Source of the DNA: a virus
DNA length: 64,000 nt
IMG/VR virus record: IMGVR_UViG_3300045988_121909
Strand: one strand, 5' to 3'
In this document: in pieces, positions 1 to 64,000 of the stretch
Position numbering within the stretch: the first letter of the stretch is position 1
Layout: the number at the start of each line of letters is the position of its first letter
Notes under the pieces: generated by a model
Told to the model about the DNA's origin: nothing
Database searches by the model: none
What the model saw: the letters and a program-made list of their open reading frames with translations, nothing else
Made by a program: the position numbers and the translations under genes

Positions 1-576
1 CTAAGTAACGGAATCAAGATTCCTCCCTTTAATTATGCTAAGAGTAATCGTAATAAGATTGCATCTATGGATAGAAAGCTTTCTAAAATGAGAGACAAGT
101 TGAAGAAAGTTAGTATTGATTATGAGAATGCGAGTAATTATCAAGCATATAAGAAGAAAGTTGCTAAATATAAGACTCATATTGCGAATAAACGTAAAGA
201 CGCTCTAAACAAGCTCACTACGCAACTTGTAACGAAATATGATTTTATTGCTGTTGAAGATTTGAACGTAAAAGGTATGAGTAAAAATCATAGACTTGCT
301 TATGCTATTCAAGACGCTAGCTGGTCAATGTTTACAAGCATGTTAGAGTATAAATGTAAGTGGTATGGAAAAGTATTTCATAAAATAAACAGATTTAAGC
401 CAACAAGCACATTATGTTCATCATGCGGTACTAAGCACAAGGAGATTGTTAACTCACTCGATGTTAGAGAATGGGTTTGTCCTGATTGTGGTACGCATCA
501 CGATAGAGATGTAAATGCTGCAGTGAATATTTTGACTGTTGGCATAAATGAATTAGTTAATACAAGATGCGGTTGA
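1..576 (+). CDS. tnpB: IS200/IS605-family TnpB (OrfB) RNA-guided endonuclease, C-terminal part; reading frame is open to the left window edge
   Basis: C-terminal RuvC-II (IAVEDLN), CxxC...CxxC zinc finger (CSSCG..CPDCG) and RuvC-III (HHDRDVNAAVNIL) motifs typical of TnpB. No stop codon between position 1 and the first ATG, so the gene is 5'-truncated by the window. Confidence 0.8.
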   Translation, partial: LSNGIKIPPFNYAKSNRNKIASMDRKLSKMRDKLKKVSIDYENASNYQAYKKKVAKYKTHIANKRKDALNKLTTQLVTKYDFIAVEDLNVKGMSKNHRLAYAIQDASWSMFTSMLEYKCKWYGKVFHKINRFKPTSTLCSSCGTKHKEIVNSLDVREWVCPDCGTHHDRDVNAAVNILTVGINELVNTRCG

Positions 577-682
577 CGACCGTATTCTCGCCTGGTAAAT
601 TTGCTCTGGAGGGTAGCTAGTTTTTAAACTGACGAGAGTGACCTAAGCTTACCCAGGAATGCGCTTAGCGCAGCGTCATAAC
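567..682 (+). ncRNA. TnpB 3'-end / right-end element, omega-RNA-like scaffold, copy 1 (overlaps the tnpB stop codon)
   Basis: Conserved ~115-nt segment (tgcggttgacgacc...cctggtaa...ttacccagg...gcgcttagcgc..gtcataa) with internal complementary stretches. Repeated at 3705-3820 and 21004-21121. Confidence 0.5.
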
Positions 683-912
683 ATGCCTACAGTAATACAG
701 AGATTTGATTTCATAAAACACATTGCAGATACGCTAGGCACTGCAGTGTAAAGGAGAGTCATGAAGAAAATAATTGCAATCATAGTAGGTTGTGGAATTA
801 TACTAACATTCTTTTATTTAGCTAATATGAGAGTTAGTGATACACTTTTAGAAATAGACACAAAACAACCTGCTGGAGTATTTAGACCTTTTATAGATAG
901 GATATTATCACG

Positions 913-1104
913 ATGACAGTACAGCTAGTCACAGATAGGGAAGTTCTGCATACTGAGATTTTTAATTCATTTGAAGAGTTTAAAGACTACTTAGTATCAA
1001 AGCAGACAGGTAAAATCAAAACGTATAAATGCGGCAATGATGCATACTACATTGATTTTGGCAGTAGTGAGCAGTATTTGCTTATTAGAGAGGAAGAATT
1101 ATGA
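913..1104 (+). CDS. hypothetical protein (63 aa)
   Basis: ORF on the coding strand; stop overlaps the next start (ATGA). Confidence 0.4.
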   Translation: MTVQLVTDREVLHTEIFNSFEEFKDYLVSKQTGKIKTYKCGNDAYYIDFGSSEQYLLIREEEL

Positions 1105-1535
1105 AGAAAGATTACTATTTTGCTTCGGGATGGTGGAGTACCCTCGAAATTGAAAATTACGAAACGATTACAAAAATACTTAAAGACAAAGGCTTTACTT
1201 TGTTTGAGCCAAAGTACGACGTAGGCACAGGTTCAGGTGGTCCACTCACACTAGAAAAAGCTAGAGAGATTTTTAAAGGCGATATTAACGGCATAACTCA
1301 GTGTAAAGCATTATTCGCTGACATAAGCTTTTCTGATAAAGGAGTTTTAGTAGAGATTGGCGTAGCACTAGCGAATAATATTCCAGTTATACTATTTGAT
1401 AACTCACCGAGAAAAGTAATGAATGTTATGCTAGCAGGTAGTGCTAAGAATTGTCTAAGAACATTTGACGACGTGATTGCATTCGCTAATGGCGAAGATG
1501 TGTTTAACTTAGGCGAAGACGTAGAGTTTCAGTAG
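1101..1535 (+). CDS. nucleoside 2-deoxyribosyltransferase-like protein
   Basis: N-terminal YYFASGWWS motif and internal VEIGVALANNIPVILF motif resemble the Rossmann-like nucleoside deoxyribosyltransferase fold. Inference from motifs only. Confidence 0.4.
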   Translation: MKKDYYFASGWWSTLEIENYETITKILKDKGFTLFEPKYDVGTGSGGPLTLEKAREIFKGDINGITQCKALFADISFSDKGVLVEIGVALANNIPVILFDNSPRKVMNVMLAGSAKNCLRTFDDVIAFANGEDVFNLGEDVEFQ

Positions 1536-1544
1536 AGGTTTAAT

Positions 1545-2339
1545 ATGGATAATATTATTATTTTAGCAAATGACGTTATTCAACTTAAAGCTCAGTTTGA
1601 AAACTTGCCTGAGTTAAAATGTAAGTATACAATAGTCAATGAATCTCGTATTGGCAATAAAGTCGATGAGATGAAAAGACTAGCAGAAGACTTAAACATA
1701 CCGGCAGAAATAGTAGATGGGCAGATTATAGTTGATAAGTTTAAGAAAGAAGTTATTGACAATGATTTTGTTGACTCATATCATATGGGTTTAAATCTCT
1801 TATTGCCTTGGTATTATAAAGAGGGTTTATTTACTGAAGAAGATGTAATTTTATCTGAAGGTATAGAAGATGTATTTAATCTGCCTAACTCTGCTTTTGT
1901 TACATCTACTTTGAGTTATAAAAGCTCTAACGCTGTAAGACCTGAGCTAGAAAAGATTTTTATGTCATTCTCAGACGAAGAGTGGAAATATACACATACG
2001 ATGAGCGGTCAGCGTTTATATAAAGATTTTAATTTTGATTTGTATGAAAAGAGATTGTATGATTTCTATGATTCTGAATTTCTAAGAGATTTCTGGAGTA
2101 AGAAACGCAGTCATCGTTCTGGCTTTTTAGATGAAAGATTTGAAAGCTGTTTCTTATATGAATCAGGCATTTTAAACAATGATTTATCAAAGTACACACA
2201 GATTGAAGTACGCAAACCTGAAAAAGTAGATTTCAGCAAGTATAAGATAAAGAAACCTCTCTGGCATAACGCGACAGCAAGTCATAAACTAAAATGGCTG
2301 AAAGCGTTACGTGAGCATAATATCATCAAAGGAGATTAA
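1545..2339 (+). CDS. hypothetical protein (264 aa)
   Basis: Long ORF; RBS-like sequence upstream. Confidence 0.5.
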   Translation: MDNIIILANDVIQLKAQFENLPELKCKYTIVNESRIGNKVDEMKRLAEDLNIPAEIVDGQIIVDKFKKEVIDNDFVDSYHMGLNLLLPWYYKEGLFTEEDVILSEGIEDVFNLPNSAFVTSTLSYKSSNAVRPELEKIFMSFSDEEWKYTHTMSGQRLYKDFNFDLYEKRLYDFYDSEFLRDFWSKKRSHRSGFLDERFESCFLYESGILNNDLSKYTQIEVRKPEKVDFSKYKIKKPLWHNATASHKLKWLKALREHNIIKGD

Positions 2340-3324
2340 GTTGAAAGTAGCAGTTATATCAGATTTACATATAGGGCAAACATTATACAGAAATACTGAT
2401 GATGGTTTAAACAAATACGAAGCTATTCTTTACGATAAGCTAGAAGAGTATGTAGAAGAATGCAAAAAAGCTGACGTAGTGATTATCTGTGGTGATGTAT
2501 TTCACGTACCTAACCCGAGTATAATCGCGATTAATAAATTTAATGAGATGTACGATACGTTAGTTGATAACTGTAGTGATGTTTCAATTATTCTAGGTAA
2601 TCACGACTTTAATCTACAACAAGCTAAGCATAACACTAGTTCTGTTTCAGCTTTAACTGATTTTTGTATTGATTTTAATACAAGCTCTATTCAGTATGAT
2701 GATGTAGTATTTCATTTTGTGCCTTGGTCTTTTAGTGCTGAGCAGAAAAAGGAATTTGAAGAGCAAGTACTAAAGAATCTAGATAAAAAGAAATATAACG
2801 TGCTCATAGCGCACGGCACTACTGAAACATATATGAATCAGTTTAATGTTAATATTGCTTTTGATATTCCTGATGAGTTTATAAAACATTTTGACTTAGC
2901 ATTCATCGGGCACGTACACGAGTATAAAGAATATAAAGTGGGTAAGACTAAAACATTTTCTGTAGGTTCAATCATAAACCCTACAGCGACGAAATGTGAT
3001 ACTGGAATTATATGGTTTGATACACTAACAAAAAAGATTACTCGTCAGCATATAGATACTCCGTATACAGAGAAAATCACTACTGATGATATAAGTGATA
3101 TTGAAGTAAAAAACAACATCTATAAAATAACATACACAGGTGATGTAAATAAAATAGATGATGAAAAATTTAATGAGTTAAAGAAAAAAGCACTCGCTGT
3201 ATCACTAGAACTACCTAATGAAGATATAGAAGAATCAGATGAAAATTTTGAAAGTGACTTTATGACTTGGTTGCAAGACAACTACAGTGACAAAGTAGAC
3301 TTATTTAAGAAAATAAGCGAATAA
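2311..3324 (+). CDS. SbcD/Mre11-family DNA repair exonuclease (T4 gp47-like)
   Basis: Calcineurin-like phosphoesterase motifs in order: ISDLHIG, GDVFH, LGNHD, AHGT, GHVHE. Length of 337 aa is close to T4 gp47. The true start may be the TTG at 2341. Confidence 0.8.
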   Translation: MSIISSKEIKLKVAVISDLHIGQTLYRNTDDGLNKYEAILYDKLEEYVEECKKADVVIICGDVFHVPNPSIIAINKFNEMYDTLVDNCSDVSIILGNHDFNLQQAKHNTSSVSALTDFCIDFNTSSIQYDDVVFHFVPWSFSAEQKKEFEEQVLKNLDKKKYNVLIAHGTTETYMNQFNVNIAFDIPDEFIKHFDLAFIGHVHEYKEYKVGKTKTFSVGSIINPTATKCDTGIIWFDTLTKKITRQHIDTPYTEKITTDDISDIEVKNNIYKITYTGDVNKIDDEKFNELKKKALAVSLELPNEDIEESDENFESDFMTWLQDNYSDKVDLFKKISE

Positions 3325-3344
3325 TCAAGAAAGGGGGACTAAAT

Positions 3345-3659
3345 ATGCATATCAGTTATTTTGACGAAAATTTCTTGAATCACATAAAAGAAAAAGAGAT
3401 TGAGCCTACTATGGCGCTTACAGATGAAGAGATATGGCAAGAGGGTTTGGTAACCTACATATTCTCTGCTGAAGTCAAGGGTGACACATTAATTCTACAC
3501 GCAGGCGCTGAAGAGGAAGTAGAGCCGTATGTATTTTCAGATATTGAATTATTCGATGATGTAGAGCAAGTAGTATTTGAGCATAACAGTAAACAGATAA
3601 ATGATTTTGAATTAATCGATGTTGACTGGGACGAAAATATTTTTTACTTTTGTGCTTAA
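3345..3659 (+). CDS. hypothetical acidic protein (104 aa)
   Basis: ORF with RBS (aaaggggga) upstream. Confidence 0.5.
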   Translation: MHISYFDENFLNHIKEKEIEPTMALTDEEIWQEGLVTYIFSAEVKGDTLILHAGAEEEVEPYVFSDIELFDDVEQVVFEHNSKQINDFELIDVDWDENIFYFCA

Positions 3660-3664
3660 TAAGG

Positions 3665-3692
3665 TTTACAGTAAATAAAAATTGTGATATAA
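3665..3692 (+). promoter_or_regulatory. sigma70-like promoter (GTTTACA, about 17 nt, TATAAT) positioned to transcribe solo omega-RNA-like copy 2
   Basis: gtttacagtaaataaaaattgtgatataat, followed within ~12 nt by the conserved aatgcggttgacgac start of the repeat. Confidence 0.55.
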
Positions 3693-3704
3693 TAGTATAT
3701 ACAA

Positions 3705-3820
3705 AATGCGGTTGACGACCGTGTAATCGCCTGGTAAATTGCTCTGGATGGTAGCTAATTTGAAGATTGGTGAGAGTGACCTAAGCTTACCCAGGAATGT
3801 GCTTAGCGCAACGTCATAAT
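3705..3820 (+). ncRNA. solo omega-RNA-like / TnpB right-end element, copy 2 (no adjacent tnpB)
   Basis: About 90% identical to 567-682 with a variable central hairpin. Driven by its own promoter. No ORF. Confidence 0.5.
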
Positions 3821-4005
3821 GATAATTACATTAAGCATAGGCGTCTGAGAATCAAGATGCTGCGTGTGAATCTGATGAACTTGCACGTAGAACAACATCG
3901 CTTATTCGAATAGCATACGCTCAAGTCAGTATGTATCTTCATCAAATATATTCTGCTTGAAACTATATTTACGTCTATGCTTTTATCAAAAAAAAGGTGT
4001 AAACA

Positions 4006-4212
4006 ATGCTTGATATTTTAAAACGAGTCAGAGTAAAAGCTGATAGAAAATGCGCAATGTGCGGTAGAACAATTCGCGAAGGTAGTTCTTGCTATACTCA
4101 CAGCGTCAAATATAAGGGTCGAGGCTGGGTATGCAGAAACTGCTACGACGAAATGGAAGAAGACGAAATGTTGCTTGAAGAACTATCGTACGACGACTAT
4201 TACGATTGGTAA
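4006..4212 (+). CDS. small zinc-ribbon protein (68 aa)
   Basis: CAMCG...CRNC cysteine pairs; acidic C-terminus; RBS aaaaaggtg upstream. Confidence 0.5.
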   Translation: MLDILKRVRVKADRKCAMCGRTIREGSSCYTHSVKYKGRGWVCRNCYDEMEEDEMLLEELSYDDYYDW

Positions 4213-4236
4213 TTTACACTTACATTTTAAAGATTC

Positions 4237-4310
4237 GGGTCAGTAGCTCAGTTGGTTAGAGCGTCCGGCTGTTAACCGGAAGGTCGTAAGTTCGAGTCTT
4301 TCATAAATCA
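4237..4310 (+). tRNA. tRNA-Asn(GTT)-like, probable pseudo-tRNA
   Basis: Canonical D-arm (tagctcagttggttagagc) and anticodon arm (tccgg ctGTTaa ccgga). The T-arm is present, but the 3' strand (ataaatc) cannot pair with the 5' acceptor (gggtcag). Confidence 0.4.
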
Positions 4311-4316
4311 AATTAC

Positions 4317-4391
4317 GGCGCCATTGTAGAAAGGTTAGTACACAAGGTTTTCATCCTTGAAGTCTGGGTTCGAGTCCCAGTGGCGTCACCA
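4317..4391 (+). tRNA. tRNA-Glu(TTC)
   Basis: Acceptor ggcgcca/tggcgtc; anticodon arm caagg ttTTCat ccttg; T-arm ctgggttcgagtcccag; CCA encoded. Confidence 0.8.
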
Positions 4392-4555
4392 AACGAAAGT
4401 AGCTTGCCTAATTAGACAAGGGTTCGTCTAACAAAGTAAACTGCTTACTGATAGTTTTTACTATCGACAAAGCGAACAGTAGTATAAGTATATTATTTAT
4501 TCATTTACGAGTAAGATTCATAACTGAGATTGTTATGACTGTTCGCCAATTATAT

Positions 4556-4630
4556 AGTCCGTTAGTTTAATGGTTAAAATGTCCGGCTGTCGACCGGATG
4601 ACGAGGGTTCGATTCCCTTACGGACTGCCA
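4556..4630 (+). tRNA. tRNA-Asp(GTC)
   Basis: Perfect 7-bp acceptor agtccgt/acggact; anticodon arm tccgg ctGTCga ccgga; T-loop ttcgatt; CCA encoded. Confidence 0.85.
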
Positions 4631-4635
4631 AATAT

Positions 4636-4711
4636 GCCTTGTTAGCTCAGTTGGTAGAGCACACGACTTTTAATCGTGGAGTCCAGAGTTCGAATCTCTG
4701 ACAAGGCACCA
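4636..4711 (+). tRNA. tRNA-Lys(TTT)
   Basis: Acceptor gccttgt/acaaggc; D-arm tagctcagttggtagagc; anticodon arm cacga ctTTTaa tcgtg; CCA. Confidence 0.85.
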
Positions 4712-4737
4712 AAAATTTATCTTAGATGTATTAAAAA

Positions 4738-5511
4738 TTGAAGTTAGAAACAAGAGAAAAGATAAGACAGAGTCTTAAAAATCATTACAGAGAGCATAGA
4801 AAAGAAAAACACTGCAAATTCTGTGGAAGAACAATCTCTACTGATAGAAGAAAATCAAAATACTGTAGTGATGAGTGCAGAATTAGAGATAATCAAGTCA
4901 TTTCACTGATAAAATATTTTGAATTTGACTCATCTGTGATTGGGACTACTGAAGTTTTTGATGAATGGGATAGAGTTAAACATACACTAGAAAAATTGTA
5001 CTGGAAAGAAGAAAAGACTTCAACAGAGATTTGCAAAATGTTTGGTTATCCAAATAGCAGTAATCTAACAAGTAAAATATTCAAATATCTCGAAATAAAA
5101 TCTAAAACTGCTCAAGAGTCAACTCATTTAAACTATAAAAATGGAATTTTAACTCCGCCTACAAATAACACGTATCATCAAGGGTGGCATACTACTTGGG
5201 ATAATAAGAGAGTATATCTAAGAAGTTCGTATGAATTTGAGTTCGCTAAGCGTTTAGATAGATTGCATACTCGTTACACAGTTGAAGAATTAAGAATTGA
5301 GTATTTTGACACAGTTAAAAATTATAAAAGAATAGCAATTCCTGATTTTTATATCTCTAAAGAAAATTTAATTGTTGAAGTTAAATCTAACTATACACTT
5401 AATATTCAAAATATGATTGATAAAGCTAGAGAGTATAGAGCGCAAGGATATAATTTTTTATTATTTTTAGAAAATCGTTATTTAACGCTTGAAGAATTAG
5501 AAAATATGTAG
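4738..5511 (+). CDS. homing-endonuclease-like protein with N-terminal zinc ribbon / NUMOD-like repeats and a C-terminal PD-(D/E)XK (Vsr/DUF559-like) nuclease domain
   Basis: CKFCG...CSDEC zinc motif and an ETREKIRQSLK NUMOD3-like repeat. C-terminal PDFYI...LIVEVK (D..E.K) motif. Embedded in the tRNA cluster. Apparent TTG start. Confidence 0.55.
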   Translation: MKLETREKIRQSLKNHYREHRKEKHCKFCGRTISTDRRKSKYCSDECRIRDNQVISLIKYFEFDSSVIGTTEVFDEWDRVKHTLEKLYWKEEKTSTEICKMFGYPNSSNLTSKIFKYLEIKSKTAQESTHLNYKNGILTPPTNNTYHQGWHTTWDNKRVYLRSSYEFEFAKRLDRLHTRYTVEELRIEYFDTVKNYKRIAIPDFYISKENLIVEVKSNYTLNIQNMIDKAREYRAQGYNFLLFLENRYLTLEELENM

Positions 5512-5584
5512 GCATAGTGTAATTGGTTAACACGCTTGTCTTCCAAACAAGCATTAGGGGTTCAAGTCCCCTTGCCTGCTCCAA
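5509..5584 (+). tRNA. tRNA-Gly(TCC)
   Basis: Acceptor gtaggca/tgcctgc; anticodon arm cttgt ctTCCaa acaag; T-arm aggggttcaagtcccct; CCA. The 5' end overlaps the stop codon of the preceding CDS. Confidence 0.75.
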
Positions 5585-5592
5585 AAAATATG

Positions 5593-5665
5593 CCAGTGTA
5601 GTTTAATGGTAAAACAGGTGTTTTGTAATCATCGGTTGGGAGTTCGATTCTCTCCACTGGCTCCA
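5593..5665 (+). tRNA. tRNA-Thr(TGT)
   Basis: Acceptor gccagtg/cactggc; D-stem gttt/aaac; anticodon loop ttTGTaa, with a U-U pair at 31-39; CCA. Confidence 0.7.
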
Positions 5666-5911
5666 AATAAATATAAGCGTTGAGAATTAAATACCTATGC
5701 TGCATATGAACGTGATAAACTCATATGTAGAACAACATAGATACCAGACTTTGTCTATTTGGTTTTGCTAATAAAACTCAAAGTCTAAAAAGATTCGAAA
5801 GAGGCTGATTTAATAAAATTAGAATTATCGCTCTTATCAAGCGATAGTTGCATAAACTAGTAATTGTGAAGATAACTTAGTCGATGCCATATCTTACGCT
5901 TATATTTTTAC

Positions 5912-5985
5912 GGGCTGATAGTTCAATGGGAGAACATACGGCTTGCATCCGTATAATGAGAGTTCAATTCTCTCTCAGTCCACCA
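5912..5985 (+). tRNA. tRNA-Ala(TGC)
   Basis: Acceptor gggctga/tcagtcc; anticodon arm tacgg ctTGCat ccgta; T-arm gagagttcaattctctc; CCA. Confidence 0.8.
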
Positions 5986-5989
5986 TTCA

Positions 5990-6073
5990 CGGAGGATAGT
6001 CTAACTGGTAAGACACCGAACTGTAACTTCGGCGCTTTATGGCTTGTAGGTTCAAGTCCTACTCCTCCGACCA
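5990..6073 (+). tRNA. tRNA-Tyr(GTA), type II (long variable arm)
   Basis: Acceptor cggagga/tcctccg; anticodon arm ccgaa ctGTAac ttcgg; long variable arm; T-arm gtaggttcaagtcctac; CCA. Confidence 0.8.
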
Positions 6074-6092
6074 AATTTAAGGAGATATTAAG

Positions 6093-6353
6093 ATGTTAGT
6101 AGAAGTTAAGCAAATAACAGAATATCTTGATTCTAATGTCAGTCATAGAGCTATTGTAGAGATAGAACGTGACGGCTTAGGCAGATTTAAGTTTATGTCA
6201 GGACGTTTTAAGAGAGTTTACACTAATCTTACTTTTCCTGAGCTTAATGCTTCAATCAATGTTGAATATATCTGTATGTCAGATGGCAAGTACAATATGT
6301 CTTTAACTGATTTTGAAGAATTTTATCTCTTGAATGCTCTTCAGAGACACTGA
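6093..6353 (+). CDS. hypothetical protein (86 aa)
   Basis: ORF with RBS (aaggagat) upstream. Confidence 0.5.
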   Translation: MLVEVKQITEYLDSNVSHRAIVEIERDGLGRFKFMSGRFKRVYTNLTFPELNASINVEYICMSDGKYNMSLTDFEEFYLLNALQRH

Positions 6354-6405
6354 TTTGACTTCTGAGAGCTTTTCATATACATCTTAATAAAATATGCGCC
6401 TGTGG

Positions 6406-6472
6406 TGGAATTGGCATACACGGTAGTCTTAGAAACTACTTTTTGCGGGTTCAAGTCCCGCTGGGCGTACCA
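6406..6472 (+). tRNA. tRNA with anticodon TAG (nominally Leu) but a short variable arm (type I)
   Basis: Perfect anticodon arm gtagt ctTAGaa actac; T-arm gcgggttcaagtcccgc; CCA. The acceptor has three G-U pairs. No long variable arm. Confidence 0.55.
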
Positions 6473-6480
6473 CTAATACA

Positions 6481-6512
6481 GATAGAACTAATCTTCTATC
6501 TATTTTTTTTGT
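6481..6512 (+). terminator. rho-independent terminator after tRNA cluster 1
   Basis: Hairpin agatagaa-ctaat-cttctatct followed by a T8 run. Confidence 0.6.
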
Positions 6513-6516
6513 TTTT

Positions 6517-6546
6517 GTTTACATTACTCTGATTTTATGTTAATAT
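6517..6546 (+). promoter_or_regulatory. promoter of the GTTTACA-N17-TAtAAT class
   Basis: gtttacattactctgattttatgttaatat, located after a T-run. Confidence 0.5.
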
Positions 6547-6573
6547 TAAATAAAAAACTAAAGGAGAGAGATT

Positions 6574-7401
6574 ATGAAACAACCTTTGATAGTAAATCTC
6601 TATGGTGCACCCGGCGCTGGTAAGTCTACTGGCGCAGCTTATATATTTTCAAAACTAAAGCTGAAAGGTTACAGCGTAGAGCTAGTTACAGAGTTCGCTA
6701 AAGATAAAGTTTATGAAGGTTCAAAAGCAGTATTTGAAAATCAGGCTTATATCTTTGGCAAGCAATTTTTCAGAATGTCAAGAATTAAAGACGTAGAAGT
6801 GATAATCACTGACTGTCCTTTGATGCTCTCTGCATTCTACGCAGAAAAGTATGATTTTAACTATACTGAAGAGTTAAAGGCGCTAGTTAAGAAAGTAAGT
6901 TCAGAGCAACGTGCTTTAAACGTATTCGTACAGAGAGATAAGCCATACAATCCAAATGGTAGATTCCAGTCTGAAGAAGAGTCAGATGAGCTATGCACTG
7001 AGATTACAAATTTTCTAGACGCTAATAAAGTTAAATACATCGATTGTAAAGGAAATGAAGCAGGATATGATGAGCTCATATCAATTGTTGAGCAGAATCT
7101 AGATTATACTTTTGAAATTGTTAGTATTTTACAGAGTCTTGTTCATTACCACATAATCTCTGATGTTATGTTTACTTCACTATGCAATAAGCTTGCGTAT
7201 CTAAAAGAGTTCAATATAGAACCTGTTGATGACTATCGCGCTATGTGCGAGCTTGCAATATGGATAAACAGCACATTTGACTCACACGTAGTTAGAGAAC
7301 TTACAAGCGACTTTGTATATGAAGAAGCTAAGAAGCTTATACTCAGCATTGAAATGAAATATTGCGCTTTGTGTCAATCTAGGATGGTCAAAGGAGTATA
7401 A
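6574..7401 (+). CDS. P-loop NTPase, putative nucleotide/polynucleotide kinase-like protein
   Basis: Walker A GAPGAGKST close to the N-terminus, in a kinase-like arrangement. No recognisable phosphatase domain. Function inferred. Confidence 0.5.
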   Translation: MKQPLIVNLYGAPGAGKSTGAAYIFSKLKLKGYSVELVTEFAKDKVYEGSKAVFENQAYIFGKQFFRMSRIKDVEVIITDCPLMLSAFYAEKYDFNYTEELKALVKKVSSEQRALNVFVQRDKPYNPNGRFQSEEESDELCTEITNFLDANKVKYIDCKGNEAGYDELISIVEQNLDYTFEIVSILQSLVHYHIISDVMFTSLCNKLAYLKEFNIEPVDDYRAMCELAIWINSTFDSHVVRELTSDFVYEEAKKLILSIEMKYCALCQSRMVKGV

Positions 7402-7404
7402 GAA

Positions 7405-8040
7405 ATGACTACATTTTTTGAAATAATACTCATAATATCGAATATTACAGCTTTCATATTAATGACGTTTTGTATACTAGTATTTTATAGATGTATTATA
7501 CCTAAAAGCGCCAATGATTTTGCGTCTCACAGCAACATATATGTAGGTTATTGTGACTATGAAAAATTACTCATATCATCTACACTGATTACAACTGCAA
7601 TTAATAGTTTACTATCAATTATTAATGTGATTATGCATTTATCTACTGCGCTTGTTACACTGTGTATGTGTATGCTAGCATACACAGTCATATTTGCTAT
7701 ATTGTATACTTGCCTCAAGCTATACAAAAGTTATACTGATAAAATATGTAGAGTATTTTCATTTATTACATTAAATACAAAAAAGTATGATAGTAAAGTA
7801 GTTTTAGCATTATTCAGTAATAAGGATACGCGTTCAACACTTATTAAAACATTTATTGAACCTTTGAATAACTTATTAATCACTGCAAAGAGCTTTAATA
7901 CAAAAGAAAAGAAGATGAAGTTTTATGAAGAAGTTGTAGAAGTAAAGATAGATGAATTTGTAAATGCAATGCAAGATGAGTATAACAAGCTTAAATTACA
8001 AGATGAAAGCGTAATTGACGCGTTTAAGAAACGTATATAA
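7405..8040 (+). CDS. membrane protein (211 aa)
   Basis: N-terminal hydrophobic helices, then a charged C-terminal domain. Confidence 0.5.
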   Translation: MTTFFEIILIISNITAFILMTFCILVFYRCIIPKSANDFASHSNIYVGYCDYEKLLISSTLITTAINSLLSIINVIMHLSTALVTLCMCMLAYTVIFAILYTCLKLYKSYTDKICRVFSFITLNTKKYDSKVVLALFSNKDTRSTLIKTFIEPLNNLLITAKSFNTKEKKMKFYEEVVEVKIDEFVNAMQDEYNKLKLQDESVIDAFKKRI

Positions 8041-8052
8041 AAGGAGATTTAA

Positions 8053-8556
8053 ATGAATGCCAAGAATATTTTTGCGATAGGTTTGTTAATAATTGCATTT
8101 GTATTTTTAGTAGTAATTCCTCTAGCAATTGTGTTAAATGAGACGCGCAAGGAAAAGCGTGCAATGAATACGCCATACAACAAGATAGGAAGAGTACTTG
8201 ATAATTTAATATATTTGAGTACTAAATACAAAATCGCAATATCAAAAAACCAAGTATTCACTATTCGCGAAACATATTTACCAGAGTTATATCGAATAGA
8301 GCAAGAACAATTATATGAAGAATACGTTGAACCGATCGAAAAGTCAATAGATTTTTCAAAATCATTTAGAACAAAAGAGGCAACTAGAGACTTTTTAGCC
8401 AATGAAACAAAGTTATTATTTGACGCATTCGAAACTGAATTGATTAAGATATATAAACATAATAAAGAATCAGAGGAAACGTCTAGAGCACTCAAAAAAG
8501 AGCTTGACAAAGCGTATGATGAAGAACTACTGAAAAAGTACAAGAGTTTAAAATAG
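8053..8556 (+). CDS. membrane-anchored protein (167 aa)
   Basis: N-terminal transmembrane helix, then a Lys/Glu-rich domain. Confidence 0.5.
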   Translation: MNAKNIFAIGLLIIAFVFLVVIPLAIVLNETRKEKRAMNTPYNKIGRVLDNLIYLSTKYKIAISKNQVFTIRETYLPELYRIEQEQLYEEYVEPIEKSIDFSKSFRTKEATRDFLANETKLLFDAFETELIKIYKHNKESEETSRALKKELDKAYDEELLKKYKSLK

Positions 8557-8573
8557 AGAAGGAAGAAGAGAAT

Positions 8574-9683
8574 ATGAATAATTTTCTAGACAAACAGCCA
8601 ACTGAACTTGTTACTAAAGAGAGTATAATGCAAGATATTGAGAACAAGCATCTTGATTTAGCTAAGATACAGGATATGAGTAATAGTCTTAGCAAAGAGA
8701 CAGTTAGTGATTTTGGAGTAGCAGTGCAGAATAAGCTAGGTAGTGTTAGTTCAAGCTTGCTAGAGTCAGTTAAGAACAATGAAAGCGGAGAGATTGGTGA
8801 AGATTTAATCGAGCTAATAAGCGTGCTCGACAAGAATAACCCTGAAAAGATGTTCTCTGACAACAAAGGTTTCTTTAAGAAGTTGTTTGGCAAAGTTAAG
8901 AATAACATTGAGCTAAGAATCAGAGAGCATGAAAATGTGCAGAAACAAGTCAATATGATTAAGAATAGACTTGAAGACGGCATAAAAATCATCGATGCAG
9001 ATAATAAGCTCCTAGAAGAGCAGTATACAAACTCAATGAATTATATTCTTGAAGTAGATAATTTTATCAAAGCTGGTGAACTAAAGCTTATTGATAGCAG
9101 AGAAAATCTTAATGCTCTTCAGACTAAGGTTGATAGTAATCTAGACGATTATATGCTTCTTGAAGAGTATAATGACGAAAATAATTTTTACAATAGACTT
9201 GACAAAAGAGTATTTGACTTGAACGCTTCTAAAATGACAGTTATTCAGCAGCTACCTAAGATTAGAATAATTGCTGAAGCGAATAATATGCTTAAAGATA
9301 GAATCAGAAACGCTATTGATTTAGCTATTCCTGTATGGACTGATTTAATCACGAATCAGCTTGTTCTCTTAAGACAAGAAAAGCTACTAGAGCAGGTAAA
9401 TGACATCAACAATGCTGTAAATAAAGCTCTCGAAGATAATGCAAAACTATTCAAGGGTAATATTATAAAAGCAGTAAGAGAGAACGAGAAAGGCATTATT
9501 GATATTTCAAGAATCAAGACAGTGCATCTTGATACAGTAGAGGCATTAAAAGAAGCGCTTGCAATACAGGACGAATGTAGACGTGAAAGAGAAAGAGACA
9601 AAGAGCAACTTGCAGAGCTAGAAAAAGAGCTGCATAAAACTCTAGTGCTAGAAGAAAAAGATAGAAAACTAACAACCGGTTAG
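8574..9683 (+). CDS. coiled-coil protein, possibly TelA/YaaN (toxic-anion-resistance) family
   Basis: 369 aa, largely helical and coiled-coil; the N-terminal region resembles the TelA family. Weak inference. Confidence 0.35.
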   Translation: MNNFLDKQPTELVTKESIMQDIENKHLDLAKIQDMSNSLSKETVSDFGVAVQNKLGSVSSSLLESVKNNESGEIGEDLIELISVLDKNNPEKMFSDNKGFFKKLFGKVKNNIELRIREHENVQKQVNMIKNRLEDGIKIIDADNKLLEEQYTNSMNYILEVDNFIKAGELKLIDSRENLNALQTKVDSNLDDYMLLEEYNDENNFYNRLDKRVFDLNASKMTVIQQLPKIRIIAEANNMLKDRIRNAIDLAIPVWTDLITNQLVLLRQEKLLEQVNDINNAVNKALEDNAKLFKGNIIKAVRENEKGIIDISRIKTVHLDTVEALKEALAIQDECRRERERDKEQLAELEKELHKTLVLEEKDRKLTTG

Positions 9684-9685
9684 AT

Positions 9686-9715
9686 GTTTACATTTTATCT
9701 AGATTGTGATATAAT
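9686..9715 (+). promoter_or_regulatory. promoter GTTTACA-N17-TATAAT driving tRNA cluster 2
   Basis: gtttacattttatctagattgtgatataat immediately upstream of tRNA-His. Confidence 0.55.
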
Positions 9716-9731
9716 ATAATTTATATCATAT

Positions 9732-9807
9732 GGTGAGTATGGTGTAATGGCAGCACGACAGATTGTGACTCTGTAGGAACTGAGTTCAATTCTCATTATT
9801 CACCCCA
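9732..9807 (+). tRNA. tRNA-His(GTG)
   Basis: G-1 present; acceptor gtgagta/tattcac; anticodon arm acaga ttGTGac tctgt; CCA. Confidence 0.8.
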
Positions 9808-9813
9808 AATTAT

Positions 9814-9889
9814 GCTCGCTTAGTTCAGCTGGGAGAACAATTCCCTTACAAGGAAGAGGTCGTAGGTTCAAGTCCTACAGCGAGTACCA
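9814..9889 (+). tRNA. tRNA-Val(TAC)
   Basis: Acceptor gctcgct/agcgagt; D-stem gttc/gaac; anticodon loop ctTACaa; T-arm gtaggttcaagtcctac; CCA. Confidence 0.8.
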
Positions 9890-10330
9890 AACGCTACTAC
9901 CACTGTGTAGCTAGCGCCCACCAGACGACTTACTCAGTTGACTGGTTTTTAAAGGTCGATTTTGTCTAAGACCTTAGAATAGCAAGCATAGAATAGGATG
10001 CTGTAGGCACTAAGAGTTGTCTACGATATCAAGATAGAGTGGAAATCTCTCTTGTAGTCAGGTTTGAACTATAAGTAGTTTAAAGTAGAAGCGTTGACGA
10101 CAAATATAGCACGCTCCCTTGCTATTCTAAAATTTTATGAAACATTGAGCGAGAAAACTCGGTTTTTCAAAGTCAAGATGAACGCTCTTAGGCATTAAGT
10201 AGGGATGGAATAGCCCAAACTCAACGCCTGTGGATATCGTGTAAGACGTCCAACCCACATGAAACCATGTAGGCTAGATGCAGTGGTAGTTGAAGCAGGA
10301 AGCTCGGTAATTTATTACCGAGTAGTTCAC

Positions 10331-10406
10331 GTTTCGATAACTCATTTGGTAGAGTGCTGGTGTGAAGTACCAGAGGTGATAGGTTCGAGTCCTATTCGGG
10401 ACACCA
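10331..10406 (+). tRNA. tRNA-Phe(GAA)
   Basis: Anticodon arm ctggt gtGAAgt accag; T-arm ataggttcgagtcctat; CCA. Confidence 0.75.
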
Positions 10407-10411
10407 TTTAT

Positions 10412-10501
10412 GGAGAGTTGATAGAGTCCGGTTTATTATGATTGCCTTGAAAGCAATTGAGTGTAAAAGCTCCGTGAGTTCGAATCTCACACTCTCCTCC
10501 A
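10412..10501 (+). tRNA. tRNA-Ser(TGA), type II
   Basis: Acceptor ggagagt/actctcc; anticodon arm attgc ctTGAaa gcaat; long variable arm; T-arm gtgagttcgaatctcac; CCA. Confidence 0.8.
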
Positions 10502-10659
10502 TATCTAAAGAGGTTTTAAATGACAGAATATTTAAAAGCATTTCTTGCATTTATGCTAATGCTACTAATTACAGTTAGTGTAGTTTTATCCTTAACATTT
10601 ATAATAAAATTATTAGTAGTACTAGCTATAGTATTAATAATCATTGGCAGTATGAATAA

Positions 10660-10744
10660 GTGCTCGTGACGGAAGTGGCAGACGTAGCGGACTTAAAATC
10701 CGCTGAAGCAATTCGTGCAGGTTCAAGTCCTGTCGGGCGCACCA
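10660..10744 (+). tRNA. tRNA-Leu(TAA), type II
   Basis: Anticodon arm gcgga ctTAAaa tccgc; long variable arm; T-arm gcaggttcaagtcctgt; CCA. Confidence 0.75.
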
Positions 10745-10748
10745 AATA

Positions 10749-10783
10749 GATTGACGTAAATTTATTTTTACGTCTTTTTTTTT
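10749..10783 (+). terminator. rho-independent terminator
   Basis: Hairpin gacgtaaa-tttatt-tttacgtc followed by a T9 run. Confidence 0.65.
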
Positions 10784-10785
10784 AT

Positions 10786-10815
10786 GTTTACACGTGCGTG
10801 GTTTTTTGATATTAT
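10786..10815 (+). promoter_or_regulatory. promoter GTTTACA-N17-TATTAT
   Basis: gtttacacgtgcgtggttttttgatattat. Confidence 0.5.
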
Positions 10816-10854
10816 ACTTATATAAATTAAATCAAGCGTAAAACAGAGGTAATT

Positions 10855-11802
10855 ATGTTAGATAAAAAGTATAGAAAGAAACAAGTAAAAAACTGCACGA
10901 TTAAAGCTCGTATGTTTGATATGTTTGCGCCAGTCGAAGATGTCTGGTTTGAAGAAGTAGCTACTAACTGTAACAAGAATATTGCTATGCAGAGTCTTAA
11001 GAAAACACTCAAGCAAAAAGAAGTTACAGGAGAGTTGTATAATAAGATTATGAGTAAAGTTGCTTATATCTTAGACAATAACAAGAAAGACAGAATTTAT
11101 GAATTTGTCAATATTTTCTGCCCAGAAACTGGTTGCACATACGTTGTAGATGTAGAGCAGACATGCAAGAGACTTAGAAAAGCTACATCACTCGATAAGC
11201 GACGTAATGAAAGAGGTGAATATATTTATGATAAGCGCAGAAAGCAGCAACTGAAAGTCATACTGAAAGATTTTTTCGGCGATTTATTTGAAGTTGACTA
11301 CGACGTGCTTTCTCAGCTTTTAGACGAAGAGATTCATCTAGCGATAAATGCAGGTACATTTGATTTCGACAACTCTGTATTTAACATAAATGAAGATGTA
11401 AGCGTGAAAGTTAATTTAAAAAAGACAATTGCTATTGGCAAGTACATCGTTGAAGTCGATAGCATTACATATAAAGGTAAGAAAATTGATAATGATTTTG
11501 CTGATTACTTTCGATTTATCTCTGTAGTGAATGAAGATGTGTATGACTTAATAAATAACAGAGATAATTTTTTCTTTAGCGATGAGCGTGAGTTATTAGA
11601 AGCTATCGCAGATGTCGTAGAAAAGATAGACAGTAAATATGAAGATTGTAGTCTTGTAAAAATTATTGACCTTTGTGTAGAATGCGCATTGGAAAATGAC
11701 TATGAGCCTCCAGAAGAATTAATCGCTATAATAAGAGATAATTTAAAGATATATAACGCAGCTACTACCGGCTTGTTAGTACGTCGCAGTCTAAGATATT
11801 AA
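10855..11802 (+). CDS. hypothetical protein, GEN-I-x(2)-KR paralog family member 1
   Basis: Shares the ...NERGEYIYDKRRKQ... motif with ORFs at 12732, 16555, 37625 and 38899. Confidence 0.55.
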   Translation: MLDKKYRKKQVKNCTIKARMFDMFAPVEDVWFEEVATNCNKNIAMQSLKKTLKQKEVTGELYNKIMSKVAYILDNNKKDRIYEFVNIFCPETGCTYVVDVEQTCKRLRKATSLDKRRNERGEYIYDKRRKQQLKVILKDFFGDLFEVDYDVLSQLLDEEIHLAINAGTFDFDNSVFNINEDVSVKVNLKKTIAIGKYIVEVDSITYKGKKIDNDFADYFRFISVVNEDVYDLINNRDNFFFSDERELLEAIADVVEKIDSKYEDCSLVKIIDLCVECALENDYEPPEELIAIIRDNLKIYNAATTGLLVRRSLRY

Positions 11803-12019
11803 GGAGATAAATATGGAACTCATAGCTACATTAGCTTTATTGTTAGTTATACTTATAATCGCGTTTGTCTTTAAATTTTGTTTAATACTTTTACTCATTG
11901 TAGCTCCTTTATACCTTTTATATAAAAATACTTTAAAGATGTAAGCAATTACATCTTTTTTTTTGTTTACATTTACTCTTGTGTATGTTATTATTAATTA
12001 TATAAAGGAGATAAATATT

Positions 12020-12739
12020 ATGAACGTATTGAAAAGAGAATTTTGTGTACAGATAATTAAATACGACTCACGCTATACGCCAGAAGTTGTATTCTATAAG
12101 AGCGGTAATAAAAATGCTGTAATACAAGCTGTAAAGCAGTTTATGAATACTTTAATTCCATACAACAGAAAGAAAGTTCTAGACACACTTACAAACACTA
12201 CGACAACTACGATTAAAACAATTAATGTTGCTAGATTTAAAACAGATGATGACACATACGGTTGGTATGTAATCAACGCAACTTACAGTATAATGTCGGT
12301 TGAAAAGCCACAGTTCAATGAGCAAGGTGAAGATGTTGAAGAGAAGAGAAAGAATCAAGTTCTTGCGCAGAAAAATTCATTAACAAGACTACGTAATGAA
12401 GTAGACTTTTACTCAACAATCATTACAGAGCTATTGAGAAAAGATATAATTCATAAAATTGTATCAGGCATTAGAATTAATGGGCAGAATAGAATTGTTA
12501 CTCCTTCATATGTCTTTGTTGAAAAAGCAGGAATTAGCTTTATGTTTAGTGTAATGTCAAAAAACGACAATATTGACACATTCTTAGAAAAAGTTGTTGA
12601 TACAGAAAACGATAACGATTTTAGATGTACTTGCTACAAAAAGAGCTTCAAAGAGCTTTCAAAACTAATGCACGACTTAGAAGATATAAGTAAGAGAGTT
12701 AGAATCGCAGTAGAAAAGGAGAGTGTAAATAATGCGTAA
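12020..12739 (+). CDS. hypothetical protein (239 aa)
   Basis: ATG at 12020 preceded by aaggag. The longer upstream ORF extension runs through the promoter. Confidence 0.5.
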   Translation: MNVLKREFCVQIIKYDSRYTPEVVFYKSGNKNAVIQAVKQFMNTLIPYNRKKVLDTLTNTTTTTIKTINVARFKTDDDTYGWYVINATYSIMSVEKPQFNEQGEDVEEKRKNQVLAQKNSLTRLRNEVDFYSTIITELLRKDIIHKIVSGIRINGQNRIVTPSYVFVEKAGISFMFSVMSKNDNIDTFLEKVVDTENDNDFRCTCYKKSFKELSKLMHDLEDISKRVRIAVEKESVNNA

Positions 12740-13604
12740 AGGTTACTGGAAGAAGAGAGTAAAAGACTACACGATTGATTTGCAGACTGTCAGAATATCA
12801 ACTAATGAACGTAGCATTGAAAATATTGTTAAATACAAGAATAGAAATACTGCAATGAAGAGCCTAAAGCAAGCTCTTAAGGCAAAAGGTGTAACAAGAC
12901 CTGTATTACCAGAGATAATGCGCGAGGTTACGCAAGCTCTCAACGACGTAAATGATGAAAAATATGAGAGCATCATACATTTTTTTGAAGATATGATGTT
13001 TATTATAAATATCCAGCAGATATGCACTAGACTTAAAAAAGAAGCATATGAGTTTAGCGTGAATGAAAAAGGTGAGAATATCTACCAAAAGAGACGTAAG
13101 CAGACACAAGCTACGCTTTATAGATTCTTTAGAAACTTATTCCATAGACAATATGAACGTCGTCTTATAGAACTAATTCAACCTCAGCTTGAAGAGTTAC
13201 TTCGTAAAGAAGTAAGCTTTTATATGTATAACAATGTATTTGTAATAGATGTCCCATACAGTGAGCAATGTATTAAGTTAAATGATGATATTGAAATTTA
13301 CTTTAACTTCGATGAATTACTTGATACTGAAAATAATTGTGTTGAAGTAACATTTAGTCACATTAAATTTGGTAAAGAAGTAGTATACGCAAGAAGTATG
13401 GGCAAAGAAATAGAAAAGATTCTGCATGCAGCAGAAGAGTATAAACCGGCGAATGCTGGTCTTTATGTTCATAGATGTGTTGAAGAAGCAATCTATAATA
13501 ATTTTACACCTACTAAAGAGGAAATAGCTATAGCTGAAAGAAACGGCAAAGTACTTAGAGAAGTACTGAGAGTATCAAAGGAGTTGAAGCAATGTGCAGT
13601 GTAA
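12732..13604 (+). CDS. hypothetical protein, GEN-I-x(2)-KR paralog family member 2
   Basis: Contains the ...NEKGENIYQKRRKQ... motif. Confidence 0.55.
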   Translation: MRKGYWKKRVKDYTIDLQTVRISTNERSIENIVKYKNRNTAMKSLKQALKAKGVTRPVLPEIMREVTQALNDVNDEKYESIIHFFEDMMFIINIQQICTRLKKEAYEFSVNEKGENIYQKRRKQTQATLYRFFRNLFHRQYERRLIELIQPQLEELLRKEVSFYMYNNVFVIDVPYSEQCIKLNDDIEIYFNFDELLDTENNCVEVTFSHIKFGKEVVYARSMGKEIEKILHAAEEYKPANAGLYVHRCVEEAIYNNFTPTKEEIAIAERNGKVLREVLRVSKELKQCAV

Positions 13605-14233
13605 TAGTTGGTAACATCGTCATTAGTGTTTTAATAATTTTACTGTATTTGGTGCAATATGCAATCGTACAAAGCTGTGTTGATATATCTGATACTGACG
13701 ATTATTTAATGTACGCATTTTCAGTATTCTTGATTAAAGTAGCAATTATACTAAGCATTGCTTTGAGTTTTGGTATATACGACGATTTAAGCGACAAAGA
13801 TGGACTACTACTGAAATATATCCAATTTATTATAATCTCAGTGTATGTGTTATCGTTTGTTGTTTTCCATATATACGTATATAGATTTAAGAAAGATTGC
13901 AAACTATGCCAAAAAATTAAAGCATATTTTGATATTGATTTAAAAGAATTAGTTAATGATTTTGTTAATCTTGATAGATGCAATAATAAAGTTGCAAGAG
14001 AGGAATTAAAACGCTTGCGTAAGCTATTTAAAATGTCAAAGTATTTTGACACTGACGAAGCTAAACAAGAATTTTTAAATGAAATAGTAGAAAAAGAAAT
14101 TGATAAGTTCATTCATCAAATAGACGAACGAAGCGCTGAAATACATAAAGAGAATGAAGAGAAACATAATCAAACTCTTATTAAAGATAAAGAGTTACTA
14201 AAGCAATTTAAAAAGATATACAATGAAGATTAA
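13592..14233 (+). CDS. membrane protein (213 aa)
   Basis: Three N-terminal hydrophobic helices and a charged C-terminus. Confidence 0.5.
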   Translation: MCSVIVGNIVISVLIILLYLVQYAIVQSCVDISDTDDYLMYAFSVFLIKVAIILSIALSFGIYDDLSDKDGLLLKYIQFIIISVYVLSFVVFHIYVYRFKKDCKLCQKIKAYFDIDLKELVNDFVNLDRCNNKVAREELKRLRKLFKMSKYFDTDEAKQEFLNEIVEKEIDKFIHQIDERSAEIHKENEEKHNQTLIKDKELLKQFKKIYNED

Positions 14234-14235
14234 AA

Positions 14236-14262
14236 TCAAGCATTACGCTTGATTTTTTTTTA
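14236..14262 (+). terminator. rho-independent terminator
   Basis: Hairpin atcaagc-atta-cgcttgat followed by a T9 run. Confidence 0.65.
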
Positions 14263-14263
14263 T

Positions 14264-14293
14264 GTTTACATCATTCTGAATAAGTGATATAAT
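14264..14293 (+). promoter_or_regulatory. promoter GTTTACA-N17-TATAAT upstream of rtcB
   Basis: gtttacatcattctgaataagtgatataat. Confidence 0.55.
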
Positions 14294-14326
14294 AAATATA
14301 TCAACTACTTAAGGAGAAGTTCATTT

Positions 14327-15520
14327 ATGTTCGAATTAAACGGAAAGTATGGTACAGCAAAAATATTTACAGACAACTGCGAAGTAGAAGCGCAGACACA
14401 GATAGTTAATCTTCTAAATCAGCCTTTTGCTAAAGATAGTAATGCTCGCTTTATGCCCGATGTTCACGCAGGTAAAGGTTGTACTGTGGGTACTACTATG
14501 AAAATCGTAGATAGAGCTTGTCCTAATCTTGTAGGTGTAGACATTGGCTGCGGTGTAGAAGTTTATAAGTTTAAGGCAGATGAAATAGATTTCGCTAAGC
14601 TAGATGAAATGCTACAAGCAAATACAAAAGTACCTTATGGTTTTAGTAAGAGAAATACTGCTCATAGATTTGCAAATGACGCAAGACTAAAAGAGTTAAA
14701 ATGTTTTGATACTATTGACTATAATGGCGCTATGCTATCTCTAGGTTCTTTAGGCGGTGGTAATCACTTTATCGAAATAAATGTTGATGAAGAGGGTTAT
14801 AACTACTTAGTTGTACACTCGGGTTCAAGACATCTTGGCATAGAGATTTGTAAGTACTACCAAGATATCGCTGAAAAGAATGAAAACAATGTAGATGTAA
14901 ATGCAGTTATTGAAGATTTAAAGAGAGCTGATAGACAGAGCGAAATACAAAACGAAATAAAGAGAATAAAAGAAGAATATCCAATCATACCTAAAGATTT
15001 AAGATGTGTTATGGGTACAGACTTAGAAGATTATCTACATGATATGAATATAGCTACTGAGTACGCTTCTTTATCAAGACAAGCTATAGCTGATGAGATT
15101 ATCTCATATATGAATTGGGATATACTAGAGCATTTCTGCTCTATTCATAATTACATTGACGTAGAAAATAAGATTATTCGTAAAGGTGCAATCTCTGCTC
15201 AAAAGGGTGAGAGAATAATCATCCCTATCTCTATGAAAGATGGTTCAATTATTGGTATCGGTAAAGGTAATTCTGACTGGAACTGCTCTGCTCCTCACGG
15301 CGCAGGTAGAGTTCTTTCTAGAAGTGCTGCTAAAGCTACTCTAACTGTAGAAGAGTTTGAAAAATCTATGGAAGGTATTTATACATCTTGCGTTGGTAGA
15401 AGTACTCTTGATGAATCTCCTATGGCATATAAGCCTCTTGATGAGATTAAGGCTGCAATCGCTGATACAGTAGATATTGAGCGTATAATTAAGCCAATTT
15501 ATAATTTTAAAGCTAATTAA
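14327..15520 (+). CDS. rtcB: RtcB-family RNA 3'-phosphate/5'-OH ligase
   Basis: Diagnostic RtcB motifs MPDVHAGKG, GGGNHFIEI, HSGSRHLG and APHGAGR. Length 397 aa; RBS aaggagaag. Confidence 0.85.
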   Translation: MFELNGKYGTAKIFTDNCEVEAQTQIVNLLNQPFAKDSNARFMPDVHAGKGCTVGTTMKIVDRACPNLVGVDIGCGVEVYKFKADEIDFAKLDEMLQANTKVPYGFSKRNTAHRFANDARLKELKCFDTIDYNGAMLSLGSLGGGNHFIEINVDEEGYNYLVVHSGSRHLGIEICKYYQDIAEKNENNVDVNAVIEDLKRADRQSEIQNEIKRIKEEYPIIPKDLRCVMGTDLEDYLHDMNIATEYASLSRQAIADEIISYMNWDILEHFCSIHNYIDVENKIIRKGAISAQKGERIIIPISMKDGSIIGIGKGNSDWNCSAPHGAGRVLSRSAAKATLTVEEFEKSMEGIYTSCVGRSTLDESPMAYKPLDEIKAAIADTVDIERIIKPIYNFKAN

Positions 15521-15533
15521 GGTGAGGTAAAGT

Positions 15534-16049
15534 ATGACAGATGAAATAAAAGATTTACTAATAAATTGTAAAGCGGATTGCGAAAGAGCAGATGATAGAG
15601 CACAAAACGCTATATCAAGTCTTGACGCGTTTGAAACTGAGTATGCAGACTTGCTAAGAGAAAGAACTAGACTTGAGCTAGATGCTGTAAACGCAGTACG
15701 TTTTCGCGATAAGCTGTATGATGATGTCGAGTTTCAGTTATTCAAAAGAATAAAAGCACGTAATGCAGACATACAGAAGTTTATAACAGCTCAGTGGGGA
15801 TGTGATATAAAAGCATTGATTGAGTTATTCAGTGCGATGCATGAAGCTGAATTATTTGGCTTTATGCGAATTGGTAGTACTTTTGGTGGTATTGAAGTTT
15901 GCTCAAACGACAACTTTAATATACGTTGCATTGAAGGAATAGACAGAATTAATTACGTAATCGACACGAAAAATGCACAAATAGCACTTTATACAGAAAA
16001 AGACACGAAAAAGTTAATAGATATTGATTTTATTGATTTAAGATATTAA
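15534..16049 (+). CDS. hypothetical protein (171 aa)
   Basis: ORF with RBS (aaggtgagg). Confidence 0.5.
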   Translation: MTDEIKDLLINCKADCERADDRAQNAISSLDAFETEYADLLRERTRLELDAVNAVRFRDKLYDDVEFQLFKRIKARNADIQKFITAQWGCDIKALIELFSAMHEAELFGFMRIGSTFGGIEVCSNDNFNIRCIEGIDRINYVIDTKNAQIALYTEKDTKKLIDIDFIDLRY

Positions 16050-16061
16050 GAAGGTAAGCAA

Positions 16062-16379
16062 ATGAATAACGACATCAAATTCTTCTATAAGTTTATGCAA
16101 GACGTAGCATTTACTAAAGCCTTTGACATTTATGCGTTTGAATGTTTTATCGATATTCTTGATAGAGTTAAACTAGATGAATTAAACATTGGTGATACTC
16201 TATCTGAACGTCTTGTTGAATGTTCTTGCTATGCTTACTCTGTAAAGTATTATGCATTCGATGAAGAAAATATTCTATGTCAGATTAGAGACGATATATC
16301 TAGTAGTACATTGAGCATTTTCATAGATAAAGATAGAAAGATTTTTCATATATCTTTAGACTCAATTTTATTACAATAA
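16062..16379 (+). CDS. hypothetical protein (105 aa)
   Basis: ORF with RBS (gaaggtaag). Confidence 0.5.
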   Translation: MNNDIKFFYKFMQDVAFTKAFDIYAFECFIDILDRVKLDELNIGDTLSERLVECSCYAYSVKYYAFDEENILCQIRDDISSSTLSIFIDKDRKIFHISLDSILLQ

Positions 16380-16455
16380 GGCGGCATAGTCCAGTGGCTC
16401 AAGACGGCAGACTGCAAATCTGCTTATCTCAGTTCGATTCTGAGTGCCGTCTCCA
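16380..16455 (+). tRNA. tRNA-Cys(GCA)
   Basis: Acceptor ggcggca/tgccgtc; anticodon arm gcaga ctGCAaa tctgc; T-arm ctcagttcgattctgag; CCA. Confidence 0.8.
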
Positions 16456-16459
16456 TTGT

Positions 16460-16536
16460 AGGGGTATGTTCTAATGGCTTATGATGTCGGTCTCCAAAAC
16501 CGTACGATGTGGGTTCGAGTCCTACTACTCCTGCCA
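16460..16536 (+). tRNA. tRNA-Trp(CCA)
   Basis: Acceptor aggggta/tactcct; anticodon loop ctCCAaa; T-arm gtgggttcgagtcctac; CCA. Confidence 0.7.
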
Positions 16537-16554
16537 ATTTTGAAAGGAAGTAAA

Positions 16555-17346
16555 ATGGAATTCAATTACAAGAAGAAAAGATTTAAGCAGTTTGACGTTA
16601 AGATTGAAATGTTTGAATGTGTTACTCAAGATTATAGTGAAACTCCAATTTTTACAATATCTTTTTACGCTGAAAATAGAAATATCTTGATGAAAGAATT
16701 AAAGAAATTTTTGAAAGAGCGTAATATAGATAATACTGCAAATATATTGTGCGTTCTGAATCGTGCTTCAACAGTATATACACATACACATTACAGACAA
16801 GTCGATAATACAGCTCATTTTATTTCAGGCAACTCGCTTTATAGAGTCACATTCAAATGTATTACATCAAGAGTAAGTTGTATGCCACCTAAAGATAGAG
16901 TAAACAATAAGGGCGAAAATATTCTTGAAAAGAGACTACGTCAAGCTTATGGAGATTTGCTGCTTTATAGATATAGCAAAGCGAGAGAGGTAGCAAATAA
17001 TTCTAGTATTGTAGTTGCAGCACGTAATCATTTAAAAGAAGAACTGCTTAAAAATACTGCAGTCGAGCCATTTAAAGATACAGCATTGCGTATAGACTTT
17101 AATCGCGCTAAAAAGATTACTATTGAGCTTTCAAAGTTTGTGCGTCTAGATTTTAAAGCTGAGTATAAATTCGATAAGACAGCGTTAGACGTTAAATTTA
17201 AGGTATTAAATATTATATATTATGGTAATGCTATACAAGAATTACCTCCTATTAACGATAGTATAGACGAAGAAATAGTTGAGCGTGCAGAAGAGACTGC
17301 TAAGATTTATGAAGAAATTATTTCTCTTTTGAAAAAGAATGCTTAA
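16555..17346 (+). CDS. hypothetical protein, GEN-I-x(2)-KR paralog family member 3
   Basis: ATG at 16555 after aaaggaagt; contains NKGENILEKRLRQ. The longer ORF call overlaps tRNA-Trp. Confidence 0.55.
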   Translation: MEFNYKKKRFKQFDVKIEMFECVTQDYSETPIFTISFYAENRNILMKELKKFLKERNIDNTANILCVLNRASTVYTHTHYRQVDNTAHFISGNSLYRVTFKCITSRVSCMPPKDRVNNKGENILEKRLRQAYGDLLLYRYSKAREVANNSSIVVAARNHLKEELLKNTAVEPFKDTALRIDFNRAKKITIELSKFVRLDFKAEYKFDKTALDVKFKVLNIIYYGNAIQELPPINDSIDEEIVERAEETAKIYEEIISLLKKNA

Positions 17347-17358
17347 AAGGTACTATAA

Positions 17359-17895
17359 ATGAAAAATATTTTAATTCTTGTTGATATGCAGAATGGTTTT
17401 ACTGAGCATCAACGAACAAATGATTTAACAAAAAAGATTGAGAGCATACTTTGTTTATTTGATGAAGTTATAGCAACTCAATATATAAACTATGACAATA
17501 GCGTTTACGAAAATCTAATGCGTTGGTGTCAGTTAAAAAGTAACGACGAGATTGCGATTAGATCTGAACTACAGCCATATATAACTGAAGTTTTTCCTAA
17601 GAGTCTTTATACTTGCATTTCACCAAACTTTATTCAGAGACTTTGTCAGTTAAATGACGGTTTATACCCAACAAAGATTTTTATTGCTGGAGTTGATACA
17701 GACTGTTGTGTGCTAAAGATAGCAACTGATTTGTTTGAGAGTAATATTAGACCTGTTGTACTTACAGAGTACTGTTACTCTAATGGTGGAGAAGAATCTC
17801 ATAAATCTGGCATTTTATGCATGAAAAGACTACTTGGAGATAAACAGCTAGTAGATGCTATTCTTACTACAAATTCAGATATTAATTTGTTGTAA
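17359..17895 (+). CDS. isochorismatase-family cysteine hydrolase (nicotinamidase/PncA-like)
   Basis: ILVDMQNGF N-terminal motif and IAGVDTDCCV catalytic-cysteine region, typical of isochorismatase-fold hydrolases. Confidence 0.55.
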   Translation: MKNILILVDMQNGFTEHQRTNDLTKKIESILCLFDEVIATQYINYDNSVYENLMRWCQLKSNDEIAIRSELQPYITEVFPKSLYTCISPNFIQRLCQLNDGLYPTKIFIAGVDTDCCVLKIATDLFESNIRPVVLTEYCYSNGGEESHKSGILCMKRLLGDKQLVDAILTTNSDINLL

Positions 17896-17901
17896 AAAGA
17901 T

Positions 17902-17931
17902 GTTTACAAATAGGTTGTAATATGTTATAAT
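17902..17931 (+). promoter_or_regulatory. promoter GTTTACA-N17-TATAAT with ~140-nt structured leader before the HE gene
   Basis: gtttacaaataggttgtaatatgttataat. The leader contains a 9-bp inverted repeat, agcgcttaa...ttaagcgct. Confidence 0.5.
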
Positions 17932-18078
17932 TTATTTAAATTTATCGAAAGTGATTAATTCGATGAATTCCCAGCGCTTAATCAATAGGAAGTCAGCTAG
18001 TGTAATCAACTTCGCTGCACTGAGGACAGGCAGAAACCTCTAAGCGCTAACTTATCAAGGTAAAGGATAATAAATTTA

Positions 18079-18984
18079 TTGACAAATAGCATTGCAAATA
18101 CGAAAACATTTAAATGTGCGTGTGGAAAAGAATTTATAAACGGTCAGCAGTTTAATGGTCATAAGTCTAGATGCAAGATACACCATTTGAATAAATACGG
18201 TAATCTTGATATTTATGATAAAGTGCAATCTGCATTATCCAATGGTATGTCAATAAGTAAAAAACAAAAAGCAAAAGAAAAGCGTCAAACACGCATGCAA
18301 ACATGGGTTGATGAAAAGCATCAATGCGAAAAATGCGGTAAAATAATGGCAGTTTTCTATGGCTCAGGAAGATTCTGCTCGCGTAGTTGCGCTAATAGTA
18401 AACAACATTCTGAAGAAACTAAAACTAAAATAAGTAAAGCTCTAAAACTAGACGTAGAAAAGAAGTTTTGTAAGCAATGCGGCAAAGAATTATGTTCTAG
18501 AAATATAAGTGGTTACTGTAAAGTTTGTCTTAGAACTTGTGATGAATTTCATGAGCAAAGAAAACTAAGCGCTAGAAAAGTTTACGAAAATTCTGTTAAA
18601 AACGGTACATTTAAAGGATGGCAACTAAGAAATGAAACACCGTTTTCTGAAAAATTTTTTATTAACATACTCAATCAGCATAAAATACCGTATACCCATA
18701 ATAAACCCGTAAAGCAATCAAATAATCGCTATTGTTATTTTCTTGATTTTTACATAGAGTTACCTGACATGAAACTCGATTTAGAAATTGATGGCAAGCA
18801 ACACAAATACCCTGAACGAAAAGAAGCAGATAAGCGTAGAACAGCTGAATTAGAAAATTTAGGTTATACAATATATAGAATTGAATGGAATGAAGTAAGA
18901 ACAGAAAAAGGAAAATTACAATTAAATCAGAAAGTAGAAGATTTTTTAAATTTTCTATATAAGAATGGTTTTAAAAAGATATAG
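18079..18984 (+). CDS. homing-endonuclease-like protein (zinc-ribbon repeats plus C-terminal PD-(D/E)XK nuclease), paralog of 21813-22703
   Basis: N-terminal half about 70% identical to the ORF at 21813 (CxCGKEF..QQFNGHKS..GSGRFCSRSCAN). C-terminal DFYIE...LEIDG..H nuclease motif. Apparent TTG start. Confidence 0.6.
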   Translation: MTNSIANTKTFKCACGKEFINGQQFNGHKSRCKIHHLNKYGNLDIYDKVQSALSNGMSISKKQKAKEKRQTRMQTWVDEKHQCEKCGKIMAVFYGSGRFCSRSCANSKQHSEETKTKISKALKLDVEKKFCKQCGKELCSRNISGYCKVCLRTCDEFHEQRKLSARKVYENSVKNGTFKGWQLRNETPFSEKFFINILNQHKIPYTHNKPVKQSNNRYCYFLDFYIELPDMKLDLEIDGKQHKYPERKEADKRRTAELENLGYTIYRIEWNEVRTEKGKLQLNQKVEDFLNFLYKNGFKKI

Positions 18985-19059
18985 GCTATTAGCTCAGGTG
19001 GTTAGAGCATTCGTCTGATACGCGAAAGGTCTTAAGTTCGAATCTTAAATAGCCTACCA
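18983..19059 (+). tRNA. tRNA-Ile(GAT)
   Basis: Acceptor aggctat/atagcct; D-arm tagctcaggtggttagagc; anticodon loop ctGATac; T-arm cttaagttcgaatcttaa; CCA. Confidence 0.8.
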
Positions 19060-19071
19060 ATAAGAGAATTT

Positions 19072-19144
19072 CACTGATTACAGTTTAATTGGGTAAACGT
19101 CTGCAATAGCAGAAGATTGCGGGTTCAAGTCCCGTCTTCAGTGG
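19072..19144 (+). tRNA. irregular tRNA-like element (possible pseudo-tRNA)
   Basis: Recognisable D-arm (gtttaattgggtaaac), T-arm (gcgggttcaagtcccgt) and a 6/7 acceptor pairing. No foldable 5-bp/7-nt anticodon arm and no encoded CCA. Confidence 0.3.
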
Positions 19145-19498
19145 GTGCACAGATTCTCTTTATGGCTACTTAGAGCTCTGAGTAGCCGTCTACGGTCACA
19201 CAGTACAGCCTGCACGCGGCGTGACTGCTACATAACTAATGTACTAAAGAATGGACATTATGAAAAGGGTAAGTCAGTGAGTAGCCATGTCGGCGCAATA
19301 GCTGAGATAATCTTACTTGGTAGTGAAGTTAGTTTTAATCTAACGTATAACTTTTCATAATAATGAGTAGCTCAATTTTCTACCGCCAGTAATGAGGAAA
19401 TACGAGAGTGAAAGTCAAACTTATGTAGCCGATATTCGTATTAGTCGGTAAAGCTCTAAAGCTAGCTAGACAGAGCCTACATAAGTCAGTCCATATAT

Positions 19499-19574
19499 GC
19501 TGGTATAGCTCAATTGGTAGAGTACTTGTTTTGTAATCAAGGTGTTGGGGGTTCAAATCCCTCTATCAGCTCCA
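19499..19574 (+). tRNA. tRNA-Thr(TGT), second copy with a different body
   Basis: Acceptor gctggta/tatcagc; anticodon loop ttTGTaa with U-U at 31-39; T-arm gggggttcaaatccctc; CCA. Confidence 0.65.
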
Positions 19575-19575
19575 G

Positions 19576-19602
19576 TTTATGCAACGTATGTTGCATTTTT
19601 TT
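19576..19602 (+). terminator. rho-independent terminator
   Basis: Hairpin atgcaac-gtat-gttgcat followed by a T9 run. Confidence 0.65.
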
Positions 19603-19664
19603 TTATGTTAGTTTACAAGTTGATAAAAATAGTTTATTATATCTATAGAGGAGATTAAAAAACT

Positions 19665-20291
19665 ATGAGTACATTAACTACATTAATTAATTTTGTATCA
19701 ATATTGATAATTATATACAATACGCTTGATGCTTTATTATTTAGCAGAGCAAGACTTAATAAGCAGCTTAGTACTCTTGCTGAAGAAAAGCATAAATCAT
19801 CGTTTGCAATGATTGTATCGCTTGCGATTATATTAGTGGTAAATACATATTTCGTGATTACCACTGATACATCTCAATATTTGTTTGCAGGCGAAGTATT
19901 TCTTGTTTTTATAATGTTTATGAATTATATTTCATTCATTACAAAAGAAGAGTGTTGTACAGTAGTTATTGAAGATACTGTACGAAATACAATTAATATT
20001 GTGCGTATGGAAAATATTAAGCTATGTAAAAAGTATTCAGACGTACTACCTGCTGAATTAGTTAATGATGTTTTAAACTATAATGGCGAAATTAATTTTA
20101 ATTATGCAGGTTATCGAGAAGATTTTTGCAAAGAGATTGTTAAACCGTACTATGAAAAATTATTAATAAGAGAAACATTTAATACAGATGAAGAAATAGA
20201 ATCGTTTGAAATGAATGTACTCTTAAAAGAATTAATACGGTTTTACGCTAATATGCGTGAATTCGTAAACGAGCATGAGTGTATAAGATAA
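19665..20291 (+). CDS. membrane protein (208 aa)
   Basis: Two N-terminal TM helices; soluble C-terminal domain. Confidence 0.5.
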   Translation: MSTLTTLINFVSILIIIYNTLDALLFSRARLNKQLSTLAEEKHKSSFAMIVSLAIILVVNTYFVITTDTSQYLFAGEVFLVFIMFMNYISFITKEECCTVVIEDTVRNTINIVRMENIKLCKKYSDVLPAELVNDVLNYNGEINFNYAGYREDFCKEIVKPYYEKLLIRETFNTDEEIESFEMNVLLKELIRFYANMREFVNEHECIR

Positions 20292-20301
20292 AGGAGAGAC
20301 T

Positions 20302-20967
20302 ATGATATTAGTAGAGTATTTAATATTCAGTTTATATTTATTTTTTCAATTTATTATGTTTTTAGTATTTAATGACATCGCTAAGATAGATTTTAAAGTC
20401 GATACGTCTTCAAACGATATTACAGTCGCATTTCTTAAATGGGTATTAAGCTTTTGGTTTACGGTTAATTCTGTAGCTATGGTTGCAGCAATGTTAAATG
20501 TTTTATTTGTAAAAAGTTTCTCTATTATCTTTGGCATTATGATTATTTTAGTTGCAGTAATACATATACTCTTATGTACATATATGAAAAAGAGTGTAAA
20601 AGAACTAAAAATAAAAGAAGTATTAACTGCTTGTTCAGACAGAGACTACGATGTAAACGCGATAGAAAGTTACATTCACTCTTATAACATAGATAAGATA
20701 TATAAAGAGCTTATCCTACCTCTTCATAATTTAATCATAGCAAGAGATAGCTTTAAAACAGTTGAAGCGCAAGAAAAGTATGATGAAGTAGTACTAAACG
20801 AAGAAATAGAAATATTTATGAAGAATCTAGAGTATGTAATTAATGAAGAAAAAGAAAATCGTGAGAAAGCAAGACAGCAAAAAGAAAACATAGCAAAAAT
20901 ATCTGATGAAAAGATACTAGACAATATAAAGAAAAACTACAAAGGGTTAGAAAAATACTACGAGTAG
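20302..20967 (+). CDS. membrane protein (221 aa)
   Basis: Three or four N-terminal TM helices; Lys/Glu-rich C-terminus. Confidence 0.5.
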   Translation: MILVEYLIFSLYLFFQFIMFLVFNDIAKIDFKVDTSSNDITVAFLKWVLSFWFTVNSVAMVAAMLNVLFVKSFSIIFGIMIILVAVIHILLCTYMKKSVKELKIKEVLTACSDRDYDVNAIESYIHSYNIDKIYKELILPLHNLIIARDSFKTVEAQEKYDEVVLNEEIEIFMKNLEYVINEEKENREKARQQKENIAKISDEKILDNIKKNYKGLEKYYE

Positions 20968-20996
20968 TTTACGTATCAAGCCATTTGTGATATAAT
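20967..20996 (+). promoter_or_regulatory. promoter GTTTACG-N17-TATAAT positioned to transcribe solo omega-RNA-like copy 3
   Basis: gtttacgtatcaagccatttgtgatataat, ending 7 nt before the conserved aatgcggttgacgac. Confidence 0.5.
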
Positions 20997-21003
20997 AATA
21001 TTA

Positions 21004-21121
21004 AATGCGGTTGACGACCGTATTCTCGCTTGGTAAATTTGCTCTAGAGGGTAGTTAGTTTTAAAGCTAACGAGAGTGACCTAAGCTTACCCAGGAATGC
21101 GCTTGAGCGCAACGTCATAAT
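21004..21121 (+). ncRNA. solo omega-RNA-like / TnpB right-end element, copy 3
   Basis: Conserved with copies 1 and 2. Followed about 15 nt later by a hairpin (aaagagaat..attctcttt) and a T-run. Confidence 0.5.
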
Positions 21122-21161
21122 ATTATTTATTAAAGAGAATTTACCTATTCTCTTTTCATTT

Positions 21162-21239
21162 GCAGAAGTAGTTCATATTGGTTAGAACGTTACCTTGCCA
21201 AGGTAAAGGCTGCGAGTTCAATTCTCGTCTTCTGCTCCA
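21162..21239 (+). tRNA. tRNA-Gly(GCC)
   Basis: Acceptor gcagaag/cttctgc; anticodon arm ttacc ttGCCaa ggtaa; CCA. Confidence 0.8.
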
Positions 21240-21242
21240 TAC

Positions 21243-21319
21243 GGGCTCATAGCTCAGCTGGATAGAGCAATAACCTTCTAAGTTATTTGTCCAAGGTTCG
21301 ACTCCTTGTGAGCTCGCCA
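21243..21319 (+). tRNA. tRNA-Arg(TCT)
   Basis: Anticodon arm ataac ctTCTaa gttat; T-arm caaggttcgactccttg; CCA. Confidence 0.8.
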
Positions 21320-21323
21320 ATAT

Positions 21324-21408
21324 AGCGGGGTGATGAAATTGGTAGACATACAGGAATTTGACTCCTGCGCCTTAAAGCTTGTGGGTTCAAGTCCCACCCC
21401 CGCTGCCA
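21324..21408 (+). tRNA. type II tRNA (long variable arm) with apparent anticodon TTG
   Basis: Acceptor agcgggg/ccccgct; anticodon arm cagga atTTGac tcctg; 14-nt variable arm; T-arm gtgggttcaagtcccac; CCA. The isotype is ambiguous, because the Gln anticodon sits on a Leu/Ser-type body. Confidence 0.5.
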
Positions 21409-21415
21409 GATACAT

Positions 21416-21495
21416 TGCGGAGTGGAGAAGTGGTTATCTCGTCAGGCCCATAACCTGAAGGTTTATCGTCGGTTCGAATCCGACCTCCGCAACCA
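21416..21495 (+). tRNA. tRNA(CAT) number 1 (Met, or Ile2 if lysidinylated)
   Basis: Acceptor tgcggag/ctccgca; anticodon arm tcagg ccCATaa cctga; 9-nt variable loop; T-arm gtcggttcgaatccgac; CCA. Confidence 0.65.
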
Positions 21496-21504
21496 ATACT
21501 TTTT

Positions 21505-21581
21505 GCGTCACTAGCTCAATTGGATAGAGTGCCTAACTACGAATTAGTAGGATGAGGGTTCAAGTCCTTCGTGACGCGCCA
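21505..21581 (+). tRNA. tRNA-Arg(ACG)
   Basis: Acceptor gcgtcac/gtgacgc; anticodon loop ctACGaa; T-arm gagggttcaagtccttc; CCA. Confidence 0.75.
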
Positions 21582-21596
21582 GATACGGGAAGATAC

Positions 21597-21676
21597 TCAA
21601 GTTTGGTGAAGAGGGCAGTTTGCTACACTGCTAGGATGTAACAGTCGCGTGAGTTCGAGTCTCACTCTTCCCGCCA
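21597..21676 (+). tRNA. tRNA-Ser(GCT), type II
   Basis: Acceptor gggaaga/tcttccc; anticodon arm gcagt ttGCTac actgc; long variable arm; T-arm gtgagttcgagtctcac; CCA. Confidence 0.75.
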
Positions 21677-21679
21677 TTT

Positions 21680-21756
21680 GTACCATTAGCTCAGTAGGTT
21701 AGAGCAGGCGGCTCATAACCGCAAGGTCCTTTGTTCAAATCAAAGATGGTGCACCA
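21680..21756 (+). tRNA. tRNA(CAT) number 2
   Basis: Acceptor gtaccat/atggtgc; anticodon loop ctCATaa; T-arm ctttgttcaaatcaaag; CCA. Confidence 0.65.
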
Positions 21757-21812
21757 AGAGTAGTAGTCGTGCTTACGGCTACTATTTTTTTTATTAAAGG
21801 AGATTTAGTTTA

Positions 21813-22703
21813 ATGGAAATGTATAAATGCGTATGTGGCAGAGAATTTATGAACGCGCAACAATTCAACGGTCATAAATCGCATTGTAAAACATATCAGT
21901 TAGATAAGTATGGTAATCTAGATGTTTATAATAAAGTAAAATCTGCGTTTTCTAGTGGCGCATCGATAAGTAGAAAACGTCAATCAGAAAAAGCAAAAGA
22001 AAAACGTAAGACACTTGCGCAGAAATGGATTGATGAGAAGCATCGGTGTGAAAAGTGCGGTAGAGTTATGACAGTTTTCTACGGTTCAGGAAGATTTTGT
22101 TCGCGTAGTTGTGCTAATACTCGCCAGCATTCTGAAGAAACTAAAGCTAAAATTGGTAAAGGCAGTTACAGAGCGCATAAACGTGGTGTATATAAAAGGA
22201 TAATTAAACGTGATATCTCTAAGAGTATTATTTCATATGAACGTGACCCTAATAAATGTACTCAATGTGGTAAAATTTTACCTTATAATATGCGCTTTAA
22301 GAAAACTTGTTCAGAAGAGTGCTTACACAATCTTAGAAGTGAGTTAGGTAAAAAGCTTGTAAAATTACAGAATCTAAGAAGTAAGAATGAGATTGCTTTT
22401 TGTGAATTATGCGAGCAGTATTTTGGAAAAGAGAATGTTTTACATAATGCAGTTATGTTCAATGGCTGGGATGCAGATATAATAATTCCTGATTTAAAGG
22501 TAGCGATTTTATGGAATGGTCCTTGGCATTATATTGAAATATCTAAGACGCAGAAACTAAAGCAAGTTCAGAATAGAGATAGAATAAAGCTAAGAGAAAT
22601 AATTAACTGCGGATATAGACCGTACATTATAGAAGATGTAAAGCGTGAGAAAGATAAAGTAGAAAAAGAGTTTGAAAGATTTAAAAAGAGATATTGCTTT
22701 TAA
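21813..22703 (+). CDS. homing-endonuclease-like protein (zinc-ribbon repeats plus C-terminal PD-(D/E)XK nuclease), paralog of 18079-18984
   Basis: YKCVCGREF..QQFNGHKS..GSGRFCSRSCAN; a second copy of the FCSxxC module. C-terminal DADIIIPD...nuclease-like region. Confidence 0.6.
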   Translation: MEMYKCVCGREFMNAQQFNGHKSHCKTYQLDKYGNLDVYNKVKSAFSSGASISRKRQSEKAKEKRKTLAQKWIDEKHRCEKCGRVMTVFYGSGRFCSRSCANTRQHSEETKAKIGKGSYRAHKRGVYKRIIKRDISKSIISYERDPNKCTQCGKILPYNMRFKKTCSEECLHNLRSELGKKLVKLQNLRSKNEIAFCELCEQYFGKENVLHNAVMFNGWDADIIIPDLKVAILWNGPWHYIEISKTQKLKQVQNRDRIKLREIINCGYRPYIIEDVKREKDKVEKEFERFKKRYCF

Positions 22704-22708
22704 TTGTT

Positions 22709-22738
22709 GTTTACATTGTCGTACACGTATGTTATAAT
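22709..22738 (+). promoter_or_regulatory. promoter GTTTACA-N17-TATAAT
   Basis: gtttacattgtcgtacacgtatgttataat. Confidence 0.55.
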
Positions 22739-22770
22739 TAATCTACTATTCAAAAAGGAGATTTTACATA

Positions 22771-22970
22771 TGAACATTAAGATTTGTGATATTATCAGTA
22801 AAATATTGATTGTAGTTGGAGTTATTACTCTAACCGGTATAGTTAATGAAGTTGAGCAGGTTGCCCCTTCTTTTATGAAGATTTTTGTTAATCTCTTTGT
22901 ATCTAGCACTGCTATATTCTGCGGTACTAAGATTTGCGGAAGAGCTAAAGAAGTTAGAGAAGATAACTAG
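22771..22970 (+). CDS. small membrane protein (66 aa)
   Basis: ATG after aaaggagat; hydrophobic core ILIVVGVITLTGIV. Confidence 0.45.
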
Positions 22971-23088
22971 TTTAATCTCTCTTACATTTTTACTTTTAGC
23001 TAATAATATTTACGTCAAGAGCACTAGAGTCTCTCAGAAGTTAATCTCGTACGCCTGAGATATATCTGAGAGCCATACGGAGGTATAA

Positions 23089-24840
23089 ATGGATATAAGA
23101 ACACAAATGAAGTTGTTTAACGCTGTTATTGTAGATAATAAGACTAGTGAGTTCTACCCAGAGCTTTTGAAAGATTATTCTATTGTCGTGCCTAAGTCAA
23201 TAGATTTCTGTATAGCTGCAGAACTTGCAAAGAAATATGGCACACCAGCTGCTGCACTTACTGCTACTTTTTATGATAGCAAGGAATTTGTTGAATCACT
23301 AGATGAAGTAACAGCGAAGGTATTGCAGATTATACACTATCTATCAACATACGGTGGTATTGAAGAGTTGCGTAATGATGGCAACGTTTTCTCTATGAAC
23401 AATGGAGAAATAGAAGGTATAGTTAAGGCAAAGATTAACTTTATTAACACTATTACTCTTGACGAAGCGATTGAGAAGATTAAGACGCTAGTACAGACAA
23501 ACATTGCTCTTGACTCTGACGATGTATTGAGTATTTATGAGTTTATTGAAGCAAATGGCATTGTGCTCGAAAACATCAACAACAGAGAGCTTGAAATAAT
23601 GTATATCGCTAATATCGGTGCTGATGCTGTAGGTCTTGATACTCTTATGCGTGTGATTAATTATACTGTTACAGGTAATACTCTTTTTGTTAATCGTAAT
23701 CTTGTAAGAGAGCTTGACAAGAAGCATTATCTTATGAATGCTTATGTTATAAATCAGCTTTTGTATAGAGAGTTAACAACTAACTTCGAAAATACTGTAA
23801 GAGACGCTAATAGATACAGAGATATTCTTATGCTTTGCAAGAGACATTGTAGCAAAGAAACAATTACTCTTATAAATAGAGCCCTTAGACAGAGTAAGAC
23901 AAAGGCTGTTCCAAAGAAGTTCACTAAGATTGAGAGATTTTTTGAGCTATCAGAAAAAGAGCAGCTGGATATGGTTGATAATATCAACGTAGTTAAGGCT
24001 ACTCAGATTCTCAATGCAAATAAGCAGAGAACAAATGACGATTTTACTATTTATACTATTAGAAATGGCAAGAAGTTTATAACTGACAAGGTAAGCCCTA
24101 AGAGACTAACAGGAAAAGTAGTAAACGCTCTTGAAGATGTTATTCGTAAGCATATTCAGTCTTTGAATATCAAGTTACCTGAGAATGTAGATACCGCTAT
24201 GCCTACATCTTTGAAGCGTATGCTTGGTCATTTACCTGCTTGTACAAAGATTACTCTACCTAGAAAGAGCTACAGCGTTGGTGTCTACTGGGATACGAAG
24301 CACGTCGATATAGACTTGCACGCAAAGACGCGTTCTTGCCATGTTGGTTGGAATGGTTATACTCATCAATACGGCTTAGCATACTCTGGTGATATGACTA
24401 ACACTGATGAAAACGGTTATGCTGCTGAGTATATCTCAATAGACGAATCAGTAAGAGATTACATTTTATTCGATGTTAGAATGTACTACAATGGCGGTTG
24501 TGCAGAAGATATGAAGTTGATGGTTTCAGATATATCTAAGAATGTCGATTACTTTGCTAATAACGTAATATATGATATGCTAGTCGACGTAAATACGTCT
24601 CGTAACATCTGTAACGTGCTAGTAGACACTTATTCATCTGAAGATGAAATATACATTTATCTACTATCAGGCGTTACGACATCTGATATTGTATCTTGCG
24701 ATGTATGTGAAGATATACAAGACATTGATATTTATAAGAGCGTAGTAAGAAATCAGACATATATCAAGCAGTTCACTGACGACAGCGTTGAAGAAGTTAT
24801 TGATTTAGATAATTTTGATTGTGGCTGTCTGCTTAAGTGA
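23089..24840 (+). CDS. hypothetical protein (583 aa)
   Basis: Long ORF with RBS (acggaggt); no recognisable motif. Confidence 0.55.
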   Translation: MDIRTQMKLFNAVIVDNKTSEFYPELLKDYSIVVPKSIDFCIAAELAKKYGTPAAALTATFYDSKEFVESLDEVTAKVLQIIHYLSTYGGIEELRNDGNVFSMNNGEIEGIVKAKINFINTITLDEAIEKIKTLVQTNIALDSDDVLSIYEFIEANGIVLENINNRELEIMYIANIGADAVGLDTLMRVINYTVTGNTLFVNRNLVRELDKKHYLMNAYVINQLLYRELTTNFENTVRDANRYRDILMLCKRHCSKETITLINRALRQSKTKAVPKKFTKIERFFELSEKEQLDMVDNINVVKATQILNANKQRTNDDFTIYTIRNGKKFITDKVSPKRLTGKVVNALEDVIRKHIQSLNIKLPENVDTAMPTSLKRMLGHLPACTKITLPRKSYSVGVYWDTKHVDIDLHAKTRSCHVGWNGYTHQYGLAYSGDMTNTDENGYAAEYISIDESVRDYILFDVRMYYNGGCAEDMKLMVSDISKNVDYFANNVIYDMLVDVNTSRNICNVLVDTYSSEDEIYIYLLSGVTTSDIVSCDVCEDIQDIDIYKSVVRNQTYIKQFTDDSVEEVIDLDNFDCGCLLK

Positions 24841-24899
24841 TTTATATGCTGTAGTATTTTACTACAGCATTTTCGTCTTTATGTTTAGAGGTATTATGT

Positions 24900-25769
24900 A
24901 TGTTAAAACGTTTCAAGTTTATGAGAAAACTAAAGCGCACTGACAAGCTAATCAGAGAAAATGCAGAAGAGTTTGCACGTATACTAAGTAAAAAGAATCA
25001 TTATTTAACTTTTGATGATTCTGTACTTGAGTTTGAATATAAAGGCAGTACACGAATCAGTCGTGCGACTTATGCGAAAGAGTTTTATTTGACGATTGAT
25101 AAGTCTACTGACGAGATTTACTTTACGCAGAATGATGTTACAGATGAAAGTAAAATCAGTATTATATACGGAGTTGTATTCAATCATACGTTTGCAAAAA
25201 GTTTAGAGCAGAAAGTATGTGATTTAAGCAATTATATTCTTGACGTCTGGACTGTAGAGCTATTGAAGTATATTGATGAAACTCGCATTTGTGTATATGA
25301 CAATAGACTTGAATATCACGAAAAACCGTTATTCTATGATTTTGTTCGCAAGCTCAATGAAATGGAAAGCTTAAACAGAAAAAGAATTGATGCTATTGTT
25401 GAGCGTTTAAAGAGAATAACAGCGAATGACACGAGATTCTATTTAGACACTACTGAGCATAAATGCTCATTTACTGAATACGTAGTCAGATTTAGTTCAG
25501 GACTAACTGATATTATCATTCCGTGCTATTTGACTTATTTCGCAAATAGTGATGAGTTTATGTTTACTCCGTTTGACTGTACAGATGGCGAAAATGTTAG
25601 TATATTCTATAATGTTTCATTTGGAGCAAACGCTAGCGTATTCAATAGAAACTACGAAATTATAGAAGATTGTTTAAAGCATATAGTGCCAGAAACTCAC
25701 GCTGCACTGCAAAACAAACTCGGTCAAGAGTTTTACATAGAAGATGTATATATTTCAAAGTGGAGATAA
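24900..25769 (+). CDS. hypothetical protein (289 aa)
   Basis: Long ORF after a hairpin terminator at 24845-24875. Confidence 0.5.
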   Translation: MLKRFKFMRKLKRTDKLIRENAEEFARILSKKNHYLTFDDSVLEFEYKGSTRISRATYAKEFYLTIDKSTDEIYFTQNDVTDESKISIIYGVVFNHTFAKSLEQKVCDLSNYILDVWTVELLKYIDETRICVYDNRLEYHEKPLFYDFVRKLNEMESLNRKRIDAIVERLKRITANDTRFYLDTTEHKCSFTEYVVRFSSGLTDIIIPCYLTYFANSDEFMFTPFDCTDGENVSIFYNVSFGANASVFNRNYEIIEDCLKHIVPETHAALQNKLGQEFYIEDVYISKWR

Positions 25770-25779
25770 GGAGATTAAG

Positions 25780-26718
25780 ATGTTAAAATACCCATCACTT
25801 GAAAATCATTATAATATTACAAGCTCAAGAAAACTCATGGCTGTTCTTGACGAAGAGTTTTATGCTACTGAGAAGATTCACGGTAGTAATATGTCGATAG
25901 AGTTTACTAAAGACTCTACTAGATATTTTAGTAGAAATAGAGAAGTAACGCTTAATGATAAAGCTCTTGGTAGTTATCTTGCAACTACTAACAACCTTAA
26001 ATATATTGAGAATATTGCAAAATCAATTCTTGAAGGTTCAGTAAATCTAAGTAAAAAAGAAAATGATATAACTAAAGTAATCATCTTTGGTGAGTTATAT
26101 GGCAGTGGTATTCAGAATATGGAATACGCTGAAAATAAAGCAGGCATAAAACAATTCAGAGTATTTGATGTTTTTGTATTTGAAGATAACAGAGCTTATA
26201 CTCTAAGCGCTGAAGAGCTACTTCACATTTTTGGTCAGTTAACCGTACCATTCTTTACAGAAGTTAAACCTCTTAGAGAGTGGCTTACAACTGAATTGCC
26301 TGAGATATCAACACTTGGTGGTCCTATTGAGGGTCTAGTATATAAACCTTTTGATGGGCAAATACTAGCTTTTGATAATGGCTCAGTGTGCAATTACCTA
26401 GGAGTAAAACATAAGACAGAGCAGTTTGCTGAGATTAAGAGTAGAAAGAAAGAAGCACCTGTACAAACTGACGGTGAGATTAACTTTAAAGATAATATTG
26501 AGAGATATTTCACGATGCAGAGGCTAGATAATCTACTCTCTAAAGGAGATATCGAGTTATCAGTAAGAAATCTTGGCACTATTATTCCTGCATACTTAGA
26601 AGACGTAAAGACTGATTACATTAAAGATAACCCTGATTCATATTTTAATCAGAGAATTCTTAATAAAGCAATGCCAAGTCTAGTAGTAAAGCTTGTAAAA
26701 GAAAAACTTGCTCAATAG
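25780..26718 (+). CDS. RNA ligase 2 (T4 Rnl2-like)
   Basis: N-terminus MLKYPSLENHYNI...EKIHGSNMS matches the T4 Rnl2 KYSSLENHYN...EKIHGTNFS region, including the adenylylation lysine (KxHG). Confidence 0.8.
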   Translation: MLKYPSLENHYNITSSRKLMAVLDEEFYATEKIHGSNMSIEFTKDSTRYFSRNREVTLNDKALGSYLATTNNLKYIENIAKSILEGSVNLSKKENDITKVIIFGELYGSGIQNMEYAENKAGIKQFRVFDVFVFEDNRAYTLSAEELLHIFGQLTVPFFTEVKPLREWLTTELPEISTLGGPIEGLVYKPFDGQILAFDNGSVCNYLGVKHKTEQFAEIKSRKKEAPVQTDGEINFKDNIERYFTMQRLDNLLSKGDIELSVRNLGTIIPAYLEDVKTDYIKDNPDSYFNQRILNKAMPSLVVKLVKEKLAQ

Positions 26719-26772
26719 TTTACTTTTGTATCATATTATGTTAAAATCTTCTTATTAAAGGAGATTTGACGT

Positions 26773-27510
26773 ATGGAACTTAAAGTATCAACTAAAGAAT
26801 TTGCTAATAAGCTGAATAAAAGCTCATCTTATGTTTATGATAATCTTAATAAACTAGTAGGTAGAGAACTACTTTTCGCTAAGAAAGATTTAAATAATAA
26901 GTATGTGCTTATTTTAAACCCATTTTTTGATTTAAAGACAATAAAATTCACTGCACTGCAAGACAGTAAAGAGCTGAAGCGTAAAATCGCTGATATTTAT
27001 GTACAAGCACAGTTAACTGCAAAAGAGATTATATCAGATTATAATTCTAATACAGCATTACATATTAAAAAAGAATGTGATTTATTTGCGAATGACAGAA
27101 CTATCTCAAACGTTGATGCAGCAATTAGTACATATGAAAATATTTATAATAACCTTACTGAAAGAGAAGAGTTTGTATTTTCAATAATCAACAAATTCTC
27201 TGCCGATACATTAAATAAAGCTTGTATTTCTGAACATAACGATTCTGTATATTTATACATTAATACGTCAACTAATAAGAATAAAGCAGAATTATTTAAT
27301 GCGCTTGCGGGTTTTGAGTATACAGTCAATAACGCAATGATATTTGAAAAAGACGAAGTAAGAATTAGAATATCAAATCACTTACCAACATATTTTATGA
27401 GTGAGTATAAAACAGAAGAAATTGAAATAAAATCTGATAAGAAGTACGCTAACGATATTCTTATATTCTTCAAAGATACGAAAAGAGATTTTAAGTTTAA
27501 GCTTGTATAA
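26773..27510 (+). CDS. hypothetical protein (245 aa)
   Basis: ORF with RBS (aaaggagat). Confidence 0.5.
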   Translation: MELKVSTKEFANKLNKSSSYVYDNLNKLVGRELLFAKKDLNNKYVLILNPFFDLKTIKFTALQDSKELKRKIADIYVQAQLTAKEIISDYNSNTALHIKKECDLFANDRTISNVDAAISTYENIYNNLTEREEFVFSIINKFSADTLNKACISEHNDSVYLYINTSTNKNKAELFNALAGFEYTVNNAMIFEKDEVRIRISNHLPTYFMSEYKTEEIEIKSDKKYANDILIFFKDTKRDFKFKLV

Positions 27511-27522
27511 GGAGAAAAAGAT

Positions 27523-27897
27523 ATGATGAACATTACGACTCTAGAGAGATTATGCAGAGAATATCCTGATGTAAGAGTAAAGTACGTTGACACGACTAAA
27601 CTAGATGAGAATTACTACAGAGGGTTTGGCAGTTGGAGAGGTGATTATCATCAGCCTGCTATTTTCTTTAAAGATTATATTAAAGACAAGTATATGACTC
27701 TTGCCGACTTGCTAGTAGTTATAGATAAGCTGACAGACGGCTCTAAGTATGAAGGTTACAAAGGTGGTTTATTCTCATTTGAAAACGCTGACTGGATTCA
27801 TTTTGAATACGATGAAAGTTGTTTTAGCGATTGCCCATTGTTTGAGTTCTTGCACCCTGATGACATTACGCAAGAGATTGAAGAAATGTGCAAGTAG
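27523..27897 (+). CDS. hypothetical protein (124 aa)
   Basis: ORF with RBS (aaggagaaa). Confidence 0.5.
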   Translation: MMNITTLERLCREYPDVRVKYVDTTKLDENYYRGFGSWRGDYHQPAIFFKDYIKDKYMTLADLLVVIDKLTDGSKYEGYKGGLFSFENADWIHFEYDESCFSDCPLFEFLHPDDITQEIEEMCK

Positions 27898-27901
27898 CAG
27901 C

Positions 27902-28588
27902 ATGAGTATTTATCTATACGGAGATTTACATAGAACAATTGATTTAGAGCCATTAGTAGAATTATCAAAAGAAAAAAGAGTTACAGATGAAGATGTTTTA
28001 ATCATTCTTGGCGATTTTGGCGGTATATGGTATAATGAAAAAGATGACAGTGAATTCCTTAATCGCTTGGCTGATTCTGTTTCTTATAAGCATATTCTAT
28101 TCATAGATGGCAATCACGAAAATTTTAATAGATTAAATAAACTACCTATCGCTGAGATGTATGGAAACCCTACTCACGAAGTGTTAAAAGATAAAATCTA
28201 TCATTTAATGAGAGGGTACAAGTACACTATTGAAAATAAGACATTCTTTGCAATGGGCGGTGCTGATTCTATTGATAAGCATCGAAGAATTGCTAATGTT
28301 GACTGGTGGTCTGAAGAATTACCTAGTAACGAAGAGTATGAAAGAGCGTTTAAGACTTTAGATGAGAATAACTTTACTTTTGATTATATTATTTCTCATT
28401 GTACGTCTTCTTATATATTAAATGATATTTCAGCTTATATGCACGATAAGAATAAACTAACAAACTTCTTTGACAGTATTCTTTGTGATTTAAGCTACAA
28501 AAGATGGTATTTTGCTCATTATCATTTGAATAGAATTAGCCCGATGTATAACGCAGAGTGCTTGTATTTGAGATTAGTCGAGATTTAA
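27902..28588 (+). CDS. lambda-phosphatase-type metallophosphoesterase
   Basis: Motifs YGDLHR, LGDFGG (GDxxDRG-like) and DGNHENF. Starts at the ATG at 27902 (MSIYLYGDLH). Confidence 0.65.
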   Translation: MSIYLYGDLHRTIDLEPLVELSKEKRVTDEDVLIILGDFGGIWYNEKDDSEFLNRLADSVSYKHILFIDGNHENFNRLNKLPIAEMYGNPTHEVLKDKIYHLMRGYKYTIENKTFFAMGGADSIDKHRRIANVDWWSEELPSNEEYERAFKTLDENNFTFDYIISHCTSSYILNDISAYMHDKNKLTNFFDSILCDLSYKRWYFAHYHLNRISPMYNAECLYLRLVEI

Positions 28589-28690
28589 CTTCTGACTGCT
28601 GTTTTTATCATAGGCGGTAATTATTATTAAAAGAGCATAAAAGTTTACGAGAGACGATTCTGATACGTCTGGAGTATATCTCAGAGCTAT
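28580..28690 (+). repeat. palindromic intergenic repeat element (MITE-like), inverted copy of 39694-39801
   Basis: Reverse complement of the 39694-39801 element; contains the 16-bp perfect palindrome centred on gagatatatctc. Confidence 0.6.
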
Positions 28691-28741
28691 ATTTTACTAT
28701 ATATGTAAAATAAAACATTTAACATAAAATTGTTTACAGTT

Positions 28742-28771
28742 CCACAGTTAGATGATATAATAAACTTAAGA
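28742..28771 (+). promoter_or_regulatory. promoter GTTTACA-N17-TATAAT
   Basis: gtttacagttccacagttagatgatataat. Confidence 0.55.
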
Positions 28772-28878
28772 TAAACTTATTAAAAGTATAGAAAACTAAA
28801 CTAACGATTTTTGCATTTTTCCTTGTTAGTCGAATTTTCTGCACCGCTAGTAAGTTTATCTTTTTTTTTCTGTCAAAA

Positions 28879-28902
28879 AGAAGTACAACTAAATAAAAAG
28901 AG
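28879..28902 (+). promoter_or_regulatory. conserved 24-bp motif AGAAGTACAACTAAATAAAAAGAG (copy 1 of 10) upstream of the recombinase gene
   Basis: Exact consensus copy, about 35 nt before the ATG at 28939. Confidence 0.5.
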
Positions 28903-28938
28903 AGCGCAAGAGTGCTCATTAACAGAAAGGAATTTTTA

Positions 28939-30084
28939 ATGGCAAGTATTTTATCTATTGCAAAAAAGCTAAACAAGATGTATGACGAAGAGATATGCAT
29001 CAGAGGTGACGTAATACCTAAGGTTAATTTTATGCCTACAGGTGCATTAGCTGCAGATTACTCTCTCGGTGGAGGTTTTCCAAAGGGACGTATAATTCAA
29101 ATCTCAGGTAGACCTCACGCAGGTAAGACGACTCTTACTTTTACTGCTATCGCAGCTTATCAGCGTGAGAACCCAGATTCAATGTGTGTATACATAGACG
29201 TAGAGCACGCGATTGATATTGATTTTCAGTGCGCTATGACTCACGTCGATAGAGAAAAGCTTATCTATGTAAGTCCTACAAGAATGGGCGCAGAGGCTAT
29301 CTTTGATATGGTTCTTGAAATGCAAGAGGCTGAAGACATCGGAATGATTGTTATTGATAGTGTAGCAGCGCTAGCGTCAACAAGACAGCTTAATGCTGAT
29401 ATAGAAAAAGATTTAGGTCAGGCAGGTAATATTGCTAAGTCTCTACATAACTTCTGTAGACAGGTACAAGATTTAGTGTATTACAAGAAAAACATTCTTG
29501 TACTTATTAATCAGACAAGAACTACACCTCTCCCTAATGGTGCTCTCTCATTCAGTGAACCTGGTGGTACAGCAATGGGCTTCTATCCTTCTTTGAGTAT
29601 TAGATGTGGTACAAGAAAGTTTATTAACAAGAGTGGTGCTGAGACAACTAATGGTGAAGACGCAATCGGTTTTAAGATTGTATTCAATATCTTTAAAAAT
29701 AAAGTAAGTAATATTTCAAGAGGTGGTGGTTATATTACTTATAAATACGACACAGGTATTGACACTTCTTCTGATGCTATTGATATTGCTATTAAAGCTG
29801 GTTATATTAATAGACCGACTAATGTAACATACCAGATTGTTGATTTAGAAACAGGAGAGATTCTTACTGTCGATGGTACTGAATGCAGTTTCAGAGGTAA
29901 GCCTGCGCTTGTAGAATTCTTTAATACACATCCTGAGTTTACACAGGAGTATGTAAAAAAGATAAACAACGCTCTTGCAGGTAATAAAGAAGTAAATCTT
30001 GAATTACTTGATAAAGACGTGCTTGATGAATTACGTGCTGAAGAGAATAGTGTAGAGAATAACAACGTTAAAGACAATGAGTGA
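28939..30084 (+). CDS. RecA/UvsX-family recombinase
   Basis: Walker A GRPHAGKTTL in RecA-like context (KGRIIQISG); Walker B IVIDSVAAL; length 381 aa. Confidence 0.8.
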   Translation: MASILSIAKKLNKMYDEEICIRGDVIPKVNFMPTGALAADYSLGGGFPKGRIIQISGRPHAGKTTLTFTAIAAYQRENPDSMCVYIDVEHAIDIDFQCAMTHVDREKLIYVSPTRMGAEAIFDMVLEMQEAEDIGMIVIDSVAALASTRQLNADIEKDLGQAGNIAKSLHNFCRQVQDLVYYKKNILVLINQTRTTPLPNGALSFSEPGGTAMGFYPSLSIRCGTRKFINKSGAETTNGEDAIGFKIVFNIFKNKVSNISRGGGYITYKYDTGIDTSSDAIDIAIKAGYINRPTNVTYQIVDLETGEILTVDGTECSFRGKPALVEFFNTHPEFTQEYVKKINNALAGNKEVNLELLDKDVLDELRAEENSVENNNVKDNE

Positions 30085-30092
30085 TTATAGTG

Positions 30093-30127
30093 CACTGTAG
30101 TATTTTTACTGCAGTGCATTTTTTTTT
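30093..30127 (+). terminator. rho-independent terminator followed directly by a GTTTACA promoter (30128-30159)
   Basis: Hairpin gtgcactgtagta-ttttt-actgcagtgcac followed by a T9 run. Confidence 0.65.
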
Positions 30128-30183
30128 GTTTACATTTATATAACCTTAGTGATATAATAAATTCATATCACGGAGGTATTATT

Positions 30184-30735
30184 ATGACAGCACTAAGACA
30201 AATATCTTTTCAGTCAAGAGCTAAAGACAACAAAGATGTAGAGAACTTTAAAATTAGAAAAAAGTTTAAGCTAGTGACAGATGAAGAGTTTGAAGATATT
30301 GAAAAACTAAAGAAAGAATTTGATGAATTCGTACAACAAGGCGTTAAAGGTGAGACTTGTAGATTCTATGCAGCATTCAACACTATCGATGAAGAAGTTT
30401 TAAAGAAAGCTCTAGTAGTTAAGCTACTAACAGACGAAAACGTGAAACTTAAGAATATCAATAACACACTTATTTCTCTTAGTATGACAAGTAAGCTACT
30501 AACTAAAAAATGGTTGTTTGATTTTGACTCTACTGATGAAAGTCTGCTTGTAGAATTCTTTAAAGACTTATACAAGATTTTTAAACCTATAGAAATTGAA
30601 GTATGCAAAACTCCAAACGGTTATCATATTGTAACAGCGCACGGATGTGATACACGTGAACTACTAAAAGATAGACCGCATATCGAAAACAAGCGTACAG
30701 ACGGAATGAGACTTGTAGATTACAGAAAGAAGTAA
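30184..30735 (+). CDS. hypothetical protein (183 aa)
   Basis: ORF with RBS (acggaggt). Confidence 0.5.
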   Translation: MTALRQISFQSRAKDNKDVENFKIRKKFKLVTDEEFEDIEKLKKEFDEFVQQGVKGETCRFYAAFNTIDEEVLKKALVVKLLTDENVKLKNINNTLISLSMTSKLLTKKWLFDFDSTDESLLVEFFKDLYKIFKPIEIEVCKTPNGYHIVTAHGCDTRELLKDRPHIENKRTDGMRLVDYRKK

Positions 30736-30737
30736 AG

Positions 30738-31790
30738 ATGCTTAAAGAATTAGAGATTTTTAAGAAAGAACTACAACCTTATACTGATAGAGCATATTTC
30801 GTAGGCGGTTGCGTAAGAGACGAATTCTTAAGCAGAGCTTGTAAAGACATTGATATTGAAGTATTTGATGTTGAGCAAGAAACTCTTGAAAAGATTTTGA
30901 ATATCTGCGCAGAAAAGCTAGGTTTCAAAGAAGTAGAGCTAGTAGGTAAGCAGTATGGCATCTACAAACTTGGTGAGCTTGATATTTCTATTCCTAGAAT
31001 TGAAACTAAGACTGGTGATAAGCATACTGATTTTGAGTGTACTCTTTGCCCTACTCTTCCTGTAGTAGACGCTCAGAGAAGAAGAGACTTTACTGTAAAT
31101 GCTATTTATAAAAACATCTTTGACGGTAGCATCGTTGATAGTTTTAATGGAATCTCTGATATGAGTAAAAGAGTTATAAAACATATTGATGATAAGACTT
31201 TCATTGAAGACGCATTGAGAGTTTTTAGAGCAGCAAGATTTTCATCAGTGCTAGATTTTGAAATAAGCGAAGAAACAAAGGCACTATGTAAAAAGATTAA
31301 TCTATCAGCTCTGCCTACAGAGAGAATAGTTCAGGAAACTAGCGCAGCTTTGATTAAGTCAGATACTCCAAGCGTATATTTTAAAACGCTACAAGAAATT
31401 ATCTCTGATTTTGACACTATCTTTGGTGATATTGATTTTTCTGAAATAGACAGTGTAGTAAAAGACATAAACATTATGTACGCATTTTTGTACAAAGACG
31501 CTGACGTGATTCCCGATATGATTAAGTCTACTAAGCAGAGAAAACTGATTGAGCTATCAAGAATTACAGACGAAGTACAGCTTTTCAAAGTATTTCTAAA
31601 AGACAGAGAAGTTACAAAGCAGTACACAATTCTTAGAGGCATAGATTATACAGAAAAATTTAGCAAAATAAAAGCGCCTACAGGCTCAGAGATTATGAAA
31701 AAGTATAGTATTGATAAGCCATCAGCAGAAGTTGGCATACTGCTTGAAAAAGAATACAAAGAACTATTGAAGGAGAAAGAAAGTGAATAA
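30738..31790 (+). CDS. tRNA nucleotidyltransferase (CCA-adding enzyme) head/neck domains
   Basis: Pol-beta-like motif YFVGGCVRDEFL...DIDIEV (GGxVRD and DxD), typical of class II CCA/poly(A) polymerases. Confidence 0.7.
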   Translation: MLKELEIFKKELQPYTDRAYFVGGCVRDEFLSRACKDIDIEVFDVEQETLEKILNICAEKLGFKEVELVGKQYGIYKLGELDISIPRIETKTGDKHTDFECTLCPTLPVVDAQRRRDFTVNAIYKNIFDGSIVDSFNGISDMSKRVIKHIDDKTFIEDALRVFRAARFSSVLDFEISEETKALCKKINLSALPTERIVQETSAALIKSDTPSVYFKTLQEIISDFDTIFGDIDFSEIDSVVKDINIMYAFLYKDADVIPDMIKSTKQRKLIELSRITDEVQLFKVFLKDREVTKQYTILRGIDYTEKFSKIKAPTGSEIMKKYSIDKPSAEVGILLEKEYKELLKEKESE

Positions 31791-32313
31791 CTTTACAGAA
31801 CTAATACACAAGCTAGAAGATTTAAAGCTATACCGTCAGAGTAGAGTAAACCGCTGGCAGTTGAGAGATTATATGTTTACTCAGAATGACGCAGAGCATC
31901 AGTTGTTTGTAAGTCAGATTGTAGTTTATCTTGCTGATTTACTTTGCATTCCTGATGAAATTACTTTTGCAGCATTGAAATATGCTTGTGTACACGATTA
32001 TGTAGAAAGCGTAGAAACTAGCTTAGGCGATGTTAATTATATGATTAAAGAAAAGAACCCTGAGCTAAAGGCTCTTGTAAAGAAATTAGAACGAGACGCT
32101 ATGCAAACAGTGCCTGCTTTTTATGGGGCTATGGAGAATTGCGAAAAGGTTGAAGACGCAATGACTCTTGTAAAACTAGCTGACGCACTTGATGCGCTAC
32201 TCTATACTCGTAGAGAAATACGCCATAATAAAAATGACGATGAGTGGAATCAGATTGAAAGAGAAGCGTCAGAGCGTGCAGAAGAGCTGCTGAGAAAACT
32301 ATGCGAGGAGTAA
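31783..32313 (+). CDS. HD-domain phosphohydrolase
   Basis: H...HD...D pattern (AEHQL, CVHDYVE, DALDAL). Overlaps the stop of the CCA-enzyme gene. Confidence 0.55.
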   Translation: MNNFTELIHKLEDLKLYRQSRVNRWQLRDYMFTQNDAEHQLFVSQIVVYLADLLCIPDEITFAALKYACVHDYVESVETSLGDVNYMIKEKNPELKALVKKLERDAMQTVPAFYGAMENCEKVEDAMTLVKLADALDALLYTRREIRHNKNDDEWNQIEREASERAEELLRKLCEE

Positions 32314-32315
32314 TT

Positions 32316-32699
32316 ATGCATTTCACAATAGATGGTAGATTGCCTAATCTCAATGAATATACGCGTGCTAACAGACATAATCGTTTTGCTGGCGGTAGTA
32401 TGAAAAAGAATACAGAGCAGCAGATACTAGAGTGTATACATAAAGCTGTTGAAGAGGGTACACTAGCAAGAATAGATAACTACCCCGTGCATATCAATTA
32501 TAAGTGGTATGAGCCTAACAACAGAAGAGACGCTGATAATGTATCTTTTGCTAAGAAATTTATTCAAGACGCGCTTGTTACTGCAGGCATCTTAGAAGAT
32601 GACAGCCGTAAGTTCGTAAAGAGTTTTTCAGACATAGTAGAAACTGACAAAGAAAACCCAAGAGTTGAAGTTGAGCTTATTTCAATAGAGGGTGAGTAA
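32316..32699 (+). CDS. rusA: RusA-like Holliday junction resolvase
   Basis: GRLPNLNEY...DADN...QDALVTAGILEDD pattern matches the RusA family; ~128 aa. Confidence 0.55.
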   Translation: MHFTIDGRLPNLNEYTRANRHNRFAGGSMKKNTEQQILECIHKAVEEGTLARIDNYPVHINYKWYEPNNRRDADNVSFAKKFIQDALVTAGILEDDSRKFVKSFSDIVETDKENPRVEVELISIEGE

Positions 32700-33068
32700 A
32701 TGGCAGTAGGAGCAAGAGTAAAGAAAAAAGATGAAGTACAACCTACACGCTATTATAGTAAAAAGCAAGAAGACGCAGTAGCAAAAAATCTGAACGGTAA
32801 GCGTACACCTAACTCTGGTGCTACTCCTTTTGTAAAAGGCGATGTTTTACTTGATGATTGGTTGCTCGAGTGTAAGACTTGCACTAAGAAACAAAATTCG
32901 TTTAGTATCAAGAAAGACTGGATATTAAAGAATAGAGAAGAGCAGATGTTTATGAATAAAGACAATTCTGCTGTAGTATTTAATTTTGGTCCAGATGAAG
33001 AAAATTTTTACATAATAGACGAAAGAACATTTAAGATGTTAATACAGAGTTGTATTACAGAAGATTAA
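32700..33068 (+). CDS. putative PD-(D/E)XK nuclease (122 aa)
   Basis: KGDVLLDDWLLECK (D...E.K) motif; the start ATG overlaps the upstream stop. Confidence 0.35.
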   Translation: MAVGARVKKKDEVQPTRYYSKKQEDAVAKNLNGKRTPNSGATPFVKGDVLLDDWLLECKTCTKKQNSFSIKKDWILKNREEQMFMNKDNSAVVFNFGPDEENFYIIDERTFKMLIQSCITED

Positions 33069-33095
33069 TGTGCCGTATAAGGTACATTTTTTTTT

Positions 33096-33125
33096 GTTTA
33101 CATCTCTTCGTATGTTTGTTATAAT
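33096..33125 (+). promoter_or_regulatory. promoter GTTTACA-N17-TATAAT
   Basis: gtttacatctcttcgtatgtttgttataat, after a T9 run. Confidence 0.55.
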
Positions 33126-33153
33126 AGTCATATAAATAAAAGAGGAGATTATT

Positions 33154-33492
33154 ATGACAAATAAAGAAATCGTAGATTTGTTGAAAAATAATAAAGTAAA
33201 AATAACAAAGTATATCCCATTTCCATATAGAGTTTATTTTACAATCAATAATGAAAGATATATGCTTGGTAGTGGCTTTGGCGATTTATATGAAGAGTAT
33301 AGCATGTTCGCTAAAGTTGACGGCGAAAAGCGCAAGATAATTGAAGTACTTGCGTATTGTGATGGTTGTATTGAAGTTACACCGCGTCTTTATGATGGCA
33401 AGCCTTTTAAATGGAATAAAGGTTACACTTATTCAAAAATCAATATTGATGATTTTGTTACACGTTTAATCTACGAATACGATTTGATGTAA
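33154..33492 (+). CDS. hypothetical protein (112 aa)
   Basis: ORF with RBS (agaggagat). Confidence 0.5.
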   Translation: MTNKEIVDLLKNNKVKITKYIPFPYRVYFTINNERYMLGSGFGDLYEEYSMFAKVDGEKRKIIEVLAYCDGCIEVTPRLYDGKPFKWNKGYTYSKINIDDFVTRLIYEYDLM

Positions 33493-33510
33493 TAACAAGG
33501 AGTAAAAACT

Positions 33511-33708
33511 ATGAAAACACTTGTAGTATGCGTAAATCGCTTGCCTGAATATAGAACAATCAGAATTACAGATGAAGAAGACATTCGCAAATACTATATG
33601 CACATACAGAGCGAGTCTTACGAAAAGCTGTTTATATTTAAGTATGATAATGGTACATACGGCACAATCAATCCAAGATATGTTGTATACTCTTACGAAG
33701 AAGAATAA
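33511..33708 (+). CDS. hypothetical protein (65 aa)
   Basis: ORF with RBS (aaggagtaa); weak similarity to the ORF at 41523. Confidence 0.45.
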   Translation: MKTLVVCVNRLPEYRTIRITDEEDIRKYYMHIQSESYEKLFIFKYDNGTYGTINPRYVVYSYEEE

Positions 33709-33760
33709 TTAATTTATTTACCTTTGCATATTGCAAGGGTATTTTTAAAGGAGTAATTAC

Positions 33761-34072
33761 ATGATAGTTAAAGAAATGGCTAATAACTCTAAAAATGACG
33801 CTGTACGTGATATGCTTACGTACGTACTTGAAAATATTGAAGGTAACAATGATAATCTCGATGAAATGCTTCGTAGTGTTTTTCTTTGTAGAGATTTTCA
33901 TTTTACTGATATAGAAGTAAATAAGCCTCTACCTTATATGTTACAGCGCAAGTATGACAATCAGTCATTCAGAGAAATGTTTTTCGATGTTGAAGACTTT
34001 ATCGCTTTTATTGATGTTAAAGTTGAAGATGGTATAGTTGCGTCTATAACTTTTGCATCACCTAACTTATAG
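33761..34072 (+). CDS. hypothetical protein (103 aa)
   Basis: ORF with RBS (aaaggagta). Confidence 0.5.
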   Translation: MIVKEMANNSKNDAVRDMLTYVLENIEGNNDNLDEMLRSVFLCRDFHFTDIEVNKPLPYMLQRKYDNQSFREMFFDVEDFIAFIDVKVEDGIVASITFASPNL

Positions 34073-34082
34073 CATTTTTTTT

Positions 34083-34112
34083 GTTTACATATTACATAGC
34101 GTAGTATATAAT
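34083..34112 (+). promoter_or_regulatory. promoter GTTTACA-N17-TATAAT
   Basis: gtttacatattacatagcgtagtatataat. Confidence 0.55.
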
Positions 34113-34132
34113 AAAAGAAAAAGAGGTTATTT

Positions 34133-34534
34133 ATGCAGAATTACACAGACGAAGTAAGAGAAATTAGAGAGCAAGCAATACAAGAATTTAATGATAGCTA
34201 CAGAAAAATTCTTGACGTTTTTGACGCTAACGCTCAATCAGATGCTGTTAAAAAGTTCTTAAAGGCAGTTAGAGAGTTTTTCGAAAATGATATAAGGAAA
34301 AATGCAAAGTACGAACTCATTGATGAAATAATGTATATGCAGCTTGTTGACGTGAAAGTAGGCGATACATTCACAAATGCATATTGCTATAGAAATTGTG
34401 GTAAAGACCCAGACAAATTCGTAAAGTATAGTTTTTACTATAAGGGTCATCACGGCATAGATTTGCATATTGTCGACAATGTTGTTAAAGCAATATTTTA
34501 TGATTATTACCCTGAACAAGAATTATTTTATTAA
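34133..34534 (+). CDS. hypothetical protein, paralog of 35036-35437
   Basis: Shares KFLKAVR..Y.....ID.I......GD.FT..Y.YR architecture with the 35036 ORF. Confidence 0.5.
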   Translation: MQNYTDEVREIREQAIQEFNDSYRKILDVFDANAQSDAVKKFLKAVREFFENDIRKNAKYELIDEIMYMQLVDVKVGDTFTNAYCYRNCGKDPDKFVKYSFYYKGHHGIDLHIVDNVVKAIFYDYYPEQELFY

Positions 34535-34549
34535 GCATAGGAGATAATT

Positions 34550-35026
34550 ATGAATAGTGAAATACTTAAAATCATCGAAGATAAAGATAATAAACTAGCA
34601 GAAAAACGCGCAGAAATCGATTCATTGAATGACAAAAAAGATTCATTACTTAAAAGTATGCGTGAATGTGACAGAAAAATAAATTCAATAAACGAAGAGA
34701 TTGACGACTGCGCTGTAGAATGCATTAACGCATTATCAGAGTGCGTAGCAAATAGAGCACAAAATGACGTAGTTGGACGTTTTGCTCGTTCATTGAAGCT
34801 AAATAAGATTGTTGAGGGTGACTATGCTTATATTACGTATTATGCCGCTCTTACAGAAAATGATTTAATTAATCTTAACATCGGCAATGAAATAGTAAAT
34901 CTACATGAGTTTTTACTAGATTTTTCTGGTAGTAAAAGAGAGTTTTCGTTTGCGTCTGATACTTGTAGTTTAATAGTTACTACTGAAAACAATATTGTTA
35001 CTGATATTGAGCTTAATTATTTCTAA
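34550..35026 (+). CDS. hypothetical protein (158 aa)
   Basis: ORF with RBS (ataggagat). Confidence 0.5.
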   Translation: MNSEILKIIEDKDNKLAEKRAEIDSLNDKKDSLLKSMRECDRKINSINEEIDDCAVECINALSECVANRAQNDVVGRFARSLKLNKIVEGDYAYITYYAALTENDLINLNIGNEIVNLHEFLLDFSGSKREFSFASDTCSLIVTTENNIVTDIELNYF

Positions 35027-35035
35027 GGAGTTTTT

Positions 35036-35437
35036 ATGGTAGAGTATAAAGAAAGAATTGAGAAACTTAAAGAGTATGCGTACAGAATTCCAGATGAATG
35101 TTATAATATAATTATTGATACTCTTGAATTAAACGCTAAATCGACTGAAGTGCAGAAGTTTTTAAAGGCTGTAAGATATGCATATAATGAGTCAATAACT
35201 ACTGACTATCAGTTTGAATTCATTGACACGATAATTGATACCAACATGACTGGGCTTAAAGAAGGTGACTTATTCACAGGCTCATATTTCTATAGAATGT
35301 ATAGACACGATGACGACGAGTGTATAACTTATGAATATTCATTTAATTTTGATGATGACATGCACGCACTTATAGTAAAAACAGACGAGAATAATGTAAT
35401 CTTCAGTATTCACTATGATAATTATAAATGGCATTAA
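35036..35437 (+). CDS. hypothetical protein, paralog of 34133-34534
   Basis: Same 133-aa length and shared motifs. Confidence 0.5.
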   Translation: MVEYKERIEKLKEYAYRIPDECYNIIIDTLELNAKSTEVQKFLKAVRYAYNESITTDYQFEFIDTIIDTNMTGLKEGDLFTGSYFYRMYRHDDDECITYEYSFNFDDDMHALIVKTDENNVIFSIHYDNYKWH

Positions 35438-35588
35438 GTAGAAAGTAGGAGATTCTATTGGATATTAAAAAGAAATTAGAAGAGGTAGAATGCGTGAATA
35501 ATTTACTAGTAGCTGAAATGCAAGTTATTCAAGACAGCATAGATTTTCAATCTAAAAAGCTTAAGGAGCTTGGAAAAAGCATTATGAA

Positions 35589-35903
35589 ATGAATGAACGC
35601 TGCTGTGATGAAGTCTTTGATGAATTGCTAAAAACTACGAAAGACGCAACAATAAAAGAGCATATTAAAGTATTAAAGTATATGAGTAATACTGCGCATC
35701 TTAGAAAGAAATGCTTGAATACTGCTATTGACTCAAATATCGCTAATATTGAAGTAGGTAGTATAGTGACAGATATCCCTTATTTCGATAAGTATGATAT
35801 TGGAAATGGTGTGAAAGTTTATATTAACAAAAAGTTGTTTAGCTTATTAAGCATATACACATTAAACGATGTTGTCGTAGAAATAACACTGCAACACTTA
35901 TAG
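35589..35903 (+). CDS. hypothetical protein (104 aa)
   Basis: ORF on the coding strand. Confidence 0.45.
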   Translation: MNERCCDEVFDELLKTTKDATIKEHIKVLKYMSNTAHLRKKCLNTAIDSNIANIEVGSIVTDIPYFDKYDIGNGVKVYINKKLFSLLSIYTLNDVVVEITLQHL

Positions 35904-36107
35904 TCAAAGGATGTAATTAGTGACGCTATCAATTTGGATGTATAACTCTGACGAAGTTATCAATGTCGGCAACAAAGAAGATATTAAATATTTTTATCAG
36001 TGTGTACAAGCAGAGAGCAAATTCGCAGTACTAAGTGACGTTGTCATAAATCTAAGATACGTTGAACGTGTATACATTGAAGAAGATGAAGAATAAAGGA
36101 GAATAAT

Positions 36108-37514
36108 ATGGAAGATTTTACTTATGCGCTGTTAATATTTATCGGTATTATACTTTTTGTAGGTATACTACTTATGGGTTATGTAAAAGCACCACCTAAT
36201 ATGGTTTACATCATTTCAGGTCTTAAACGAAAACCTAAGTATATTTCAGGTAAGTCTACAATCAAGATACCTTTTCTACAGAGAGTTGATAAGCTCTCAC
36301 TAGCAATGTTATCTGTTGATGTTAAGACATCTAAGACTATACCTACTGCTGATTATATTAACATTATGGTTGATTCAGTCGCTGTAGTTAAAGTACCGAA
36401 TGACGAAGAGTCAATTAAGAAAGCGGCTGAAAACTTTTTGAACAGAGGTTCAGATTATATTAACGAAATGATTGTTAGCGTACTTGAAGGTAATCTAAGA
36501 GAGATTATTGGAGGTATGCCTCTTGTAAACATAATGAACGATAGAAAAGCATTTGCTCAGATGGTTCAAGAGAACGCAATCACTGATATGGCTAGAATGG
36601 GTCTAGAGATTGTATCATTTAATATACAGAATATTGACGACGCAGGCATTGGAGTTATTGACAATCTTGGTATTGCAAACACAGTAGCTATTCAGAAATC
36701 TGCTGAAATCTCAAGAGCAAACGCTGAAAAAGAAATCGCTGTAGCGCAGGCAAATGCTAATCTTGAAGCGAATGAAGCACAGGTTAAGTCAGAAACAACT
36801 ATTGCTGAAAGACAGAATCAGCTTGCAATTAAGAAAGCAGAGCTACTAAAGCTTGAAAATCAGAAGAATGCTGAAGCTGAGGCAGCATACTCTATCGCAC
36901 AAGAAGAGCAGAGAAAAACAAAAGAAAGCGTGACTGCAGACGCTAACGCAGTAAAAGCACAGAGAGAAATCGATATTCGTAGAAATGTTCTTATCTCTGA
37001 AAGAAACAACGAAGAAGATGCTAAGTTGTATGCTGCTCAGAAAGAAGCTGAAGCGATTAAAGCCGTAGCAGAAGCGAATGCTAAAGCTAAGAAACTTGAA
37101 GCTGAAGCTGAAGCAGCAAAGGTTGAGATGGTAGGTCAGGCTGAAGCAGATGCGTTATTGAAAAAGGCTGAAGCGATGAAGCAGTACGGAGAGGCAGCTA
37201 TACTCGAATCTGTACTAAAGGCTTACGTAGAGATGTCTGCGAATATTGTTAAGCCTCTTGAGAATATTGACTCTATTACTCTTTACGGTGAGGGTAATCA
37301 AGCTAAGCTAGTCGAAGATACTACTAAGTCTCTAACTCAGCTTGATAGCGGATTGAAAGACGCACTAGGTATTGATATTAAATCTATGCTTGGTAGTTTT
37401 CTAGGCACTAAGCTTGGAGTTCAGTCTGCTATTGATGAAGAGTCTGTAGAAAAGCATACTCCTGTCAAGATAGTTCTCGACGATGAAGTTCAAGACGTAG
37501 ATACAGAAAATTAA
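36108..37514 (+). CDS. flotillin-like SPFH/band-7 domain protein
   Basis: N-terminal TM helix, SPFH core, then a long Ala/Glu-rich coiled coil (EAEA repeats), typical of FloT/YqiK. Confidence 0.75.
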   Translation: MEDFTYALLIFIGIILFVGILLMGYVKAPPNMVYIISGLKRKPKYISGKSTIKIPFLQRVDKLSLAMLSVDVKTSKTIPTADYINIMVDSVAVVKVPNDEESIKKAAENFLNRGSDYINEMIVSVLEGNLREIIGGMPLVNIMNDRKAFAQMVQENAITDMARMGLEIVSFNIQNIDDAGIGVIDNLGIANTVAIQKSAEISRANAEKEIAVAQANANLEANEAQVKSETTIAERQNQLAIKKAELLKLENQKNAEAEAAYSIAQEEQRKTKESVTADANAVKAQREIDIRRNVLISERNNEEDAKLYAAQKEAEAIKAVAEANAKAKKLEAEAEAAKVEMVGQAEADALLKKAEAMKQYGEAAILESVLKAYVEMSANIVKPLENIDSITLYGEGNQAKLVEDTTKSLTQLDSGLKDALGIDIKSMLGSFLGTKLGVQSAIDEESVEKHTPVKIVLDDEVQDVDTEN

Positions 37515-37516
37515 TT

Positions 37517-37553
37517 TTTTTTTAAGAGCTAGTTAATTCTAGCTCTTTTTTTT
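37517..37553 (+). terminator. rho-independent terminator followed by a GTTTACA promoter (37554-37583)
   Basis: Hairpin agagctag-ttaatt-ctagctct followed by a T8 run. Confidence 0.65.
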
Positions 37554-37624
37554 GTTTACATTTACTCTCACGTAGTATATAATGAAATAAATCAATTATC
37601 TTATGTTAAATGGAGTATTAATTT

Positions 37625-38536
37625 ATGAAACAGTTTGTATACGAATATGACGTAATAAAGAGAGTAGTTAAAAACTACAGAGTAGAGATAGAAACGCGCA
37701 ACTTAAACACGTTTGAAGATGGCAGTATATTCTATGCGTTCTCTGATTCTAAAAATGATACAGTTAAGAGAACTGTAAACAAATTAAAGAAACTATCTTG
37801 CCCTAAAGATACTAGATTATATTTTGTTAACTCACTTAATGAAGTAAGCAAATACTGCGCTGATGAAGAATACAGCGATTCAGTTGAATTCGTGCGCGAT
37901 AATATTCTTTATAAAGTGAAGTTTAACATATATAATACGTACTTAGATATCAAGTGTACACGCACTAACGATAGAGGCGAGAATATCGCTGATAAAAGAC
38001 TTGTTGCAAATAGTAAGGGTACAAACGCTTATAAATTTGCAGAAATTGCTTATAAAATAGATTTGTCTGATATATCTAATTATGTAGACAAGCATGTCAG
38101 AACAAATTACATTAAATCTCACATTCATTTCAATGACTTTAATGAGCTTGTTCTTGACAATAACTTTAAAATAGAGGTTGACAACGATACGTCTATCGAA
38201 GTAGAAGCGAAGATTGGTAAAGATATTGATGTGTATGATGAGTATGAATACACAGAAAGACGTGCGTCAGACGTAGTAGATGATATAGTGTTCAATAACT
38301 TTGATTTTGACTATAAAACGGAAGCCATAACATATAAAAACGAAAGAATTGACTTATACAGCAGGTTCGTATCAGGAAATGCCTTCAGGTACTTAATCTG
38401 CTATGATAACATCGCTGATGTATTAAAAAAACTTAATTATCTGGATGTTGAGATTACCGATGAGCATCTTGAATTCATCAAAAATGCTTACGTTATATAC
38501 AAAGCTGTAGTCGATGCAATAAATAGCAAGGAGTAA
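37625..38536 (+). CDS. hypothetical protein, GEN-I-x(2)-KR paralog family member 4
   Basis: Contains ...NDRGENIADKRL... Confidence 0.55.
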   Translation: MKQFVYEYDVIKRVVKNYRVEIETRNLNTFEDGSIFYAFSDSKNDTVKRTVNKLKKLSCPKDTRLYFVNSLNEVSKYCADEEYSDSVEFVRDNILYKVKFNIYNTYLDIKCTRTNDRGENIADKRLVANSKGTNAYKFAEIAYKIDLSDISNYVDKHVRTNYIKSHIHFNDFNELVLDNNFKIEVDNDTSIEVEAKIGKDIDVYDEYEYTERRASDVVDDIVFNNFDFDYKTEAITYKNERIDLYSRFVSGNAFRYLICYDNIADVLKKLNYLDVEITDEHLEFIKNAYVIYKAVVDAINSKE

Positions 38537-38539
38537 ATT

Positions 38540-38812
38540 ATGCGAATTCCATTTAATCATATTGATGTAGAACCTAGTTCTCTAAATTGCACTATTGATG
38601 AAACTGTATTGATATTGAAACATAAACAACGTTCAGTTATGGATAGAGGCGACTATATTGAATATAACAGTGAAACAAAAAAGTATGACATATACACCGA
38701 TGTATCAAGACATGGCAGTCCGTCTTATGAGAAAGTTGGAGAGTTAAGCGGAGAAGAGTCTAGATTCTTAAGAGCTTGTGAATCATTCTTTGACATTTAC
38801 AATAAGCTATAA
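38540..38812 (+). CDS. hypothetical protein (90 aa)
   Basis: ORF overlapping the upstream stop. Confidence 0.45.
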   Translation: MRIPFNHIDVEPSSLNCTIDETVLILKHKQRSVMDRGDYIEYNSETKKYDIYTDVSRHGSPSYEKVGELSGEESRFLRACESFFDIYNKL

Positions 38813-38840
38813 AATACAGCCTCGAGCTGTATTTTTTTTT

Positions 38841-38870
38841 GTTTACATACTAAATATCTTTTGATATAAT
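38841..38870 (+). promoter_or_regulatory. promoter GTTTACA-N17-TATAAT
   Basis: gtttacatactaaatatcttttgatataat, after hairpin acagc-ctcga-gctgt and a T9 run. Confidence 0.55.
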
Positions 38871-38898
38871 AGAAAATATCGAAAGAGAGGTTTACGTT

Positions 38899-39693
38899 AT
38901 GTTATCAAAGATTTTTAAAAAGTACGAAGTTATAATCAAGACGTTTGGTTCTGACTCAACATACACTATTTCAGGTAACGCTAATGAGATTAGACGCCAG
39001 TTAAAAGGCATTAGAGTTAGTGAAGAAGTAGTGTTTAACTGTGACATATCTGCAGAATGTACATTTATTCGAGACGCATTCAACAAGAGTATTGTAAAAT
39101 GTGCGTCTACAAAAGAGCTTGAAGAGGTTGTTAAAGTAGATTGTTTTATATCTGATTATACGATTGTTACAGTAAAAACAAGATTTATTAAAGCCGATAC
39201 GATTGACAAGAATCGTGTAAATAAGTTCGGCGAGAATATAGAAGAGAAGCGCAGTAAAGCATTCCAGAATCTTAAGACAAAGATTGATAAGTTTAATACT
39301 CAGTATGATAAATTGAAAGAAAACATACAAGCAATAAAAAATTCTAAGCTTGCTGAAGACGCTTTGAACGAAATTCTTAGTGAGAGTAAAGTACGAAGCT
39401 TACGTCATCTTATAAGAGGTGATTATTTTGCTATCTGCGCAAAATCAGAAGCAATTATTGGTTTTGAAAAATTCTTTATCACTGCTGAGCTAGTTGCAGA
39501 TAAGGCAGTGGTAGATAGTGAACAAATGTATTTACGCTTTGAATTAGTCTCAATTGCACGTAAGTCTGATAGACACGATGTACTTGATTTAAAAAGAAAC
39601 GTAAGGAACATAACTACTGAAGAGAAATTGAAGTACGTTGATTTTATCACAGAAGCTAATATTGATATCTCTAATAAGCTTAGCGAACTATAG
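38899..39693 (+). CDS. hypothetical protein, GEN-I-x(2)-KR paralog family member 5
   Basis: Contains ...NKFGENIEEKRSK... Confidence 0.55.
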   Translation: MLSKIFKKYEVIIKTFGSDSTYTISGNANEIRRQLKGIRVSEEVVFNCDISAECTFIRDAFNKSIVKCASTKELEEVVKVDCFISDYTIVTVKTRFIKADTIDKNRVNKFGENIEEKRSKAFQNLKTKIDKFNTQYDKLKENIQAIKNSKLAEDALNEILSESKVRSLRHLIRGDYFAICAKSEAIIGFEKFFITAELVADKAVVDSEQMYLRFELVSIARKSDRHDVLDLKRNVRNITTEEKLKYVDFITEANIDISNKLSEL

Positions 39694-39801
39694 CCCTCAG
39701 ATATATCTCAGAGACTCCAGAATCGTCTCTCGTAAACTTTTATGCTCTTTTAATATAAATTACCGCCTATGATAAAAACAGCAGTCAGAAGTTAAATCTG
39801 G
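39694..39801 (+). repeat. palindromic intergenic repeat element (MITE-like), direct copy of 60031-60136
   Basis: ctcagatatatctcagag...cgtctctcgtaaacttttatgctcttttaata..attaccgcc..cagaagttaa. Near-identical to 60031-60136 and inverted relative to 28580-28690. Confidence 0.6.
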
Positions 39802-39816
39802 CTGCGATATGAAAGG

Positions 39817-40506
39817 ATGTCAATGGATAATAAAATCAAAAGAAAAGTTAAACTCACAAAAGTGTTTGATACTGAGTTACAAGTATTTATAACCGCAGTG
39901 ATGTCAATAGCACTCGGGCAGTTAAGCAGAATTTACGGCACGACTGATACATTCAATCTACGCTCATTCATCATTTACACTCTCTGGGGTTTTATACTGT
40001 TTGCTACATTAGCAGTTTTCGTGTATGTACTTATGGTTATCATCAGGTATCTTAGCGTTTTACCGCGCATCGTAAGAGCGAAAAATAATATAAGTAAAAT
40101 GCCTTTGACTTATGATGAGCTAGACAAGCTAAACATCAACTCACTTGAAGAATATTTTGAATATGTTCGTGAAAACATTAAAACAACGCATGATATTTTT
40201 GACGATGACAGCGTCAATTATACGTTTGAATTAAACGATGAAGTATTTTTTACAAAAGAACAATCAAGACAATTTTCAGAATTTACTCACCAGTTAATTC
40301 TAGATACTTGTGAAGGTAAGCTCAATCAGTGGAAAGACGATTCTAGATTTAAAGATAGCCCTGTAAAACTATATTTATTTAAAGGTGCAGGAATACGCTT
40401 AGTTCATAGGACAGTATTTGAAAGTTCACCAAATAAAGAAATATTTGAAGGCGTATACGCTAGTTACTACGACCAAATAGACGTTATAGTTGATAGATGT
40501 ATTTAA
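39817..40506 (+). CDS. membrane protein, paralog of 40696-41457
   Basis: N-terminal TM helices. Shared motif KMPLTYDELDKLNINSLEEYFEYVRE versus KLPLTKDELNAAGIHSLEEYFNFLHE. Confidence 0.5.
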   Translation: MSMDNKIKRKVKLTKVFDTELQVFITAVMSIALGQLSRIYGTTDTFNLRSFIIYTLWGFILFATLAVFVYVLMVIIRYLSVLPRIVRAKNNISKMPLTYDELDKLNINSLEEYFEYVRENIKTTHDIFDDDSVNYTFELNDEVFFTKEQSRQFSEFTHQLILDTCEGKLNQWKDDSRFKDSPVKLYLFKGAGIRLVHRTVFESSPNKEIFEGVYASYYDQIDVIVDRCI

Positions 40507-40706
40507 AGAGGGACATTATGAGAAACCCAGACAGAATTCCAAAGATTTTAAATGAAATAGAGAAAATCTGGCAACAATATCCAGATTCACGACTTGGGCA
40601 GCTTATTCTAAATTTAGAATATAGATTGCCTCTGTATCAAATAGAAGATGAAGAGCTTGTAACAGCACTAAAGTCTCTTTACAAAGGAGTCGAAAATGAA
40701 GAATAA
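40497..40706 (+). CDS. hypothetical protein (69 aa)
   Basis: Short ORF between two paralogous membrane-protein genes. Confidence 0.4.
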   Translation: MYLKRDIMRNPDRIPKILNEIEKIWQQYPDSRLGQLILNLEYRLPLYQIEDEELVTALKSLYKGVENEE

Positions 40707-41457
40707 GATAAGTTTTAAAGACGCTTATGGCGATGAGTTATTTACTTTTATGTGTATATTTACTCTGCTTGTATCATATCCTCTAGGTTTATTTGCACGT
40801 AAGTTCGTTTATATGAAAAATATGCCAGATGTTATGATATTAAATATTCTGTGTACTTGCGTAATAGGCATAGTCGCTATGTTATTTCTGTGCGTAACGC
40901 CATTTATGTTGTACGATTTTTTATGTTTTTTGAAACGCATATTGCGTGACAAATTCACTAATACATATGAATTTTTACACAATGCAAAAAATATCTACTT
41001 CGCGAAAGAGAAAATCAGAAAACTGCCTTTAACAAAAGACGAATTGAATGCCGCTGGTATACACTCTTTAGAAGAATATTTTAATTTTCTACACGAACAA
41101 GTTAAAGTATATTTCAAAAGCCCAAGAAAACTAGAAAAATCTAAGAAGATAGATGACTATTTACTCTTTGAAATTCATCGTAATAATATTACTAATAATA
41201 CACTTTTTACATATGCACAACGAAAAGCTTTGAATGATAGTCTAAACGATTTTATATCTGATATTTCGTTTAAAGATTTTTGTAAGCATAATGGAATTCT
41301 TTACATCAGTGATTATAAGTCTAGTATTTCTTTTGTAATGAAAGACGCTGTTGACTTTGACACTCTAGACAAAGTAAAGCTATTTGAAAACGTATACTTA
41401 GATTTAAGTAAAAAAGAATATGCTTTTATTATAGAAATAGAGCACTGCTATAAGTAG
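40696..41457 (+). CDS. membrane protein, paralog of 39817-40506
   Basis: Same architecture and shared motif. Confidence 0.5.
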   Translation: MKNKISFKDAYGDELFTFMCIFTLLVSYPLGLFARKFVYMKNMPDVMILNILCTCVIGIVAMLFLCVTPFMLYDFLCFLKRILRDKFTNTYEFLHNAKNIYFAKEKIRKLPLTKDELNAAGIHSLEEYFNFLHEQVKVYFKSPRKLEKSKKIDDYLLFEIHRNNITNNTLFTYAQRKALNDSLNDFISDISFKDFCKHNGILYISDYKSSISFVMKDAVDFDTLDKVKLFENVYLDLSKKEYAFIIEIEHCYK

Positions 41458-41522
41458 ATTGTTTACAACTTTGCCTCTTTATGTTAAGATATCCATATCA
41501 AAAAGCATAGAGAGGTATTTTT

Positions 41523-41720
41523 ATGAAAAGATTAAGCTTTTATCTAACTGATAATTCAGTGATTGAGACAACTGATGTGTTTACTATTTCATTCTACTAT
41601 TCATGTGTTCAGAGTGATTGCTTCACACGTATACCAATGTTCGCTATTAAAGACGAAAACGGTAATGTGTGCACAATTAACACAAGACACATTATACGCA
41701 CTGAAGAGAAAGAGATTTAA
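41523..41720 (+). CDS. hypothetical protein (65 aa)
   Basis: ORF with RBS (agagaggta). Confidence 0.45.
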   Translation: MKRLSFYLTDNSVIETTDVFTISFYYSCVQSDCFTRIPMFAIKDENGNVCTINTRHIIRTEEKEI

Positions 41721-41722
41721 AA

Positions 41723-41950
41723 ATGGTAGCAAGAATATTTTATGATGAAGATTATACAATTCTTTTCCTTGACGATGAAAAGGTGTTTGAAGGTGAGTGC
41801 TTAGAACCAGCAGTACTACTAAATCTTCTTATAGATAAGAAATTAACAGATGTCTATGAGTATATAGCTTTTGATGACGACAAATACGCTTTTAAAAAAT
41901 GCGAAAGTTTACACGACTATATTAACTGCAGTATACCACTACCTATTTAA
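41723..41950 (+). CDS. hypothetical protein (75 aa)
   Basis: ORF abutting the upstream gene. Confidence 0.45.
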   Translation: MVARIFYDEDYTILFLDDEKVFEGECLEPAVLLNLLIDKKLTDVYEYIAFDDDKYAFKKCESLHDYINCSIPLPI

Positions 41951-41964
41951 AAGGAGTAAAACGA

Positions 41965-42516
41965 TTGATTTATTTTACAAGTGATTTACATTTAAATCAT
42001 GATAGAGATTTTATCTATGGCGTAAGAGGTTTTAAGTCTATTGACGAGATGAATGAAGCTATAATCAAAAACTGGAATAAGACAGTGAACGATTCTGATA
42101 CAGTCTGTATTCTTGGCGATATTATGCTTGGTGATAATAAAGAGAGTATTGAATTATTCAATAAGCTTAAAGGACAGAAGTTTATTGTACTGGGTAATCA
42201 CGACACTTCAGATAGAGCAAAGATATATGCTAAAGCACCAAGCACAACAGTGCTATGATATGCTCATTTAATAAAGATTGATAAACAGCAATTTTATCTT
42301 AGTCATTATCCTTCAATAATACGAGATGATATTTCGCGTTTTAAACTAAAGCATAGCGCAATATGTCTATTCGGTCATATTCATCAGGATGTGAAGTTTT
42401 ATAATGACTACCCGTATGTTTATCACATAGGCTTAGACGCACATAATCTCACACCAATAGCTTTGCGCGATATAATTGATGATATTAAAGCAGAATTGCA
42501 TAAGAGGAGTATATAG
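41965..42516 (+). pseudogene. calcineurin-like metallophosphoesterase gene interrupted by one in-frame TGA (42256-42258)
   Basis: N-terminal part (DLHLNHD, LGDIMLGD, LGNHD) and C-terminal part (LSHYP..LFGHIHQD..HIGLD) are in the same frame, separated only by TGA. Pseudogene, sequencing error or stop-codon readthrough. Confidence 0.55.
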
Positions 42517-42517
42517 A

Positions 42518-44707
42518 ATGAAAGTACAGATAGGCACTAAAACTTGGCTAAAGTCTCAGAATGTTGAAGAGCTTTTGAATAAGTTATGCGAAAAAGTAGA
42601 TATTTTTGATTATCAGTATGTCAGAGGTAGAGAATTAGTTAAAATTATTAATCGCTCTACAAATGAAGAGTATATAGTTAATTTAACTTATCCAGTAAGT
42701 TTCTTAAGTGACGCAATACAAGAGGTTGCTAAGTCTTATATTAAAGAAAATCTTTTAAAAGAAGATAAAGTTGCTTTAATGTATGATTTGTATATTCATC
42801 GTGAATATTATGATAGTATTCGTGTAAGATTTAATGATAAGTTTTATTTAATCAGTGACACTGTTGAGAAAGTACAGTATTATTCTGTAAAAATAGATAA
42901 TTACGTTTATACTATTTTACCTAATTGCTACGTTTCAAATAATCTTACAGCTTATCGTTCTAAACGTGAAGAAGAATTTGACGCTATTGTAATTACTGAC
43001 TTAGATACGAAGAATTCTATACTTATAGAAAGACCGTTTATTGATGCAGTCAAGCCTGCGGTGCAATTAAGCACACAAACGTATGATAAATTCATCAATA
43101 ACGATGAAATGTATGAGCTGCTGAATATGAGCAAAAAGCAGATTGAATTATTTAACAGTATCTCTGACTCAAACCGTGAAAAGAATATTTTCAACTTTAT
43201 ATATAAGTATGCTAATATACAAATCGATAACTCAGAAGAGTATGAGTACAACACTGTCACTTATGATGAAAAGCTTGAAGAGGCTACATTACATCTTGTA
43301 GATACAAAGAGAGAAAATCGTATAAAGATAGTTATTCCTAAAACTGGTTATTTTAAGTTTTTTGTAAATGGCGTTAAAACTACTAAAGCTGGTATGAAGA
43401 GTATGCAAGCTTGTATACCTACTCACTTTGAAGATATTCCTGACTGCAGTAATTTTTCTAATAGAATAAAGAACTTTGAGTATTTGTTACGCAATCTGAA
43501 TGATTTTAAGTCATTCTATCAGAGAAATATATACTATTATGATTATAACTCTCGTAGACCTAGACAGATTATTGTTAACGATTTAATTGATTTGCTGTAC
43601 AGTGATAAGCTTGAGGGTTTATTCTCAGTATACGGTAAGATTCCAGCTCTAAAGCAACTCAATGATTGGTCTGATGTAGATAGAGCAAACTATCTAATAA
43701 AGATATTCGACATATACAAAAATAATTCACTTGTTAGAGAATTAAAGTCATCATTCTTCGACACAGTGCCAAGAGTAAATATGCTTTTTGAAATAGATTC
43801 TCTTAGAGCAGTAACAGGAATTCGTCTAATGCATATGTGCGACACAGGTACAGGCGTTTTCAATATTATTTCAAGATTCTCTACAGAAGAGCTTGAGATT
43901 ATTGGTGAGTTATTCTTGGAATTTTATTTCTTGCTGACATACGCTTTTAAAGATATAGACGCGCAGTTAGATTATATTGAAAATCGCGAGAAAGCTCTTG
44001 ATGAGTTTATAAAACAAATTAAAATCGTTGATAATAGAATAATTGGATTGCTCAGCTTTGACACAACGTTCAAGTCAGTTGAAAATGAATTAAAGAGATA
44101 CATTGAATTATTTAATCTCGTTCTCTTCCAGAATAAAGACACAAGAGATATTTACTACAGTGTATATGAAAATGACATCACTGATTATTATTTATATGAT
44201 ATGCTGAATATGTATTTCTCTATATACAGAGATAGAAAGATAAAAGATTTTACGAATGACATCAAGCATAGCATTGAAGAAAACAGTATCAAAGCATTCC
44301 ACGATACACTAGCTGAAACATACAATGCTATTAAAAGAGAATTAGCAGAAGAAGAGTATGCTGAAGTATTAAAAACATATACATATAAGAGCTATGTAGG
44401 TGAAAACTTTAGTATCATTGCACCTCCAACTCTCGTAGCGATTATTAATGAAGGTGAAGTTTTAAAACATTGCGTATCGTCTTATATTAATAGAATACTC
44501 AAAAAAGAAACATTCATTTTCTTCTTGAGAGCTAATGACGATTTAGATACACCTCTGGTTACTATTGAAGTTAGAGACAATGAGATTCTACAGGCGTCAG
44601 GTATGTATAACAGAAGATTAAAATCTGATTCTGAAGAGATGAAAACAATTCTAGAATTCGCTAAGCTTAATGACATAAAAGTAGATACGTATTATGTTTG
44701 TGTTTAA
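42518..44707 (+). CDS. hypothetical protein (729 aa)
   Basis: Long ORF with RBS (aagaggagt). No confident domain call. Confidence 0.55.
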   Translation: MKVQIGTKTWLKSQNVEELLNKLCEKVDIFDYQYVRGRELVKIINRSTNEEYIVNLTYPVSFLSDAIQEVAKSYIKENLLKEDKVALMYDLYIHREYYDSIRVRFNDKFYLISDTVEKVQYYSVKIDNYVYTILPNCYVSNNLTAYRSKREEEFDAIVITDLDTKNSILIERPFIDAVKPAVQLSTQTYDKFINNDEMYELLNMSKKQIELFNSISDSNREKNIFNFIYKYANIQIDNSEEYEYNTVTYDEKLEEATLHLVDTKRENRIKIVIPKTGYFKFFVNGVKTTKAGMKSMQACIPTHFEDIPDCSNFSNRIKNFEYLLRNLNDFKSFYQRNIYYYDYNSRRPRQIIVNDLIDLLYSDKLEGLFSVYGKIPALKQLNDWSDVDRANYLIKIFDIYKNNSLVRELKSSFFDTVPRVNMLFEIDSLRAVTGIRLMHMCDTGTGVFNIISRFSTEELEIIGELFLEFYFLLTYAFKDIDAQLDYIENREKALDEFIKQIKIVDNRIIGLLSFDTTFKSVENELKRYIELFNLVLFQNKDTRDIYYSVYENDITDYYLYDMLNMYFSIYRDRKIKDFTNDIKHSIEENSIKAFHDTLAETYNAIKRELAEEEYAEVLKTYTYKSYVGENFSIIAPPTLVAIINEGEVLKHCVSSYINRILKKETFIFFLRANDDLDTPLVTIEVRDNEILQASGMYNRRLKSDSEEMKTILEFAKLNDIKVDTYYVCV

Positions 44708-44849
44708 CAAGATAAATCGACCTATTTGACGGAATGCTAGAAACAAGAGAATGTTACGGTGAGACTGGCCATCTCATACGTAGCATTTTTTTTATGTTTA
44801 CATATTTTGTATGGTGTGTTAAAATATCTCTATTATAAGGAGATTTGAT

Positions 44850-45419
44850 ATGTTAGAAAATATACTACACGAAAACTTAAATAATTTATACGCTGTAGAA
44901 GATAACTTAGACGAAGAATACTTTACTCAACTTGAATATTGCTATCTTAATCTTCTTGAAGGTCTATGTAATTATGAATTTGTCATAGACTTTTGTCTAA
45001 AACATAACATAAAGAGTATCACAGACATCGGTACAGCGTGTTCAGTACAAGGTAATCTGTTTAATAAGTTTGACATTGAGTACAACGCAATTAATGATTC
45101 AAGACGTGAAACACAGGATATTTTTGTAAAGTTTAACTCTTACCAACAAGCGCATTATGGCGTAAATTCAGTAAACACCGATAAAGATTCACTCGCTGTA
45201 GCTATTTTATCTTTAGGTTGGGATTGCTACGCAAACAGAGAACAGAGAAATCATCAGTACGAATGCTTATCAAAAGATTTTAATGAAGCATTACTTTACA
45301 TCCCTAAAGAAGAGATAGAGCACATACGAAAGTATTTTAAATGTGTTAAACTATTGACAAATTGTAAACCATTGACAGGTTGTTTTGTTTACGCAAGCAA
45401 TACTCAGAAGTATGTATAA
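44850..45419 (+). CDS. hypothetical protein (189 aa)
   Basis: Preceded by a GTTTACA promoter (44796-44825) and RBS (aaggagat). Confidence 0.5.
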   Translation: MLENILHENLNNLYAVEDNLDEEYFTQLEYCYLNLLEGLCNYEFVIDFCLKHNIKSITDIGTACSVQGNLFNKFDIEYNAINDSRRETQDIFVKFNSYQQAHYGVNSVNTDKDSLAVAILSLGWDCYANREQRNHQYECLSKDFNEALLYIPKEEIEHIRKYFKCVKLLTNCKPLTGCFVYASNTQKYV

Positions 45420-45430
45420 AGAGGTACAAA

Positions 45431-47242
45431 ATGTTTAATTATAAAGAAGCAATAAGGGAATTAAATAAGCACACAGAGTTATATGATTCTGGCACTCCAG
45501 TACTTTCAGATAAAGAATGGGACGATTTATATTTTCAAGTAGTAGAATATGAAAAGACTCATACTCCTGATAAAGATTCACCTACGCAGAATATTCACTC
45601 TAATACATTGAATAAAGTAGAGCATTCTACTCCTATGCTTTCTTTAAAGAAAACAAAAGATATTGAAGAAGTAAAGAAATTCTTTAAGAATAAAGACATT
45701 ATTGCTATGGCAAAGCTAGATGGCTTGACTTGTAGATTAACATATAAGAATGGTAAGTTATTCAGAGCAGAGACTAGAGGAAATGGCAGAGTAGGTGAAG
45801 ATGTTACGCATAACGCTATGCTTATACACAATATCCCTAAATCTCTACCTTATGATATTGTAGTTGAAGGCGAAGTTATTTGTAAATACTCTGATTACAC
45901 TGGTTCTTCTAATGTAAGAAATTACGCTGCAGGTAGTATGAGACTTAAAGTTGCAGAGCAGAGAAATTTATCATTTATCGCTTTTGATTTAATCTCTTCT
46001 GATAAGTCATATTCTCTACTATCTGAAAAGCTATATGATTTAGGTAGAGATTTTGAAGTAGTGCCTTATAGATTTGATTTTGATACAGAGGCATTAAGAG
46101 AACAATGTGTTGATTTACCTATTGACGGCCTAGTTTATAAGATTAACAATATTAAAGAATATGAGAGCTTAGGCAAAACAGAACATAGTCCTAACGCTGC
46201 TTTAGCTTTTAAATTCTATGACGAGCTTTATGAAACAGAGTTGCTAGATATTATATGGACACAAGGTAAGACAGGTAATCTTACTCCTGTAGCGAAGTTT
46301 AAGCCTGTTATTATTGATGGCACAAATGTTCAGAGAGCTAGTATGCATAATCTTGATATAGTAGAAAAGATATTACGTACACCGAGCGTTGGGCAGAAAG
46401 TTTATGTGTGTAAAAGTAATATGATTATTCCTCAGATTCATCACGCAGGCGAGTCTACAAACAAGATTATTGAAATTCCAACAATTTGCCCTGACTGCGG
46501 CTCTGAATTAAAAATCGATACAAAAGGAGTAACACAGCTCGTATGCGTAAATAAACATTGTCCTGCTAAGATAAAGAATAAGTTAATTAGATTTGCAGGT
46601 AAACAAGCGTTGGATATTGAAGGCATCTCTAACTCTACTATTGAGAAGTTGATTAAGCTAGGTTGGTTAACTTGCTTATCAGATTATTTTAAACTCTATA
46701 CTCACAAAGAAGAGTGGTTGCAGCTTGATGGCTTTTCCGATGTTTCTGTAGATAAAATTTTAAATAATATCCCTAAAGAGATAGAGCTATGGAAATTAAT
46801 CGCTAACTGTGGTTTAGAAAATATCTCTAAGCAAACAGCAATAAAGCTAGTTGATTATTTTAATGATTACTCTTCTTTTAGAAAAGCTATTGATGAAAGA
46901 TTTGATTTTTCTCAGATACCTGGTATCAGTTCAGGCATTTCTAATACACTGCTAAACTTTGATTATTCAGAATTAGACGAAGTGCTTAACTGCATCAAAG
47001 AAGTACAACTAAATAAAAAGAGCGGGAATGTAAAAGTTTGTCTAACAGGCAAAATGAGCAAAGCAAGAAAAGATATAGTTAAATTTTTAGAAGAGCATAA
47101 CGCTGAAGAAGTTGCTATAAACAAAGCTAATTTTCTTGTTTGTAACGAACCTAACTCAAGTAGTAAGTATAAGAAAGCAGTGCAATTAGGCATAAAGATT
47201 ATAACTGAAGAAGAGTTGTACGCTAAATTGAACGTTAAGTAA
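45431..47242 (+). CDS. ligA: NAD-dependent DNA ligase (LigA-type)
   Basis: Adenylation motif AKLDGLTC (KxDG), Cys4 zinc finger CPDCGSEL..CVNKHCP, HhH region and C-terminal BRCT-like domain (KVCLTGKMS). Length 604 aa. Confidence 0.85.
   Translation: MFNYKEAIRELNKHTELYDSGTPVLSDKEWDDLYFQVVEYEKTHTPDKDSPTQNIHSNTLNKVEHSTPMLSLKKTKDIEEVKKFFKNKDIIAMAKLDGLTCRLTYKNGKLFRAETRGNGRVGEDVTHNAMLIHNIPKSLPYDIVVEGEVICKYSDYTGSSNVRNYAAGSMRLKVAEQRNLSFIAFDLISSDKSYSLLSEKLYDLGRDFEVVPYRFDFDTEALREQCVDLPIDGLVYKINNIKEYESLGKTEHSPNAALAFKFYDELYETELLDIIWTQGKTGNLTPVAKFKPVIIDGTNVQRASMHNLDIVEKILRTPSVGQKVYVCKSNMIIPQIHHAGESTNKIIEIPTICPDCGSELKIDTKGVTQLVCVNKHCPAKIKNKLIRFAGKQALDIEGISNSTIEKLIKLGWLTCLSDYFKLYTHKEEWLQLDGFSDVSVDKILNNIPKEIELWKLIANCGLENISKQTAIKLVDYFNDYSSFRKAIDERFDFSQIPGISSGISNTLLNFDYSELDEVLNCIKEVQLNKKSGNVKVCLTGKMSKARKDIVKFLEEHNAEEVAINKANFLVCNEPNSSSKYKKAVQLGIKIITEEELYAKLNVK
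46999..47022 (+). promoter_or_regulatory. 24-bp motif AGAAGTACAACTAAATAAAAAGAG (copy 2) embedded in-frame inside ligA
   Basis: Exact consensus copy encoding KEVQLNKKS in the linker before the BRCT domain. Confidence 0.4.
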
Positions 47243-47247
47243 AATAT

Positions 47248-47320
47248 AGCTCTCAGATATATCTCAGACGTACGAGAATCATTTCTGAGAGCTTTTTATG
47301 CTCTTAATGATAGTTTATAT
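47248..47320 (+). repeat. palindromic intergenic repeat (short form) acting as a terminator-like hairpin
   Basis: agctctcaga-tatatctcagacgtacgagaatcat-ttctgagagct followed by a T-run; the ttatgctctt..taat tail is shared with the long copies. Confidence 0.55.
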
Positions 47321-47361
47321 ACATAAGCTAGAAATAACGTAGAGAGATTAAAAGAGAGACT

Positions 47362-48561
47362 ATGGAAGTAATACGCAACTGCCCAGTATGTAATAAAGAG
47401 TTTAATGCAAAACGTGGACTATCTTCATATTTAAGTAAAACTTGCTCAAGAAGTTGTGCAGGTAAATTAAGTACTAAAGAAAAAGTATTTAACTGTAGTA
47501 AATGTAGCAAAGAGTTTAAACGTTATAATTATGAAAAACAAGATTTATGTATAGAATGTTTTAACGCTGAAAAGAATTGGAATAATTTTTGCTTAAATTG
47601 TAAAGTACGCAAAACCTCTTCAGAAACAAGTGATTTTTGTTCTGAACAGTGTCAAAGAGCTATGAATAAACAAGCTAAAGTAAAAAAGATTCATTATTGT
47701 ATAGAATGCGGACAGCGTTTTCAATCTTATGGAGATGCTAAGTTCTGTTCCTCTTCTTGTAGAAATACTCATACACGTAAAAATATGACGTATAAACCTA
47801 GAGAATGTATTTACTGCGGGAATATATTTACTCCTACCTCTTCATCTCAGAAAGTTTGTACTGATTTTCATACAATAGAATGCAAATATTGCAGTAAAGA
47901 AATAAAGTTGCAAGGCACTATCCCTAAGAATAAGCATTTCTGCGATAGAGTGTGTCAAACATTATATCAGCATAAATCATCTTTAAATTTAAAATTATTA
48001 GATGAGTATAAAAATGCTAATGATTGGGCTAAGAAATTTGAGAATAAAAGAAAGCGTAAACCTAATGCAGTAGATTTTAAAGATTATTTTGGAGTAAATC
48101 TACCTAAATGGGTTGATTATTCTAATTTTGCTAAGAATACAACTAAGTCAAGATTAGAGCAAAAAGTCTTGAATTATATAATAGATAATTTTGAACTAGC
48201 AGTAGAAATAAACAGAAAAATTCTACCTGTTACAAAATACAAACAAGAAATTGATATACTATTGCCTGACATACAATTAGGCATTGAAGTGCAAGGCAAT
48301 GCTACTCATAGTAAAGTTGAAGGCGAATTCCCAATGGAACTTTACGGAGGTGCTCTTAAATCTACTCCAGCAGATTTTAAAAAGAAACAAAAAGCTGCAG
48401 AGGAATTAGGCATCACTCTAATAGAAATATGGGAAGATGAAATAGAAAACAATAGCTTTAAAAAAGAGCTATCATGTTTAATAAACGAAAGGATTGTAGA
48501 TAAAATATGGCAAGAAAGAAAGTCACTGAACACTATTCTGCTGAAAACATCACATCTCTAA
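47362..48561 (+). CDS. homing-endonuclease-like protein with multiple zinc ribbons and a C-terminal nuclease domain
   Basis: At least eight CxxC pairs and a CSRSCA module like the other HE-like genes. C-terminal DILLPD..GIEVQG..H...E motif. Sits between ligA and the topoisomerase genes. Confidence 0.55.
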   Translation: MEVIRNCPVCNKEFNAKRGLSSYLSKTCSRSCAGKLSTKEKVFNCSKCSKEFKRYNYEKQDLCIECFNAEKNWNNFCLNCKVRKTSSETSDFCSEQCQRAMNKQAKVKKIHYCIECGQRFQSYGDAKFCSSSCRNTHTRKNMTYKPRECIYCGNIFTPTSSSQKVCTDFHTIECKYCSKEIKLQGTIPKNKHFCDRVCQTLYQHKSSLNLKLLDEYKNANDWAKKFENKRKRKPNAVDFKDYFGVNLPKWVDYSNFAKNTTKSRLEQKVLNYIIDNFELAVEINRKILPVTKYKQEIDILLPDIQLGIEVQGNATHSKVEGEFPMELYGGALKSTPADFKKKQKAAEELGITLIEIWEDEIENNSFKKELSCLINERIVDKIWQERKSLNTILLKTSHL

Positions 48562-50987
48562 CAGATGTAGAGCATCTTAAGAAAAAGATTAACTTAACGT
48601 TTGGTAGAGAAACAGGTGATGCTGAGCACCCATACTCTCTGCAGAAAACAGTGTCAATCAGAGAAATTATTGATAACAGCGTTGGCGAAATCATAAGAAA
48701 TTTTGCAGATAGAATTGAAGTAACATTCGATAATGATGGTTTTGTAACAGTGCTTGATAACGGTAGAGGTTTACCTATTGACACTGCTACTGACGCATTA
48801 GGAAATGAAGTAAATGGTTTTATTATTACTCTTGGAACTCTTCGTTCTGGTGAGAATTTAGGTAGTAATTCATCTGGTGGTAAGAGTACATCTCAAAACG
48901 GTTTAGGAGCATCTGCTGCTTGCGCGTTATCTGAGAGAGTAGATATTGAAGTTTATAGAAACAATAAAATCTATTACATGTCATTTAAAGATTTTGTACC
49001 AGGCTATTTTAATGATGAAGATGAGTTTAAGTCTTTAAAGAATAAAGCCACTCTAAAATCAAGAAAAGATGATAGAGCAGAGTATTATAAGACTAATTTT
49101 CCTACAGGTACTAAGATAAGAATTAAGCTTGATGATAATATTTTCTCAAGCCCTTACCCTGTAGACGTAGATGATTTAAATGATAGACTTAAAGGTGTTA
49201 GTTATCTTTTACCTAAGTCTCATATTAAAGTAATTGATAACTTTAAGAATAATGCTGAGTATGAGTATTACTCTGAGAATGGTTTAAGAGACGCACTGCC
49301 TGAAGGCGCAGATGTTGTAGAGTTCACTACCTCTAATGATTATCTTGAGAAAAATGTTGCAGTAATGACTGATAGTGCTATTCAGCATAAAGATTTAATT
49401 CGTACTGTTGATATAGAGCTTGCATTTTGCTACGCCGATGAGAGTAACGTAGATACATACGTAAACACTATAAAAACACGACTAAAAGGTGTACATCTAC
49501 AAGCTTTTGAAGACGCTCTTGCAGATTCATTTAACTCAGAGATTAAAGGTAAAGATAAGCCTAATGCTGAAGATTATAGAGAAGGTTTAAATCTACAATT
49601 ATCTGTGTTTATTCCAGACCCTCTATTCTCTGGACAGACAAAAGAAGAGCTTGCAGGTAAAGAAGTAAAGAACGCTATCTATGACGCAGTAAAAGCAGAG
49701 CTAATGAAATTTATTTCTACGAAAGAAAATTCGTCTATTGTAGAAAAGATTACATCAAGAGCTGTTACAATGATGCAAGCTAGAAAATCAATCGCTGATA
49801 GTAAGAAAGTAGCAAAAGAAAAGCTGAAATCTGATATTAACGGTATGCGTAATAGAGTTGAGAACTTTATCGACTGCAGAAGTAAAGACTCAAGTAAAAA
49901 AGAACTGTATATAGCAGAGGGTGCATCAGCACTTGGTTCATTGAAGCAAGCAAGAAACCCTGAGTATCAAGCTTTATTCCCTATTAGAGGTAAGATTAAG
50001 TCAGTATATAAGACAAGTGTTACAGACGCGTTAAGCAGTCAACTTATAAAAAATATTATTCAGCTTGTCGGTACAGGCGTAAATACAAAAACTACAAAGT
50101 GTGATTTAAGTAAGTTAAATTTTGACAAAATTATATTTGCGCACGATTCAGATGTTGATGGCTGTTTTTCTGGAAATACAAAAATTAAATCAACTGATGG
50201 TAACATTTATACTTTTGAGCAGCTTATACAAGATAAGATTACATCAGTTGGAGTATATGCTAAAGACAAAAATGGAAATATAGTTCAAGCAGAAGGCGTA
50301 TTCCCTAGAGTCACAAAAGAGGTTAATGAGCTAATAGAACTTGAATTTGAAAATAAATTTAAAGTTAGATGCACTCTTGACCATTTATTCTTATTGGACT
50401 CAGGTGAGTATAAGGCTGCTATGTGTTTAACTACTGATGATTTGATTAGTTCAGAGTCTGGCAAATGCAGAATTTTAAACTCTACGATAATACACTTAGA
50501 CGAACCTATTAAAGTGTATGACATAACTGTTCCTGAGTATGGTAGCTTCCTAATCAGCACTTCAAATGATAATACAGAAGGTGTATTCGTACATAACTGT
50601 CATATCAGCTCTTTGCTTTTAACTCTCTTTTATACTTTTATGCCAGAACTTATAAAAGACGGGCACGTTTACTCATTACAAACTCCATTATTTGAGATTG
50701 TGTATAAAGACAATACAAAAGCATTTGCGTATGATGAACAAGAAAAGATTAAGCTCACGAAAGACAGAGACGTAAAGAAAATAATGCGTAATAAAGGTCT
50801 TGGTGAAATCTCAGCTGAAGATATGGCACTTTGCTTAAATGAAAGCACTCAGAGATTAGTAAGATTTACAATGGAAGACGCTAAACACGCTGCTAAATTC
50901 ATAGAATTATTTATGGGCAACGATTCTAATGTAAGAAAAGATTACATTACTGAACACGCAGATGAATATGAATTAGATTTTGAATAA
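48507..50987 (+). CDS. DNA topoisomerase II large subunit (T4 gp39 / GyrB-like), intein-containing
   Basis: GHKL ATPase N-terminus (YSAENI..EH..K, NG.GLP), Toprim region (EGASA, FAHDSDVDG) and C-terminal GyrB-like tail. Host-protein continuity DVDG|CHISSLLLTLFY is restored after removal of the 145-aa insert. Confidence 0.8.
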   Translation: MARKKVTEHYSAENITSLTDVEHLKKKINLTFGRETGDAEHPYSLQKTVSIREIIDNSVGEIIRNFADRIEVTFDNDGFVTVLDNGRGLPIDTATDALGNEVNGFIITLGTLRSGENLGSNSSGGKSTSQNGLGASAACALSERVDIEVYRNNKIYYMSFKDFVPGYFNDEDEFKSLKNKATLKSRKDDRAEYYKTNFPTGTKIRIKLDDNIFSSPYPVDVDDLNDRLKGVSYLLPKSHIKVIDNFKNNAEYEYYSENGLRDALPEGADVVEFTTSNDYLEKNVAVMTDSAIQHKDLIRTVDIELAFCYADESNVDTYVNTIKTRLKGVHLQAFEDALADSFNSEIKGKDKPNAEDYREGLNLQLSVFIPDPLFSGQTKEELAGKEVKNAIYDAVKAELMKFISTKENSSIVEKITSRAVTMMQARKSIADSKKVAKEKLKSDINGMRNRVENFIDCRSKDSSKKELYIAEGASALGSLKQARNPEYQALFPIRGKIKSVYKTSVTDALSSQLIKNIIQLVGTGVNTKTTKCDLSKLNFDKIIFAHDSDVDGCFSGNTKIKSTDGNIYTFEQLIQDKITSVGVYAKDKNGNIVQAEGVFPRVTKEVNELIELEFENKFKVRCTLDHLFLLDSGEYKAAMCLTTDDLISSESGKCRILNSTIIHLDEPIKVYDITVPEYGSFLISTSNDNTEGVFVHNCHISSLLLTLFYTFMPELIKDGHVYSLQTPLFEIVYKDNTKAFAYDEQEKIKLTKDRDVKKIMRNKGLGEISAEDMALCLNESTQRLVRFTMEDAKHAAKFIELFMGNDSNVRKDYITEHADEYELDFE
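50163..50597 (+). other. mini-intein (145 aa) inserted in the Toprim DxDxDG-HI motif of the topoisomerase gene
   Basis: Begins with Cys (CFSGNTKI, block A), has block B TLDHLFL, ends VFVHN followed by Cys+1. In frame; no homing-endonuclease domain. Confidence 0.8.
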
Positions 50988-50999
50988 AGGAGGAGAATA

Positions 51000-52967
51000 A
51001 TGCATATAACAGATTTAGAAGTAGGTTCAAGTATCAGAGACAATATGATGTTAATGAGCTTAGAAGCTATTACAAATAGAGCATTGCCTATTCTTGAAGA
51101 TGGCCTTAAGCCTTCTCAAAGAAAAGTATTATATACAATGAAAACTATGGGACTTTTCAATAAGCTAGCAAAAAGCGCTAACGTTGAAGGTCAAACAATG
51201 AAAATACATGCACATTCGGGAACATACTCGACAGCAGTGAATATGACTAGAGAAAAAGAGAGTTTACTTACACCTTTTATTTTTGGTAAAGGTTCTTTTG
51301 GTAAAGTATACTCTTCAGCGATGGATGCTGCTGCGCCAAGATATTCAGAATTATCACTTGCGCCAATCTGTCACGAAATGATGGACAAGTTGTATATGCA
51401 CCCAGAGAATATGGTTGATAACTATGATGGCACATTAAAAGAACCTGTTTTACTCTCTATGCCTTTTCCTAATATACTTGCAAACCCTCAGTCAGGTATT
51501 GGTATTGGTTTCGCTTGCGATTTTCCTTCTTTTAATCTAGCTGAGTTATGTGATGCTTGTATAGCAGTGCTGAATGGAAATAAGAATATTCGTGAAATTA
51601 TGCCTGTACCAGATTTTTCTACTGGAGCTTATGTTCTATATAAAGACGAAGACGTTGCAGATATATTTGAGAATGGTTCAGGTAAAGTAACTCTTAGAGC
51701 AAAGCTTAGTATTGATAAAGAGAATAACGTCATTAATGTAGACGAAATTCCTTATAATACAACTGCTGAGAGTATAATTGACTCTATTCAGAAGTGTTAT
51801 GATAAAGGGCAGTTTCCTGAGATTCTTGACGTAAAAGACGAAATTGGTATTGACGGCTTTAGAGTCTCTATTGAGCATAAGAGAAGTGCAGATGTAAAAG
51901 CTCTTATAAATAAGCTTTATCTACTAACTCCTCTTCAGAGTACATTCTCTTGTAATATGACGTTAGTTTATAATAACAGACCTGCTAAAATGGGTGTGTA
52001 TGAAATTATAGACAAGTGGATAGAGCATAGAAAAGCTTGGGTACAAGACGAAATAAACTTTGAAATTGCTGAAAAAGAAGATAAACTACATTTACTTAAA
52101 GGCTTAGCTCAGATTCTACTGAATATTGATAAAGCTGTAGAGATTGTTAAAGGTAGTAAGAGTGATAATGAAGTAATCTCTGGCTTAATGAATGAATTCT
52201 CTATTGATGATATTCAAGCTGAGTACGTTGCTAATATTAAGCTAAGAAACTTTAATGAAGAGTATGTGCTTAATCGTACAAAAGAAATTACTGAGCTAGA
52301 AAAAGCTATCAAAAAGCTTAAGAAAACAAAGCCTATTGATGTAATGATTGACGACTTAAACAGAGTTAGAGATACATACGGCATCCCAAGAAAAACAGAG
52401 ATTTTGACTGAATGGGAAGAAGTTAAGCCTTTAGCGAAAGAAAAGAAAGAAGTTAAGATAGATGGTACATCTACTCTATTCATCGGCAAAGATATTAGAA
52501 GAGTAAATGGTGAGAGCAGAGCTAAAACTCCAGACCATTACGAAAAGATTGTTGTTGATAATAGAGATAGTATTCTTCTATTCACTAATAAAGGAAGATG
52601 TTTTAAAATATTCGTGTATAAGATTAAACCCAATATCGCACACGAATTTGAAGGTGGTTTAGTTAAATTCAAGGAATTAGAAATGGGTGAGCAGATTATC
52701 GCTAAGATTCCTCTAACTAAAGAAACTAAGTCAAAAACATTATTTATTGTTTACGATAAGAAAGTTGCAAGAATTCCTCTTGATGGTTTTGATAATTCAA
52801 GAAGATTAATGTCAAAAGGAATTAGACCTGACGCTGTTGACGTACGCCTCGTAGACGACGATGAAATATTTGAAGTAAACGGTCAAAAATTTAATACTAG
52901 CCAGTATAGCATAACTAAAAACCGACTTGCACAAGGTGTTAATATTAGAAAGTTTGTCTCAGAGTGA
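51000..52967 (+). CDS. DNA topoisomerase II subunit (T4 gp52 / GyrA-like)
   Basis: N-terminal LEAITNRALPILEDGLKPSQRKVLY matches the GyrA/gp52 breakage-reunion motif; 655 aa. Confidence 0.8.
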   Translation: MHITDLEVGSSIRDNMMLMSLEAITNRALPILEDGLKPSQRKVLYTMKTMGLFNKLAKSANVEGQTMKIHAHSGTYSTAVNMTREKESLLTPFIFGKGSFGKVYSSAMDAAAPRYSELSLAPICHEMMDKLYMHPENMVDNYDGTLKEPVLLSMPFPNILANPQSGIGIGFACDFPSFNLAELCDACIAVLNGNKNIREIMPVPDFSTGAYVLYKDEDVADIFENGSGKVTLRAKLSIDKENNVINVDEIPYNTTAESIIDSIQKCYDKGQFPEILDVKDEIGIDGFRVSIEHKRSADVKALINKLYLLTPLQSTFSCNMTLVYNNRPAKMGVYEIIDKWIEHRKAWVQDEINFEIAEKEDKLHLLKGLAQILLNIDKAVEIVKGSKSDNEVISGLMNEFSIDDIQAEYVANIKLRNFNEEYVLNRTKEITELEKAIKKLKKTKPIDVMIDDLNRVRDTYGIPRKTEILTEWEEVKPLAKEKKEVKIDGTSTLFIGKDIRRVNGESRAKTPDHYEKIVVDNRDSILLFTNKGRCFKIFVYKIKPNIAHEFEGGLVKFKELEMGEQIIAKIPLTKETKSKTLFIVYDKKVARIPLDGFDNSRRLMSKGIRPDAVDVRLVDDDEIFEVNGQKFNTSQYSITKNRLAQGVNIRKFVSE

Positions 52968-52989
52968 AATCTGAGACTTGCTTTTTGTT

Positions 52990-53019
52990 GTTTACATTTA
53001 CTCTAAGCTGTGTTATAAT
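52990..53019 (+). promoter_or_regulatory. promoter GTTTACA-N17-TATAAT
   Basis: gtttacatttactctaagctgtgttataat. Confidence 0.55.
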
Positions 53020-53042
53020 TTTTGCATAAAGAGGTGATAAAT

Positions 53043-53648
53043 ATGAATAATGATAACATCTATGAGCTTATTGAGAGACATCAACAACTACAAAATGAGC
53101 TAAAAGAACTAGAGAACGAGATTAAAGCAAAAGAAAACAAGTTTGTATATCGTAAAGACGTAGACATCAAGTGCCAGCTTGAAAGTCTTTTGAACGCATA
53201 CGGCTTTGACGATGTAGTAAGAGTAGTATCAAGACAGATTGGTAAAAAGACACAGTATGAGTTTAGACTCAAGCACACGCGTAATCTGCTTAAACAGTTT
53301 AATTCTGATTTAGGTAGTAGAAAGCTATTTAATCAAGCTAATCATTTTCTAAGATTCATCACTAAAGAAGATGTAATGCTTATTAAAAGAGAGCGTGCTT
53401 TATATGAACTATATGACCGTATATCTGTACCTACTGATTTGGTTTACAAGATACGCTACTTAGGTTCAAACATAGACTATATAGAATTTAAAGACGCTGA
53501 AAATATGAATAGTATTATGTATGACTACTCAAATAAAAAGTTAAGTTTTCGTTGCAAAGCTCTTCCAGGAGTTAAATGCTCAGTAGATTTATATGAACAC
53601 CGTGACGTATTTTCAAAAGTCACTTATTACCGTAATTTGATAGGGTAG
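53043..53648 (+). CDS. hypothetical protein (201 aa)
   Basis: ATG after agaggtgat. Confidence 0.5.
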   Translation: MNNDNIYELIERHQQLQNELKELENEIKAKENKFVYRKDVDIKCQLESLLNAYGFDDVVRVVSRQIGKKTQYEFRLKHTRNLLKQFNSDLGSRKLFNQANHFLRFITKEDVMLIKRERALYELYDRISVPTDLVYKIRYLGSNIDYIEFKDAENMNSIMYDYSNKKLSFRCKALPGVKCSVDLYEHRDVFSKVTYYRNLIG

Positions 53649-53762
53649 AAGTTAAAGCTCTACTCTTATTTTAATAAGGATGAGATTGACTTTGATGTCA
53701 TAATCGAAACTAAAGATTTTAAGTTTATGTAATGTATAATTATACATTAGAGAGAGAATAAA

Positions 53763-54155
53763 ATGGAATTAAAAAGAAAGTTTGAATTAGAACTTATTGA
53801 CAGAGAAGACGTTGAAAACAGCTTTGAACTCGTCGAAATTATTAGTTTGCAAGATAATGAACTAAGAGGAGTTTTCGAATGCAAACTTGATGATTTTTCT
53901 ATGTACTACGAAGATGATTTAGATTCAACTGATTTAATCGGCGCAGTAACAATCAGAGTTCTTGCAACTGTTGAGCTTGATAAGAATAATGTAAAAAATA
54001 ATCAGTTAGCTAGCTATAACATTCGCAACATAAATATTGATACACCTGAAACGGAAGAATATATCGCTGACACTTTAGAGATGTATTACGCGTATGGTGA
54101 AATCAACAGTGTTGTGTTTGACGTAGTCTTAACAGAAAAAGACTTCTGTATTTAA
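53763..54155 (+). CDS. hypothetical protein, E-L-x-D...L-x-G-(V/I)-F-E paralog family (family A) member 1
   Basis: Shares N-terminal RKFELELIDRED..ELVEIISLQDNELRGVFECKL with ORFs at 54308, 55433 and 60542. Confidence 0.5.
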   Translation: MELKRKFELELIDREDVENSFELVEIISLQDNELRGVFECKLDDFSMYYEDDLDSTDLIGAVTIRVLATVELDKNNVKNNQLASYNIRNINIDTPETEEYIADTLEMYYAYGEINSVVFDVVLTEKDFCI

Positions 54156-54162
54156 AGTATTA

Positions 54163-54282
54163 ACGAGAGATACCAGAATCATTTCTAAGAGACTTTTATA
54201 TTTTATAATGGTTTATACGACAAGTATGCTAAAGTTTACGAGAGACGATTTTGATACGTCTGAGATATATCTGAGAAACATA
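54163..54282 (+). repeat. composite palindromic intergenic repeat (two partial inverted copies)
   Basis: cgagagataccagaatcatttctaagag...gtttacgagagacgattttgatacgtctgagatatatctgag. Confidence 0.5.
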
Positions 54283-54307
54283 TATAAGTGAAAATGGAGA
54301 AAGATAA

Positions 54308-54701
54308 ATGATAGAAAGAAAATTTGATATTAGTTTTAGCGACATCAACTACGGCGATAAATTTAATTAGTAGAAGTACTAAATGTAGAAAATGACACAC
54401 TAACTGGAATATTTGAGTTAAAGAAGCTTTATTCTGAGTATTTTACTGATTACAAAGATGACGAAGTCGAGATTAAGGTCAGTATTGTTGTAGATATACA
54501 AGCAAAAATTGACCTTACAAAACAAAAGATATTACAAGTAAAGTTAATTAAATTCAGAATACGTGATATGAGCTGTGCAAATACAGATATGCTAGAACAA
54601 GACGTGTATGATATGATAGAAGAAAGTAATAGAGATTACTATGACACAAATGATATTAACTCTTATGATGATACCGCTAGTTATGGTGATGTTGAAGTAA
54701 T
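54308..54701 (+). pseudogene. frameshifted member of paralog family A
   Basis: Family-like protein MIERKFDISFSDINYGDKF then stops. Continues in the +1 frame as LVEVLNVENDTLTGIFELKK... The break is consistent with a single-base loss in gataaattt[-]aattagtagaa. Confidence 0.55.
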
Positions 54702-54731
54702 TGAAAAGTAATAGTTAAGGAGTAGAATGTA

Positions 54732-55097
54732 ATGTTTATGCTTTTAGTAGCAGGTTCAAGAACTTTTAACGACGCTTCACTGCTCTATGATAAACTAGAC
54801 TTTTACTTACAAGGACGTGAAGAAGTTCTAATCGTTCACGGCGGCGCTAGAGGTGCTGATTCTCTTGCAAATAAGTACGCAAAAGATAGAAACTATAAAA
54901 CAAAAGTATTTCTTCCTGATTGGAATAGATATGGTAAAAAAGCAGGAATTCTAAGAAATATTGAGATGTTTGAGTACATCTCAAAATACCAGAATATTGG
55001 TTGTGTTGTTTTCTGGGATGGCAAATCTAGAGGTACAGCGAACGACATAAAGTTAGCGCAGAAATATAATACTCCTCTGAGAGTTGTTAGATTCTAA
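54732..55097 (+). CDS. SLOG-domain protein (DUF2493/YspA-like Rossmann fold)
   Basis: VHGGARGADSLA...FLPDW..YGKKAGILRN motif characteristic of DprA-like SLOG nucleotide-binding domains. Confidence 0.5.
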   Translation: MFMLLVAGSRTFNDASLLYDKLDFYLQGREEVLIVHGGARGADSLANKYAKDRNYKTKVFLPDWNRYGKKAGILRNIEMFEYISKYQNIGCVVFWDGKSRGTANDIKLAQKYNTPLRVVRF

Positions 55098-55122
55098 GCA
55101 GAATTGAGTTCAAGGATAGATT

Positions 55123-55455
55123 ATGCATATAGATAAAAATATTTATTTATATCAGACAGAAGCGCCTGATGAGCTGTATTATCTTGATAATGTTGACTAC
55201 GTCATAAATGATACAGTATATGCCACTTTTGTATGTGATAGAGTTAAAATATCAGGTAGCTTATTGACTGTAACGATGTATGGCGTATTAAATCTAAAAG
55301 ATAGAAAGTTACTACATTATCATTTTTTAGATGTAAGTAATGAAGAGCTTTTTGAAAGCGTTGAAGATAGATACAACTCAGATACTTATCAGCATCTGGA
55401 GTTCAAAGCTGCAATTAAGGATAAAAGGAATTATGAAAGTATACAGAGAATATGA
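55123..55455 (+). CDS. hypothetical protein (110 aa)
   Basis: ORF with RBS (caaggatag). Confidence 0.45.
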   Translation: MHIDKNIYLYQTEAPDELYYLDNVDYVINDTVYATFVCDRVKISGSLLTVTMYGVLNLKDRKLLHYHFLDVSNEELFESVEDRYNSDTYQHLEFKAAIKDKRNYESIQRI

Positions 55456-55834
55456 TATTGAATTATATAGTGAGTACAATTACAGTGATGATAATGATTT
55501 TGAATTAATCAATGTAATAAGTGTAGAAGATAACACGCTTGAAGGTATTTTTCTATGCCGCAATTATCAATATAAATGTCTATTTAAAGAAAACGGTAAA
55601 GAAAAGAAAATCACAGGTACATTAAACGTAAAAATTAAAGCAAAAGTAAATCTTGAATACATGACTATAGTTTGTTATTCGCCTGTTGATTGCGATATCA
55701 TAAGTTTAAACTTAACTATTGATGAATTAAACGAAAAAGTAATAGAACATATTAAAAGGCGCTTTGACACACATAGCAGATTTTGTGAAGACTTACAAGT
55801 TCATTATATACTCAAAGATTTTTATGCAAAATGA
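55433..55834 (+). CDS. hypothetical protein, paralog family A member 3
   Basis: MKVYREYDIELY..FELINVISVEDNTLEGIFLC; ATG after aaggataaaagga. Confidence 0.5.
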   Translation: MKVYREYDIELYSEYNYSDDNDFELINVISVEDNTLEGIFLCRNYQYKCLFKENGKEKKITGTLNVKIKAKVNLEYMTIVCYSPVDCDIISLNLTIDELNEKVIEHIKRRFDTHSRFCEDLQVHYILKDFYAK

Positions 55835-55853
55835 AGAGAGAGAGATAAACAAT

Positions 55854-56453
55854 ATGATTTATGATAATGACAAATTCACTAAACAACTTAAAACATTTCT
55901 AAATGCAATTGGCGGAGTACAAATTGCTGACGATAGAAGCTTTATTAACGAAGATTGCTATATGTACGCAGCTTTTGAATTTAATGGGAATGAAGAAATA
56001 TTCTGTGGAAATATACCATCAAATAGATATGATGCAACATTAAATAAAATTTACATAGACAAAGACAAAAGAGGTTATCCACTAGATGAGTTGATTAATT
56101 TTTACACTGCTAAGATTGATTTGTTAAACAGTGAATACAAAGATTTATTACTCAAAACAGACATGGAGTTTGGTAAAGATTATGTAAATGGGTTTAACGT
56201 CATTGGCTGGCGTAAAAAGATGTCGTATAGTAGTAATTTTAAATACTCTGACATTTTTACGCAATGTAGCGTTAAGCTAGTAAAATTTATCAATGAAAAT
56301 TCTCAGTTAGAAGAATGTCGTAGATGTTGGCAATCTACTGAAGATTCTAACATTCTGTTAGTTAGTTCATTAGGGTTTAACTTCTTAATCTTAATCGATG
56401 ATTTAGCAGAAAGCCTGCATACGCAGGTAAGCGAGATTACAAAATTGATGTGA
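55854..56453 (+). CDS. hypothetical protein (200 aa)
   Basis: ATG at 55854 after agagagagataaaca. Upstream in-frame ATGs overlap the previous gene. Confidence 0.45.
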   Translation: MIYDNDKFTKQLKTFLNAIGGVQIADDRSFINEDCYMYAAFEFNGNEEIFCGNIPSNRYDATLNKIYIDKDKRGYPLDELINFYTAKIDLLNSEYKDLLLKTDMEFGKDYVNGFNVIGWRKKMSYSSNFKYSDIFTQCSVKLVKFINENSQLEECRRCWQSTEDSNILLVSSLGFNFLILIDDLAESLHTQVSEITKLM

Positions 56454-56454
56454 A

Positions 56455-56478
56455 AGAAGTACAACTAAATAAAAAGAA
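56455..56478 (+). promoter_or_regulatory. 24-bp motif copy 3 (AGAAGTACAACTAAATAAAAAGAA)
   Basis: About 15 nt upstream of the ATG at 56493. Confidence 0.5.
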
Positions 56479-56492
56479 AGGAAGCGCATAAA

Positions 56493-56660
56493 ATGCTAGA
56501 AAAATTAATTGAGCTAATAGGCATACTGCCAGATGATATAATAATAATAGAAAAAGATAATATTTTTGTAGTGCAAGATTCTCTGGGAAGAGAGATGATT
56601 TGCTATAAGACTTTGCCGCTAGAAAGTATTGCTATGCAATGTAAAGCATATTTAAAGTAG
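56493..56660 (+). CDS. small hypothetical protein (55 aa)
   Basis: ATG after aaaggaagc, immediately downstream of the 24-bp motif. Confidence 0.4.
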   Translation: MLEKLIELIGILPDDIIIIEKDNIFVVQDSLGREMICYKTLPLESIAMQCKAYLK

Positions 56661-56676
56661 AAAGGAAGATTTTTCA

Positions 56677-57660
56677 GTGAAATTTGACGTAAGAGAAAAA
56701 AGAGTTAAGAAATGGGATAAGCTAGTACCAGAGTATAGAATTACTAACGACCTTGAGCCTATCTCTGTAGAGTTTAAGTCTTACCCTACTGTAGAGCAAC
56801 TTGCTGAAATGTGCGTAGGACCGCTGCTTGCAACTTGGTCAAGAGCAGGAGATGTAAACAACGGAAGATATGACGTTTACAATCTAACAGATGAAGACAA
56901 AATGAAGATTCTGTATAGAGCTATGCATAACAATGGTTTTCTACCTGGTTTCAGAGATATGATTAATTTTGTACTCTGTATTGATGGAATACATCATCAG
57001 GAAACAACTCATTTGTATCGTCATAAGTGGAGTGCAAGCGCTATGTGCACAGGTGACAATCCTCAGCATATCTGTGATATTGCTATGCCAGAGAGTTATG
57101 AAAAGCTTGGTTTTAAAGACAGATACCTAAAGCTAGTAGATGACGCAATGAACCTCTATTGTGATATGATGAATACGCACGAAATCTCTAATCAGGATTG
57201 TAGGTTAGTCACACCAAAGACAGTTCTTCATTTTGTATACCCTACAATGAATTTTAATGAGCTAATGAGATTCCTAGGCCAGAGACTTGACTTACAAGTA
57301 CAGCCTAATGAAGAGTATATTCTTGCTCTAAGAACTTATGTAGCTCTATGTGAGATTTATCCTTTTATGGCTGATAAGTTCAACATCAAGAATAAGAGTA
57401 ATTTTTACATTCACGAAACTAAGACTAACTTTGGTAGCGCTCTATTCCAGCCTAATGAAGAAAACAAGGAAGTGCTTGAGTGGACTACACCTGATGATTA
57501 TCTACAGAAGAGCAAAGATGAACTTGCAGGCTCAGACGACAGTAGTATTCTAAGAAAGATTCAGAAAGAGTGTGAGAATAGACTTACAGAATTGCTTGAA
57601 TACTCTAAGCGCACTTGGCCTTATCTATACACAGAGGAGTATAAGAGAGATTGGGTATGA
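56677..57660 (+). CDS. hypothetical protein (327 aa)
   Basis: GTG start after gaaaggaag; no confident motif. Confidence 0.5.
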   Translation: MKFDVREKRVKKWDKLVPEYRITNDLEPISVEFKSYPTVEQLAEMCVGPLLATWSRAGDVNNGRYDVYNLTDEDKMKILYRAMHNNGFLPGFRDMINFVLCIDGIHHQETTHLYRHKWSASAMCTGDNPQHICDIAMPESYEKLGFKDRYLKLVDDAMNLYCDMMNTHEISNQDCRLVTPKTVLHFVYPTMNFNELMRFLGQRLDLQVQPNEEYILALRTYVALCEIYPFMADKFNIKNKSNFYIHETKTNFGSALFQPNEENKEVLEWTTPDDYLQKSKDELAGSDDSSILRKIQKECENRLTELLEYSKRTWPYLYTEEYKRDWV

Positions 57661-57732
57661 TATATAGAACGAAATTTAATCTAACTGACGAAATAGTTAG
57701 TGCTGACAATGCAGAAGAGTATATGAATTACG

Positions 57733-58086
57733 ATGCTAATATACAAGATTACATCGAAAAAAGAAGACATACGTGCTAAAGTCTACAAAATTGAATTTGT
57801 ATTCAACAGGCAAAATTACAAATCAGGTCATATTAATGTATACACTAATGAAAAGCTTGATGATGCGCAGCTTAAATATCTAAGTAGTTTCCTAAAAGAT
57901 GAAGTGTTTAACGGATACGGTAAAGATTTTAGCTCAGAAGAATTCGCTAATTACGACGCAGCGTTGTATGACTGTTATTGGAGTTTCTGTCCCGAAAGAG
58001 CTTGGGAAGATGATTACGAAGAAGAAAGAGTAATCTCCAGATTTTGTCCGTCTGACGAGTACGTGCTTGAACTTGTTAGAGATTGA
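57733..58086 (+). CDS. hypothetical protein (117 aa), possibly the 3' part of a frameshifted gene starting at 57658
   Basis: A 40-aa ORF (57658-57777, MIYRTKFNL...) overlaps in another frame across an A6 run (cgaaaaaagaag). Confidence 0.4.
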   Translation: MLIYKITSKKEDIRAKVYKIEFVFNRQNYKSGHINVYTNEKLDDAQLKYLSSFLKDEVFNGYGKDFSSEEFANYDAALYDCYWSFCPERAWEDDYEEERVISRFCPSDEYVLELVRD

Positions 58087-58092
58087 TGTTTT

Positions 58093-58130
58093 GCTCTCAG
58101 ATATTTAACTTCTGAGAGCTTTATATGTTT
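58093..58130 (+). terminator. terminator formed by a short palindromic-repeat copy
   Basis: gctctcaga-tatttaact-tctgagagc (9-bp perfect stem) followed by tttatatgtttt. Confidence 0.6.
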
Positions 58131-58287
58131 TATTCATAAACCGTTATTTCATTTTCATACTAGCTACCAGTAAAGTTAGTAACAAAAACTATATAGCAAA
58201 TCAAAGATAAAGGGGTGACGTTCTACGAGCCGTGACTACAACAAAATAAGAGAATTAAGAAAAGCAACACAAGAGCGTCACGCTCAA

Positions 58288-59454
58288 ATGACTTGTAAAG
58301 CATTCGAGCTTAAATCACTAAGTCTAAGCTTTCTAAATATCAAAAAAGAAATGCTAACTAAATTCTTTAGGCAAGCGAATTATATTTATAACAGTTTAGT
58401 TGCTGATAGTAAAAAATTTAAAACTACTGACAAAGAAATTACTATTTTATGCGGTGACCATTATGAAATTAGGCGACTTGATTTAGGTTCCGGCATTAAG
58501 CAAGGTATTCGTGATAAATTTATCACTAATTGCAAATCTTTAAAAGGTAAAAAAGATAGTGGTGATAAAATTGGCAAGCTAAAGTTTAAATCTTATACTA
58601 ACGCTATTCCACTTAGGCAATACAAAAATACTTATAATATAAATTTTGATAAAAATACTATTAGAATACAGTGTATTAAGCAAGCATTTAAAGTTAGAGG
58701 TTTAAAGCAAATACCTGAGAATGCTGAAATATGCAATGCTGAACTTATCCGTAAAGCAAGTGGGTACTATATACACGTAGTCATTTTTGTGCCTAAAGAA
58801 AATAAACAAGCAAATAGCAGACAAATTGGTTTAGATTTTGGGATAAAATCTAACGTCACATCGTCTAATGGTGAAAAATATGATGTTAAAGTACCTGAGT
58901 CTAAAGGGACAAAATTAGCATCTCGTAAAACGAATCATAAAAAGAAAGGTTCTAAAAATAGGCAAAAAGCCCAACAAAAGCTAAGAATAGCTTATGAAAA
59001 AGATACAAATAGGAAATTAGATAAAGCTAAGAAGTTAGTTTCATATCTAGACTCTTATGATTTAATAGCATTTCAAGATGAAAATATAAAAGATTGGCAT
59101 AAAGAGTTTGGAAAAGTCGTACAGCATTCAGCTATGGGGTTCATAAAAGCAGTTTTGAAGACCAAAGCAAATTCCATAATGATAAGTAGATATTTTCCAA
59201 GTACTCAAATATGCTCAGTTTGCAGTAAGCTAACACCTCACTCTCTGAATAAGCGAGATTATGACTGTAGCTTTTGTGGTTATCACCACGATGACAGAGA
59301 CGTGAAAGCAGCACAAACGATTCTTGATTATGTAAATGTCTCTCTGGGACGGAGAGCAAATAGTCTTGTGGAGTTAAAGACCTCTGCGCTTAAAGATTTT
59401 TCTTCAAGTATAAGTCTAGACTATGAAGCAGGAAGACCTTACTCTCTAGAGTAA
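58288..59454 (+). CDS. tnpB: IS200/IS605-family TnpB (OrfB), full length, second distinct copy
   Basis: 388 aa; RuvC-I region LDFGIKS, RuvC-II IAFQDEN, zinc finger CSVCS..CSFCG, RuvC-III HHDDRDVKAAQTIL. Its 3' flank is unrelated to the omega-RNA-like repeat at 567-682. Confidence 0.8.
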   Translation: MTCKAFELKSLSLSFLNIKKEMLTKFFRQANYIYNSLVADSKKFKTTDKEITILCGDHYEIRRLDLGSGIKQGIRDKFITNCKSLKGKKDSGDKIGKLKFKSYTNAIPLRQYKNTYNINFDKNTIRIQCIKQAFKVRGLKQIPENAEICNAELIRKASGYYIHVVIFVPKENKQANSRQIGLDFGIKSNVTSSNGEKYDVKVPESKGTKLASRKTNHKKKGSKNRQKAQQKLRIAYEKDTNRKLDKAKKLVSYLDSYDLIAFQDENIKDWHKEFGKVVQHSAMGFIKAVLKTKANSIMISRYFPSTQICSVCSKLTPHSLNKRDYDCSFCGYHHDDRDVKAAQTILDYVNVSLGRRANSLVELKTSALKDFSSSISLDYEAGRPYSLE

Positions 59455-59538
59455 TGGTTAGTCCACGCTCTCTACCTCTACTAATTATCTCAACCTTGAC
59501 GTGTTGTAGAGGCTTATTCAACTAATAGAGATATAAAA

Positions 59539-59562
59539 AGAAGTACAACTAAATAAAAAGAG
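59539..59562 (+). promoter_or_regulatory. 24-bp motif copy 4
   Basis: Exact consensus copy 85 nt after the tnpB stop. Confidence 0.5.
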
Positions 59563-59578
59563 AAAAGGATGCTAAATA

Positions 59579-59635
59579 TAGCTCTGAGATATACTCCAGA
59601 CGAACGAGATTGACTTCTGAGAGCTTTTCATGTAT
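59579..59635 (+). repeat. palindromic intergenic repeat (short form) with terminator-like hairpin
   Basis: agctctgagatatactccagacgaacgagattgacttctgagagct followed by tttcat. Confidence 0.55.
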
Positions 59636-59715
59636 TTATTGTAAAAACTATCACTAATCAAAAACTTATTGTCAGAAGTAAAATCTGACGCAGAAGATTA
59701 AAGAGAGGTAATATA

Positions 59716-59955
59716 ATGCTTAGATTTGCAAGAGATGTGGTGTATTGCAGCATCAATGATTTAGATGAGAGCATCACAGAAAAAATACTAGAAGAGAATG
59801 GTTTATTCCTTAAAGGCGATATTGTCTATATTAAAGCAGGTACTAAATTCGAAGTGCCTAATGAGCAGATGTTTGGCGCGCCTGCAATTATTATAAATGG
59901 TGAGTTAGTTTTATCATTTACAACTGATACACCTATTGAAGTGTATATTGACTAA
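59716..59955 (+). CDS. hypothetical protein (79 aa)
   Basis: ORF with RBS (agagaggta). Confidence 0.45.
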   Translation: MLRFARDVVYCSINDLDESITEKILEENGLFLKGDIVYIKAGTKFEVPNEQMFGAPAIIINGELVLSFTTDTPIEVYID

Positions 59956-59956
59956 A

Positions 59957-59980
59957 AGAAGTACAACTAAATAAAAAGAG
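59957..59980 (+). promoter_or_regulatory. 24-bp motif copy 5
   Basis: Exact consensus, directly after the stop of the 59716 ORF. Confidence 0.5.
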
Positions 59981-60030
59981 TGTGAGAAGAATCCGTATAA
60001 TGTTATTCCAGTGAGTAGTATTACAGAAGT

Positions 60031-60136
60031 GCTCTGAGATATACTCCAGACGAACCAGAGTCGTCTCTCGTAAACTTTTATGCTCTTTTAATAATAATTA
60101 CCGCTTAAGACGAAAATTATTCTCAGAAGTTAAAGG
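60031..60136 (+). repeat. palindromic intergenic repeat element (long form), direct copy of 39694-39801
   Basis: gctctgagatatactccagacgaaccagagtcgtctctcgtaaacttttatgctcttttaataataattaccgc..tctcagaagttaaagg. Confidence 0.6.
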
Positions 60137-60290
60137 AGAACTTGGTGAAAAAGATTACAGAGTTTATGTCTAAAGTACCGCTGAGTGTTAGACTACTTGT
60201 TAGTTTTGCACTATTATATGCATTTGGTATTTTTGGCTTTATGTTAAGGACGTCAGATTTTACTTACGCTGAATTTTAATTTTAAAAGTT

Positions 60291-60500
60291 GTTTACAGAT
60301 TAATTGTTTTGTGTTATAATACAAACTATATTCTACAAAAATACGTTCCTTTTCTCTATAAGTTTTGAATCAAGATTTACGTATCGTAGAATTTATACAC
60401 TGCAAAAATATGTTCCTTTTTGGTAAGTATTTTGATTAAAGATTTACATATCGCAGTTAGTTAAGGCGCTCAGCTTAAGAGAGCGTCTTTTTTTTTTGTA
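60291..60500 (+). ncRNA. candidate small non-coding RNA locus (promoter, two ~68-nt tandem repeat units, terminator), no ORF
   Basis: GTTTACA-N17-TATAAT at 60291-60320. Units ctacaaaaatacgttccttttctctataagttttgaatcaagatttacgtatcgtag and ctgcaaaaatatgttcctttttggtaagtattttgattaaagatttacatatcgcag. Terminator gcgctc-agcttaaga-gagcgtc followed by a T11 run at 60469-60500. Confidence 0.45.
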
Positions 60501-60501
60501 A

Positions 60502-60525
60502 AGAAGTACAACTAAATAAAAAGAG
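60502..60525 (+). promoter_or_regulatory. 24-bp motif copy 6
   Basis: Exact consensus, 16 nt upstream of the ATG at 60542. Confidence 0.5.
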
Positions 60526-60541
60526 CGCAAAGGAGAAATAT

Positions 60542-60949
60542 ATGCTCGTAAAAAGAGATTATGAAGTTGAGCTTGTAGATAGACAAGCAAATGACGAAGT
60601 ATATGAACTTGTCGGAGTATTCAATTTTGAAAATGATACTCTGCAAGGTATATTTGAGTCTAAATTAATTAATTATCATGATTTTTATATCGATGATAAT
60701 GACAACGAAATAGAAATCAATGCCAAAATAAAAGTACGCATAAAAGCAAGTGTAAGTCTTGATACACCACGTGCAGTAAATGAGTATAGCTTGAATAATT
60801 TAGTTATACTACAAGTTGATGTTGACAGCCCAGAAATCTTAGAGTGGATAACTGATTCAATCAATGATTATTTCACTTATGACGAGTACAGTTATTCAGC
60901 GCAAGCTGTTTTTACTGTACGCTTGAATGCAAAAGAATATCACTTATAA
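60542..60949 (+). CDS. hypothetical protein, paralog family A member 4
   Basis: MLVKRDYEVELVDRQANDEVYELVGVFNFENDTLQGIFESKL. Confidence 0.5.
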   Translation: MLVKRDYEVELVDRQANDEVYELVGVFNFENDTLQGIFESKLINYHDFYIDDNDNEIEINAKIKVRIKASVSLDTPRAVNEYSLNNLVILQVDVDSPEILEWITDSINDYFTYDEYSYSAQAVFTVRLNAKEYHL

Positions 60950-60950
60950 A

Positions 60951-60974
60951 AGAAGTACAACTAAATAAAAAGAG
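60951..60974 (+). promoter_or_regulatory. 24-bp motif copy 7
   Basis: Exact consensus immediately after the stop codon at 60949. Confidence 0.5.
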
Positions 60975-61020
60975 TGAGAGTAGTAGTAATGCTACTCTTT
61001 TATTGTAGTGCAATACATCA

Positions 61021-61140
61021 TTTTTATAATGTATGTTTAAATTCCAACATTTGCGTATGCTTAGTCGTTTTTACTATGATGGTTGGAATGAAATTGTTGA
61101 TTGATTGTTTTTAAATTATATATTTTAAAATAAGAATTAA
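61021..61140 (+). repeat. ~100-bp intergenic repeat, copy A (copy B at 63727-63840)
   Basis: Shared blocks aattccaacat.ttg.gtatgct, ttact.tgatggttg..atgaaattgttg.ttgattgtttt. Confidence 0.5.
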
Positions 61141-61148
61141 TTATTTAT

Positions 61149-61172
61149 AGAAGTACAACTAAATAAAAAGAG
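61149..61172 (+). promoter_or_regulatory. 24-bp motif copy 8
   Basis: Exact consensus, 10 nt upstream of the ATG at 61182. Confidence 0.5.
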
Positions 61173-61181
61173 AGAAATAGA

Positions 61182-61406
61182 ATGTTTGAGAAATTACGAG
61201 AAATATTAAACGCATACGCAGATAAAGGTTATGCTGAAATTAAATATGCAGGTGTAGATTATCTAATTCTCTGTAAAGAAAGTCTCAAAGTAGATAGTTT
61301 CACATATCACAATAATGAGCTATGCGTTTGTCTTGAAGATTATGATAATTATAATGTTGTGCCTGTTAGATTCATCACTGAGATTGATGATAAGAAGTGC
61401 AACTAA
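61182..61406 (+). CDS. hypothetical protein (74 aa)
   Basis: ORF after gagagaaatagaatg; the C-terminus overlaps 24-bp motif copy 9. Confidence 0.45.
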   Translation: MFEKLREILNAYADKGYAEIKYAGVDYLILCKESLKVDSFTYHNNELCVCLEDYDNYNVVPVRFITEIDDKKCN

Positions 61407-61416
61407 ATAAAAAAGG
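61393..61416 (+). promoter_or_regulatory. 24-bp motif copy 9 (variant AGAAGTGCAACTAAATAAAAAAGG)
   Basis: Two mismatches to the consensus; 11 nt upstream of the ATG at 61427. Confidence 0.45.
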
Positions 61417-61426
61417 AAGTACACAG

Positions 61427-61666
61427 ATGATTATGGAAAGAAACACAGCGAAAGCTGTCTTAGATATCAAAGGCGGAATGCCTTATGAAACTCTTGCGAC
61501 ATACGTCGCACGTTTTTTAAAACACGAATACGGTATTTATTCAGATTTCGAGTATTGCGTAGATTATTGCGATTTTTACACGCCAGATATGCTTGATGAC
61601 TGTAAATATAGTGATGAATTATACAAAGAAGTAAAACAGTATTTTAAAAGAAGTACAACTAAATAA
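61427..61666 (+). CDS. hypothetical protein (79 aa)
   Basis: ATG after aaggaagtacacag. Confidence 0.45.
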   Translation: MIMERNTAKAVLDIKGGMPYETLATYVARFLKHEYGIYSDFEYCVDYCDFYTPDMLDDCKYSDELYKEVKQYFKRSTTK

Positions 61667-61672
61667 AAAGAA
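61649..61672 (+). promoter_or_regulatory. 24-bp motif copy 10
   Basis: Overlaps the end of the 61427 ORF. Followed by terminator-like hairpin agagc-tgtgtatt-gctct and a T8 run (61678-61700). Confidence 0.45.
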
Positions 61673-61712
61673 GTAAAAGAGCTGTGTATTGCTCTTTTTT
61701 TTAGGAGTTTTA

Positions 61713-63725
61713 ATGAAAATTAAAAGAGATGTGCGTAAGTCTGGTCACTATATGCATAGATACCCTGCAGCTAATGCGAAAAATACTAGGGCTGTAAAGA
61801 TAAGCTTTGGTAAAGGCGGAAAACCTAGATCTGCGCAAGATAATAAATATAATATTTACGACAAGTTTGATTACGAAGGTGAGAGATTCTATCGTACCCG
61901 CGATAATATATCAGTCTTCGCTAGTTTGTTAGGAGATTTTGCTCTAGCGCTCAAAACACTCGTCGAACATAACGTTGAAGAAGAATTCGAAGATGGTGTA
62001 TTAGTACACGGGTCATTTATGCCGCTATTTATGGCGTGTCCTGTTTATACGCAAGGCATAGCAAGATGCTACAATGATAAAAAAATAACAAAAGACCACG
62101 AAGATTTATACAGCAATGCTAAAACAGTTTATAATTTTATCAAAGCTGAAAGCTCTCGATTCTTTAATCATTCGTTGAGATTTTTAAATAAAATTGTCGG
62201 TTTTGAGATTATTGAAAAATTAACAAACAATGATGTTAGAGAAAGATTTAATAGAAAAGTTGAGATAGGTACATATCTTTACGTTAAGAAAGAGACTTGG
62301 GAAAATTTTAAAAATAACGAGTATATGCGTCATATACTTTCTTGCGACAATATATACGAAGATAATCTAAACGAGATTTATAAAAGTTTCCACGCATTTT
62401 CAGAAGCATACGCAGAGTACAACAACGGTTTGCTACCAAGAGAGATGTTTTCATTCTATAAGTATAATTCACAGCGTGCAAGAAATGGTCTAGAGCCTAT
62501 CGATTTTGAAGAATATCTTAAAACAAAAGAAGAAGAAGATAGAAAAGCAAAAGAAAAAAGAGACATACGTGTAAGAACTAAAAATATGTCTCTAACATCA
62601 AAAGACATTGAAAGAGATGAAAATTGCGTAGAAGATAGAGTATTCTTAAAGAGCTATCAAGGAAATACACTACGTTTGACATCAAAATACAGCTGCGTAC
62701 CAAAAGTAGATAGACCAAAGCAATACCCAGGTTATACTGGAGTAGATATACACGCAGCAATGCCAAGACTTGCTTATATGATATCGCATGAAGATTACGA
62801 TTCATATGATGGTGATTTTTATGAAGACATCGCTAAAAGAATAAGCGGATCTGATACGCTTAAAAGCTTTACAGGTGAAGTACGTAAAAAGTTTAAGAGC
62901 GAAGTTGTAAAATCTATGAACATATCTAACGGTCATTACACGGGTCGTCAGATGCATGACGTTGAATGTAGATATTTAAATAGAGTAAAACACAATAAAC
63001 CTGTCAGTGATGATTTAGTAAATGATAGAAAAGTATTAGAAGAATTGTTTAAAAATTTAAACATTCCTTTTGATAGTTCTCTTGATAGTTATTTAAAGTA
63101 TACAACATCAATATTTGACGAAGTAAAAAAGATATGTGGTAATAAGCGCTACGGTTGGTTTTACAATGTTCTTGAAAGTAAAATAAATCTACTGATGGCT
63201 GAAAAGCTTGAAGGTGAGTTTTTCCATATCAACTATGATGAGTATGCAATTAAAGATTTTACATACGAGCAGATTATTGATATGTACAGCGACAGCGTAC
63301 AAACAATAGTAAAAGAGGCGAAGCTTGAAAATAAACCGCTAAACTTAGATGATGCAATTCATCACGCTCTCTTTGAACCTACGCCTATTAATAAGAGTAC
63401 ATTGTGCGTAGATGATGATATACTTACATTTAAAAAGTATAAAGATAAGAGTGCTGTAGTCATTCGTCAGTATAAAGATTATTGTGTTGGCATGCATATA
63501 GATGACAATGTGTATTACGCTATTAAAGGTAAAGCGAAAGATATGCAAAAAATGTTATCTGAGATATATGATGTTGACGCTGTAATTGCTACTAATATAA
63601 AAAGCGCAGACAAGCCTTTAAAGAATTTTATTTATAGTGTGCAGTGTAAGAACATAGCAGTAGAGCTGCATAAAGGTTTATGCGATGATACAACGTATGA
63701 CAATCTATATGTCGTTGAATATTAG
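61713..63725 (+). CDS. hypothetical protein (670 aa)
   Basis: ATG after ttaggagtttta; long ORF with no confident motif. Confidence 0.55.
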   Translation: MKIKRDVRKSGHYMHRYPAANAKNTRAVKISFGKGGKPRSAQDNKYNIYDKFDYEGERFYRTRDNISVFASLLGDFALALKTLVEHNVEEEFEDGVLVHGSFMPLFMACPVYTQGIARCYNDKKITKDHEDLYSNAKTVYNFIKAESSRFFNHSLRFLNKIVGFEIIEKLTNNDVRERFNRKVEIGTYLYVKKETWENFKNNEYMRHILSCDNIYEDNLNEIYKSFHAFSEAYAEYNNGLLPREMFSFYKYNSQRARNGLEPIDFEEYLKTKEEEDRKAKEKRDIRVRTKNMSLTSKDIERDENCVEDRVFLKSYQGNTLRLTSKYSCVPKVDRPKQYPGYTGVDIHAAMPRLAYMISHEDYDSYDGDFYEDIAKRISGSDTLKSFTGEVRKKFKSEVVKSMNISNGHYTGRQMHDVECRYLNRVKHNKPVSDDLVNDRKVLEELFKNLNIPFDSSLDSYLKYTTSIFDEVKKICGNKRYGWFYNVLESKINLLMAEKLEGEFFHINYDEYAIKDFTYEQIIDMYSDSVQTIVKEAKLENKPLNLDDAIHHALFEPTPINKSTLCVDDDILTFKKYKDKSAVVIRQYKDYCVGMHIDDNVYYAIKGKAKDMQKMLSEIYDVDAVIATNIKSADKPLKNFIYSVQCKNIAVELHKGLCDDTTYDNLYVVEY

Positions 63726-63726
63726 T

Positions 63727-63840
63727 ACAGTACATCATATTTAATGTTGTTGTTCAAATTCCAACATATTTTGTATGCTGTGTTGTTTACTAAGATGGTT
63801 GAGATGAAATTGTTGTTTGATTGTTTTTATATATTAAGTA
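63727..63840 (+). repeat. ~100-bp intergenic repeat, copy B
   Basis: See 61021-61140. Confidence 0.5.
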
Positions 63841-64000
63841 TAAAAAATTGTATTAGTATTAAATTTATATATTAGTTTATTTAAGAGAGATGTTATAAAG
63901 ATGAAGAAATGTATTGTATGATAGAATTAAATGTATTGAATGTAGCTAAAGTGATTATGAGCTTAGTTGGTAAGAAGAGAAGCGTATCTAAAGTTAGATT

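Follow-up and report, generated by a model that had tools for sequence, protein, structure and literature searches.

An intact RtcB-family RNA ligase gene within the tRNA region of an undescribed gut-type phage, a candidate for the repair of host-cleaved tRNAs

Introduction

Cleavage of tRNA is now regarded as a major arm of bacterial immunity that includes PrrC/RloC, the retron-, PARIS-, Septu- and OLD-associated nucleases, Schlafens, and Cas12a3. To our knowledge, the escape routes shown so far for phages are repair by T4 Pnkp/Rnl1 and the supply of replacement tRNAs. Cleavage by the metal-dependent PIN (VapC) or Toprim tRNases yields ends of the 3'-OH/5'-P type, which are substrates of Rnl2 and not of RtcB. 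As far as we know, no ligase other than RtcB can reseal directly the 2',3'-cyclic-phosphate/5'-OH ends of metal-independent nucleases. RtcB is also the tRNA-splicing ligase of archaea and animals. An apparent rtcB gene among the tRNA genes of a phage raises the question of which RNA the enzyme would join, and for what purpose. The original prediction, made from the letters of the DNA, was an RtcB ligase that counters host tRNA-cleaving systems.

Results

An undescribed phage lineage with a probable Clostridia host

The window, that is, the whole stretch of DNA analysed here, comprises 64,000 nt of IMG/VR virus record IMGVR_UViG_3300045988_121909. It has PHROG matches, a one-strand gene layout and many ORFans, all signs of viral origin, and its relatives are IMG/VR UViGs of 174 and 192 kb that are catalogued as viral. 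The source is an uncultured gut-type phage of ~175-190 kb, just below the 200-kb jumbo threshold. Megablast against catalogued phages returned no nucleotide-level relative, and the gyrase-like protein is at best ~31% identical to that of any catalogued phage, consistent with an undescribed lineage. The taxonomy of homologs and the CW_binding_2 endolysin of the relatives suggest that the host is probably a member of the Clostridia/Oscillospirales.

The rtcB gene encodes a full-length RtcB-family protein

14327-15520, + strand: rtcB; ATG start, 397 aa, TAA stop; predicted RtcB-family 3'-phosphate/5'-OH RNA ligase

Judged by its sequence, this ORF is a genuine and intact RtcB RNA ligase gene. The profile search that had been proposed as a check returned full-length matches to both RtcB PF01139 (205.6 bits, E=2.1e-60, cut-off 27; residues 25-395 span profile positions 1-425 of 426) and PHROG 1075 'tRNA splicing ligase' (440.4 bits, E=1.8e-131). 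An AlphaFold (AF2) model of the product has a pLDDT of 91.1 and a pTM of 0.89. When this model was compared with the PDB using Foldseek, RtcB structures took the first 16 places (E 1.7e-24 to 3.1e-16, TMq 0.58-0.73); the match ranked after them reached only E=0.13. The score against NCBIfam PRK09588, the E. coli-type RtcB, is 124.4 bits, under the equivalog cut-off of 407, and matches to TIGR03073 'release_rtcB', the RtcB2-PrfH type, are partial and at 98.9 bits fall under the cut-off of 271.8. We therefore file the protein as an RtcB-family member that belongs to neither equivalog. By homology it is predicted to be catalytically competent, a stand-alone enzyme of the short (~400 aa) RtcB type found in bacteria.

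The active site is retained and under purifying selection

All four RtcB motifs quoted in the original prediction were found by position in the 397-aa translation: MPDVHAGKG (aa 43-51), GGGNHF (143-148), HSGSRHLG (164-171) and HGAGR (324-328). DIGCG and HNY lie at 72-76 and 274-276, respectively. The roles of the Mn1, Mn2, nucleophile and GTP-contact residues of RtcB have been defined (PMC9745838). The Mn1 ligands C75, H164 and H274 align with C78, H185 and H281 of the E. coli enzyme and do not vary in sets of 12 and 30 sequences; the Mn2 ligands D72, C75 and H147, also invariant, align with those of E. coli (D75/C78/H168) and of Pyrococcus horikoshii (Pho) PH1602 (D95/C98/H203). PH1602 C98 and H234 (Mn1) aligned directly to phage C75 and H164. 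The local HMMER alignments against the PDB jump over the Pho His329 segment, and the equivalence of H274 to His329 is drawn from the E. coli alignment, the correspondence between the E. coli and Pho enzymes (PMC9745838) and the fold match. The metal-binding His/Cys residues on which the prediction depended (C75, H147, H164 and H274) are thus all retained.

H324, within APHGAGRVLSR, aligns with Pho H404 and E. coli H337 and is invariant; it is the predicted guanylyl-histidine nucleophile. The GTP contacts N146 and E150 (GGGNHFIE) align with N202 and E206 of PH1602 (GSGNHFLE), and N275 (HNY; Pho N330) and the C-terminal K395 are invariant, E. coli included. K395 is the likely counterpart of Pho K480, as judged from position and not from a direct alignment. 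Residues that show no change across 12 sequences including E. coli are D72, C75, N146, H147, H164, R168, H274, K286, H324, R328 and R332, among others. Compared with five relatives, rtcB has a dN/dS of 0.08-0.19, a range that holds even at dS above 1.5 and indicates purifying selection.

The rtcB gene has a putative promoter of its own

14232-14256, + strand: intrinsic-terminator-like hairpin, AAAATCAAGC-ATTAC-GCTTGATTTT and then a T-run, from a terminator scan and sequence inspection
14265-14293, + strand: putative promoter, sigma-70/sigma-A type, with -35 TTTACA, 17-nt spacer and extended -10 TGATATAAT, a consensus match only
14311-14316, + strand: ribosome-binding site AAGGAG, 10 nt ahead of the rtcB ATG
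15534-16049, + strand: 171-aa ORFan, 13 nt 3' of rtcB, probably co-transcribed; no Pfam/PHROG family
16062-16379, + strand: 105-aa ORF, no Pfam/PHROG family; stops one base short of tRNA-Cys
16380-16536, + strand: tRNA-Cys(GCA) and tRNA-Trp(CCA), CCA encoded in both

The hairpin closes the upstream unit, the last ORF of which stops at 14233. The putative promoter that follows agrees with the consensus at 11/12 positions and is joint-best in the 10.5-19.7 kb interval. Its motif is repeated at 17903-17931, and near-matches of 10/12 occur at 10787, 11966 and 19612. It would appear, with promoter function read from the consensus, that rtcB has its own terminator-bounded promoter and ribosome-binding site. 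Scanning the + strand from rtcB, we found no predicted terminator before 19579, which lies beyond tRNA-Cys/Trp. Because no terminator was found in between, rtcB and these two tRNAs are probably carried on one transcript.

The 171-aa protein occurs in 3 database clusters only, all at least 94% identical; its ORF is limited to this phage group, and the protein is therefore not a general RtcB partner. Both the 171- and 105-aa ORFs were considered as archease-like RtcB cofactors and rejected, as neither has a Pfam/PHROG family and the 73% identical relatives L006 and L008 lack both. Profile searches of the window ORFs gave no match to archease and detected no splicing endonuclease, and the window's 65 + strand ORFs that are 90 aa or longer contained no match to RtcA or RtcR and no PrfH/RF-like gene.

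The rtcB gene lies inside a region of 25 tRNA genes

The remaining tRNA genes, located with ARAGORN and Rfam, are arranged as follows.

4238-6472, + strand: tRNA block 1; Asn, Glu, Asp, Lys, Gly(UCC), Thr, Ala, Tyr, Leu(UAG), with ORFs between
9733-10744, + strand: tRNA block 2; His, Val, Phe, Ser(UGA), Leu(UAA)
18983-19574, + strand: tRNA-Ile and tRNA-Thr, either side of a degenerate tRNA-like element (19073-19143) and a conserved ORF-free stretch
21162-21756, + strand: tRNA block 4; Gly(GCC), Arg(UCU), Gln, Met, Arg(ACG), Ser(GCU), Met

ARAGORN identified 25 tRNAs, all on the same strand and covering 19 amino acids. Rfam counts 26, one of them degenerate, and 25 match its tRNA model end to end. 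The earlier figure of about 27 tRNAs was accordingly too high, whereas the placement of RtcB next to tRNA clusters was accurate: rtcB sits inside the 25-tRNA region. CCA is already encoded in 24 of the 26 tRNA matches. The tRNA-Gln and tRNA-Met genes are unusually long, a feature that reflects extended variable loops only. Split or intron-containing tRNAs were sought using the intron mode of ARAGORN, which returned the same 25 uninterrupted genes.

A separate observation concerns 19060-19498, where the degenerate tRNA-like element is found together with the conserved ORF-free stretch. The tRNA-like RNA at 19073-19143, itself conserved, has no anticodon loop and could, speculatively, work together with RtcB, for instance by serving as an anticodon-nuclease decoy.

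Other candidate RNA-repair genes lie downstream

25744-26718, + strand: Rnl2-type ATP-dependent RNA ligase; RNA_ligase 75.7 bits, T4_Rnl2_C 31.1 bits, KIHGSN lysine motif
27749-28588, + strand: calcineurin-like metallophosphoesterase; generic Metallophos match, no NCBIfam match
30738-31790, + strand: class II tRNA nucleotidyltransferase (PolyA_pol head); GGCVRD...DIDIE, phrog_2244, 174.7 bits

The Rnl2 that the original prediction placed in the window was confirmed at 25744-26718. Its match to TIGR02307 scores 78 bits, below the cut-off of 197, and we therefore regard the ligase as divergent. The enzyme that had been called CCA-adding is present as a tRNA nucleotidyltransferase, but its CCA specificity is unproven, as the match spans the head and neck only and lies below every equivalog cut-off. 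On sequence grounds it is a candidate tRNA 3'-end (CCA) repair enzyme. Since 24 of the 26 tRNAs encode CCA, a nucleotidyltransferase would be unneeded for their maturation, which fits a repair role. The ligase and the nucleotidyltransferase sit 10-15 kb downstream of rtcB and are not adjacent to it.

The phosphoesterase at 27749-28588 is a weak and speculative candidate for healing 2',3'-cyclic-P/3'-P ends. ORF 2311-3324 also matches Metallophos, but it was rejected as an RNA end-healing enzyme because it is SbcD/Mre11-like. The AAA_28 protein (6574-7401) was considered as a possible polynucleotide kinase; its matches are to P-loop kinases in general and, weakly, to a 'thymidylate kinase' PHROG. 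Profile searches found no Pnkp-type polynucleotide kinase/phosphatase among the window ORFs, so the Rnl2-type ligase may handle only nicks that are ready to seal. Neither RlaP nor Thg1 was found in this window.

Linkage of rtcB to tRNA genes recurs in phages

RtcB homologs are present in 683 phage records. At least 2 tRNAs lie near rtcB at 28 of 37 IMG/VR loci and at 5 of 46 bacterial-genome loci, where the flanks examined were 10 kb for the viral and 8 kb for the bacterial loci and the viral loci are partly redundant. This redundancy and the unequal flanks weaken the linkage signal, as does the common sharing of one variable region by accessory genes and tRNAs. The 28 viral loci represent at least 6 distinct arrangements. 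In relatives at 73-97% identity rtcB abuts arrays of 5-27 tRNAs; in the relative L004 (73%) there is no tRNA within 10 kb of rtcB, which has PolyA_pol+HD nearby. The closest annotated phages, the Bacillus Herelleviridae, do not have rtcB beside tRNAs. Gut Clostridia phages show the linkage repeatedly. Across four distantly related viral lineages, the genes within 10 kb of rtcB include RNA_ligase (3 ORFs), Thg1 and RlaP. The recurrence of tRNA adjacency at viral but not bacterial loci, together with the nearby RNA-repair genes of distant lineages, strengthens the counter-defence reading.

The closest Clostridia chromosomal/MAG homologs of this RtcB are 54-56% identical to it, which is as close as any phage homolog outside its own group. 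Across phage groups with different backbones rtcB is retained at 73-97% identity. The region is mosaic, and a recombination junction falls within the rtcB of relative L009.

Discussion

We propose that the phage RtcB would mend the tRNA breaks made by metal-independent anticodon nucleases, acting alongside Rnl2, replacement tRNAs and 3'-end repair, and we put the probability of this reading at roughly 0.6. Presumably transcribed from a strong host-type promoter, probably together with tRNA-Cys and tRNA-Trp, rtcB would yield an enzyme that, by homology, uses GTP in the presence of Mn2+ to become RtcB-(His324)-GMP. The enzyme would open the 2',3'-cyclic phosphate to a 3'-phosphate and transfer GMP to it, giving RNA(3')pp(5')G; attack by the 5'-OH on this intermediate would restore the phosphodiester. 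Its targets would be host or phage tRNAs nicked by PrrC/RloC, HEPN or colicin-type chemistry, or by other RNA toxins. The window may thus encode a four-part package for the protection of translation, in which RtcB would deal with 2',3'-cP/5'-OH breaks, the Rnl2-type ligase with 3'-OH/5'-P nicks from metal-dependent tRNases, the 25-tRNA set for 19 amino acids with replacement, and the tRNA nucleotidyltransferase with 3'-end repair. Nicks of the Toprim tRNases (5'-P/3'-OH) are resealed by T4 Rnl1/Rnl2 with no need for end healing, while amputation of the anticodon arm by OLD is nuclease damage beyond repair (PMC12445682). With a near-complete tRNA set of its own, the phage might not need repair at all.

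Counter-defence against tRNA-cleaving systems, as originally predicted, remains the best explanation, with support from the comparative tRNA linkage and repair genes; it is still inferential and the idea is not new. Of the nucleases listed in that prediction, VapC would leave ends suited to Rnl2 and not to RtcB. Phage RtcB genes and this explanation of them are already described, the model having been proposed for phages by Iyer et al. 2021 (PMC7824862). We found no experimental test of any phage RtcB in the literature searched. A narrower possibility, which we hold only tentatively, is that RtcB, co-transcribed with tRNAs, would serve specifically to protect the phage's own near-complete tRNA set and not as a generic repair enzyme, and that RtcB and Rnl2 together would confer resistance to both chemical classes of tRNase.

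Since RtcB joins any RNA with suitable ends, it is only the gene neighbourhood that points to tRNA as the substrate. The enzyme could instead be a general RNA repair ligase that reseals rRNA or mRNA cut by MazF-type, colicin E3-type (16S rRNA) or HEPN mRNase toxins of the host or of competitors, much as cellular RtcB and RtcB2-PrfH act on ribosomes, a reading that we consider rather unlikely but the strongest of the rivals. Given the right ends, the chemistry of RtcB is independent of substrate (PMC9745838), and bacterial RtcB2-PrfH mends damaged ribosomes (PMC9304027, PMC9223846). The phage protein also has partial matches to TIGR03073. However, the score of 98.9 bits is far under 271.8, no PrfH/RF-like gene occurs among the 65 ORFs scanned, and the feature that recurs in phages is same-strand tRNA adjacency accompanied by Thg1 and tRNA nucleotidyltransferase.

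Far less probable is a role in maturation of the phage's own RNA, in which RtcB would join the exons of split or intron-containing tRNAs, or else put together or circularise a non-coding RNA of the phage. The splicing function of archaeal and animal RtcB, the position of rtcB among tRNA genes, and the degenerate tRNA-like element and conserved ORF-free stretch at 19060-19498 are what such a role would draw on. Against it, the 25 tRNAs are uninterrupted even with introns allowed, no splicing endonuclease was detected among the window ORFs, and relatives retain rtcB though their tRNA complement ranges from 0 to 27. Equally improbable is a DNA-end transaction, in which the enzyme would act on 3'-phosphate ends of DNA, capping or joining them, while the phage replicates or repairs its genome. 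Genes for DNA replication and repair abound in the window (gyrase, NAD-dependent ligase, RecA, SbcD-like), and RtcB is able to ligate 5'-OH DNA strands in vitro (PMC8051266); yet rtcB lies in the tRNA region, the replication block starts more than 13 kb downstream, and the genes that recur beside rtcB elsewhere among phages are those for RNA repair and tRNAs. Also very improbable is that rtcB is a 'moron', a host gene picked up recently and serving no particular purpose in infection, or that it is decaying: although Clostridia homologs (54-56%) are as close as the phage homologs outside the group and the mosaic region includes the junction in L009 rtcB, the dN/dS is 0.08-0.19, all catalytic residues are kept, the gene persists at 73-97% on different phage backbones, and it has its own putative promoter and ribosome-binding site.

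Comparison with known systems bears on the proposed tRNA repair. The PHROG 1075 phages (Bacillus phage Evoli gp19, vB_BsuM-Goe3 gp147, Listeria/Enterococcus myophages) encode RtcB of the same family (~395-401 aa), and those of the Herelleviridae and others are 51-53% identical to this one over the full length. Like this phage, with its probable Clostridia host, they are large phages of Firmicutes, and they are described as lytic. In these phages rtcB lies amid small early hypothetical genes with no nearby tRNA array, whereas in the present group it lies within or right beside arrays of 5-27 tRNAs. E. coli RtcB has the same short architecture (408 versus 397 aa; 33% identity, E=3e-51) and shares the full set of Mn1/Mn2 ligands, the nucleophile (His337) and the Arg residues beside it, and presumably the same GTP/Mn2+ chemistry. 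The phage protein differs by a helical insertion of ~25 residues (about aa 185-222) that E. coli RtcB lacks, and while the E. coli gene belongs to an RtcR-regulated rtcBA operon, the window has no RtcA/RtcR and the promoter looks constitutive. The archaeal and eukaryal enzymes (P. horikoshii PH1602; human RTCB with archease) have the same fold, with a TM of up to 0.73, and the same active-site residues, but the phage protein is only 20-22% identical to them and about 85-110 residues shorter. Neither archease nor any other subunit of a tRNA ligase complex was found in the window, and the role of the phage RtcB is probably repair and not splicing.

The jumbo-phage islands of PMC7824862 carry the same set of genes, namely many tRNAs with RtcB and/or Rnl1/Rnl2, phosphoesterases and a CCA-adding enzyme, and follow the same proposed logic of countering host tRNA cleavage. 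In contrast, this phage is sub-jumbo and its probable host belongs to the Clostridia, a group outside that paper's coverage; no kinase, RlaP or Thg1 was found in the window, although RlaP and Thg1 lie near rtcB in related viral lineages. T4 Pnkp and Rnl1 act against PrrC by the same logic, resealing an anticodon-loop nick so that translation goes on, and are cited as the paradigm in PMC7824862 and PMC12445682. The T4 enzymes are unrelated to RtcB: they heal ends by kinase/phosphatase activity and then seal them with ATP, whereas RtcB joins 2',3'-cP/3'-P and 5'-OH ends directly with GTP, so that no prior healing is required. The RtcB2-PrfH module likewise sets an RtcB-family ligase against a ribotoxin, but the ORFs scanned here include no PrfH gene, and rtcB has tRNAs for neighbours.

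Our findings leave current understanding unchanged; to a hypothesis already in print they add one more well-documented case, drawn from a phage lineage not described before. With an intact enzyme, its own putative promoter, a probable tRNA co-transcript and a second ligase of complementary chemistry, the locus is a clean test candidate. If RtcB does guard the phage's own tRNAs, its demonstration would give the first experimental case of an RtcB-based anti-defence function in a phage and would account for the joint occurrence of RtcB and tRNA arrays across many gut Clostridia phages.

Sequence and predicted structure of the RtcB homolog

The rtcB ORF (397 aa, ATG start) lies exactly where the original prediction placed it, at 14327..15520 (+). 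Its product contains all four RtcB motifs claimed there (MPDVHAGKG, aa 43-51; GGGNHF, 143-148; HSGSRHLG, 164-171; HGAGR, 324-328), as well as two more diagnostic motifs, DIGCG (72-76) and HNY (274-276). The Pfam RtcB profile (PF01139; curated cut-off 27 bits) matched the protein over profile positions 1-425 of 426 (E=2.1e-60, 205.6 bits) and PHROG 1075, 'tRNA splicing ligase', matched with E=1.8e-131 and 440 bits, scores that exclude a chance match. By BLASTP the protein is 33% identical (E=3e-51) to E. coli RtcB (MG1655), an enzyme characterised biochemically. The NCBIfam equivalog cut-offs were not reached (PRK09588, 124.4 vs 407; release_rtcB, 98.9 vs 271.8), and the protein fits best among the short (~400 aa) bacterial-type RtcBs, in a Firmicutes/phage subfamily.

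This assignment was to be rejected if the His/Cys metal ligands had been lost. Alignment of the query with E. coli RtcB, the RtcB of phage Evoli and nine database homologs revealed that these ligands are invariant. Residues D72, C75, N146, H147, H164, R168, H274, K286, H324, R328, and R332 are identical in all 12 sequences and match, in order, D75, C78, N167, H168, H185, R189, H281, K299, H337, R341, and R345 of E. coli RtcB. In P. horikoshii RtcB (PH1602), Mn1 is bound by C98, H234, and H329 (E. coli C78, H185, and H281), Mn2 by D95, C98, and H203 (E. coli D75, C78, and H168), the covalent GMP acceptor is H404 (E. coli H337), and GTP is contacted by N202, N330, E206, and K480 (PMC9745838). 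Direct HMMER alignment to the P. horikoshii enzyme confirmed equivalents of D95/C98, N202/H203/E206, H234, and H404 in the query (E=5e-23 for the profile version).

AlphaFold2, run on an alignment of 30 sequences, gave a confident model (mean pLDDT 91.1, pTM 0.89). Surveying the PDB with Foldseek returned RtcB structures as the best 16 matches (human, P. horikoshii, T. thermophilus, and zebrafish; E 1.7e-24 to 3.1e-16, TM up to 0.73), while the 17th match had an E of 0.13. Unlike E. coli RtcB, the query has an extra helical insertion at approximately residues 185-222. The protein is very likely an active RtcB ligase.

The probable rtcB transcription unit

The ORF 5' of rtcB stops at 14233, and the following features surround the gene.

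Features flanking rtcB
14232-14256 (+): hairpin and T-run (scan and sequence)
14265-14293 (+): predicted promoter (consensus match), -35 TTTACA at 14265, 17-nt spacer, extended -10 TGATATAAT ending at 14293
14311-14316 (+): RBS AAGGAG, before the ATG at 14327
13-nt gap 3' of rtcB (+): 171-aa ORF, no family
After the 171-aa ORF (+): 105-aa ORF; tRNA-Cys begins one base later

The order 3' of the 105-aa ORF is tRNA-Cys, tRNA-Trp, another ORF, and an isochorismatase-family gene. Since rtcB has a predicted promoter of its own and a + strand scan 3' of the gene found no terminator before 19579, rtcB probably heads a transcript containing the two tRNAs (Cys, Trp). A second predicted promoter, at 17903-17931 (+), is as good a match. 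The total count of promoter-like motifs in the scan was not above shuffle expectation, so these consensus matches are called on position and quality only.

The TTTACA-17 nt motif is repeated at 10787, 11966, 14265, 17903, and 19612 (+). At 14265 and 17903 the -10 element reads TATAAT, at 10787, 11966, and 19612 TATTAT, and a TG extension accompanies it at all sites except 19612. Four of the five sites are intergenic, two of these directly 3' of terminator-like hairpins; at 11966 the motif overlaps the TTG called as start codon for ORF 11963-12739. The recurrence points to a set of predicted host-RNAP-dependent units over the tRNA region.

The 171-aa protein was considered as an RtcB cofactor and rejected, as it is an ORFan of its own phage group and missing in other relatives. 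Weak paralogy (28% identity over 141 aa, E=7e-8; common 'KGENI..KR..Q' segment) links two 290-aa ORFs of no known family on either side of the rtcB unit, 12732-13604 and 16474-17346 (+). The annotated start of the latter overlaps tRNA-Trp, and its true start is therefore probably Met ~16555. The isochorismatase-family (nicotinamidase-like) gene, 17359-17895 (+), falls within the probable rtcB unit. Close to rtcB in distant viral lineages (loci L014, L028, L031, and L044), genes for isochorismatase, NAPRTase, and NAD synthase are found repeatedly, suggesting a common island for RNA-repair and NAD+-salvage counter-defence genes.

tRNA and RNA-repair genes of the window

The tRNA clusters of the original prediction are present; its count of about 27 was slightly high. 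All 25 tRNAs found by ARAGORN (4238 to 21756) are on the + strand; together they cover 19 amino acids (Pro alone is missing). Rfam found the same 25 plus a borderline match at 19073-19143. A genomic 3' CCA is present in 24 of the 26 matches, the exceptions being tRNA-Asn (4237-4310) and the degenerate element at 19073-19143. In the latter (Rfam tRNA, 29.6 bits), the position of the anticodon loop is taken by a loop of 4 nt. The element lies in an ORF-free stretch, 19060-19498 (+), between tRNA-Ile and tRNA-Thr, which also holds hairpins such as GGCTACTTAGAGCTCTGAGTAGCC and is ~98% identical in L002, a metagenomic contig from a close relative. No Rfam family beyond the borderline tRNA match was found for this stretch, whose candidate identities are a non-coding RNA, a tRNA pseudogene, and a decoy.

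Directly 5' of tRNA-Ile, a DUF559/NUMOD3 homing-endonuclease-like ORF (18079-18984, +) takes the place of the tRNA-Pro(UGG) found in L002 (13187-13263) and the IMG/VR loci L012 and L013, which accounts for the missing tRNA-Pro. The promoter and leader 5' of this ORF (~17903-18075) are conserved between the window and L002. T4 SegB is likewise a homing endonuclease inside a tRNA cluster.

Two further predicted repair genes were identified.

RNA-repair genes other than rtcB
25744-26718: Rnl2-type ligase; RNA_ligase 75.7 bits, T4_Rnl2_C 31.1 bits, KIHGSN motif, phrog_548 157.7 bits
30738-31790: tRNA nucleotidyltransferase; class II head GGCVRD...DIDIE, PolyA_pol 70.9 bits, phrog_2244 'tRNA nucleotidyltransferase' 174.7 bits

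The predicted Rnl2 is thus real, albeit divergent (TIGR02307, 78 bits vs 197). The supposed CCA-adding enzyme does have a tRNA nucleotidyltransferase head; CCA addition/repair models matched residues 19-233 only and below every cut-off, leaving it a candidate for CCA, CC, A, or poly(A) addition alike. Because CCA is encoded in 24 of the 26 tRNA matches, the enzyme would not be needed for maturation, which fits 3'-end repair. A scan of the window's 65 + strand ORFs of ≥90 aa gave no match to Pnkp, RtcA, RtcR, archease, PrfH, or Hen1. The phage replication region contains two TnpB/Cas12f1-like genes (OrfB_IS605 and TNB domains), one at 58288-59454 (+) and a stronger match (E=7.7e-27) in an ORF within 33154-63725.

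Source phage and host

Megablast of the window against 50,697 phage records gave no match, and the best identity of its gyrase-like protein among these records was only ~31%. The substantial ORFs are all on one strand, many have no family, and the GC content is ~33%. An RtcB 97% identical to the query occurs on L002 (189.9 kb) in the same gene order, and two IMG/VR viral genomes of 173.7 and 191.7 kb encode RtcBs 96% and 94% identical. The gene layout and these viral genomes support the claim that rtcB is phage-encoded, and it comes from a phage lineage so far undescribed. Relatives with RtcBs 73-77% identical are contigs of 92-179 kb, two of which (L008 and L009) encode a holin and a GH25 + CW_binding_2 endolysin. 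The ~56% identity tier includes Ruminococcus, Oscillospiraceae, Acutalibacteraceae, and Clostridium genomes; we infer a probable host among the Clostridia of the gut or rumen.

Gene neighbourhoods of RtcB homologs

In close relatives rtcB adjoins tRNAs although the backbones differ, with L004 as the exception.

tRNA genes near rtcB in relatives
L002: 27 tRNAs in 21 kb
L006: 27 tRNAs; array begins 395 nt past the rtcB stop
L008: 5 tRNAs
L009: 7 tRNAs
L004: no tRNAs; PolyA_pol+HD gene and Metallophos gene <9 kb from rtcB

At least two tRNAs, almost all encoded on the same strand, lie within 10 kb of rtcB, in at least 6 distinct arrangements, in 28 of 37 partly redundant IMG/VR loci (RtcBs 41-96% identical to the query), whereas only 5 of 46 loci from bacterial genome assemblies share this feature, a comparison made with unequal flanks (10 kb vs 8 kb) and for accessory genes of a kind that tend to cluster in phages anyway. 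One of the five, L064 (JAFZRZ010000071.1; RtcB 52% identical), has 30 tRNAs within 15.6 kb. Its 280,209-bp contig, labelled a Lachnospiraceae MAG, is probably a mis-binned jumbo phage or megaplasmid. Within 10 kb of rtcB, four distant viral lineages encode ATP-dependent RNA ligases (3 ORFs), Thg1, RlaP, and metallophosphoesterases. In contrast to the window, the closest annotated phages, Bacillus Herelleviridae, do not carry rtcB near tRNAs.

A recombination junction lies within rtcB of L009. Codons 1 to ~300 share 93-100% nucleotide identity with L006 and L008 and only 53-88% with the window, whereas codons ~321-397 and both ORFs 3' of the gene match the window at 96-98% (L009 896-2953 compared with 14327-16379). 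The gene rtcB thus marks the boundary of a module exchanged between phage backbones.

Proposed function

By homology with the characterised pathway (self-guanylylation, formation of RNA(3')pp(5')G, and joining; PMC9745838), H324 would self-guanylylate with GTP and Mn2+, and the query would turn 2',3'-cP into 3'-P, make RNA(3')pp(5')G, and join the 5'-OH end. As substrates, tRNAs with nicks from metal-independent anticodon nucleases are the likeliest. The Rnl2-type ligase would take the opposite end chemistry, 5'-P/3'-OH nicks. Toprim tRNases such as OLD leave such ends, and, where the nick is single, T4 Rnl1/Rnl2 reseal it with no healing step (PMC12445682). Replacement tRNAs and the 3'-end nucleotidyltransferase would complete the package. 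The data establish what the protein is, that it is intact and under selection, and that its gene is linked to tRNAs; its activity, its substrate, and its purpose are inferred.

We assign this tRNA-repair counter-defence role a probability of roughly 0.6. General rRNA/mRNA repair is an unlikely alternative: PrfH is missing from the 65 + strand ORFs searched and the query scores under the release_rtcB cut-off. Maturation of phage RNAs is highly improbable, as no intron-containing or split tRNAs were found in the window, and we give equally little credence to DNA-end transactions. That rtcB is a functionless acquired gene is just as implausible, contradicted by its retention across backbones and by dN/dS values of 0.08-0.19 against five relatives (Nei-Gojobori), including pairs with dS >1.5.

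Counter-defence against tRNA-cleaving abortive infection, as originally predicted, is hence the best available reading, strengthened by the neighbourhood data; it is unproven, was wrong in a few details, and is not new. Iyer et al. 2021 proposed that RtcB and Rnl1/Rnl2 ligases, in any combination per phage, supplement phage tRNAs and, accompanied by phosphoesterases, kinases, RlaP, CCA-adding enzyme, and Thg1, undo tRNA damage inflicted by the host (PMC7824862), making this an already published hypothesis. RtcB genes are common in phages. Of the 50,697 phage records, 683 gave tblastn homologs (near full length in 625), from phages of Mycobacterium (221 records), Bacillus, Listeria, Brevibacterium, Caulobacter, and Enterococcus, haloviruses, and Erwinia/Pseudomonas jumbo phages; the annotation 'tRNA splicing ligase' or 'RtcB-like RNA ligase' is already attached to many. 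Some are interrupted or enlarged, the RtcB match falling in two pieces over ~2 kb with inserted ORFs (LC785692.1, Bacillus phage CM1; KJ081346.1, BCP8-2) or in a 638-aa protein (homolog P0009), consistent with inteins or introns (cf. the NCBIfam 'intein-containing RtcB' models). Unlike these, rtcB of the window is uninterrupted. The literature searched yielded no study that tests a phage RtcB experimentally, and this locus is chiefly of value as a clean candidate for experiments that would, for the first time, test RtcB-based anti-defence functionally.

Follow-up and report, generated by a model that had tools for sequence, protein, structure and literature searches.

A divergent Rnl2-family RNA ligase and a PHROG 1649 metallophosphoesterase in the tRNA-maintenance region of a large phage

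The present study concerns a window of 64,000 nt (the whole stretch of DNA that was analysed; IMG/VR record IMGVR_UViG_3300045988_121909), which is part of a phage genome of about 190 kb. At 25780–26718 the window carries a predicted RNA ligase of the Rnl2 family, complete by its motifs and with all catalytic residues intact, and the context of the Rnl2 block is a tRNA-maintenance region of tRNA genes, RtcB and a CCA-adding enzyme. A metallophosphoesterase (MPE) is encoded in the same block, and the pairing of ligase and phosphoesterase has comparative support from its recurrence in independent phage lineages. Overall, our main reading is that the two could be functioning as a tRNA-repair pair within the tRNA-maintenance region, and we give this reading an even chance of being correct.

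The Rnl2 block and its genomic setting

The block and its edges contain the following features.

24846–24870, + strand: terminator-like hairpin (11-bp stem, then a T run), upstream edge of the block
24900–25769, + strand: orf289, its stop 10 nt 5' of the Rnl2 start
25780–26718, + strand: predicted Rnl2-family ATP-dependent RNA ligase, 312 aa (PF09414 and PF18043, both above threshold)
26773–27510, + strand: orf245, lineage-specific orphan, no family match
27523–27897, + strand: orf124, acidic, lineage-specific, no family match, its stop 4 nt 5' of the MPE start
27902–28588, + strand: predicted binuclear metallophosphoesterase, 228 aa, PHROG 1649 (PF00149, PHROG)
28733–28761, + strand: promoter-like site (TTTACA-17-TATAAT with TG extension, 11 of 12 positions), downstream edge of the block
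28912–30084: RecA/UvsX, directly after the MPE

The ligase ORF begins with ATG at 25780 and has AAGGAG just 5' of the start. The resemblance to the N-terminus of T4 Rnl2 on which the initial annotation had relied (KYPSLENHYN/EKIHGSN versus KYSSLENHYN/EKIHGTN) was found exactly as described, and the profile check that it had suggested detected both the nucleotidyltransferase domain (PF09414 RNA_ligase, 5.7e-21, 75.8 bits with the cutoff at 27, residues 25–193) and the Rnl2 C-terminal domain (PF18043 T4_Rnl2_C, 31.2 bits against 27, residues 238–288). The latter domain, all-helical and particular to Rnl2, is required for the sealing of nicks. The protein also matches PHROG 548 'RNA ligase' (2.3e-45) and the T4 Rnl2 structure 2hvq (1.4e-10). 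Nucleotidyltransferase motifs I (KxHGxN), Ia, III, IIIa, IV and V are all present. The catalytic residues K32, H34, N37, R52, E105, F129-D130, E184, K210 and K212 align with T4 Rnl2 counterparts which we take to be K35, H37, N40, R55, E99, F119-D120, E204, K225 and K227; motif I reads K32-I-H34-G-S-N37, and E184-G185 and K210-x-K212 are likewise aligned to T4. These residues are invariant or nearly so over 21 homologues, and R248 and D275 of the C-terminal domain (presumably R266 and D292 in T4) are conserved as well. NCBIfam TIGR02307 covers residues 3–308 (profile positions 3–315 of 326, E 2.5e-21) with 76.5 bits against an equivalog cutoff of 197, which is a naming threshold and not a mechanistic feature. 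The enzyme is thus probably a divergent family member and no equivalog of the T4 enzyme. Its nearest cultured relatives, at 33–34% identity, are found in Enterococcus and Streptococcus siphophages.

Between the ligase and the MPE lie two ORFs without family match, as the initial annotation had it. For orf245, 1.84 billion representative proteins yielded five matches, all close relatives or weak, and homologues of orf124 occur just in the 95%-identical relatives L001 and L002. Upstream, orf289 has no match in Pfam, PHROG, NCBIfam or PADLOC; its homologue (E 2e-30) lies immediately 5' of Rnl2 in the relative L009, and paralogues exist in L001 and L002. The gaps along orf289, Rnl2, orf245, orf124 and MPE measure 10, 54, 12 and 4 nt, and there is no terminator-like hairpin between 24870 and 30089, the next one on the + strand being at 30089–30120. 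The five-gene stretch 24900–28588 has an operon-like layout. To speak of a block, as was done earlier, is fair for this stretch alone and does not extend to a P-loop protein 18 kb upstream of the ligase. RecA is apparently transcribed as a unit of its own, having its own terminator and the promoter-like site at 28733 inside the 323-nt gap 5' of recA/uvsX. It should be noted that promoter-like sites in the window are overall no commoner than in shuffled sequence, so that this site is weak evidence.

The wider setting is formed by the following genes.

4238–21756, + strand: 25 tRNA genes for 20 amino acids, with ORFs interspersed (ARAGORN and Rfam)
6574–7401, + strand: P-loop protein, predicted NadR/thymidylate-kinase-like small-molecule kinase, outside the module (HMM, fold and genomic context of relatives)
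14327–15520, + strand: RtcB RNA ligase (PF01139, 4.2e-59; NCBIfam RtcB models)
30738–31790, + strand: CCA-adding tRNA nucleotidyltransferase (PF01743, 4.4e-19)
41965–42498, + strand: small MPE of the D29 gp66-like family, with one in-frame TGA at 42256–42258

The phage is large and of gut type, about 190 kb with 33% GC; its relatives in IMG/VR measure 174–192 kb, and no megablast match to it was found among 50,697 catalogued phage genomes. The presence of RtcB and Rnl2 in the same window was confirmed. RtcB joins 3'-phosphate or 2',3'-cyclic phosphate ends to 5'-OH ends. CCA is encoded directly 3' of the discriminator base in 24 of the 25 tRNA genes, and therefore the CCA enzyme would serve repair and not maturation; its top NCBIfam match is 'multifunctional CCA addition/repair protein' (2.8e-34, under the model cutoff). 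The window also holds an SbcD-like MPE and a dedicated NAD-dependent DNA ligase elsewhere.

The metallophosphoesterases and their linkage to RNA ligases

The MPE was detected by PF00149 (3.7e-10, 41 bits against a cutoff of 21.5) and PHROG 1649 (1.4e-30). It had been called lambda-type with motifs GDxHG, GDxxDRG and GNHE; the MPE itself and GNHE were borne out, but the other two motifs were not, as the protein reads GDLHR, GDFGGIW and GNHEN. The family consensus is GD(T/L)H plus a variable residue for motif I and GDFGGVW for motif II, without D-R-G and its phosphate-binding Arg. Motif III is DGNHEN, with N71 and H72 invariant. GNHE is common to other MPE subfamilies, Dbr1 included. With the PPP forms of motifs I and II absent and with nearest sequence and structural relatives that are not PPP enzymes, the lambda/PPP assignment was rejected. 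Across 38 sequences there is no variation at residues D8, H10, D38, N71, H72, H166, H206 and H208. The predicted structure (pLDDT 96.6) gives only MPEs as top matches and is nearest to the phosphodiesterases Dbr1, CWF19L1, MPPED2 and PptH; among solved structures the fold also matches Mre11/SbcD and Rv0805. With its complete set of five metal-binding motifs and its alpha-beta-beta-alpha sandwich fold, the protein is a predicted catalytically competent binuclear metallophosphoesterase. PHROG 1649 is a large phage family of more than 4,600 members, none of which is biochemically characterised or has a known substrate.

Linkage was assessed in 36 MPE lineages from IMG/VR within a radius of 10 kb. 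A PF09414 RNA ligase was found within this distance in 8 of them (7 without the window's own lineage), at an offset of 1.7–4 kb in five of the seven and of 5.9 and 9.3 kb in the other two. Three ligase subfamilies are represented, namely Rnl2, an OB-fold DraRnl-like type (L096, L100, L104, L113 and L148) and a 318-aa type. In L096, L113 and L148 the ligase, a small PNK-like P-loop kinase (a distinct protein of 145–175 aa), a gp66-like small MPE and a PHROG 1649 MPE lie on a single strand. Starting from the ligase, an MPE of either family was present within 10 kb on the same strand in 11 of 56 Rnl2 lineages. As a control, 80 ThyX-centred loci (1.2 Mb) were devoid of RNA ligases, and neither MPE family was matched significantly in them; there was one weak MPE-HMM match (E 4e-4). 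The enrichment of ligase with MPE over this control gives p=4e-7 by locus and p=0.56 by lineage, the latter not significant because the control collapses to 5 lineages. Density of tRNA genes was 12.8 per 100 kb around the MPE family versus 5.3 in the control. Of 50,697 records of catalogued phage genomes, only 1007 (about 2%) have an Rnl2-like gene, and so the linkage is hard to put down to chance. The proposed tie between ligase and phosphoesterase gains support in that two MPE families recur beside nick-sealing ligases in independent phage lineages, but not at the level of lineage statistics. Rnl2 relatives in Enterococcus phages, T4 and L010 have no MPE neighbour.

The second of these families is represented in the window by the small MPE at 41965–42498. 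A tblastn alignment to its homologue at 11184–11828 of L113 runs across the stop codon (E 1e-43), and the SHYP and GHxH motifs are aligned 3' of it. This family is homologous to D29 gp66 (E 2e-14). In two of the three kinase cassettes (L148 and L113) the small MPE is nearer to the kinase, and therefore the gp66-like MPE may be the real healing enzyme.

Proposed tRNA repair and alternative explanations

What makes an RNA-repair reading plausible is the company of the ligase, namely 25 tRNA genes, RtcB and a CCA-adding enzyme. Rnl2 could close nicks in tRNA where a duplex-like stem keeps a 3'-OH/5'-PO4 break together, and would complement RtcB, which acts on termini that carry a 2',3'-cyclic phosphate and on 5'-OH termini, so that both end chemistries produced by host tRNA nucleases would be covered. 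The MPE could remove 2',3'-cyclic or 3'-phosphate groups from RNA 3' ends and so provide Rnl2, and perhaps also the CCA-adding enzyme, with 3'-OH ends. We infer solely from recurrent gene linkage that it is most likely an RNA 3'-end phosphodiesterase/phosphatase. A 5'-kinase might be encoded elsewhere in the genome, come from the host, or be unneeded where breaks already bear a 5'-phosphate. More tentatively, and in our view with the balance against it, PHROG 1649 might be a widespread phage class of RNA 3'-end-healing enzymes, partners of nick-sealing ligases (Rnl2 and DraRnl-like) in reversing tRNA cleavage; the Dbr1-like fold suggests as the alternative a 2'-5'/2',3' phosphodiesterase acting to destroy the nucleotide signals of host immunity. 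Such a healing class would differ from the lambda/Pnkp, HAD and 2H families.

It is possible, though we consider it well short of an even chance, that Rnl2 serves RNA repair and the MPE has nothing to do with it, being a counter-defence or takeover phosphodiesterase or nuclease whose position reflects a loose early accessory region. Its targets could then be, with the same modest probability, host DNA, cyclic or 2'-5'-linked nucleotide signals, or nucleotide pools. Against the tie, an RNA ligase is missing within 10 kb of the MPE in 28 of the 36 lineages. The nearest non-identical homologues (71% and 57% identity) stand in unrelated neighbourhoods, beside TAGT, DUF2828, RNase_T and FtsK with no ligase nearby; in Streptomyces phage Samisti12 the MPE adjoins rIIA/rIIB, and in Mycobacterium phage Baka no ligase is annotated near it. 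Same-strand neighbours of the family within 3 kb (integrases, HNH endonucleases, methyltransferases, dUTPase, GyrB, nucleoside deoxyribosyltransferase and isochorismatase) make a generic accessory or nucleotide-metabolism setting, and the fold is nearest to phosphodiesterases and nucleases (Dbr1, MPPED2, Mre11/SbcD, Rv0805). Gp48, an MPE of mycobacteriophage A10ZJ24 with phosphodiesterase activity, damages host DNA and counters defence, and calcineurin-like T5 A1 orthologues are predicted to degrade nucleotide signals (Iyer et al., PMC7824862). What speaks for a functional tie instead is that independent lineages repeatedly show the family linked to ligases of three subfamilies and to PNK-like kinases, with the genes on one strand and mostly no more than 4 kb apart, set against 1.2 Mb of control loci devoid of RNA ligase. 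In addition, gp54, the cluster-A MPE of D29, has no significant similarity to the window MPE at 27902–28588 (gp54, not Gp48, was compared).

A role of the block in DNA replication or recombination is improbable. Rnl2 would here seal nicks with ribonucleotide 3'-OH ends, and the MPE would trim blocked DNA ends together with the RecA/UvsX that follows at 28912–30084. RNA-primed or ribonucleotide-containing DNA would offer such nicks. The match of the MPE fold to Mre11/SbcD would fit, nick-sealing ligases of the Rnl2/DraRnl type accept a DNA 5'-phosphate strand (PMC3884662, PMC4408790), and in some relatives topoisomerase II and NAD-dependent DNA ligase are found repeatedly in the vicinity of Rnl2. 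However, RecA apparently forms its own transcription unit, the window already has an SbcD-like MPE (2311–3324) and an NAD-dependent DNA ligase (45380–47242), and RNA is what the linked genes point to (tRNA genes, PNK-like kinases, RtcB, Thg1 and the CCA enzyme).

The least probable scheme, which we regard as very doubtful, is the one first proposed, in which the 6574–7401 protein as kinase, a lambda-type 3'-phosphatase and Rnl2 make up a trans-encoded equivalent of bacterial Pnkp. The P-loop protein exists and has an intact Walker A (GAPGAGKST, residues 11–19), a motif that does not separate kinase classes, and a lineage-specific C-terminal extension of about 98 aa. Its matches are PF13521 AAA_28, PHROG 'thymidylate kinase' and, as best PDB sequence match, a deoxynucleoside kinase. 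Relatives of 57% identity lie directly 5' of dUTPase, in operons with ThyX, DNMK and NrdD/NrdG. An AAA_28 homologue within 5 kb of a ligase was seen solely in L009 (4.4 kb upstream of Rnl2) and in the L140 lineage (about 1 kb past the end of the MPE gene, with the RNA ligase 3.3 kb upstream of the MPE), and the L140 kinase also adjoins dUTPase. By profile, fold and context the protein is a predicted NadR/thymidylate-kinase-like small-molecule kinase and not a polynucleotide kinase; a 5'-kinase of T4 Pnkp, CthPnkp or Clp1 type was rejected, its profile and structural relatives not being PNKs. The more credible RNA kinases, the PNK-like proteins of L096, L113 and L148, have no homologue in the 64-kb window, where the AAA_28 kinase and RecA are the only Walker A ORFs and no polynucleotide kinase was found. 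The kinase being of small-molecule type and unlinked to the ligase, 18 kb away, and the MPE not being lambda-type, the three-enzyme healing-and-sealing pathway is not demonstrated: its three activities are not all encoded and linked in the window, unlike in T4 Pnkp/Rnl1 or bacterial Pnkp. The RNA-repair idea itself stands through the identity of Rnl2 and its tRNA, RtcB and CCA-enzyme context.

If the pairing of Rnl2 and MPE in tRNA repair is functional, phage RNA repair would gain a 3'-end-healing enzyme of a third structural class, and a very common phage phosphoesterase family its first function. A functional pairing would also support the view that large phages keep two ligases of complementary end chemistry, RtcB and Rnl2. 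A phage with its own tRNAs, CCA repair and two ligases could withstand many tRNA-cutting host defences. We know of no established physiological role for T4 Rnl2, and the repair reading, if true, bears on this long-open question of Rnl2 function in vivo.

Comparison with known systems

T4 Rnl2 (rnlB/24.1; PDB 2hvq, 1s68) has the two-domain plan in common with the window ligase, an adenylyltransferase and an Rnl2-specific C-terminal domain. Ligases of this family act on duplex RNA, where they seal 3'-OH/5'-PO4 nicks by way of ligase-AMP and AppRNA. The N-termini are near-identical, yet overall identity is just 29%, and T4 rnlB is set among head genes without MPE or tRNA neighbours, unlike the window ligase. 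DraRnl and NgrRnl (Deinococcus radiodurans and Naegleria) are ATP-dependent RNA ligases that seal nicks and need the 3'-OH strand to be RNA (PMC4408790); they carry an N-terminal OB fold, whereas the window ligase is of Rnl2 type with a C-terminal domain.

The phosphatase module of CthPnkp (Clostridium thermocellum) and lambda phosphatase share with the MPE the superfamily and GNHE. They are PPP-type MPEs with 2',3'-cyclic phosphodiesterase activity (PMC2190708, PMC3675462), and RNA 3'-end healing before ligation is the role that the window MPE is proposed to have in common with them. Dbr1 and CWF19L1 score barely above unrelated MPE subfamilies (aq_1956 15.0, PptH 14.6). Dbr1 is about 350 aa long with extra regions that the 228-aa window MPE lacks; the MPE keeps the canonical motif I Asp, and no evidence of 2'-5' specificity was found in this comparison. 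Mycobacteriophage D29 gp66, a small protein of the calcineurin family, was reported as a 2',3'-cyclic nucleotide phosphodiesterase (Dutta et al. 2014); according to PMC12287305 it acts on monoesters, diesters and cAMP and inhibits phage growth. Its homologue in the window is the interrupted MPE at 41965–42498 and not the one at 27902–28588, and in many metagenomic phages the gp66 family lies beside Rnl2 or DraRnl-like ligases and PNK-like kinases.

The joint presence of RtcB and Rnl2 had been thought unusual. However, phages with both, and calcineurin-like end-healing enzymes, are already described: Iyer et al. 2021 (PMC7824862) proposed that RNA ends in a few jumbo phages are healed by calcineurin-like phosphatases, and the jumbo-phage toolkits reported there combine tRNA arrays with RtcB and/or Rnl1/Rnl2, nucleotidyltransferases and end-healing kinases or phosphoesterases, as here. 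The PHROG 1649 MPE family is not singled out in that account, and the present phage, at about 190 kb, is just short of the usual jumbo cut-off. As matters stand, the Rnl2 of the window, though divergent, is an ordinary one within a kind of toolkit that is already documented.

An Rnl2-type RNA ligase in a compact gene block

The block under study is made up of five genes that are tightly packed between terminator-like hairpins at 24846 and 30089; the best promoter-like site is located in the gap before recA.

24900-25769, + strand: orf289
25780-26718, + strand: Rnl2-type RNA ligase
26773-27510, + strand: orf245
27523-27897, + strand: orf124
27902-28588, + strand: metallophosphoesterase (MPE)

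The ligase ORF starts with ATG at 25780, has AAGGAG 8 nt upstream and codes for 312 aa. It had been assigned to Rnl2 in the initial annotation, and this assignment was confirmed by HMM searches, in which the RNA_ligase adenylyltransferase and T4_Rnl2_C domains both scored above the Pfam thresholds, together with the conservation of the catalytic residues. It also matches PHROG 548 end to end and the T4 Rnl2 structures at 1.4e-10. On alignment with T4 Rnl2 (from NC_000866) and two Enterococcus phage Rnl2s, it was found that K32, H34 and N37 of motif I, R52, E105, F129-D130, E184, K210 and K212 are all kept, and so are R248 and D275 of the C-domain. The same residues are invariant or nearly so in 21 metagenomic homologues. 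The protein is divergent, with 29% identity to T4 Rnl2 and a score under the NCBIfam equivalog cutoff; no cultured phage matches it at more than 34% identity. Rnl2-like genes are rare in themselves, and only about 2% of the phage genomes in the catalogue carry one.

In a megablast search of 50,697 phage genomes the block gave no match, and thus no annotated close relative could be used. The same ligase is present at 94-95% identity in two IMG/VR contigs, IMGVR_UViG_3300045988_098416 (191.7 kb) and IMGVR_UViG_3300045988_112802 (173.7 kb), which places the source phage at about 190 kb. The products of orf289, orf245 and orf124 had no match in Pfam, PHROG or PADLOC, and the latter two had none in NCBIfam. 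Homologues of orf245 and orf124 were seen solely in 95%-identical relatives; orf245 gave five matches among 1.84 billion representative proteins and is essentially an orphan. In a related phage locus, L009, a homologue of orf289 likewise lies directly upstream of Rnl2. Outside the block, orf183 (30184-30735, PHROG 8839) recurs 2-3.5 kb upstream of Rnl2 in three divergent loci (L016, L018 and L019; E about 1e-28 to 1e-30) and is also found in one MPE locus, L108. It is possibly an additional conserved neighbour of Rnl2.

Two metallophosphoesterase families and a P-loop kinase

The protein encoded at 27902-28588 is a genuine calcineurin-like MPE (PF00149, PHROG 1649) with 4664 database homologues, in which the metal ligands are invariant; PHROG 547 is its second, weaker PHROG match. 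It had been described earlier as a lambda-type phosphoesterase carrying GDxHG, GDxxDRG and GNHE, the PPP triad. This description did not hold, as the motifs are actually GDLHR, GDFGGIW and GNHEN. The structure model is of high confidence (pLDDT 96.6), and sequence comparison with PDB chains gave no match. Neither of two proteins of phage D29 could be taken as a characterised homologue: gp54 is not similar (E 0.38), and gp66 matches a separate, small MPE family only. A PADLOC scan returned only one weak match, of the MPE to PDC-S10 (1.1e-5), which is uninformative.

The small MPE family is homologous to D29 gp66, which has been reported to act as a phosphodiesterase on 2',3'-cyclic nucleotides (Dutta et al. 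2014, as cited in PMC12287305). The window has its own member (41965-42498, + strand), which contains a single in-frame TGA at 42256-42258; homology goes on in the same frame after it, with SHYP and GHxH motifs. The gene may be a pseudogene, its interruption may be a sequencing error, or the stop may be read through. Nothing supports recoding of the TGA: homologues vary at the aligned position, and a suppressor tRNA is lacking.

The P-loop protein at 6574-7401 had been proposed as the RNA 5'-kinase of a healing-and-sealing system. It is NadR-like (AAA_28). Together with a nucleoside 2-deoxyribosyltransferase (1101-1535), an isochorismatase/nicotinamidase-like protein (17359-17895) and a YAcAr SLOG protein (54732-55097), it points to salvage of NAD or nucleosides, in which it might instead serve as a nicotinamide riboside kinase. 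No PNK-like kinase or Pnkp fusion was found when the window was searched for them.

Linkage of RNA ligase and MPE genes in other phages

The association of the two genes was surveyed from both sides. The 80 IMG/VR loci collected around MPE homologues fall into 36 lineages at 70% identity, and a PF09414 RNA ligase lies within 10 kb of the MPE in 8 of them (7 besides that of the window). Five of these seven lineages have an offset of 1.7-4 kb; for the remaining two it is 5.9 and 9.3 kb. Three ligase subfamilies are involved: Rnl2 with its C-domain (L129), a PHA02142-OB DraRnl-like type (L096, L100, L104, L113 and L148) and a 318-aa type (L140 lineage). In the cassettes of L096, L113 and L148 the ligase is found on one strand with a PNK-like P-loop kinase of 145-175 aa, a small MPE and a PHROG 1649 MPE. 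Around Rnl2, 80 loci gave 56 lineages. In 11 of these, a same-strand MPE of one or the other family lies no more than 10 kb away; the Rnl2 gene of L049 and L051 is followed by a single short ORF and then by the small MPE. It should be noted that no ligase lies within 10 kb of the nearest non-identical homologues of the window MPE (71% and 57% identity), and that the Rnl2 genes of the Enterococcus phages, T4 and L010 have no MPE neighbour.

In a control set of 80 loci centred on ThyX (1.2 Mb), no RNA ligase was found and neither MPE family had a significant match. Enrichment over this control gave p=4e-7 per locus and p=0.56 at the level of lineages, where the test is underpowered and not significant because the control collapses to only 5 lineages. 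The case for linkage thus leans on the contrast per locus and on how rare RNA ligases are in phages. The density of tRNA genes is 12.8 per 100 kb around the MPE family, as compared to 5.3 in the control.

Several other genes were observed in the loci examined. About 6 kb from a PHROG 1649-type MPE, the metagenomic phage L136 (15974-18184) carries a full bacterial-type Pnkp-like fusion of a P-loop kinase and a true lambda-type phosphatase (GDLHGC, GDYVDRG, GNHE), probably with a C-terminal ligase-like domain as judged from its length of about 730 aa; the kinases of L096, L113 and L148 match this fusion. Thg1-like tRNA 5'-end repair polymerases, found at L174:9880-12549 (also in L175 and L176) and L095:7912-8736, are in phages close to either an AAA_28 kinase/dUTPase operon or the MPE family. 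NadR-like (NMNAT plus AAA_28) and PnuC-like NMN transporter genes are also located near the kinase operon. At L003:6894-8354 and L005:6993-8519, the closest non-identical MPE homologues lie just downstream of a TAGT-family gene and DUF2828/DUF7788 proteins, the latter being TROVE/vWA-like.

tRNA repair setting and comparison with known toolkits

All large ORFs were scanned with Pfam and NCBIfam to obtain the gene content. The window (64 kb, 32.9% GC) has essentially every gene on the + strand.

Principal genes identified in the window outside the block
67-576 (cut by the window edge) and 58288-59454: two TnpB/Cas12f-like genes (OrfB_IS605 plus TNB domain)
2311-3324: SbcD-like MPE
14327-15520: RtcB
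28912-30084: RecA/UvsX
30738-31790: CCA-adding enzyme
31783-32313: YfbR-like HD protein (YfbR being a 5'-deoxynucleotidase family)
45380-47242: NAD-dependent DNA ligase
48507-52967: topoisomerase II subunits
Elsewhere in the window: ThyX, TelA and an SPFH protein

The window encodes 25 tRNA genes for 20 amino acids at 4238-21756; a 26th tRNA-like match at 19073-19143 is marginal in Rfam (29.6 bits, cutoff 29). The 3' CCA is encoded directly after the discriminator base in 24 of the 25 genes. tRNA maturation therefore does not depend on the CCA-adding enzyme, whose role is presumably to repair 3' ends. The adjoining HD protein was considered as a split-off HD domain of this enzyme and rejected, as it is not similar to the CCA enzyme of L009 that contains an HD domain.

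Mobile and repeated genes were also observed. The first TnpB/Cas12f-like gene has homologues in L016 and L019. In the GyrB-like topoisomerase II subunit (48507-50987), the Toprim and C-terminal domains are separated by a HINT/intein-like insertion (PF07591, residues 583-697). A zinc ribbon and a DUF559 endonuclease-like domain are joined in three paralogous ORFs (18079-18984, 21813-22703 and 47362-48561; at most 40% identity, E 2e-58), to which the ORF at 4738-5511 is related. Two of the three lie inside tRNA gene arrays and resemble mobile or homing endonuclease genes. A multi-copy family of about 290 aa with the motif (N/D)xxGENIxxKR is dispersed through the tRNA/RtcB region (10855-11802, 12732-13604 and 16474-17346, possibly also 11963-12739, 37625-38536 and 38899-39693). 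Further paralogue sets lie at 53763/55340/60542 and 34133/35036, and paralogous membrane proteins at 7405/13592/20302 and 39817/40696.

The identity of the ligase and its tRNA-repair context are secure. In the most economical mechanism, RtcB would reseal breaks with 2',3'-cyclic phosphate and 5'-OH termini, Rnl2 would reseal 3'-OH/5'-P nicks, the CCA enzyme would rebuild damaged 3' ends, and the phage tRNAs would replace those that are irreparable. On the basis of recurrent linkage, the PHROG 1649 MPE is plausibly a 3'-end phosphodiesterase that feeds Rnl2 or the CCA enzyme. This reading is weakened by the fact that most lineages of the family have no ligase nearby, that within the cassettes the gp66-like MPE has the better support as healing enzyme, and that the family's wider surroundings are a generic region of accessory functions and nucleotide metabolism. 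A role in counter-defence or one directed at DNA, as has been shown for the mycobacteriophage MPE Gp48, is a serious rival.

RNA-repair toolkits of jumbo phages have already been described, in which calcineurin-like or HD domains occasionally act as the phosphatase (Iyer et al. 2021, PMC7824862). The present system is therefore a divergent addition to a known type of toolkit, and what is new is the possibility that PHROG 1649 could be a dedicated RNA-end-healing family.

Follow-up and report, generated by a model that had tools for sequence, protein, structure and literature searches.

A 26-bp sequence occurs ten times in the window, the 64,000-nucleotide stretch of viral DNA analyzed here, which belongs to a ~190-kb, phage-like element from human-associated Gram-positive bacteria. 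The sequence is the same over all positions but one, both at orthologous sites and across diverged lineages, and whole cassettes lying between its copies are gained, lost, and replaced exactly at those copies. From its sequence and setting, the motif is a candidate promoter read by a factor or polymerase that the element itself would encode, a reading to which we give about an even chance.

An invariant, strand-specific motif

The motif consists of AA followed by the 24-mer AGAAGTACAACTAAATAAAAAGAG, giving the full block AAAGAAGTACAACTAAATAAAAAGAG. When up to three mismatches to AGAAGTACAACTAAATAAAAAGAG were allowed, the 24-mer was found at 28879, 46999, 56455, 59539, 59957, 60502, 60951, 61149, 61393, and 61649, all on the + strand, which is the gene strand, compared with no matches in 100 dinucleotide-preserving shuffles. 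These are the ten positions given in a preliminary description of this DNA, but the number of exact copies is seven rather than the eight it gave: those at 56455 and 61649 have a final A in place of G and that at 61393 has three mismatches. Searches using shorter cores and more mismatches gave no degenerate intermediate copies.

A logo of 54 contexts assigned about 41 bits of information to the motif, all of it inside the 26 bp, with zero information in the flanks. The sole free position is base 15 of the 24-mer (A, C, or T). In 20 orthologous site clusters only 1.5% of the columns vary inside the motif, whereas 18% vary upstream and 9% downstream. No self-structure was predicted (MFE 0). Sigma-70-type site scoring picked out none of the motif copies, which have no -35 element and no conserved flank. 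The copies and the features around them are given in Table 1.

Table 1 Motif copies and neighboring features of the window
Feature	Position	Strand	Remarks
Motif copy 1, exact	28877..28902	+	36 nt before recA start codon
Motif copy 2, exact	46997..47022	+	in frame inside ligA (KEVQLNKKS), linker before BRCT
Motif copy 3, ends in GAA	56453..56478	+	heads 55-aa ORF, then thyX
Motif copy 4, exact	59537..59562	+	followed by inverted-repeat element, then ORF79
Motif copy 5, exact	59955..59980	+	adjoins ORF79 stop codon
Motif copy 6, exact	60500..60525	+	strong terminator before, SD/ATG of ORF135 after
Motif copy 7, exact	60949..60974	+	followed by 10-bp hairpin and U-tract; no adjacent ORF
Motif copy 8, exact 24-mer, 5' flank AT	61147..61172	+	9 nt before ORF74 (cassette G)
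Motif copy 9, three mismatches	61391..61416	+	ORF74 stop codon inside
Motif copy 10, ends in GAA	61647..61672	+	stop codon of upstream ORF inside
Very stable hairpin plus U9	28768..28870	+	directly before copy 1; -26.3 kcal/mol, z = -5.2
Intrinsic terminator, 9-bp GC-rich stem plus U10	60463..60497	+	directly before copy 6; z = -2.7
Cassette E (ORF135, 60542-60949)	60526..60948	+	from cassette comparison with relatives
Cassette G (ORF74, 61182-61406)	61173..61390	+	between copies 8 and 9
recA-like gene	28939..30084	+	headed by copy 1; sequence search
670-aa ORFan	61713..63725	+	after a motif copy in lineages A, C, and D
NAD-dependent DNA ligase gene (ligA)	45380..47242	+	contains copy 2; sequence search

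Placement relative to genes, terminators, and host-type promoters

The stop codon of the upstream ORF either adjoins the motif (offset -1, 0, or +1) or falls inside it (+14 at 61393 and +18 at 61649). A start codon lies 9-16 nt 3' of the motif at 56455, 60502, 61149, and 61393, 36 nt 3' at recA, and 41 nt 3' at 61649, where a terminator-like hairpin comes next, followed by the SD and ATG of the 670-aa ORFan, a protein that gave zero matches in family, PDB, and fold searches. At about 17 of the 29 distinct sites the start codon is 3-16 nt 3' of the motif and the SD comes right after the motif, 3' of and outside it. For roughly a third of the distinct sites there is no start codon nearby, the motif being followed by hairpins, noncoding units, or another promoter. 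Terminator-like hairpins lie 3' of several copies (60951 and 61649). The genes headed by the motif are recA, thyX, a dnaX-like gene, and ORFans, and in plastic regions the sites occupy the gap from a stop codon to the SD/start of the next ORFan.

At recA, at ORF135, and at the 673-aa gene of the related locus L079, the order is terminator, motif, and SD/ATG, with no sigma-70-like site, where both the terminators and the absence of another promoter are pattern predictions. The hairpin before copy 1 (95 nt plus U9) is 3' of a sigma-A-type promoter at 28733-28761. Positions 192-299 of L079 hold an ORF-less structured unit with the motif at its start and a 10-bp hairpin plus U6 at its end, and similar UUCCUUU-containing units have a sigma-A-type promoter at their head in the window (60292) and the motif at their head in L079.

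The GTTTACA/TATAAT promoter class that had been proposed for the window is real, with about 19 strong GTTTACA-N17-TATAAT sites. Motif and host-type promoters stand in tandem in both orders. A host-type promoter is found between motif and gene at L079 7718 and L015 5899, and at two sites a sigma-A-type promoter is placed such that transcription from it would start with the motif's first base.

Cassette exchange at motif copies

The motif array is not a local duplication. Although the preliminary description had considered that the motif might be confined to one recently duplicated segment, related ~190-kb genomes contain about 18-21 copies each, distributed genome-wide, and the motif is identical in lineage C, where coding DNA is ~66% identical at the nucleotide level, RecA 63%, and the 670-aa protein 44%. 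The lineage C sites are the one before recA and five in L079. Copy 1 before recA is kept in L001, L002, L048, and lineage C (L076), and the L050 orthologue of copy 9 is exact.

Entire cassettes differ between relatives. At the site of copy 3 two motif copies flank a ~600-bp cassette, P, in L016 and L052 and in no other genome. Cassette E is present only in this genome; L016, L050, and L003 are without it and also without one motif copy. Copy 4 is cleanly deleted in L016, and segments F, Q, and M' substitute for one another between motif copies. A ~83% identical version of cassette G, a 74-aa gene, lies behind ligA in the distant lineage B, with a motif copy on each side. The occupied site of that lineage (L029, L073, and L074) reads ligA stop, motif, G, motif, and next gene, and the empty site (L031, L051, and L058) reads ligA stop, motif, and next gene. 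The same cassette is found at different loci in different lineages. The earlier aside that the motif may mark a recombination site has turned out to concern its best-demonstrated property.

The simplest mechanism of cassette exchange would be homologous recombination between identical direct repeats. Alternatively, an excised circle composed of a cassette plus a motif could integrate at another copy. The elements carry many HNH, TnpB, and IscB genes. A role of the motif as a TnpB/omega-RNA guide or target was considered and rejected, since the guide should abut the right end of the IS, which ends at ~59466, 70 nt before the motif; no guide-like partial motif copies were found beside the TnpB genes. 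The motif is also present at this site in relatives that lack the IS.

Copies inside genes

As first described, the copy at 46999 is read in frame in ligA, where KEVQLNKKS forms residues 540-548, just before the BRCT domain (Pfam, residues 550-614). It is kept in L003, L014 (last base T), L037, and L080, in which both flanks differ, and is retained in lineage D. A second in-gene copy, within a ParA-like gene, has no start codon 3' of the motif. The suggestion that the ligA copy gives a BRCT-only product is unlikely to be correct, because the first in-frame ATG (47054) falls inside the first strand of the BRCT domain. Both copies appear to occupy interdomain linkers, read in the only stop-free frame, and would be tolerated internal promoters or recombination junctions rather than starts of shorter proteins.

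The motif as a candidate promoter

In the reading we favor, the motif would be a portable, strand-specific 26-bp expression signal that heads single-gene or small-RNA cassettes, with its sequence kept because it acts as a promoter. The motif would be read by an element-supplied factor or polymerase rather than by the host sigma-A holoenzyme. Transcription would start near the 3' end of the motif (AAAAAGAG), giving short leaders in which the SD follows the start at once, or 5'-terminal hairpins. The element would thus have two promoter classes, this one and the ~19 host-type GTTTACA-N17-TGnTATAAT sites. A second class had been proposed at the outset, and the proposal stands as regards a distinct, gene-oriented signal at a promoter-like position; the promoter role itself we only infer.

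Promoters of the single-subunit polymerases of the T7, T3, and SP6 type are about 20-25 bp, asymmetric, and gene-oriented, and occur in near-identical copies. The motif is likewise asymmetric, its copies are nearly identical and co-oriented with the genes, and like those promoters it has an information content far above that of sigma-type promoters. A search of the window and about 250 kb of related loci, with roughly two thirds of the genome covered, gave no single-subunit polymerase gene. The Pfam matches listed for 82 ORFs of the window did not include any RNA polymerase, sigma factor, or obvious DNA-binding regulator, and no RNAP family was among the best 25 families listed per multi-protein scan. 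For the related loci, motif regexes and phmmer with RpoD and RpoE gave no polymerase or sigma factor, and T7-like polymerase motif A/B/C or DFDGD signatures were also absent; none of these searches was exhaustive or sensitive.

Some features argue against a promoter. At several copies (60951 and 61649) hairpins come after the motif rather than before it, which is odd unless the polymerase reads through. Promoters in one direction every 200-500 bp look redundant. Moreover, 41 bits is far above the need of a DNA-binding protein, so copying or gene conversion, rather than recognition, may account for some of the identity. That the 26-mer is the site of dedicated element-encoded machinery, either a novel RNA polymerase or specificity factor of T7-like stringency in a Gram-positive giant element or a cassette-capture recombinase acting on a non-palindromic site, strikes us as rather improbable. 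If it were so, an integron-like 'plug-and-express' system, common to the diverged lineages, would serve the accessory genes and small RNAs.

Alternative explanations

By analogy with mycobacteriophages, the motif could be an operator or 'stoperator', the asymmetric site of an element-encoded repressor that blocks elongation or initiation and silences accessory genes during carriage, which we consider unlikely. The stoperators of cluster A phages are 13 bp, somewhat degenerate, and bind the immunity repressor (PMC9283540, PMC6550527). One stoperator site overlaps the early lytic promoter, and two of the motif sites abut sigma-A-type promoters. Like the motif they are asymmetric and oriented with transcription in short intergenic spaces, which for the motif are very short and often leave it touching a stop codon; stoperators are given as >20 per genome (PMC9283540), and the motif has about 20 sites per genome. 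Copies of such a site inside genes would do no harm. However, the motif at 26 bp is twice as long and is invariant, whereas stoperators tolerate departures from consensus. Moreover, a roadblock right after a strong terminator, as at recA, ORF135, and L079, would have nothing to block, the ORF-less unit that runs from motif to terminator has no other start signal, and no candidate repressor was found. A signal acting at the RNA level, either an unstructured A-rich mRNA leader or a protein-binding site that controls translation of the next gene, seems less probable still. The precedent would be the SAS/ESAS repeats of cluster K mycobacteriophages, 13-bp sequences of putative function that contain the SD and lie 3-7 bp from the start codon (PMC3203893). 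These are also repeats in one orientation right before start codons of non-structural genes, sometimes with the upstream stop codon inside the repeat, and the close start codons and immediate SDs at about 17 of 29 sites, the unstructured motif, and the two sites where a sigma-A-type transcript would begin at its first base are all consistent with such a role. In contrast to SAS, the motif does not include the SD, and for a third of its copies no start codon is adjacent. In addition, a host-type promoter intervenes between motif and gene at the L079 and L015 sites, sites right behind strong terminators would seldom be transcribed, and the roughly 600 kb of sequence sampled does not encode any complementary RNA of at least 11 nt.

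The exchange of cassettes could also be the work of a dedicated site-specific recombination site, at which a recombinase or nuclease captures and excises cassettes in an integron-like manner and any expression role is secondary; we think this very unlikely. In integrons, the attC sites vary between cassettes, fold as imperfect inverted repeats when the DNA is single-stranded, and depend on an adjacent IntI. Integrons share with the motif cassettes a recurrent site, presence/absence differences between relatives, and compact, promoterless-looking single-ORF cassettes, which here are extremely compact (SD, ORF, stop, and motif). One motif copy in empty sites and two in occupied sites, recurrence of a cassette at different loci, and the abundance of HNH, TnpB, and IscB genes on the elements are all in keeping with such a system. 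However, the motif has no self-complementarity and neither the dyad symmetry nor the hairpin of attC or dif, and no integrase or resolvase was among the families listed. Perfect identity over 26 bp suffices for homologous recombination, and the copies at recA and inside genes are stably kept at orthologous sites and do not mark cassette ends. If the likeness to a T4-type late -10 element noted in the preliminary description were functional, a gp55-like sigma would recognize the TAAATA core to turn on late genes. In T4-type late promoters the 8-bp element TATAAATA at -10 is necessary and sufficient, and the gp55-type sigma acts with gp33 and a sliding clamp. The motif's ACTAAATA agrees with TATAAATA at six of eight bases, and elements of this family (relatives) encode clamp-loader subunits. 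The resemblance is nonetheless weak and the reading extremely improbable: the 8-mer is ACTAAATA and not TATAAATA, and conservation spans the full 26 bp, with 13 conserved bp upstream and 7 downstream of a core that itself contains the only variable base of the motif (TAA[A/C/T]TA). Neither Pfam scans of 82 window ORFs nor phmmer on the sampled part of the genome gave a gp55-like factor or sigma, and the genes served (recA, thyX, dnaX-like, and ORFans) are not virion genes, none of which was seen in the regions scanned.

Relation to known repeat systems

Conjugative plasmids of the pLS20 family have two kinds of establishment-gene regulatory sequence, EGeRS1, which is 420-750 bp, 62-95% alike, and rich in inverted repeats, and EGeRS2, which has a strong promoter inside (PMC8708921). 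Like the motif, these are repeated before several variable accessory operons of a Gram-positive mobile element and end just before the RBS, whereas the motif is only 26 bp, invariant, and unstructured.

By analogy, the closest counterpart is the PeSL cassettes of T4-type phages, and the motif is best seen as a new variant on that theme. PeSLs (promoter-early stem-loop) combine a sigma-70-consensus promoter with a stem-loop and are otherwise degenerate (PMC2839356, PMC4122927). For PeSL cassettes, excised mini-circles carrying one repeat would be expected. In both cases a repeated regulatory sequence is packed between a stop codon and the next SD/start, mostly before ORFans in hyperplastic regions, and where close relatives differ by an indel or a replacement, the repeats form its boundaries. 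PeSL-like sequences between the split gene halves g43A and g43B (PMC2839356, PMC4122927) parallel the copies in the linkers of ligA and the ParA-like gene. Unlike PeSLs, the motif is one invariant 26-mer that lacks both a -35/-10 match and a stem-loop, hairpins being found only beside some copies. The idea that identical regulatory repeats drive modular shuffling would thereby be extended beyond T4-type phages and beyond sigma-70-type promoters.

Elements of this ~190-kb family are widespread across human-associated metagenomes, and almost nothing in them is annotated. A promoter role for the motif would mean that its sites define the regulon and specificity of a novel transcription factor or polymerase. 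Whatever its biochemical role, the motif marks the points of gene entry and exit. This makes it useful for cataloguing mobile accessory cassettes, probably genes for host interaction or anti-defence, and for tracing how they are exchanged among lineages. Note that the same element also has separate sites, composed of a T-run plus GTTTACA-N17-TATAAT, that resemble true PeSLs.

The motif is an invariant block of 26 bp

The ten copies of the 24-mer reported in the preliminary description were recovered at exactly the same coordinates, all on the + strand, and shuffled sequence gave none. Seven of the copies, rather than eight, proved to be exact; two differ from the 24-mer at the last base only and the copy starting at 61393 has three mismatches (copies are named by the start of the 24-mer). 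Alignment of the copies showed that two further A residues 5' of the 24-mer are conserved, giving a 26-bp block, AAAGAAGTACAACTAAATAAAAAGAG, beyond which nothing is conserved. Relaxed searches gave no degenerate relatives of the motif, and the family is all-or-none, in contrast to ordinary promoters. The setting first described also holds: the genes all lie on the + strand, the upstream stop codons touch or fall within the motif, and the ligA copy is in frame, encoding KEVQLNKKS immediately N-terminal to the BRCT domain. A start codon follows the motif after 9-16 nt at four copies; at recA the distance is 36 nt, and at copy 61649 it is 41 nt.

Exact-word scans of close relatives (lineage A) gave 18-21 copies per genome, always on the gene strand. 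A logo of 54 distinct contexts has ~41 bits inside the 26 bp and essentially zero outside; base 15 of the 24-mer alone varies freely, being A, C or T, and does so even from one orthologous site to another. Across 20 sets of orthologous sites, the share of variable columns was 18% in the upstream flank, 9% in the downstream flank and 1.5% in the motif. In lineage C (contigs L076 and L079), where RecA is 63% identical to that of the window, the homologue of the 670-aa protein 44% and coding DNA ~66%, an identical motif precedes recA by 14 nt and occurs five times in one 8.6-kb contig. Of these comparisons, that with lineage C is the strongest evidence that the motif is genome-wide and selected. 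More distant relatives, with RecA 42-47% identical, lack such a motif. The identical motif of lineage C, together with the data from the relatives, indicates that the motif is neither a neutral repeat nor a recent local duplication, the latter being the confinement to a duplicated segment that the preliminary description had held would count against its reading. The motif is thus real and strongly selected.

Matches to 20-mers in Flavobacterium orientale, a Psychromonas MAG and several short metagenome contigs were attributed to chance, as the flanking conserved bases were absent and there was no homology. Searching the literature for the motif string yielded nothing but unrelated primer sequences. 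With Rfam, only tRNAs passed the gathering score, and within 59400-61800 no match at E <= 1 was credible; no complementary stretch of at least 11 nt was found when the motif was considered as an antisense sRNA target.

Motif copies are the junctions of mobile single-gene cassettes

To map cassettes, the homologous region of each relative was cut at the motif copies and the pieces were clustered. The order in the window, where M is a motif copy, is A-M-L(+IS)-M-C-M-D-M-E-M-F-M-G-M-H-M-I. Three relatives (L016, L050 and L003) are without cassette E (ORF135) and one motif copy. Cassette P, of ~600 bp with two small ORFs, is present together with one motif copy only in L016 and L052, the window having a single copy (56455) at that place. 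Between D and G the relatives have F, Q or M', each in place of the others. At every junction, the sequences flanking the pair of copies on the outside match. Lineage B, a sister lineage whose ligA is only 30% identical to that of the window, gave the same picture: in some contigs the ligA stop is followed by a motif and a 179-aa gene, and in others by a motif, cassette G (ORF74), a second motif and the 179-aa gene, the lineage B cassette G being ~83% identical in DNA to that of the window. An empty site with a single copy, against an occupied site with two, is the signature of recombination at the repeat. The motif is therefore the junction of mobile single-gene cassettes, and the recombination site that the preliminary description had offered as a secondary suggestion has become the best-supported statement about it, gain and loss of cassettes taking place at the copies.

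In one contig (L052 4682-4871, coverage 2.4x) a direct and an inverted motif copy are separated by 146 bp and bring together two regions that elsewhere lie far apart. The contig is probably chimeric, misassembled at the repeat, although the inversion could be real.

The copy within ligA is unchanged in four related genomes and in lineage D (L080), while both of its flanks vary. A second in-gene copy lies in the interdomain linker of a 438-aa ParA-like gene and likewise encodes KEVQLNKKS, the frame concerned being the only stop-free one of the three frames of the motif. The idea that the in-gene motif is an extra 27-bp insertion was rejected upon alignment, as the linker is of equal length in the 30%-identical ligA. 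A BRCT-only product, raised as a possibility in the preliminary description, is unlikely because the next in-frame ATG of ligA (47054) lies inside the first strand of the BRCT domain; as no start codon follows the motif in the ParA-like gene, shorter proteins are improbable there also.

The motif as a possible second class of promoter

The ordinary, host-type promoters of the window are degenerate G-TTTACA-N17-TGnTATAAT sites, often behind T-runs, and those behind terminator T-runs are PeSL-like terminator/promoter composites. Neither a -35 element nor an acceptable sigma-A -10 is present in the motif, and a promoter scanner gave it no sigma-70-type score. The most likely reading, to which we give about even chances, is that the motif is a promoter of a second class, dependent on the element itself. 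In favor of this reading, at each of three independent places nothing but the motif stands between a strongly predicted intrinsic terminator and the Shine-Dalgarno sequence and start codon of a gene, and no sigma-70-like site occurs there: the recA motif lies behind a 95-nt hairpin plus U9 (z = -5.2), the ORF135 motif behind a 9-bp GC stem plus U10 and the motif of the L079 673-aa gene behind a 10-bp stem plus U6. The last of these terminators ends a structured unit of ~100 nt that lacks an ORF and has a motif at its head. The neighboring noncoding units of L079 resemble, modestly, two UUCCUUU-containing units of the window that are headed by a host-type promoter at 60292; motif and host-type promoter would thus seem, from these arrangements, to interchange at the head of noncoding units, which we counted toward the promoter reading. 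The motif and host-type promoters also lie in tandem, a host-type promoter preceding the motif in L011 and L013 and following it at L079 7718 and L015 5899. Tandems in both orders are natural for two promoter classes and not for a 5'-leader element. Moreover, at about a third of the distinct sites no start codon follows the motif. Awkward for a promoter, however, are the hairpin/U-tract structures right after copies 60951 and 61649 and the very dense copies at 59.5-61.7 kb.

Which known kind of element the motif resembles was considered by comparison. The likeness to a T4-type late promoter in the preliminary description, drawn from the TAAATA core, breaks down in sequence and in the class of genes served and, so far as tested, in the factor as well. 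The 25 invariant bases recall the promoters of single-subunit polymerases; regular expressions for T7-like and multisubunit RNA polymerase motifs gave no match in the window and about 250 kb of related loci. The closest behavior is that of the PeSLs of T4-type phages (PMC2839356, PMC4122927), regulatory repeats that lie between an upstream stop codon and the Shine-Dalgarno sequence of ORFans and that drive modular shuffling by being identical. A published parallel to the in-gene copies is the presence of PeSL-like sequences between the two halves of split gp43 genes. The motif has neither of the two sequence features of a PeSL, a sigma-70 promoter and a stem-loop, and therefore works like a PeSL but is not one. 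Stoperators (PMC9283540) and SAS (PMC3203893) share its orientation and placement, whereas the length and invariance of the motif and its terminator and no-ORF contexts set it apart from both. It also lacks the inverted repeats of integron attC sites. The reading of copy 59539, 85 nt after the tnpB stop, as a TnpB omega-RNA guide was excluded, as the motif persists in relatives that lack the whole IS (about 57661-59466), a private insertion whose end lies 70 nt before the motif; no guide-like partial copy was found.

Pfam, PHROGs and NCBIfam scans of the window and locus proteins detected no polymerase, sigma factor or regulator, and phmmer searches with E. coli RpoD and RpoE gave no match. 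The absence of a factor is weak evidence, as the multi-protein scans listed the 25 commonest families, the related sequence was sampled incompletely and the methods are weak for divergent proteins. A 670-aa ORFan (61713-63725) with only three homologues is found in motif-bearing lineages only, always directly behind a motif copy. It has no family match and no PDB sequence match, and its AlphaFold model (pLDDT 57) found nothing in the PDB by Foldseek. A 583-aa ORFan likewise had no PDB match.

Nature of the element and its other repeats

The window, with a GC content of 33%, forms the final 64 kb of a metagenome scaffold of 190,663 bp that came from a human sample. It also codes for RecA, an NAD-ligase, gyrase-like subunits (one intein-bearing) and TnpB elements, and its tRNA genes (25), RtcB, RNA ligase and CCA-adding enzyme look like a tRNA supply-and-repair kit. 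Megablast and blastn gave no DNA-level relatives among deposited phages, and phage and plasmid proteins match the gyrA-like protein at no more than 38-39% identity. IMG/VR lists relatives of 173-192 kb as viral contigs; these recur across several metagenomes and are mutually circularly permuted. The gene content sampled is mixed: a phage-like replication and repair set is accompanied by type IV secretion-like and Gram-positive surface genes (PcfJ, VirB4-like and VirB11/T2SSE-like ATPases, an FtsK-like ATPase, an M23 peptidase, a lysozyme, SpaA, collagen-binding and T-Q-ester adhesin domains and, in a sister lineage, a sortase), with no capsid, portal or terminase seen. As these "viral" contigs may be phages, conjugative plasmids or hybrids of the two, "early" and "late" should be used with care.

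Several other mobile elements and repeats were seen. The private IS stands in place of about 21 bp, in which lay the left arm of the hairpin that follows thyX. The gyrB mini-intein is absent from close relatives and from lineage D (L080 gyrB, 681 aa), and the HNH gene at ligA-gyrB is present in the lineage A relatives and absent in lineage D. A second repeat family is an intergenic element of ~60-100 nt that combines a T-run with a 9-bp closing stem (GCTCTCAGA...TCTGAGAGC) and often lies immediately 3' of a motif copy. Rfam gave no match for the element, which could act as a terminator or be a small mobile element with inverted repeats. Other dispersed direct repeats, of 70-190 nt, are 63-92% identical.

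Coordinates of features in the window and related loci
Feature	Coordinates	Remarks
Host-type promoter sites, ~19	3665-60320	e.g. 11966, 14265, 30129, 33097, 37555, 52991
Consensus host-type promoter, then very stable 95-nt hairpin + U9	28733-28870	directly upstream of recA motif; may be a gene for a small RNA, or a leader/attenuator
sRNA-like locus	60292-60500	sigma-A-type promoter, two ~65-nt UUCCUUU units (anti-Shine-Dalgarno-like), strong terminator
Similar units, lineage C	L079 1-480	each with 26-bp motif at head
tRNA genes (25 in all), RtcB, RNA ligase and CCA-adding enzyme genes	4238-21756; 14327-15520; 25744-26718; 30738-31790	tRNA genes in several clusters
Secretion-like/surface genes	42476-44707	also L011, L018, L022, L057, L073, L079
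HNH homing-endonuclease gene	47362-48561	between ligA and gyrB, overlaps gyrB start
gyrB-like gene	48507-50987	HINT mini-intein about 50142-50619
Private IS200/IS605-like insertion	57661-59466	absent from L003, L016, L050
117-aa ORF in IS	57733-58086	no Y1-transposase match
388-aa TnpB in IS	58288-59454
Partial TnpB	67-576	more TnpB copies and an IscB in L009, L043, L078
Second repeat family, + orientation	6343, 39686, 47242, 54166, 59574, 60024
Second repeat family, reverse orientation	23026, 28640, 54231
Dispersed repeat	558-666 / 3696-3804 / 20996-21104
Dispersed repeat	18252-18439 / 21974-22161
Dispersed repeat	61070-61139 / 63786-63855
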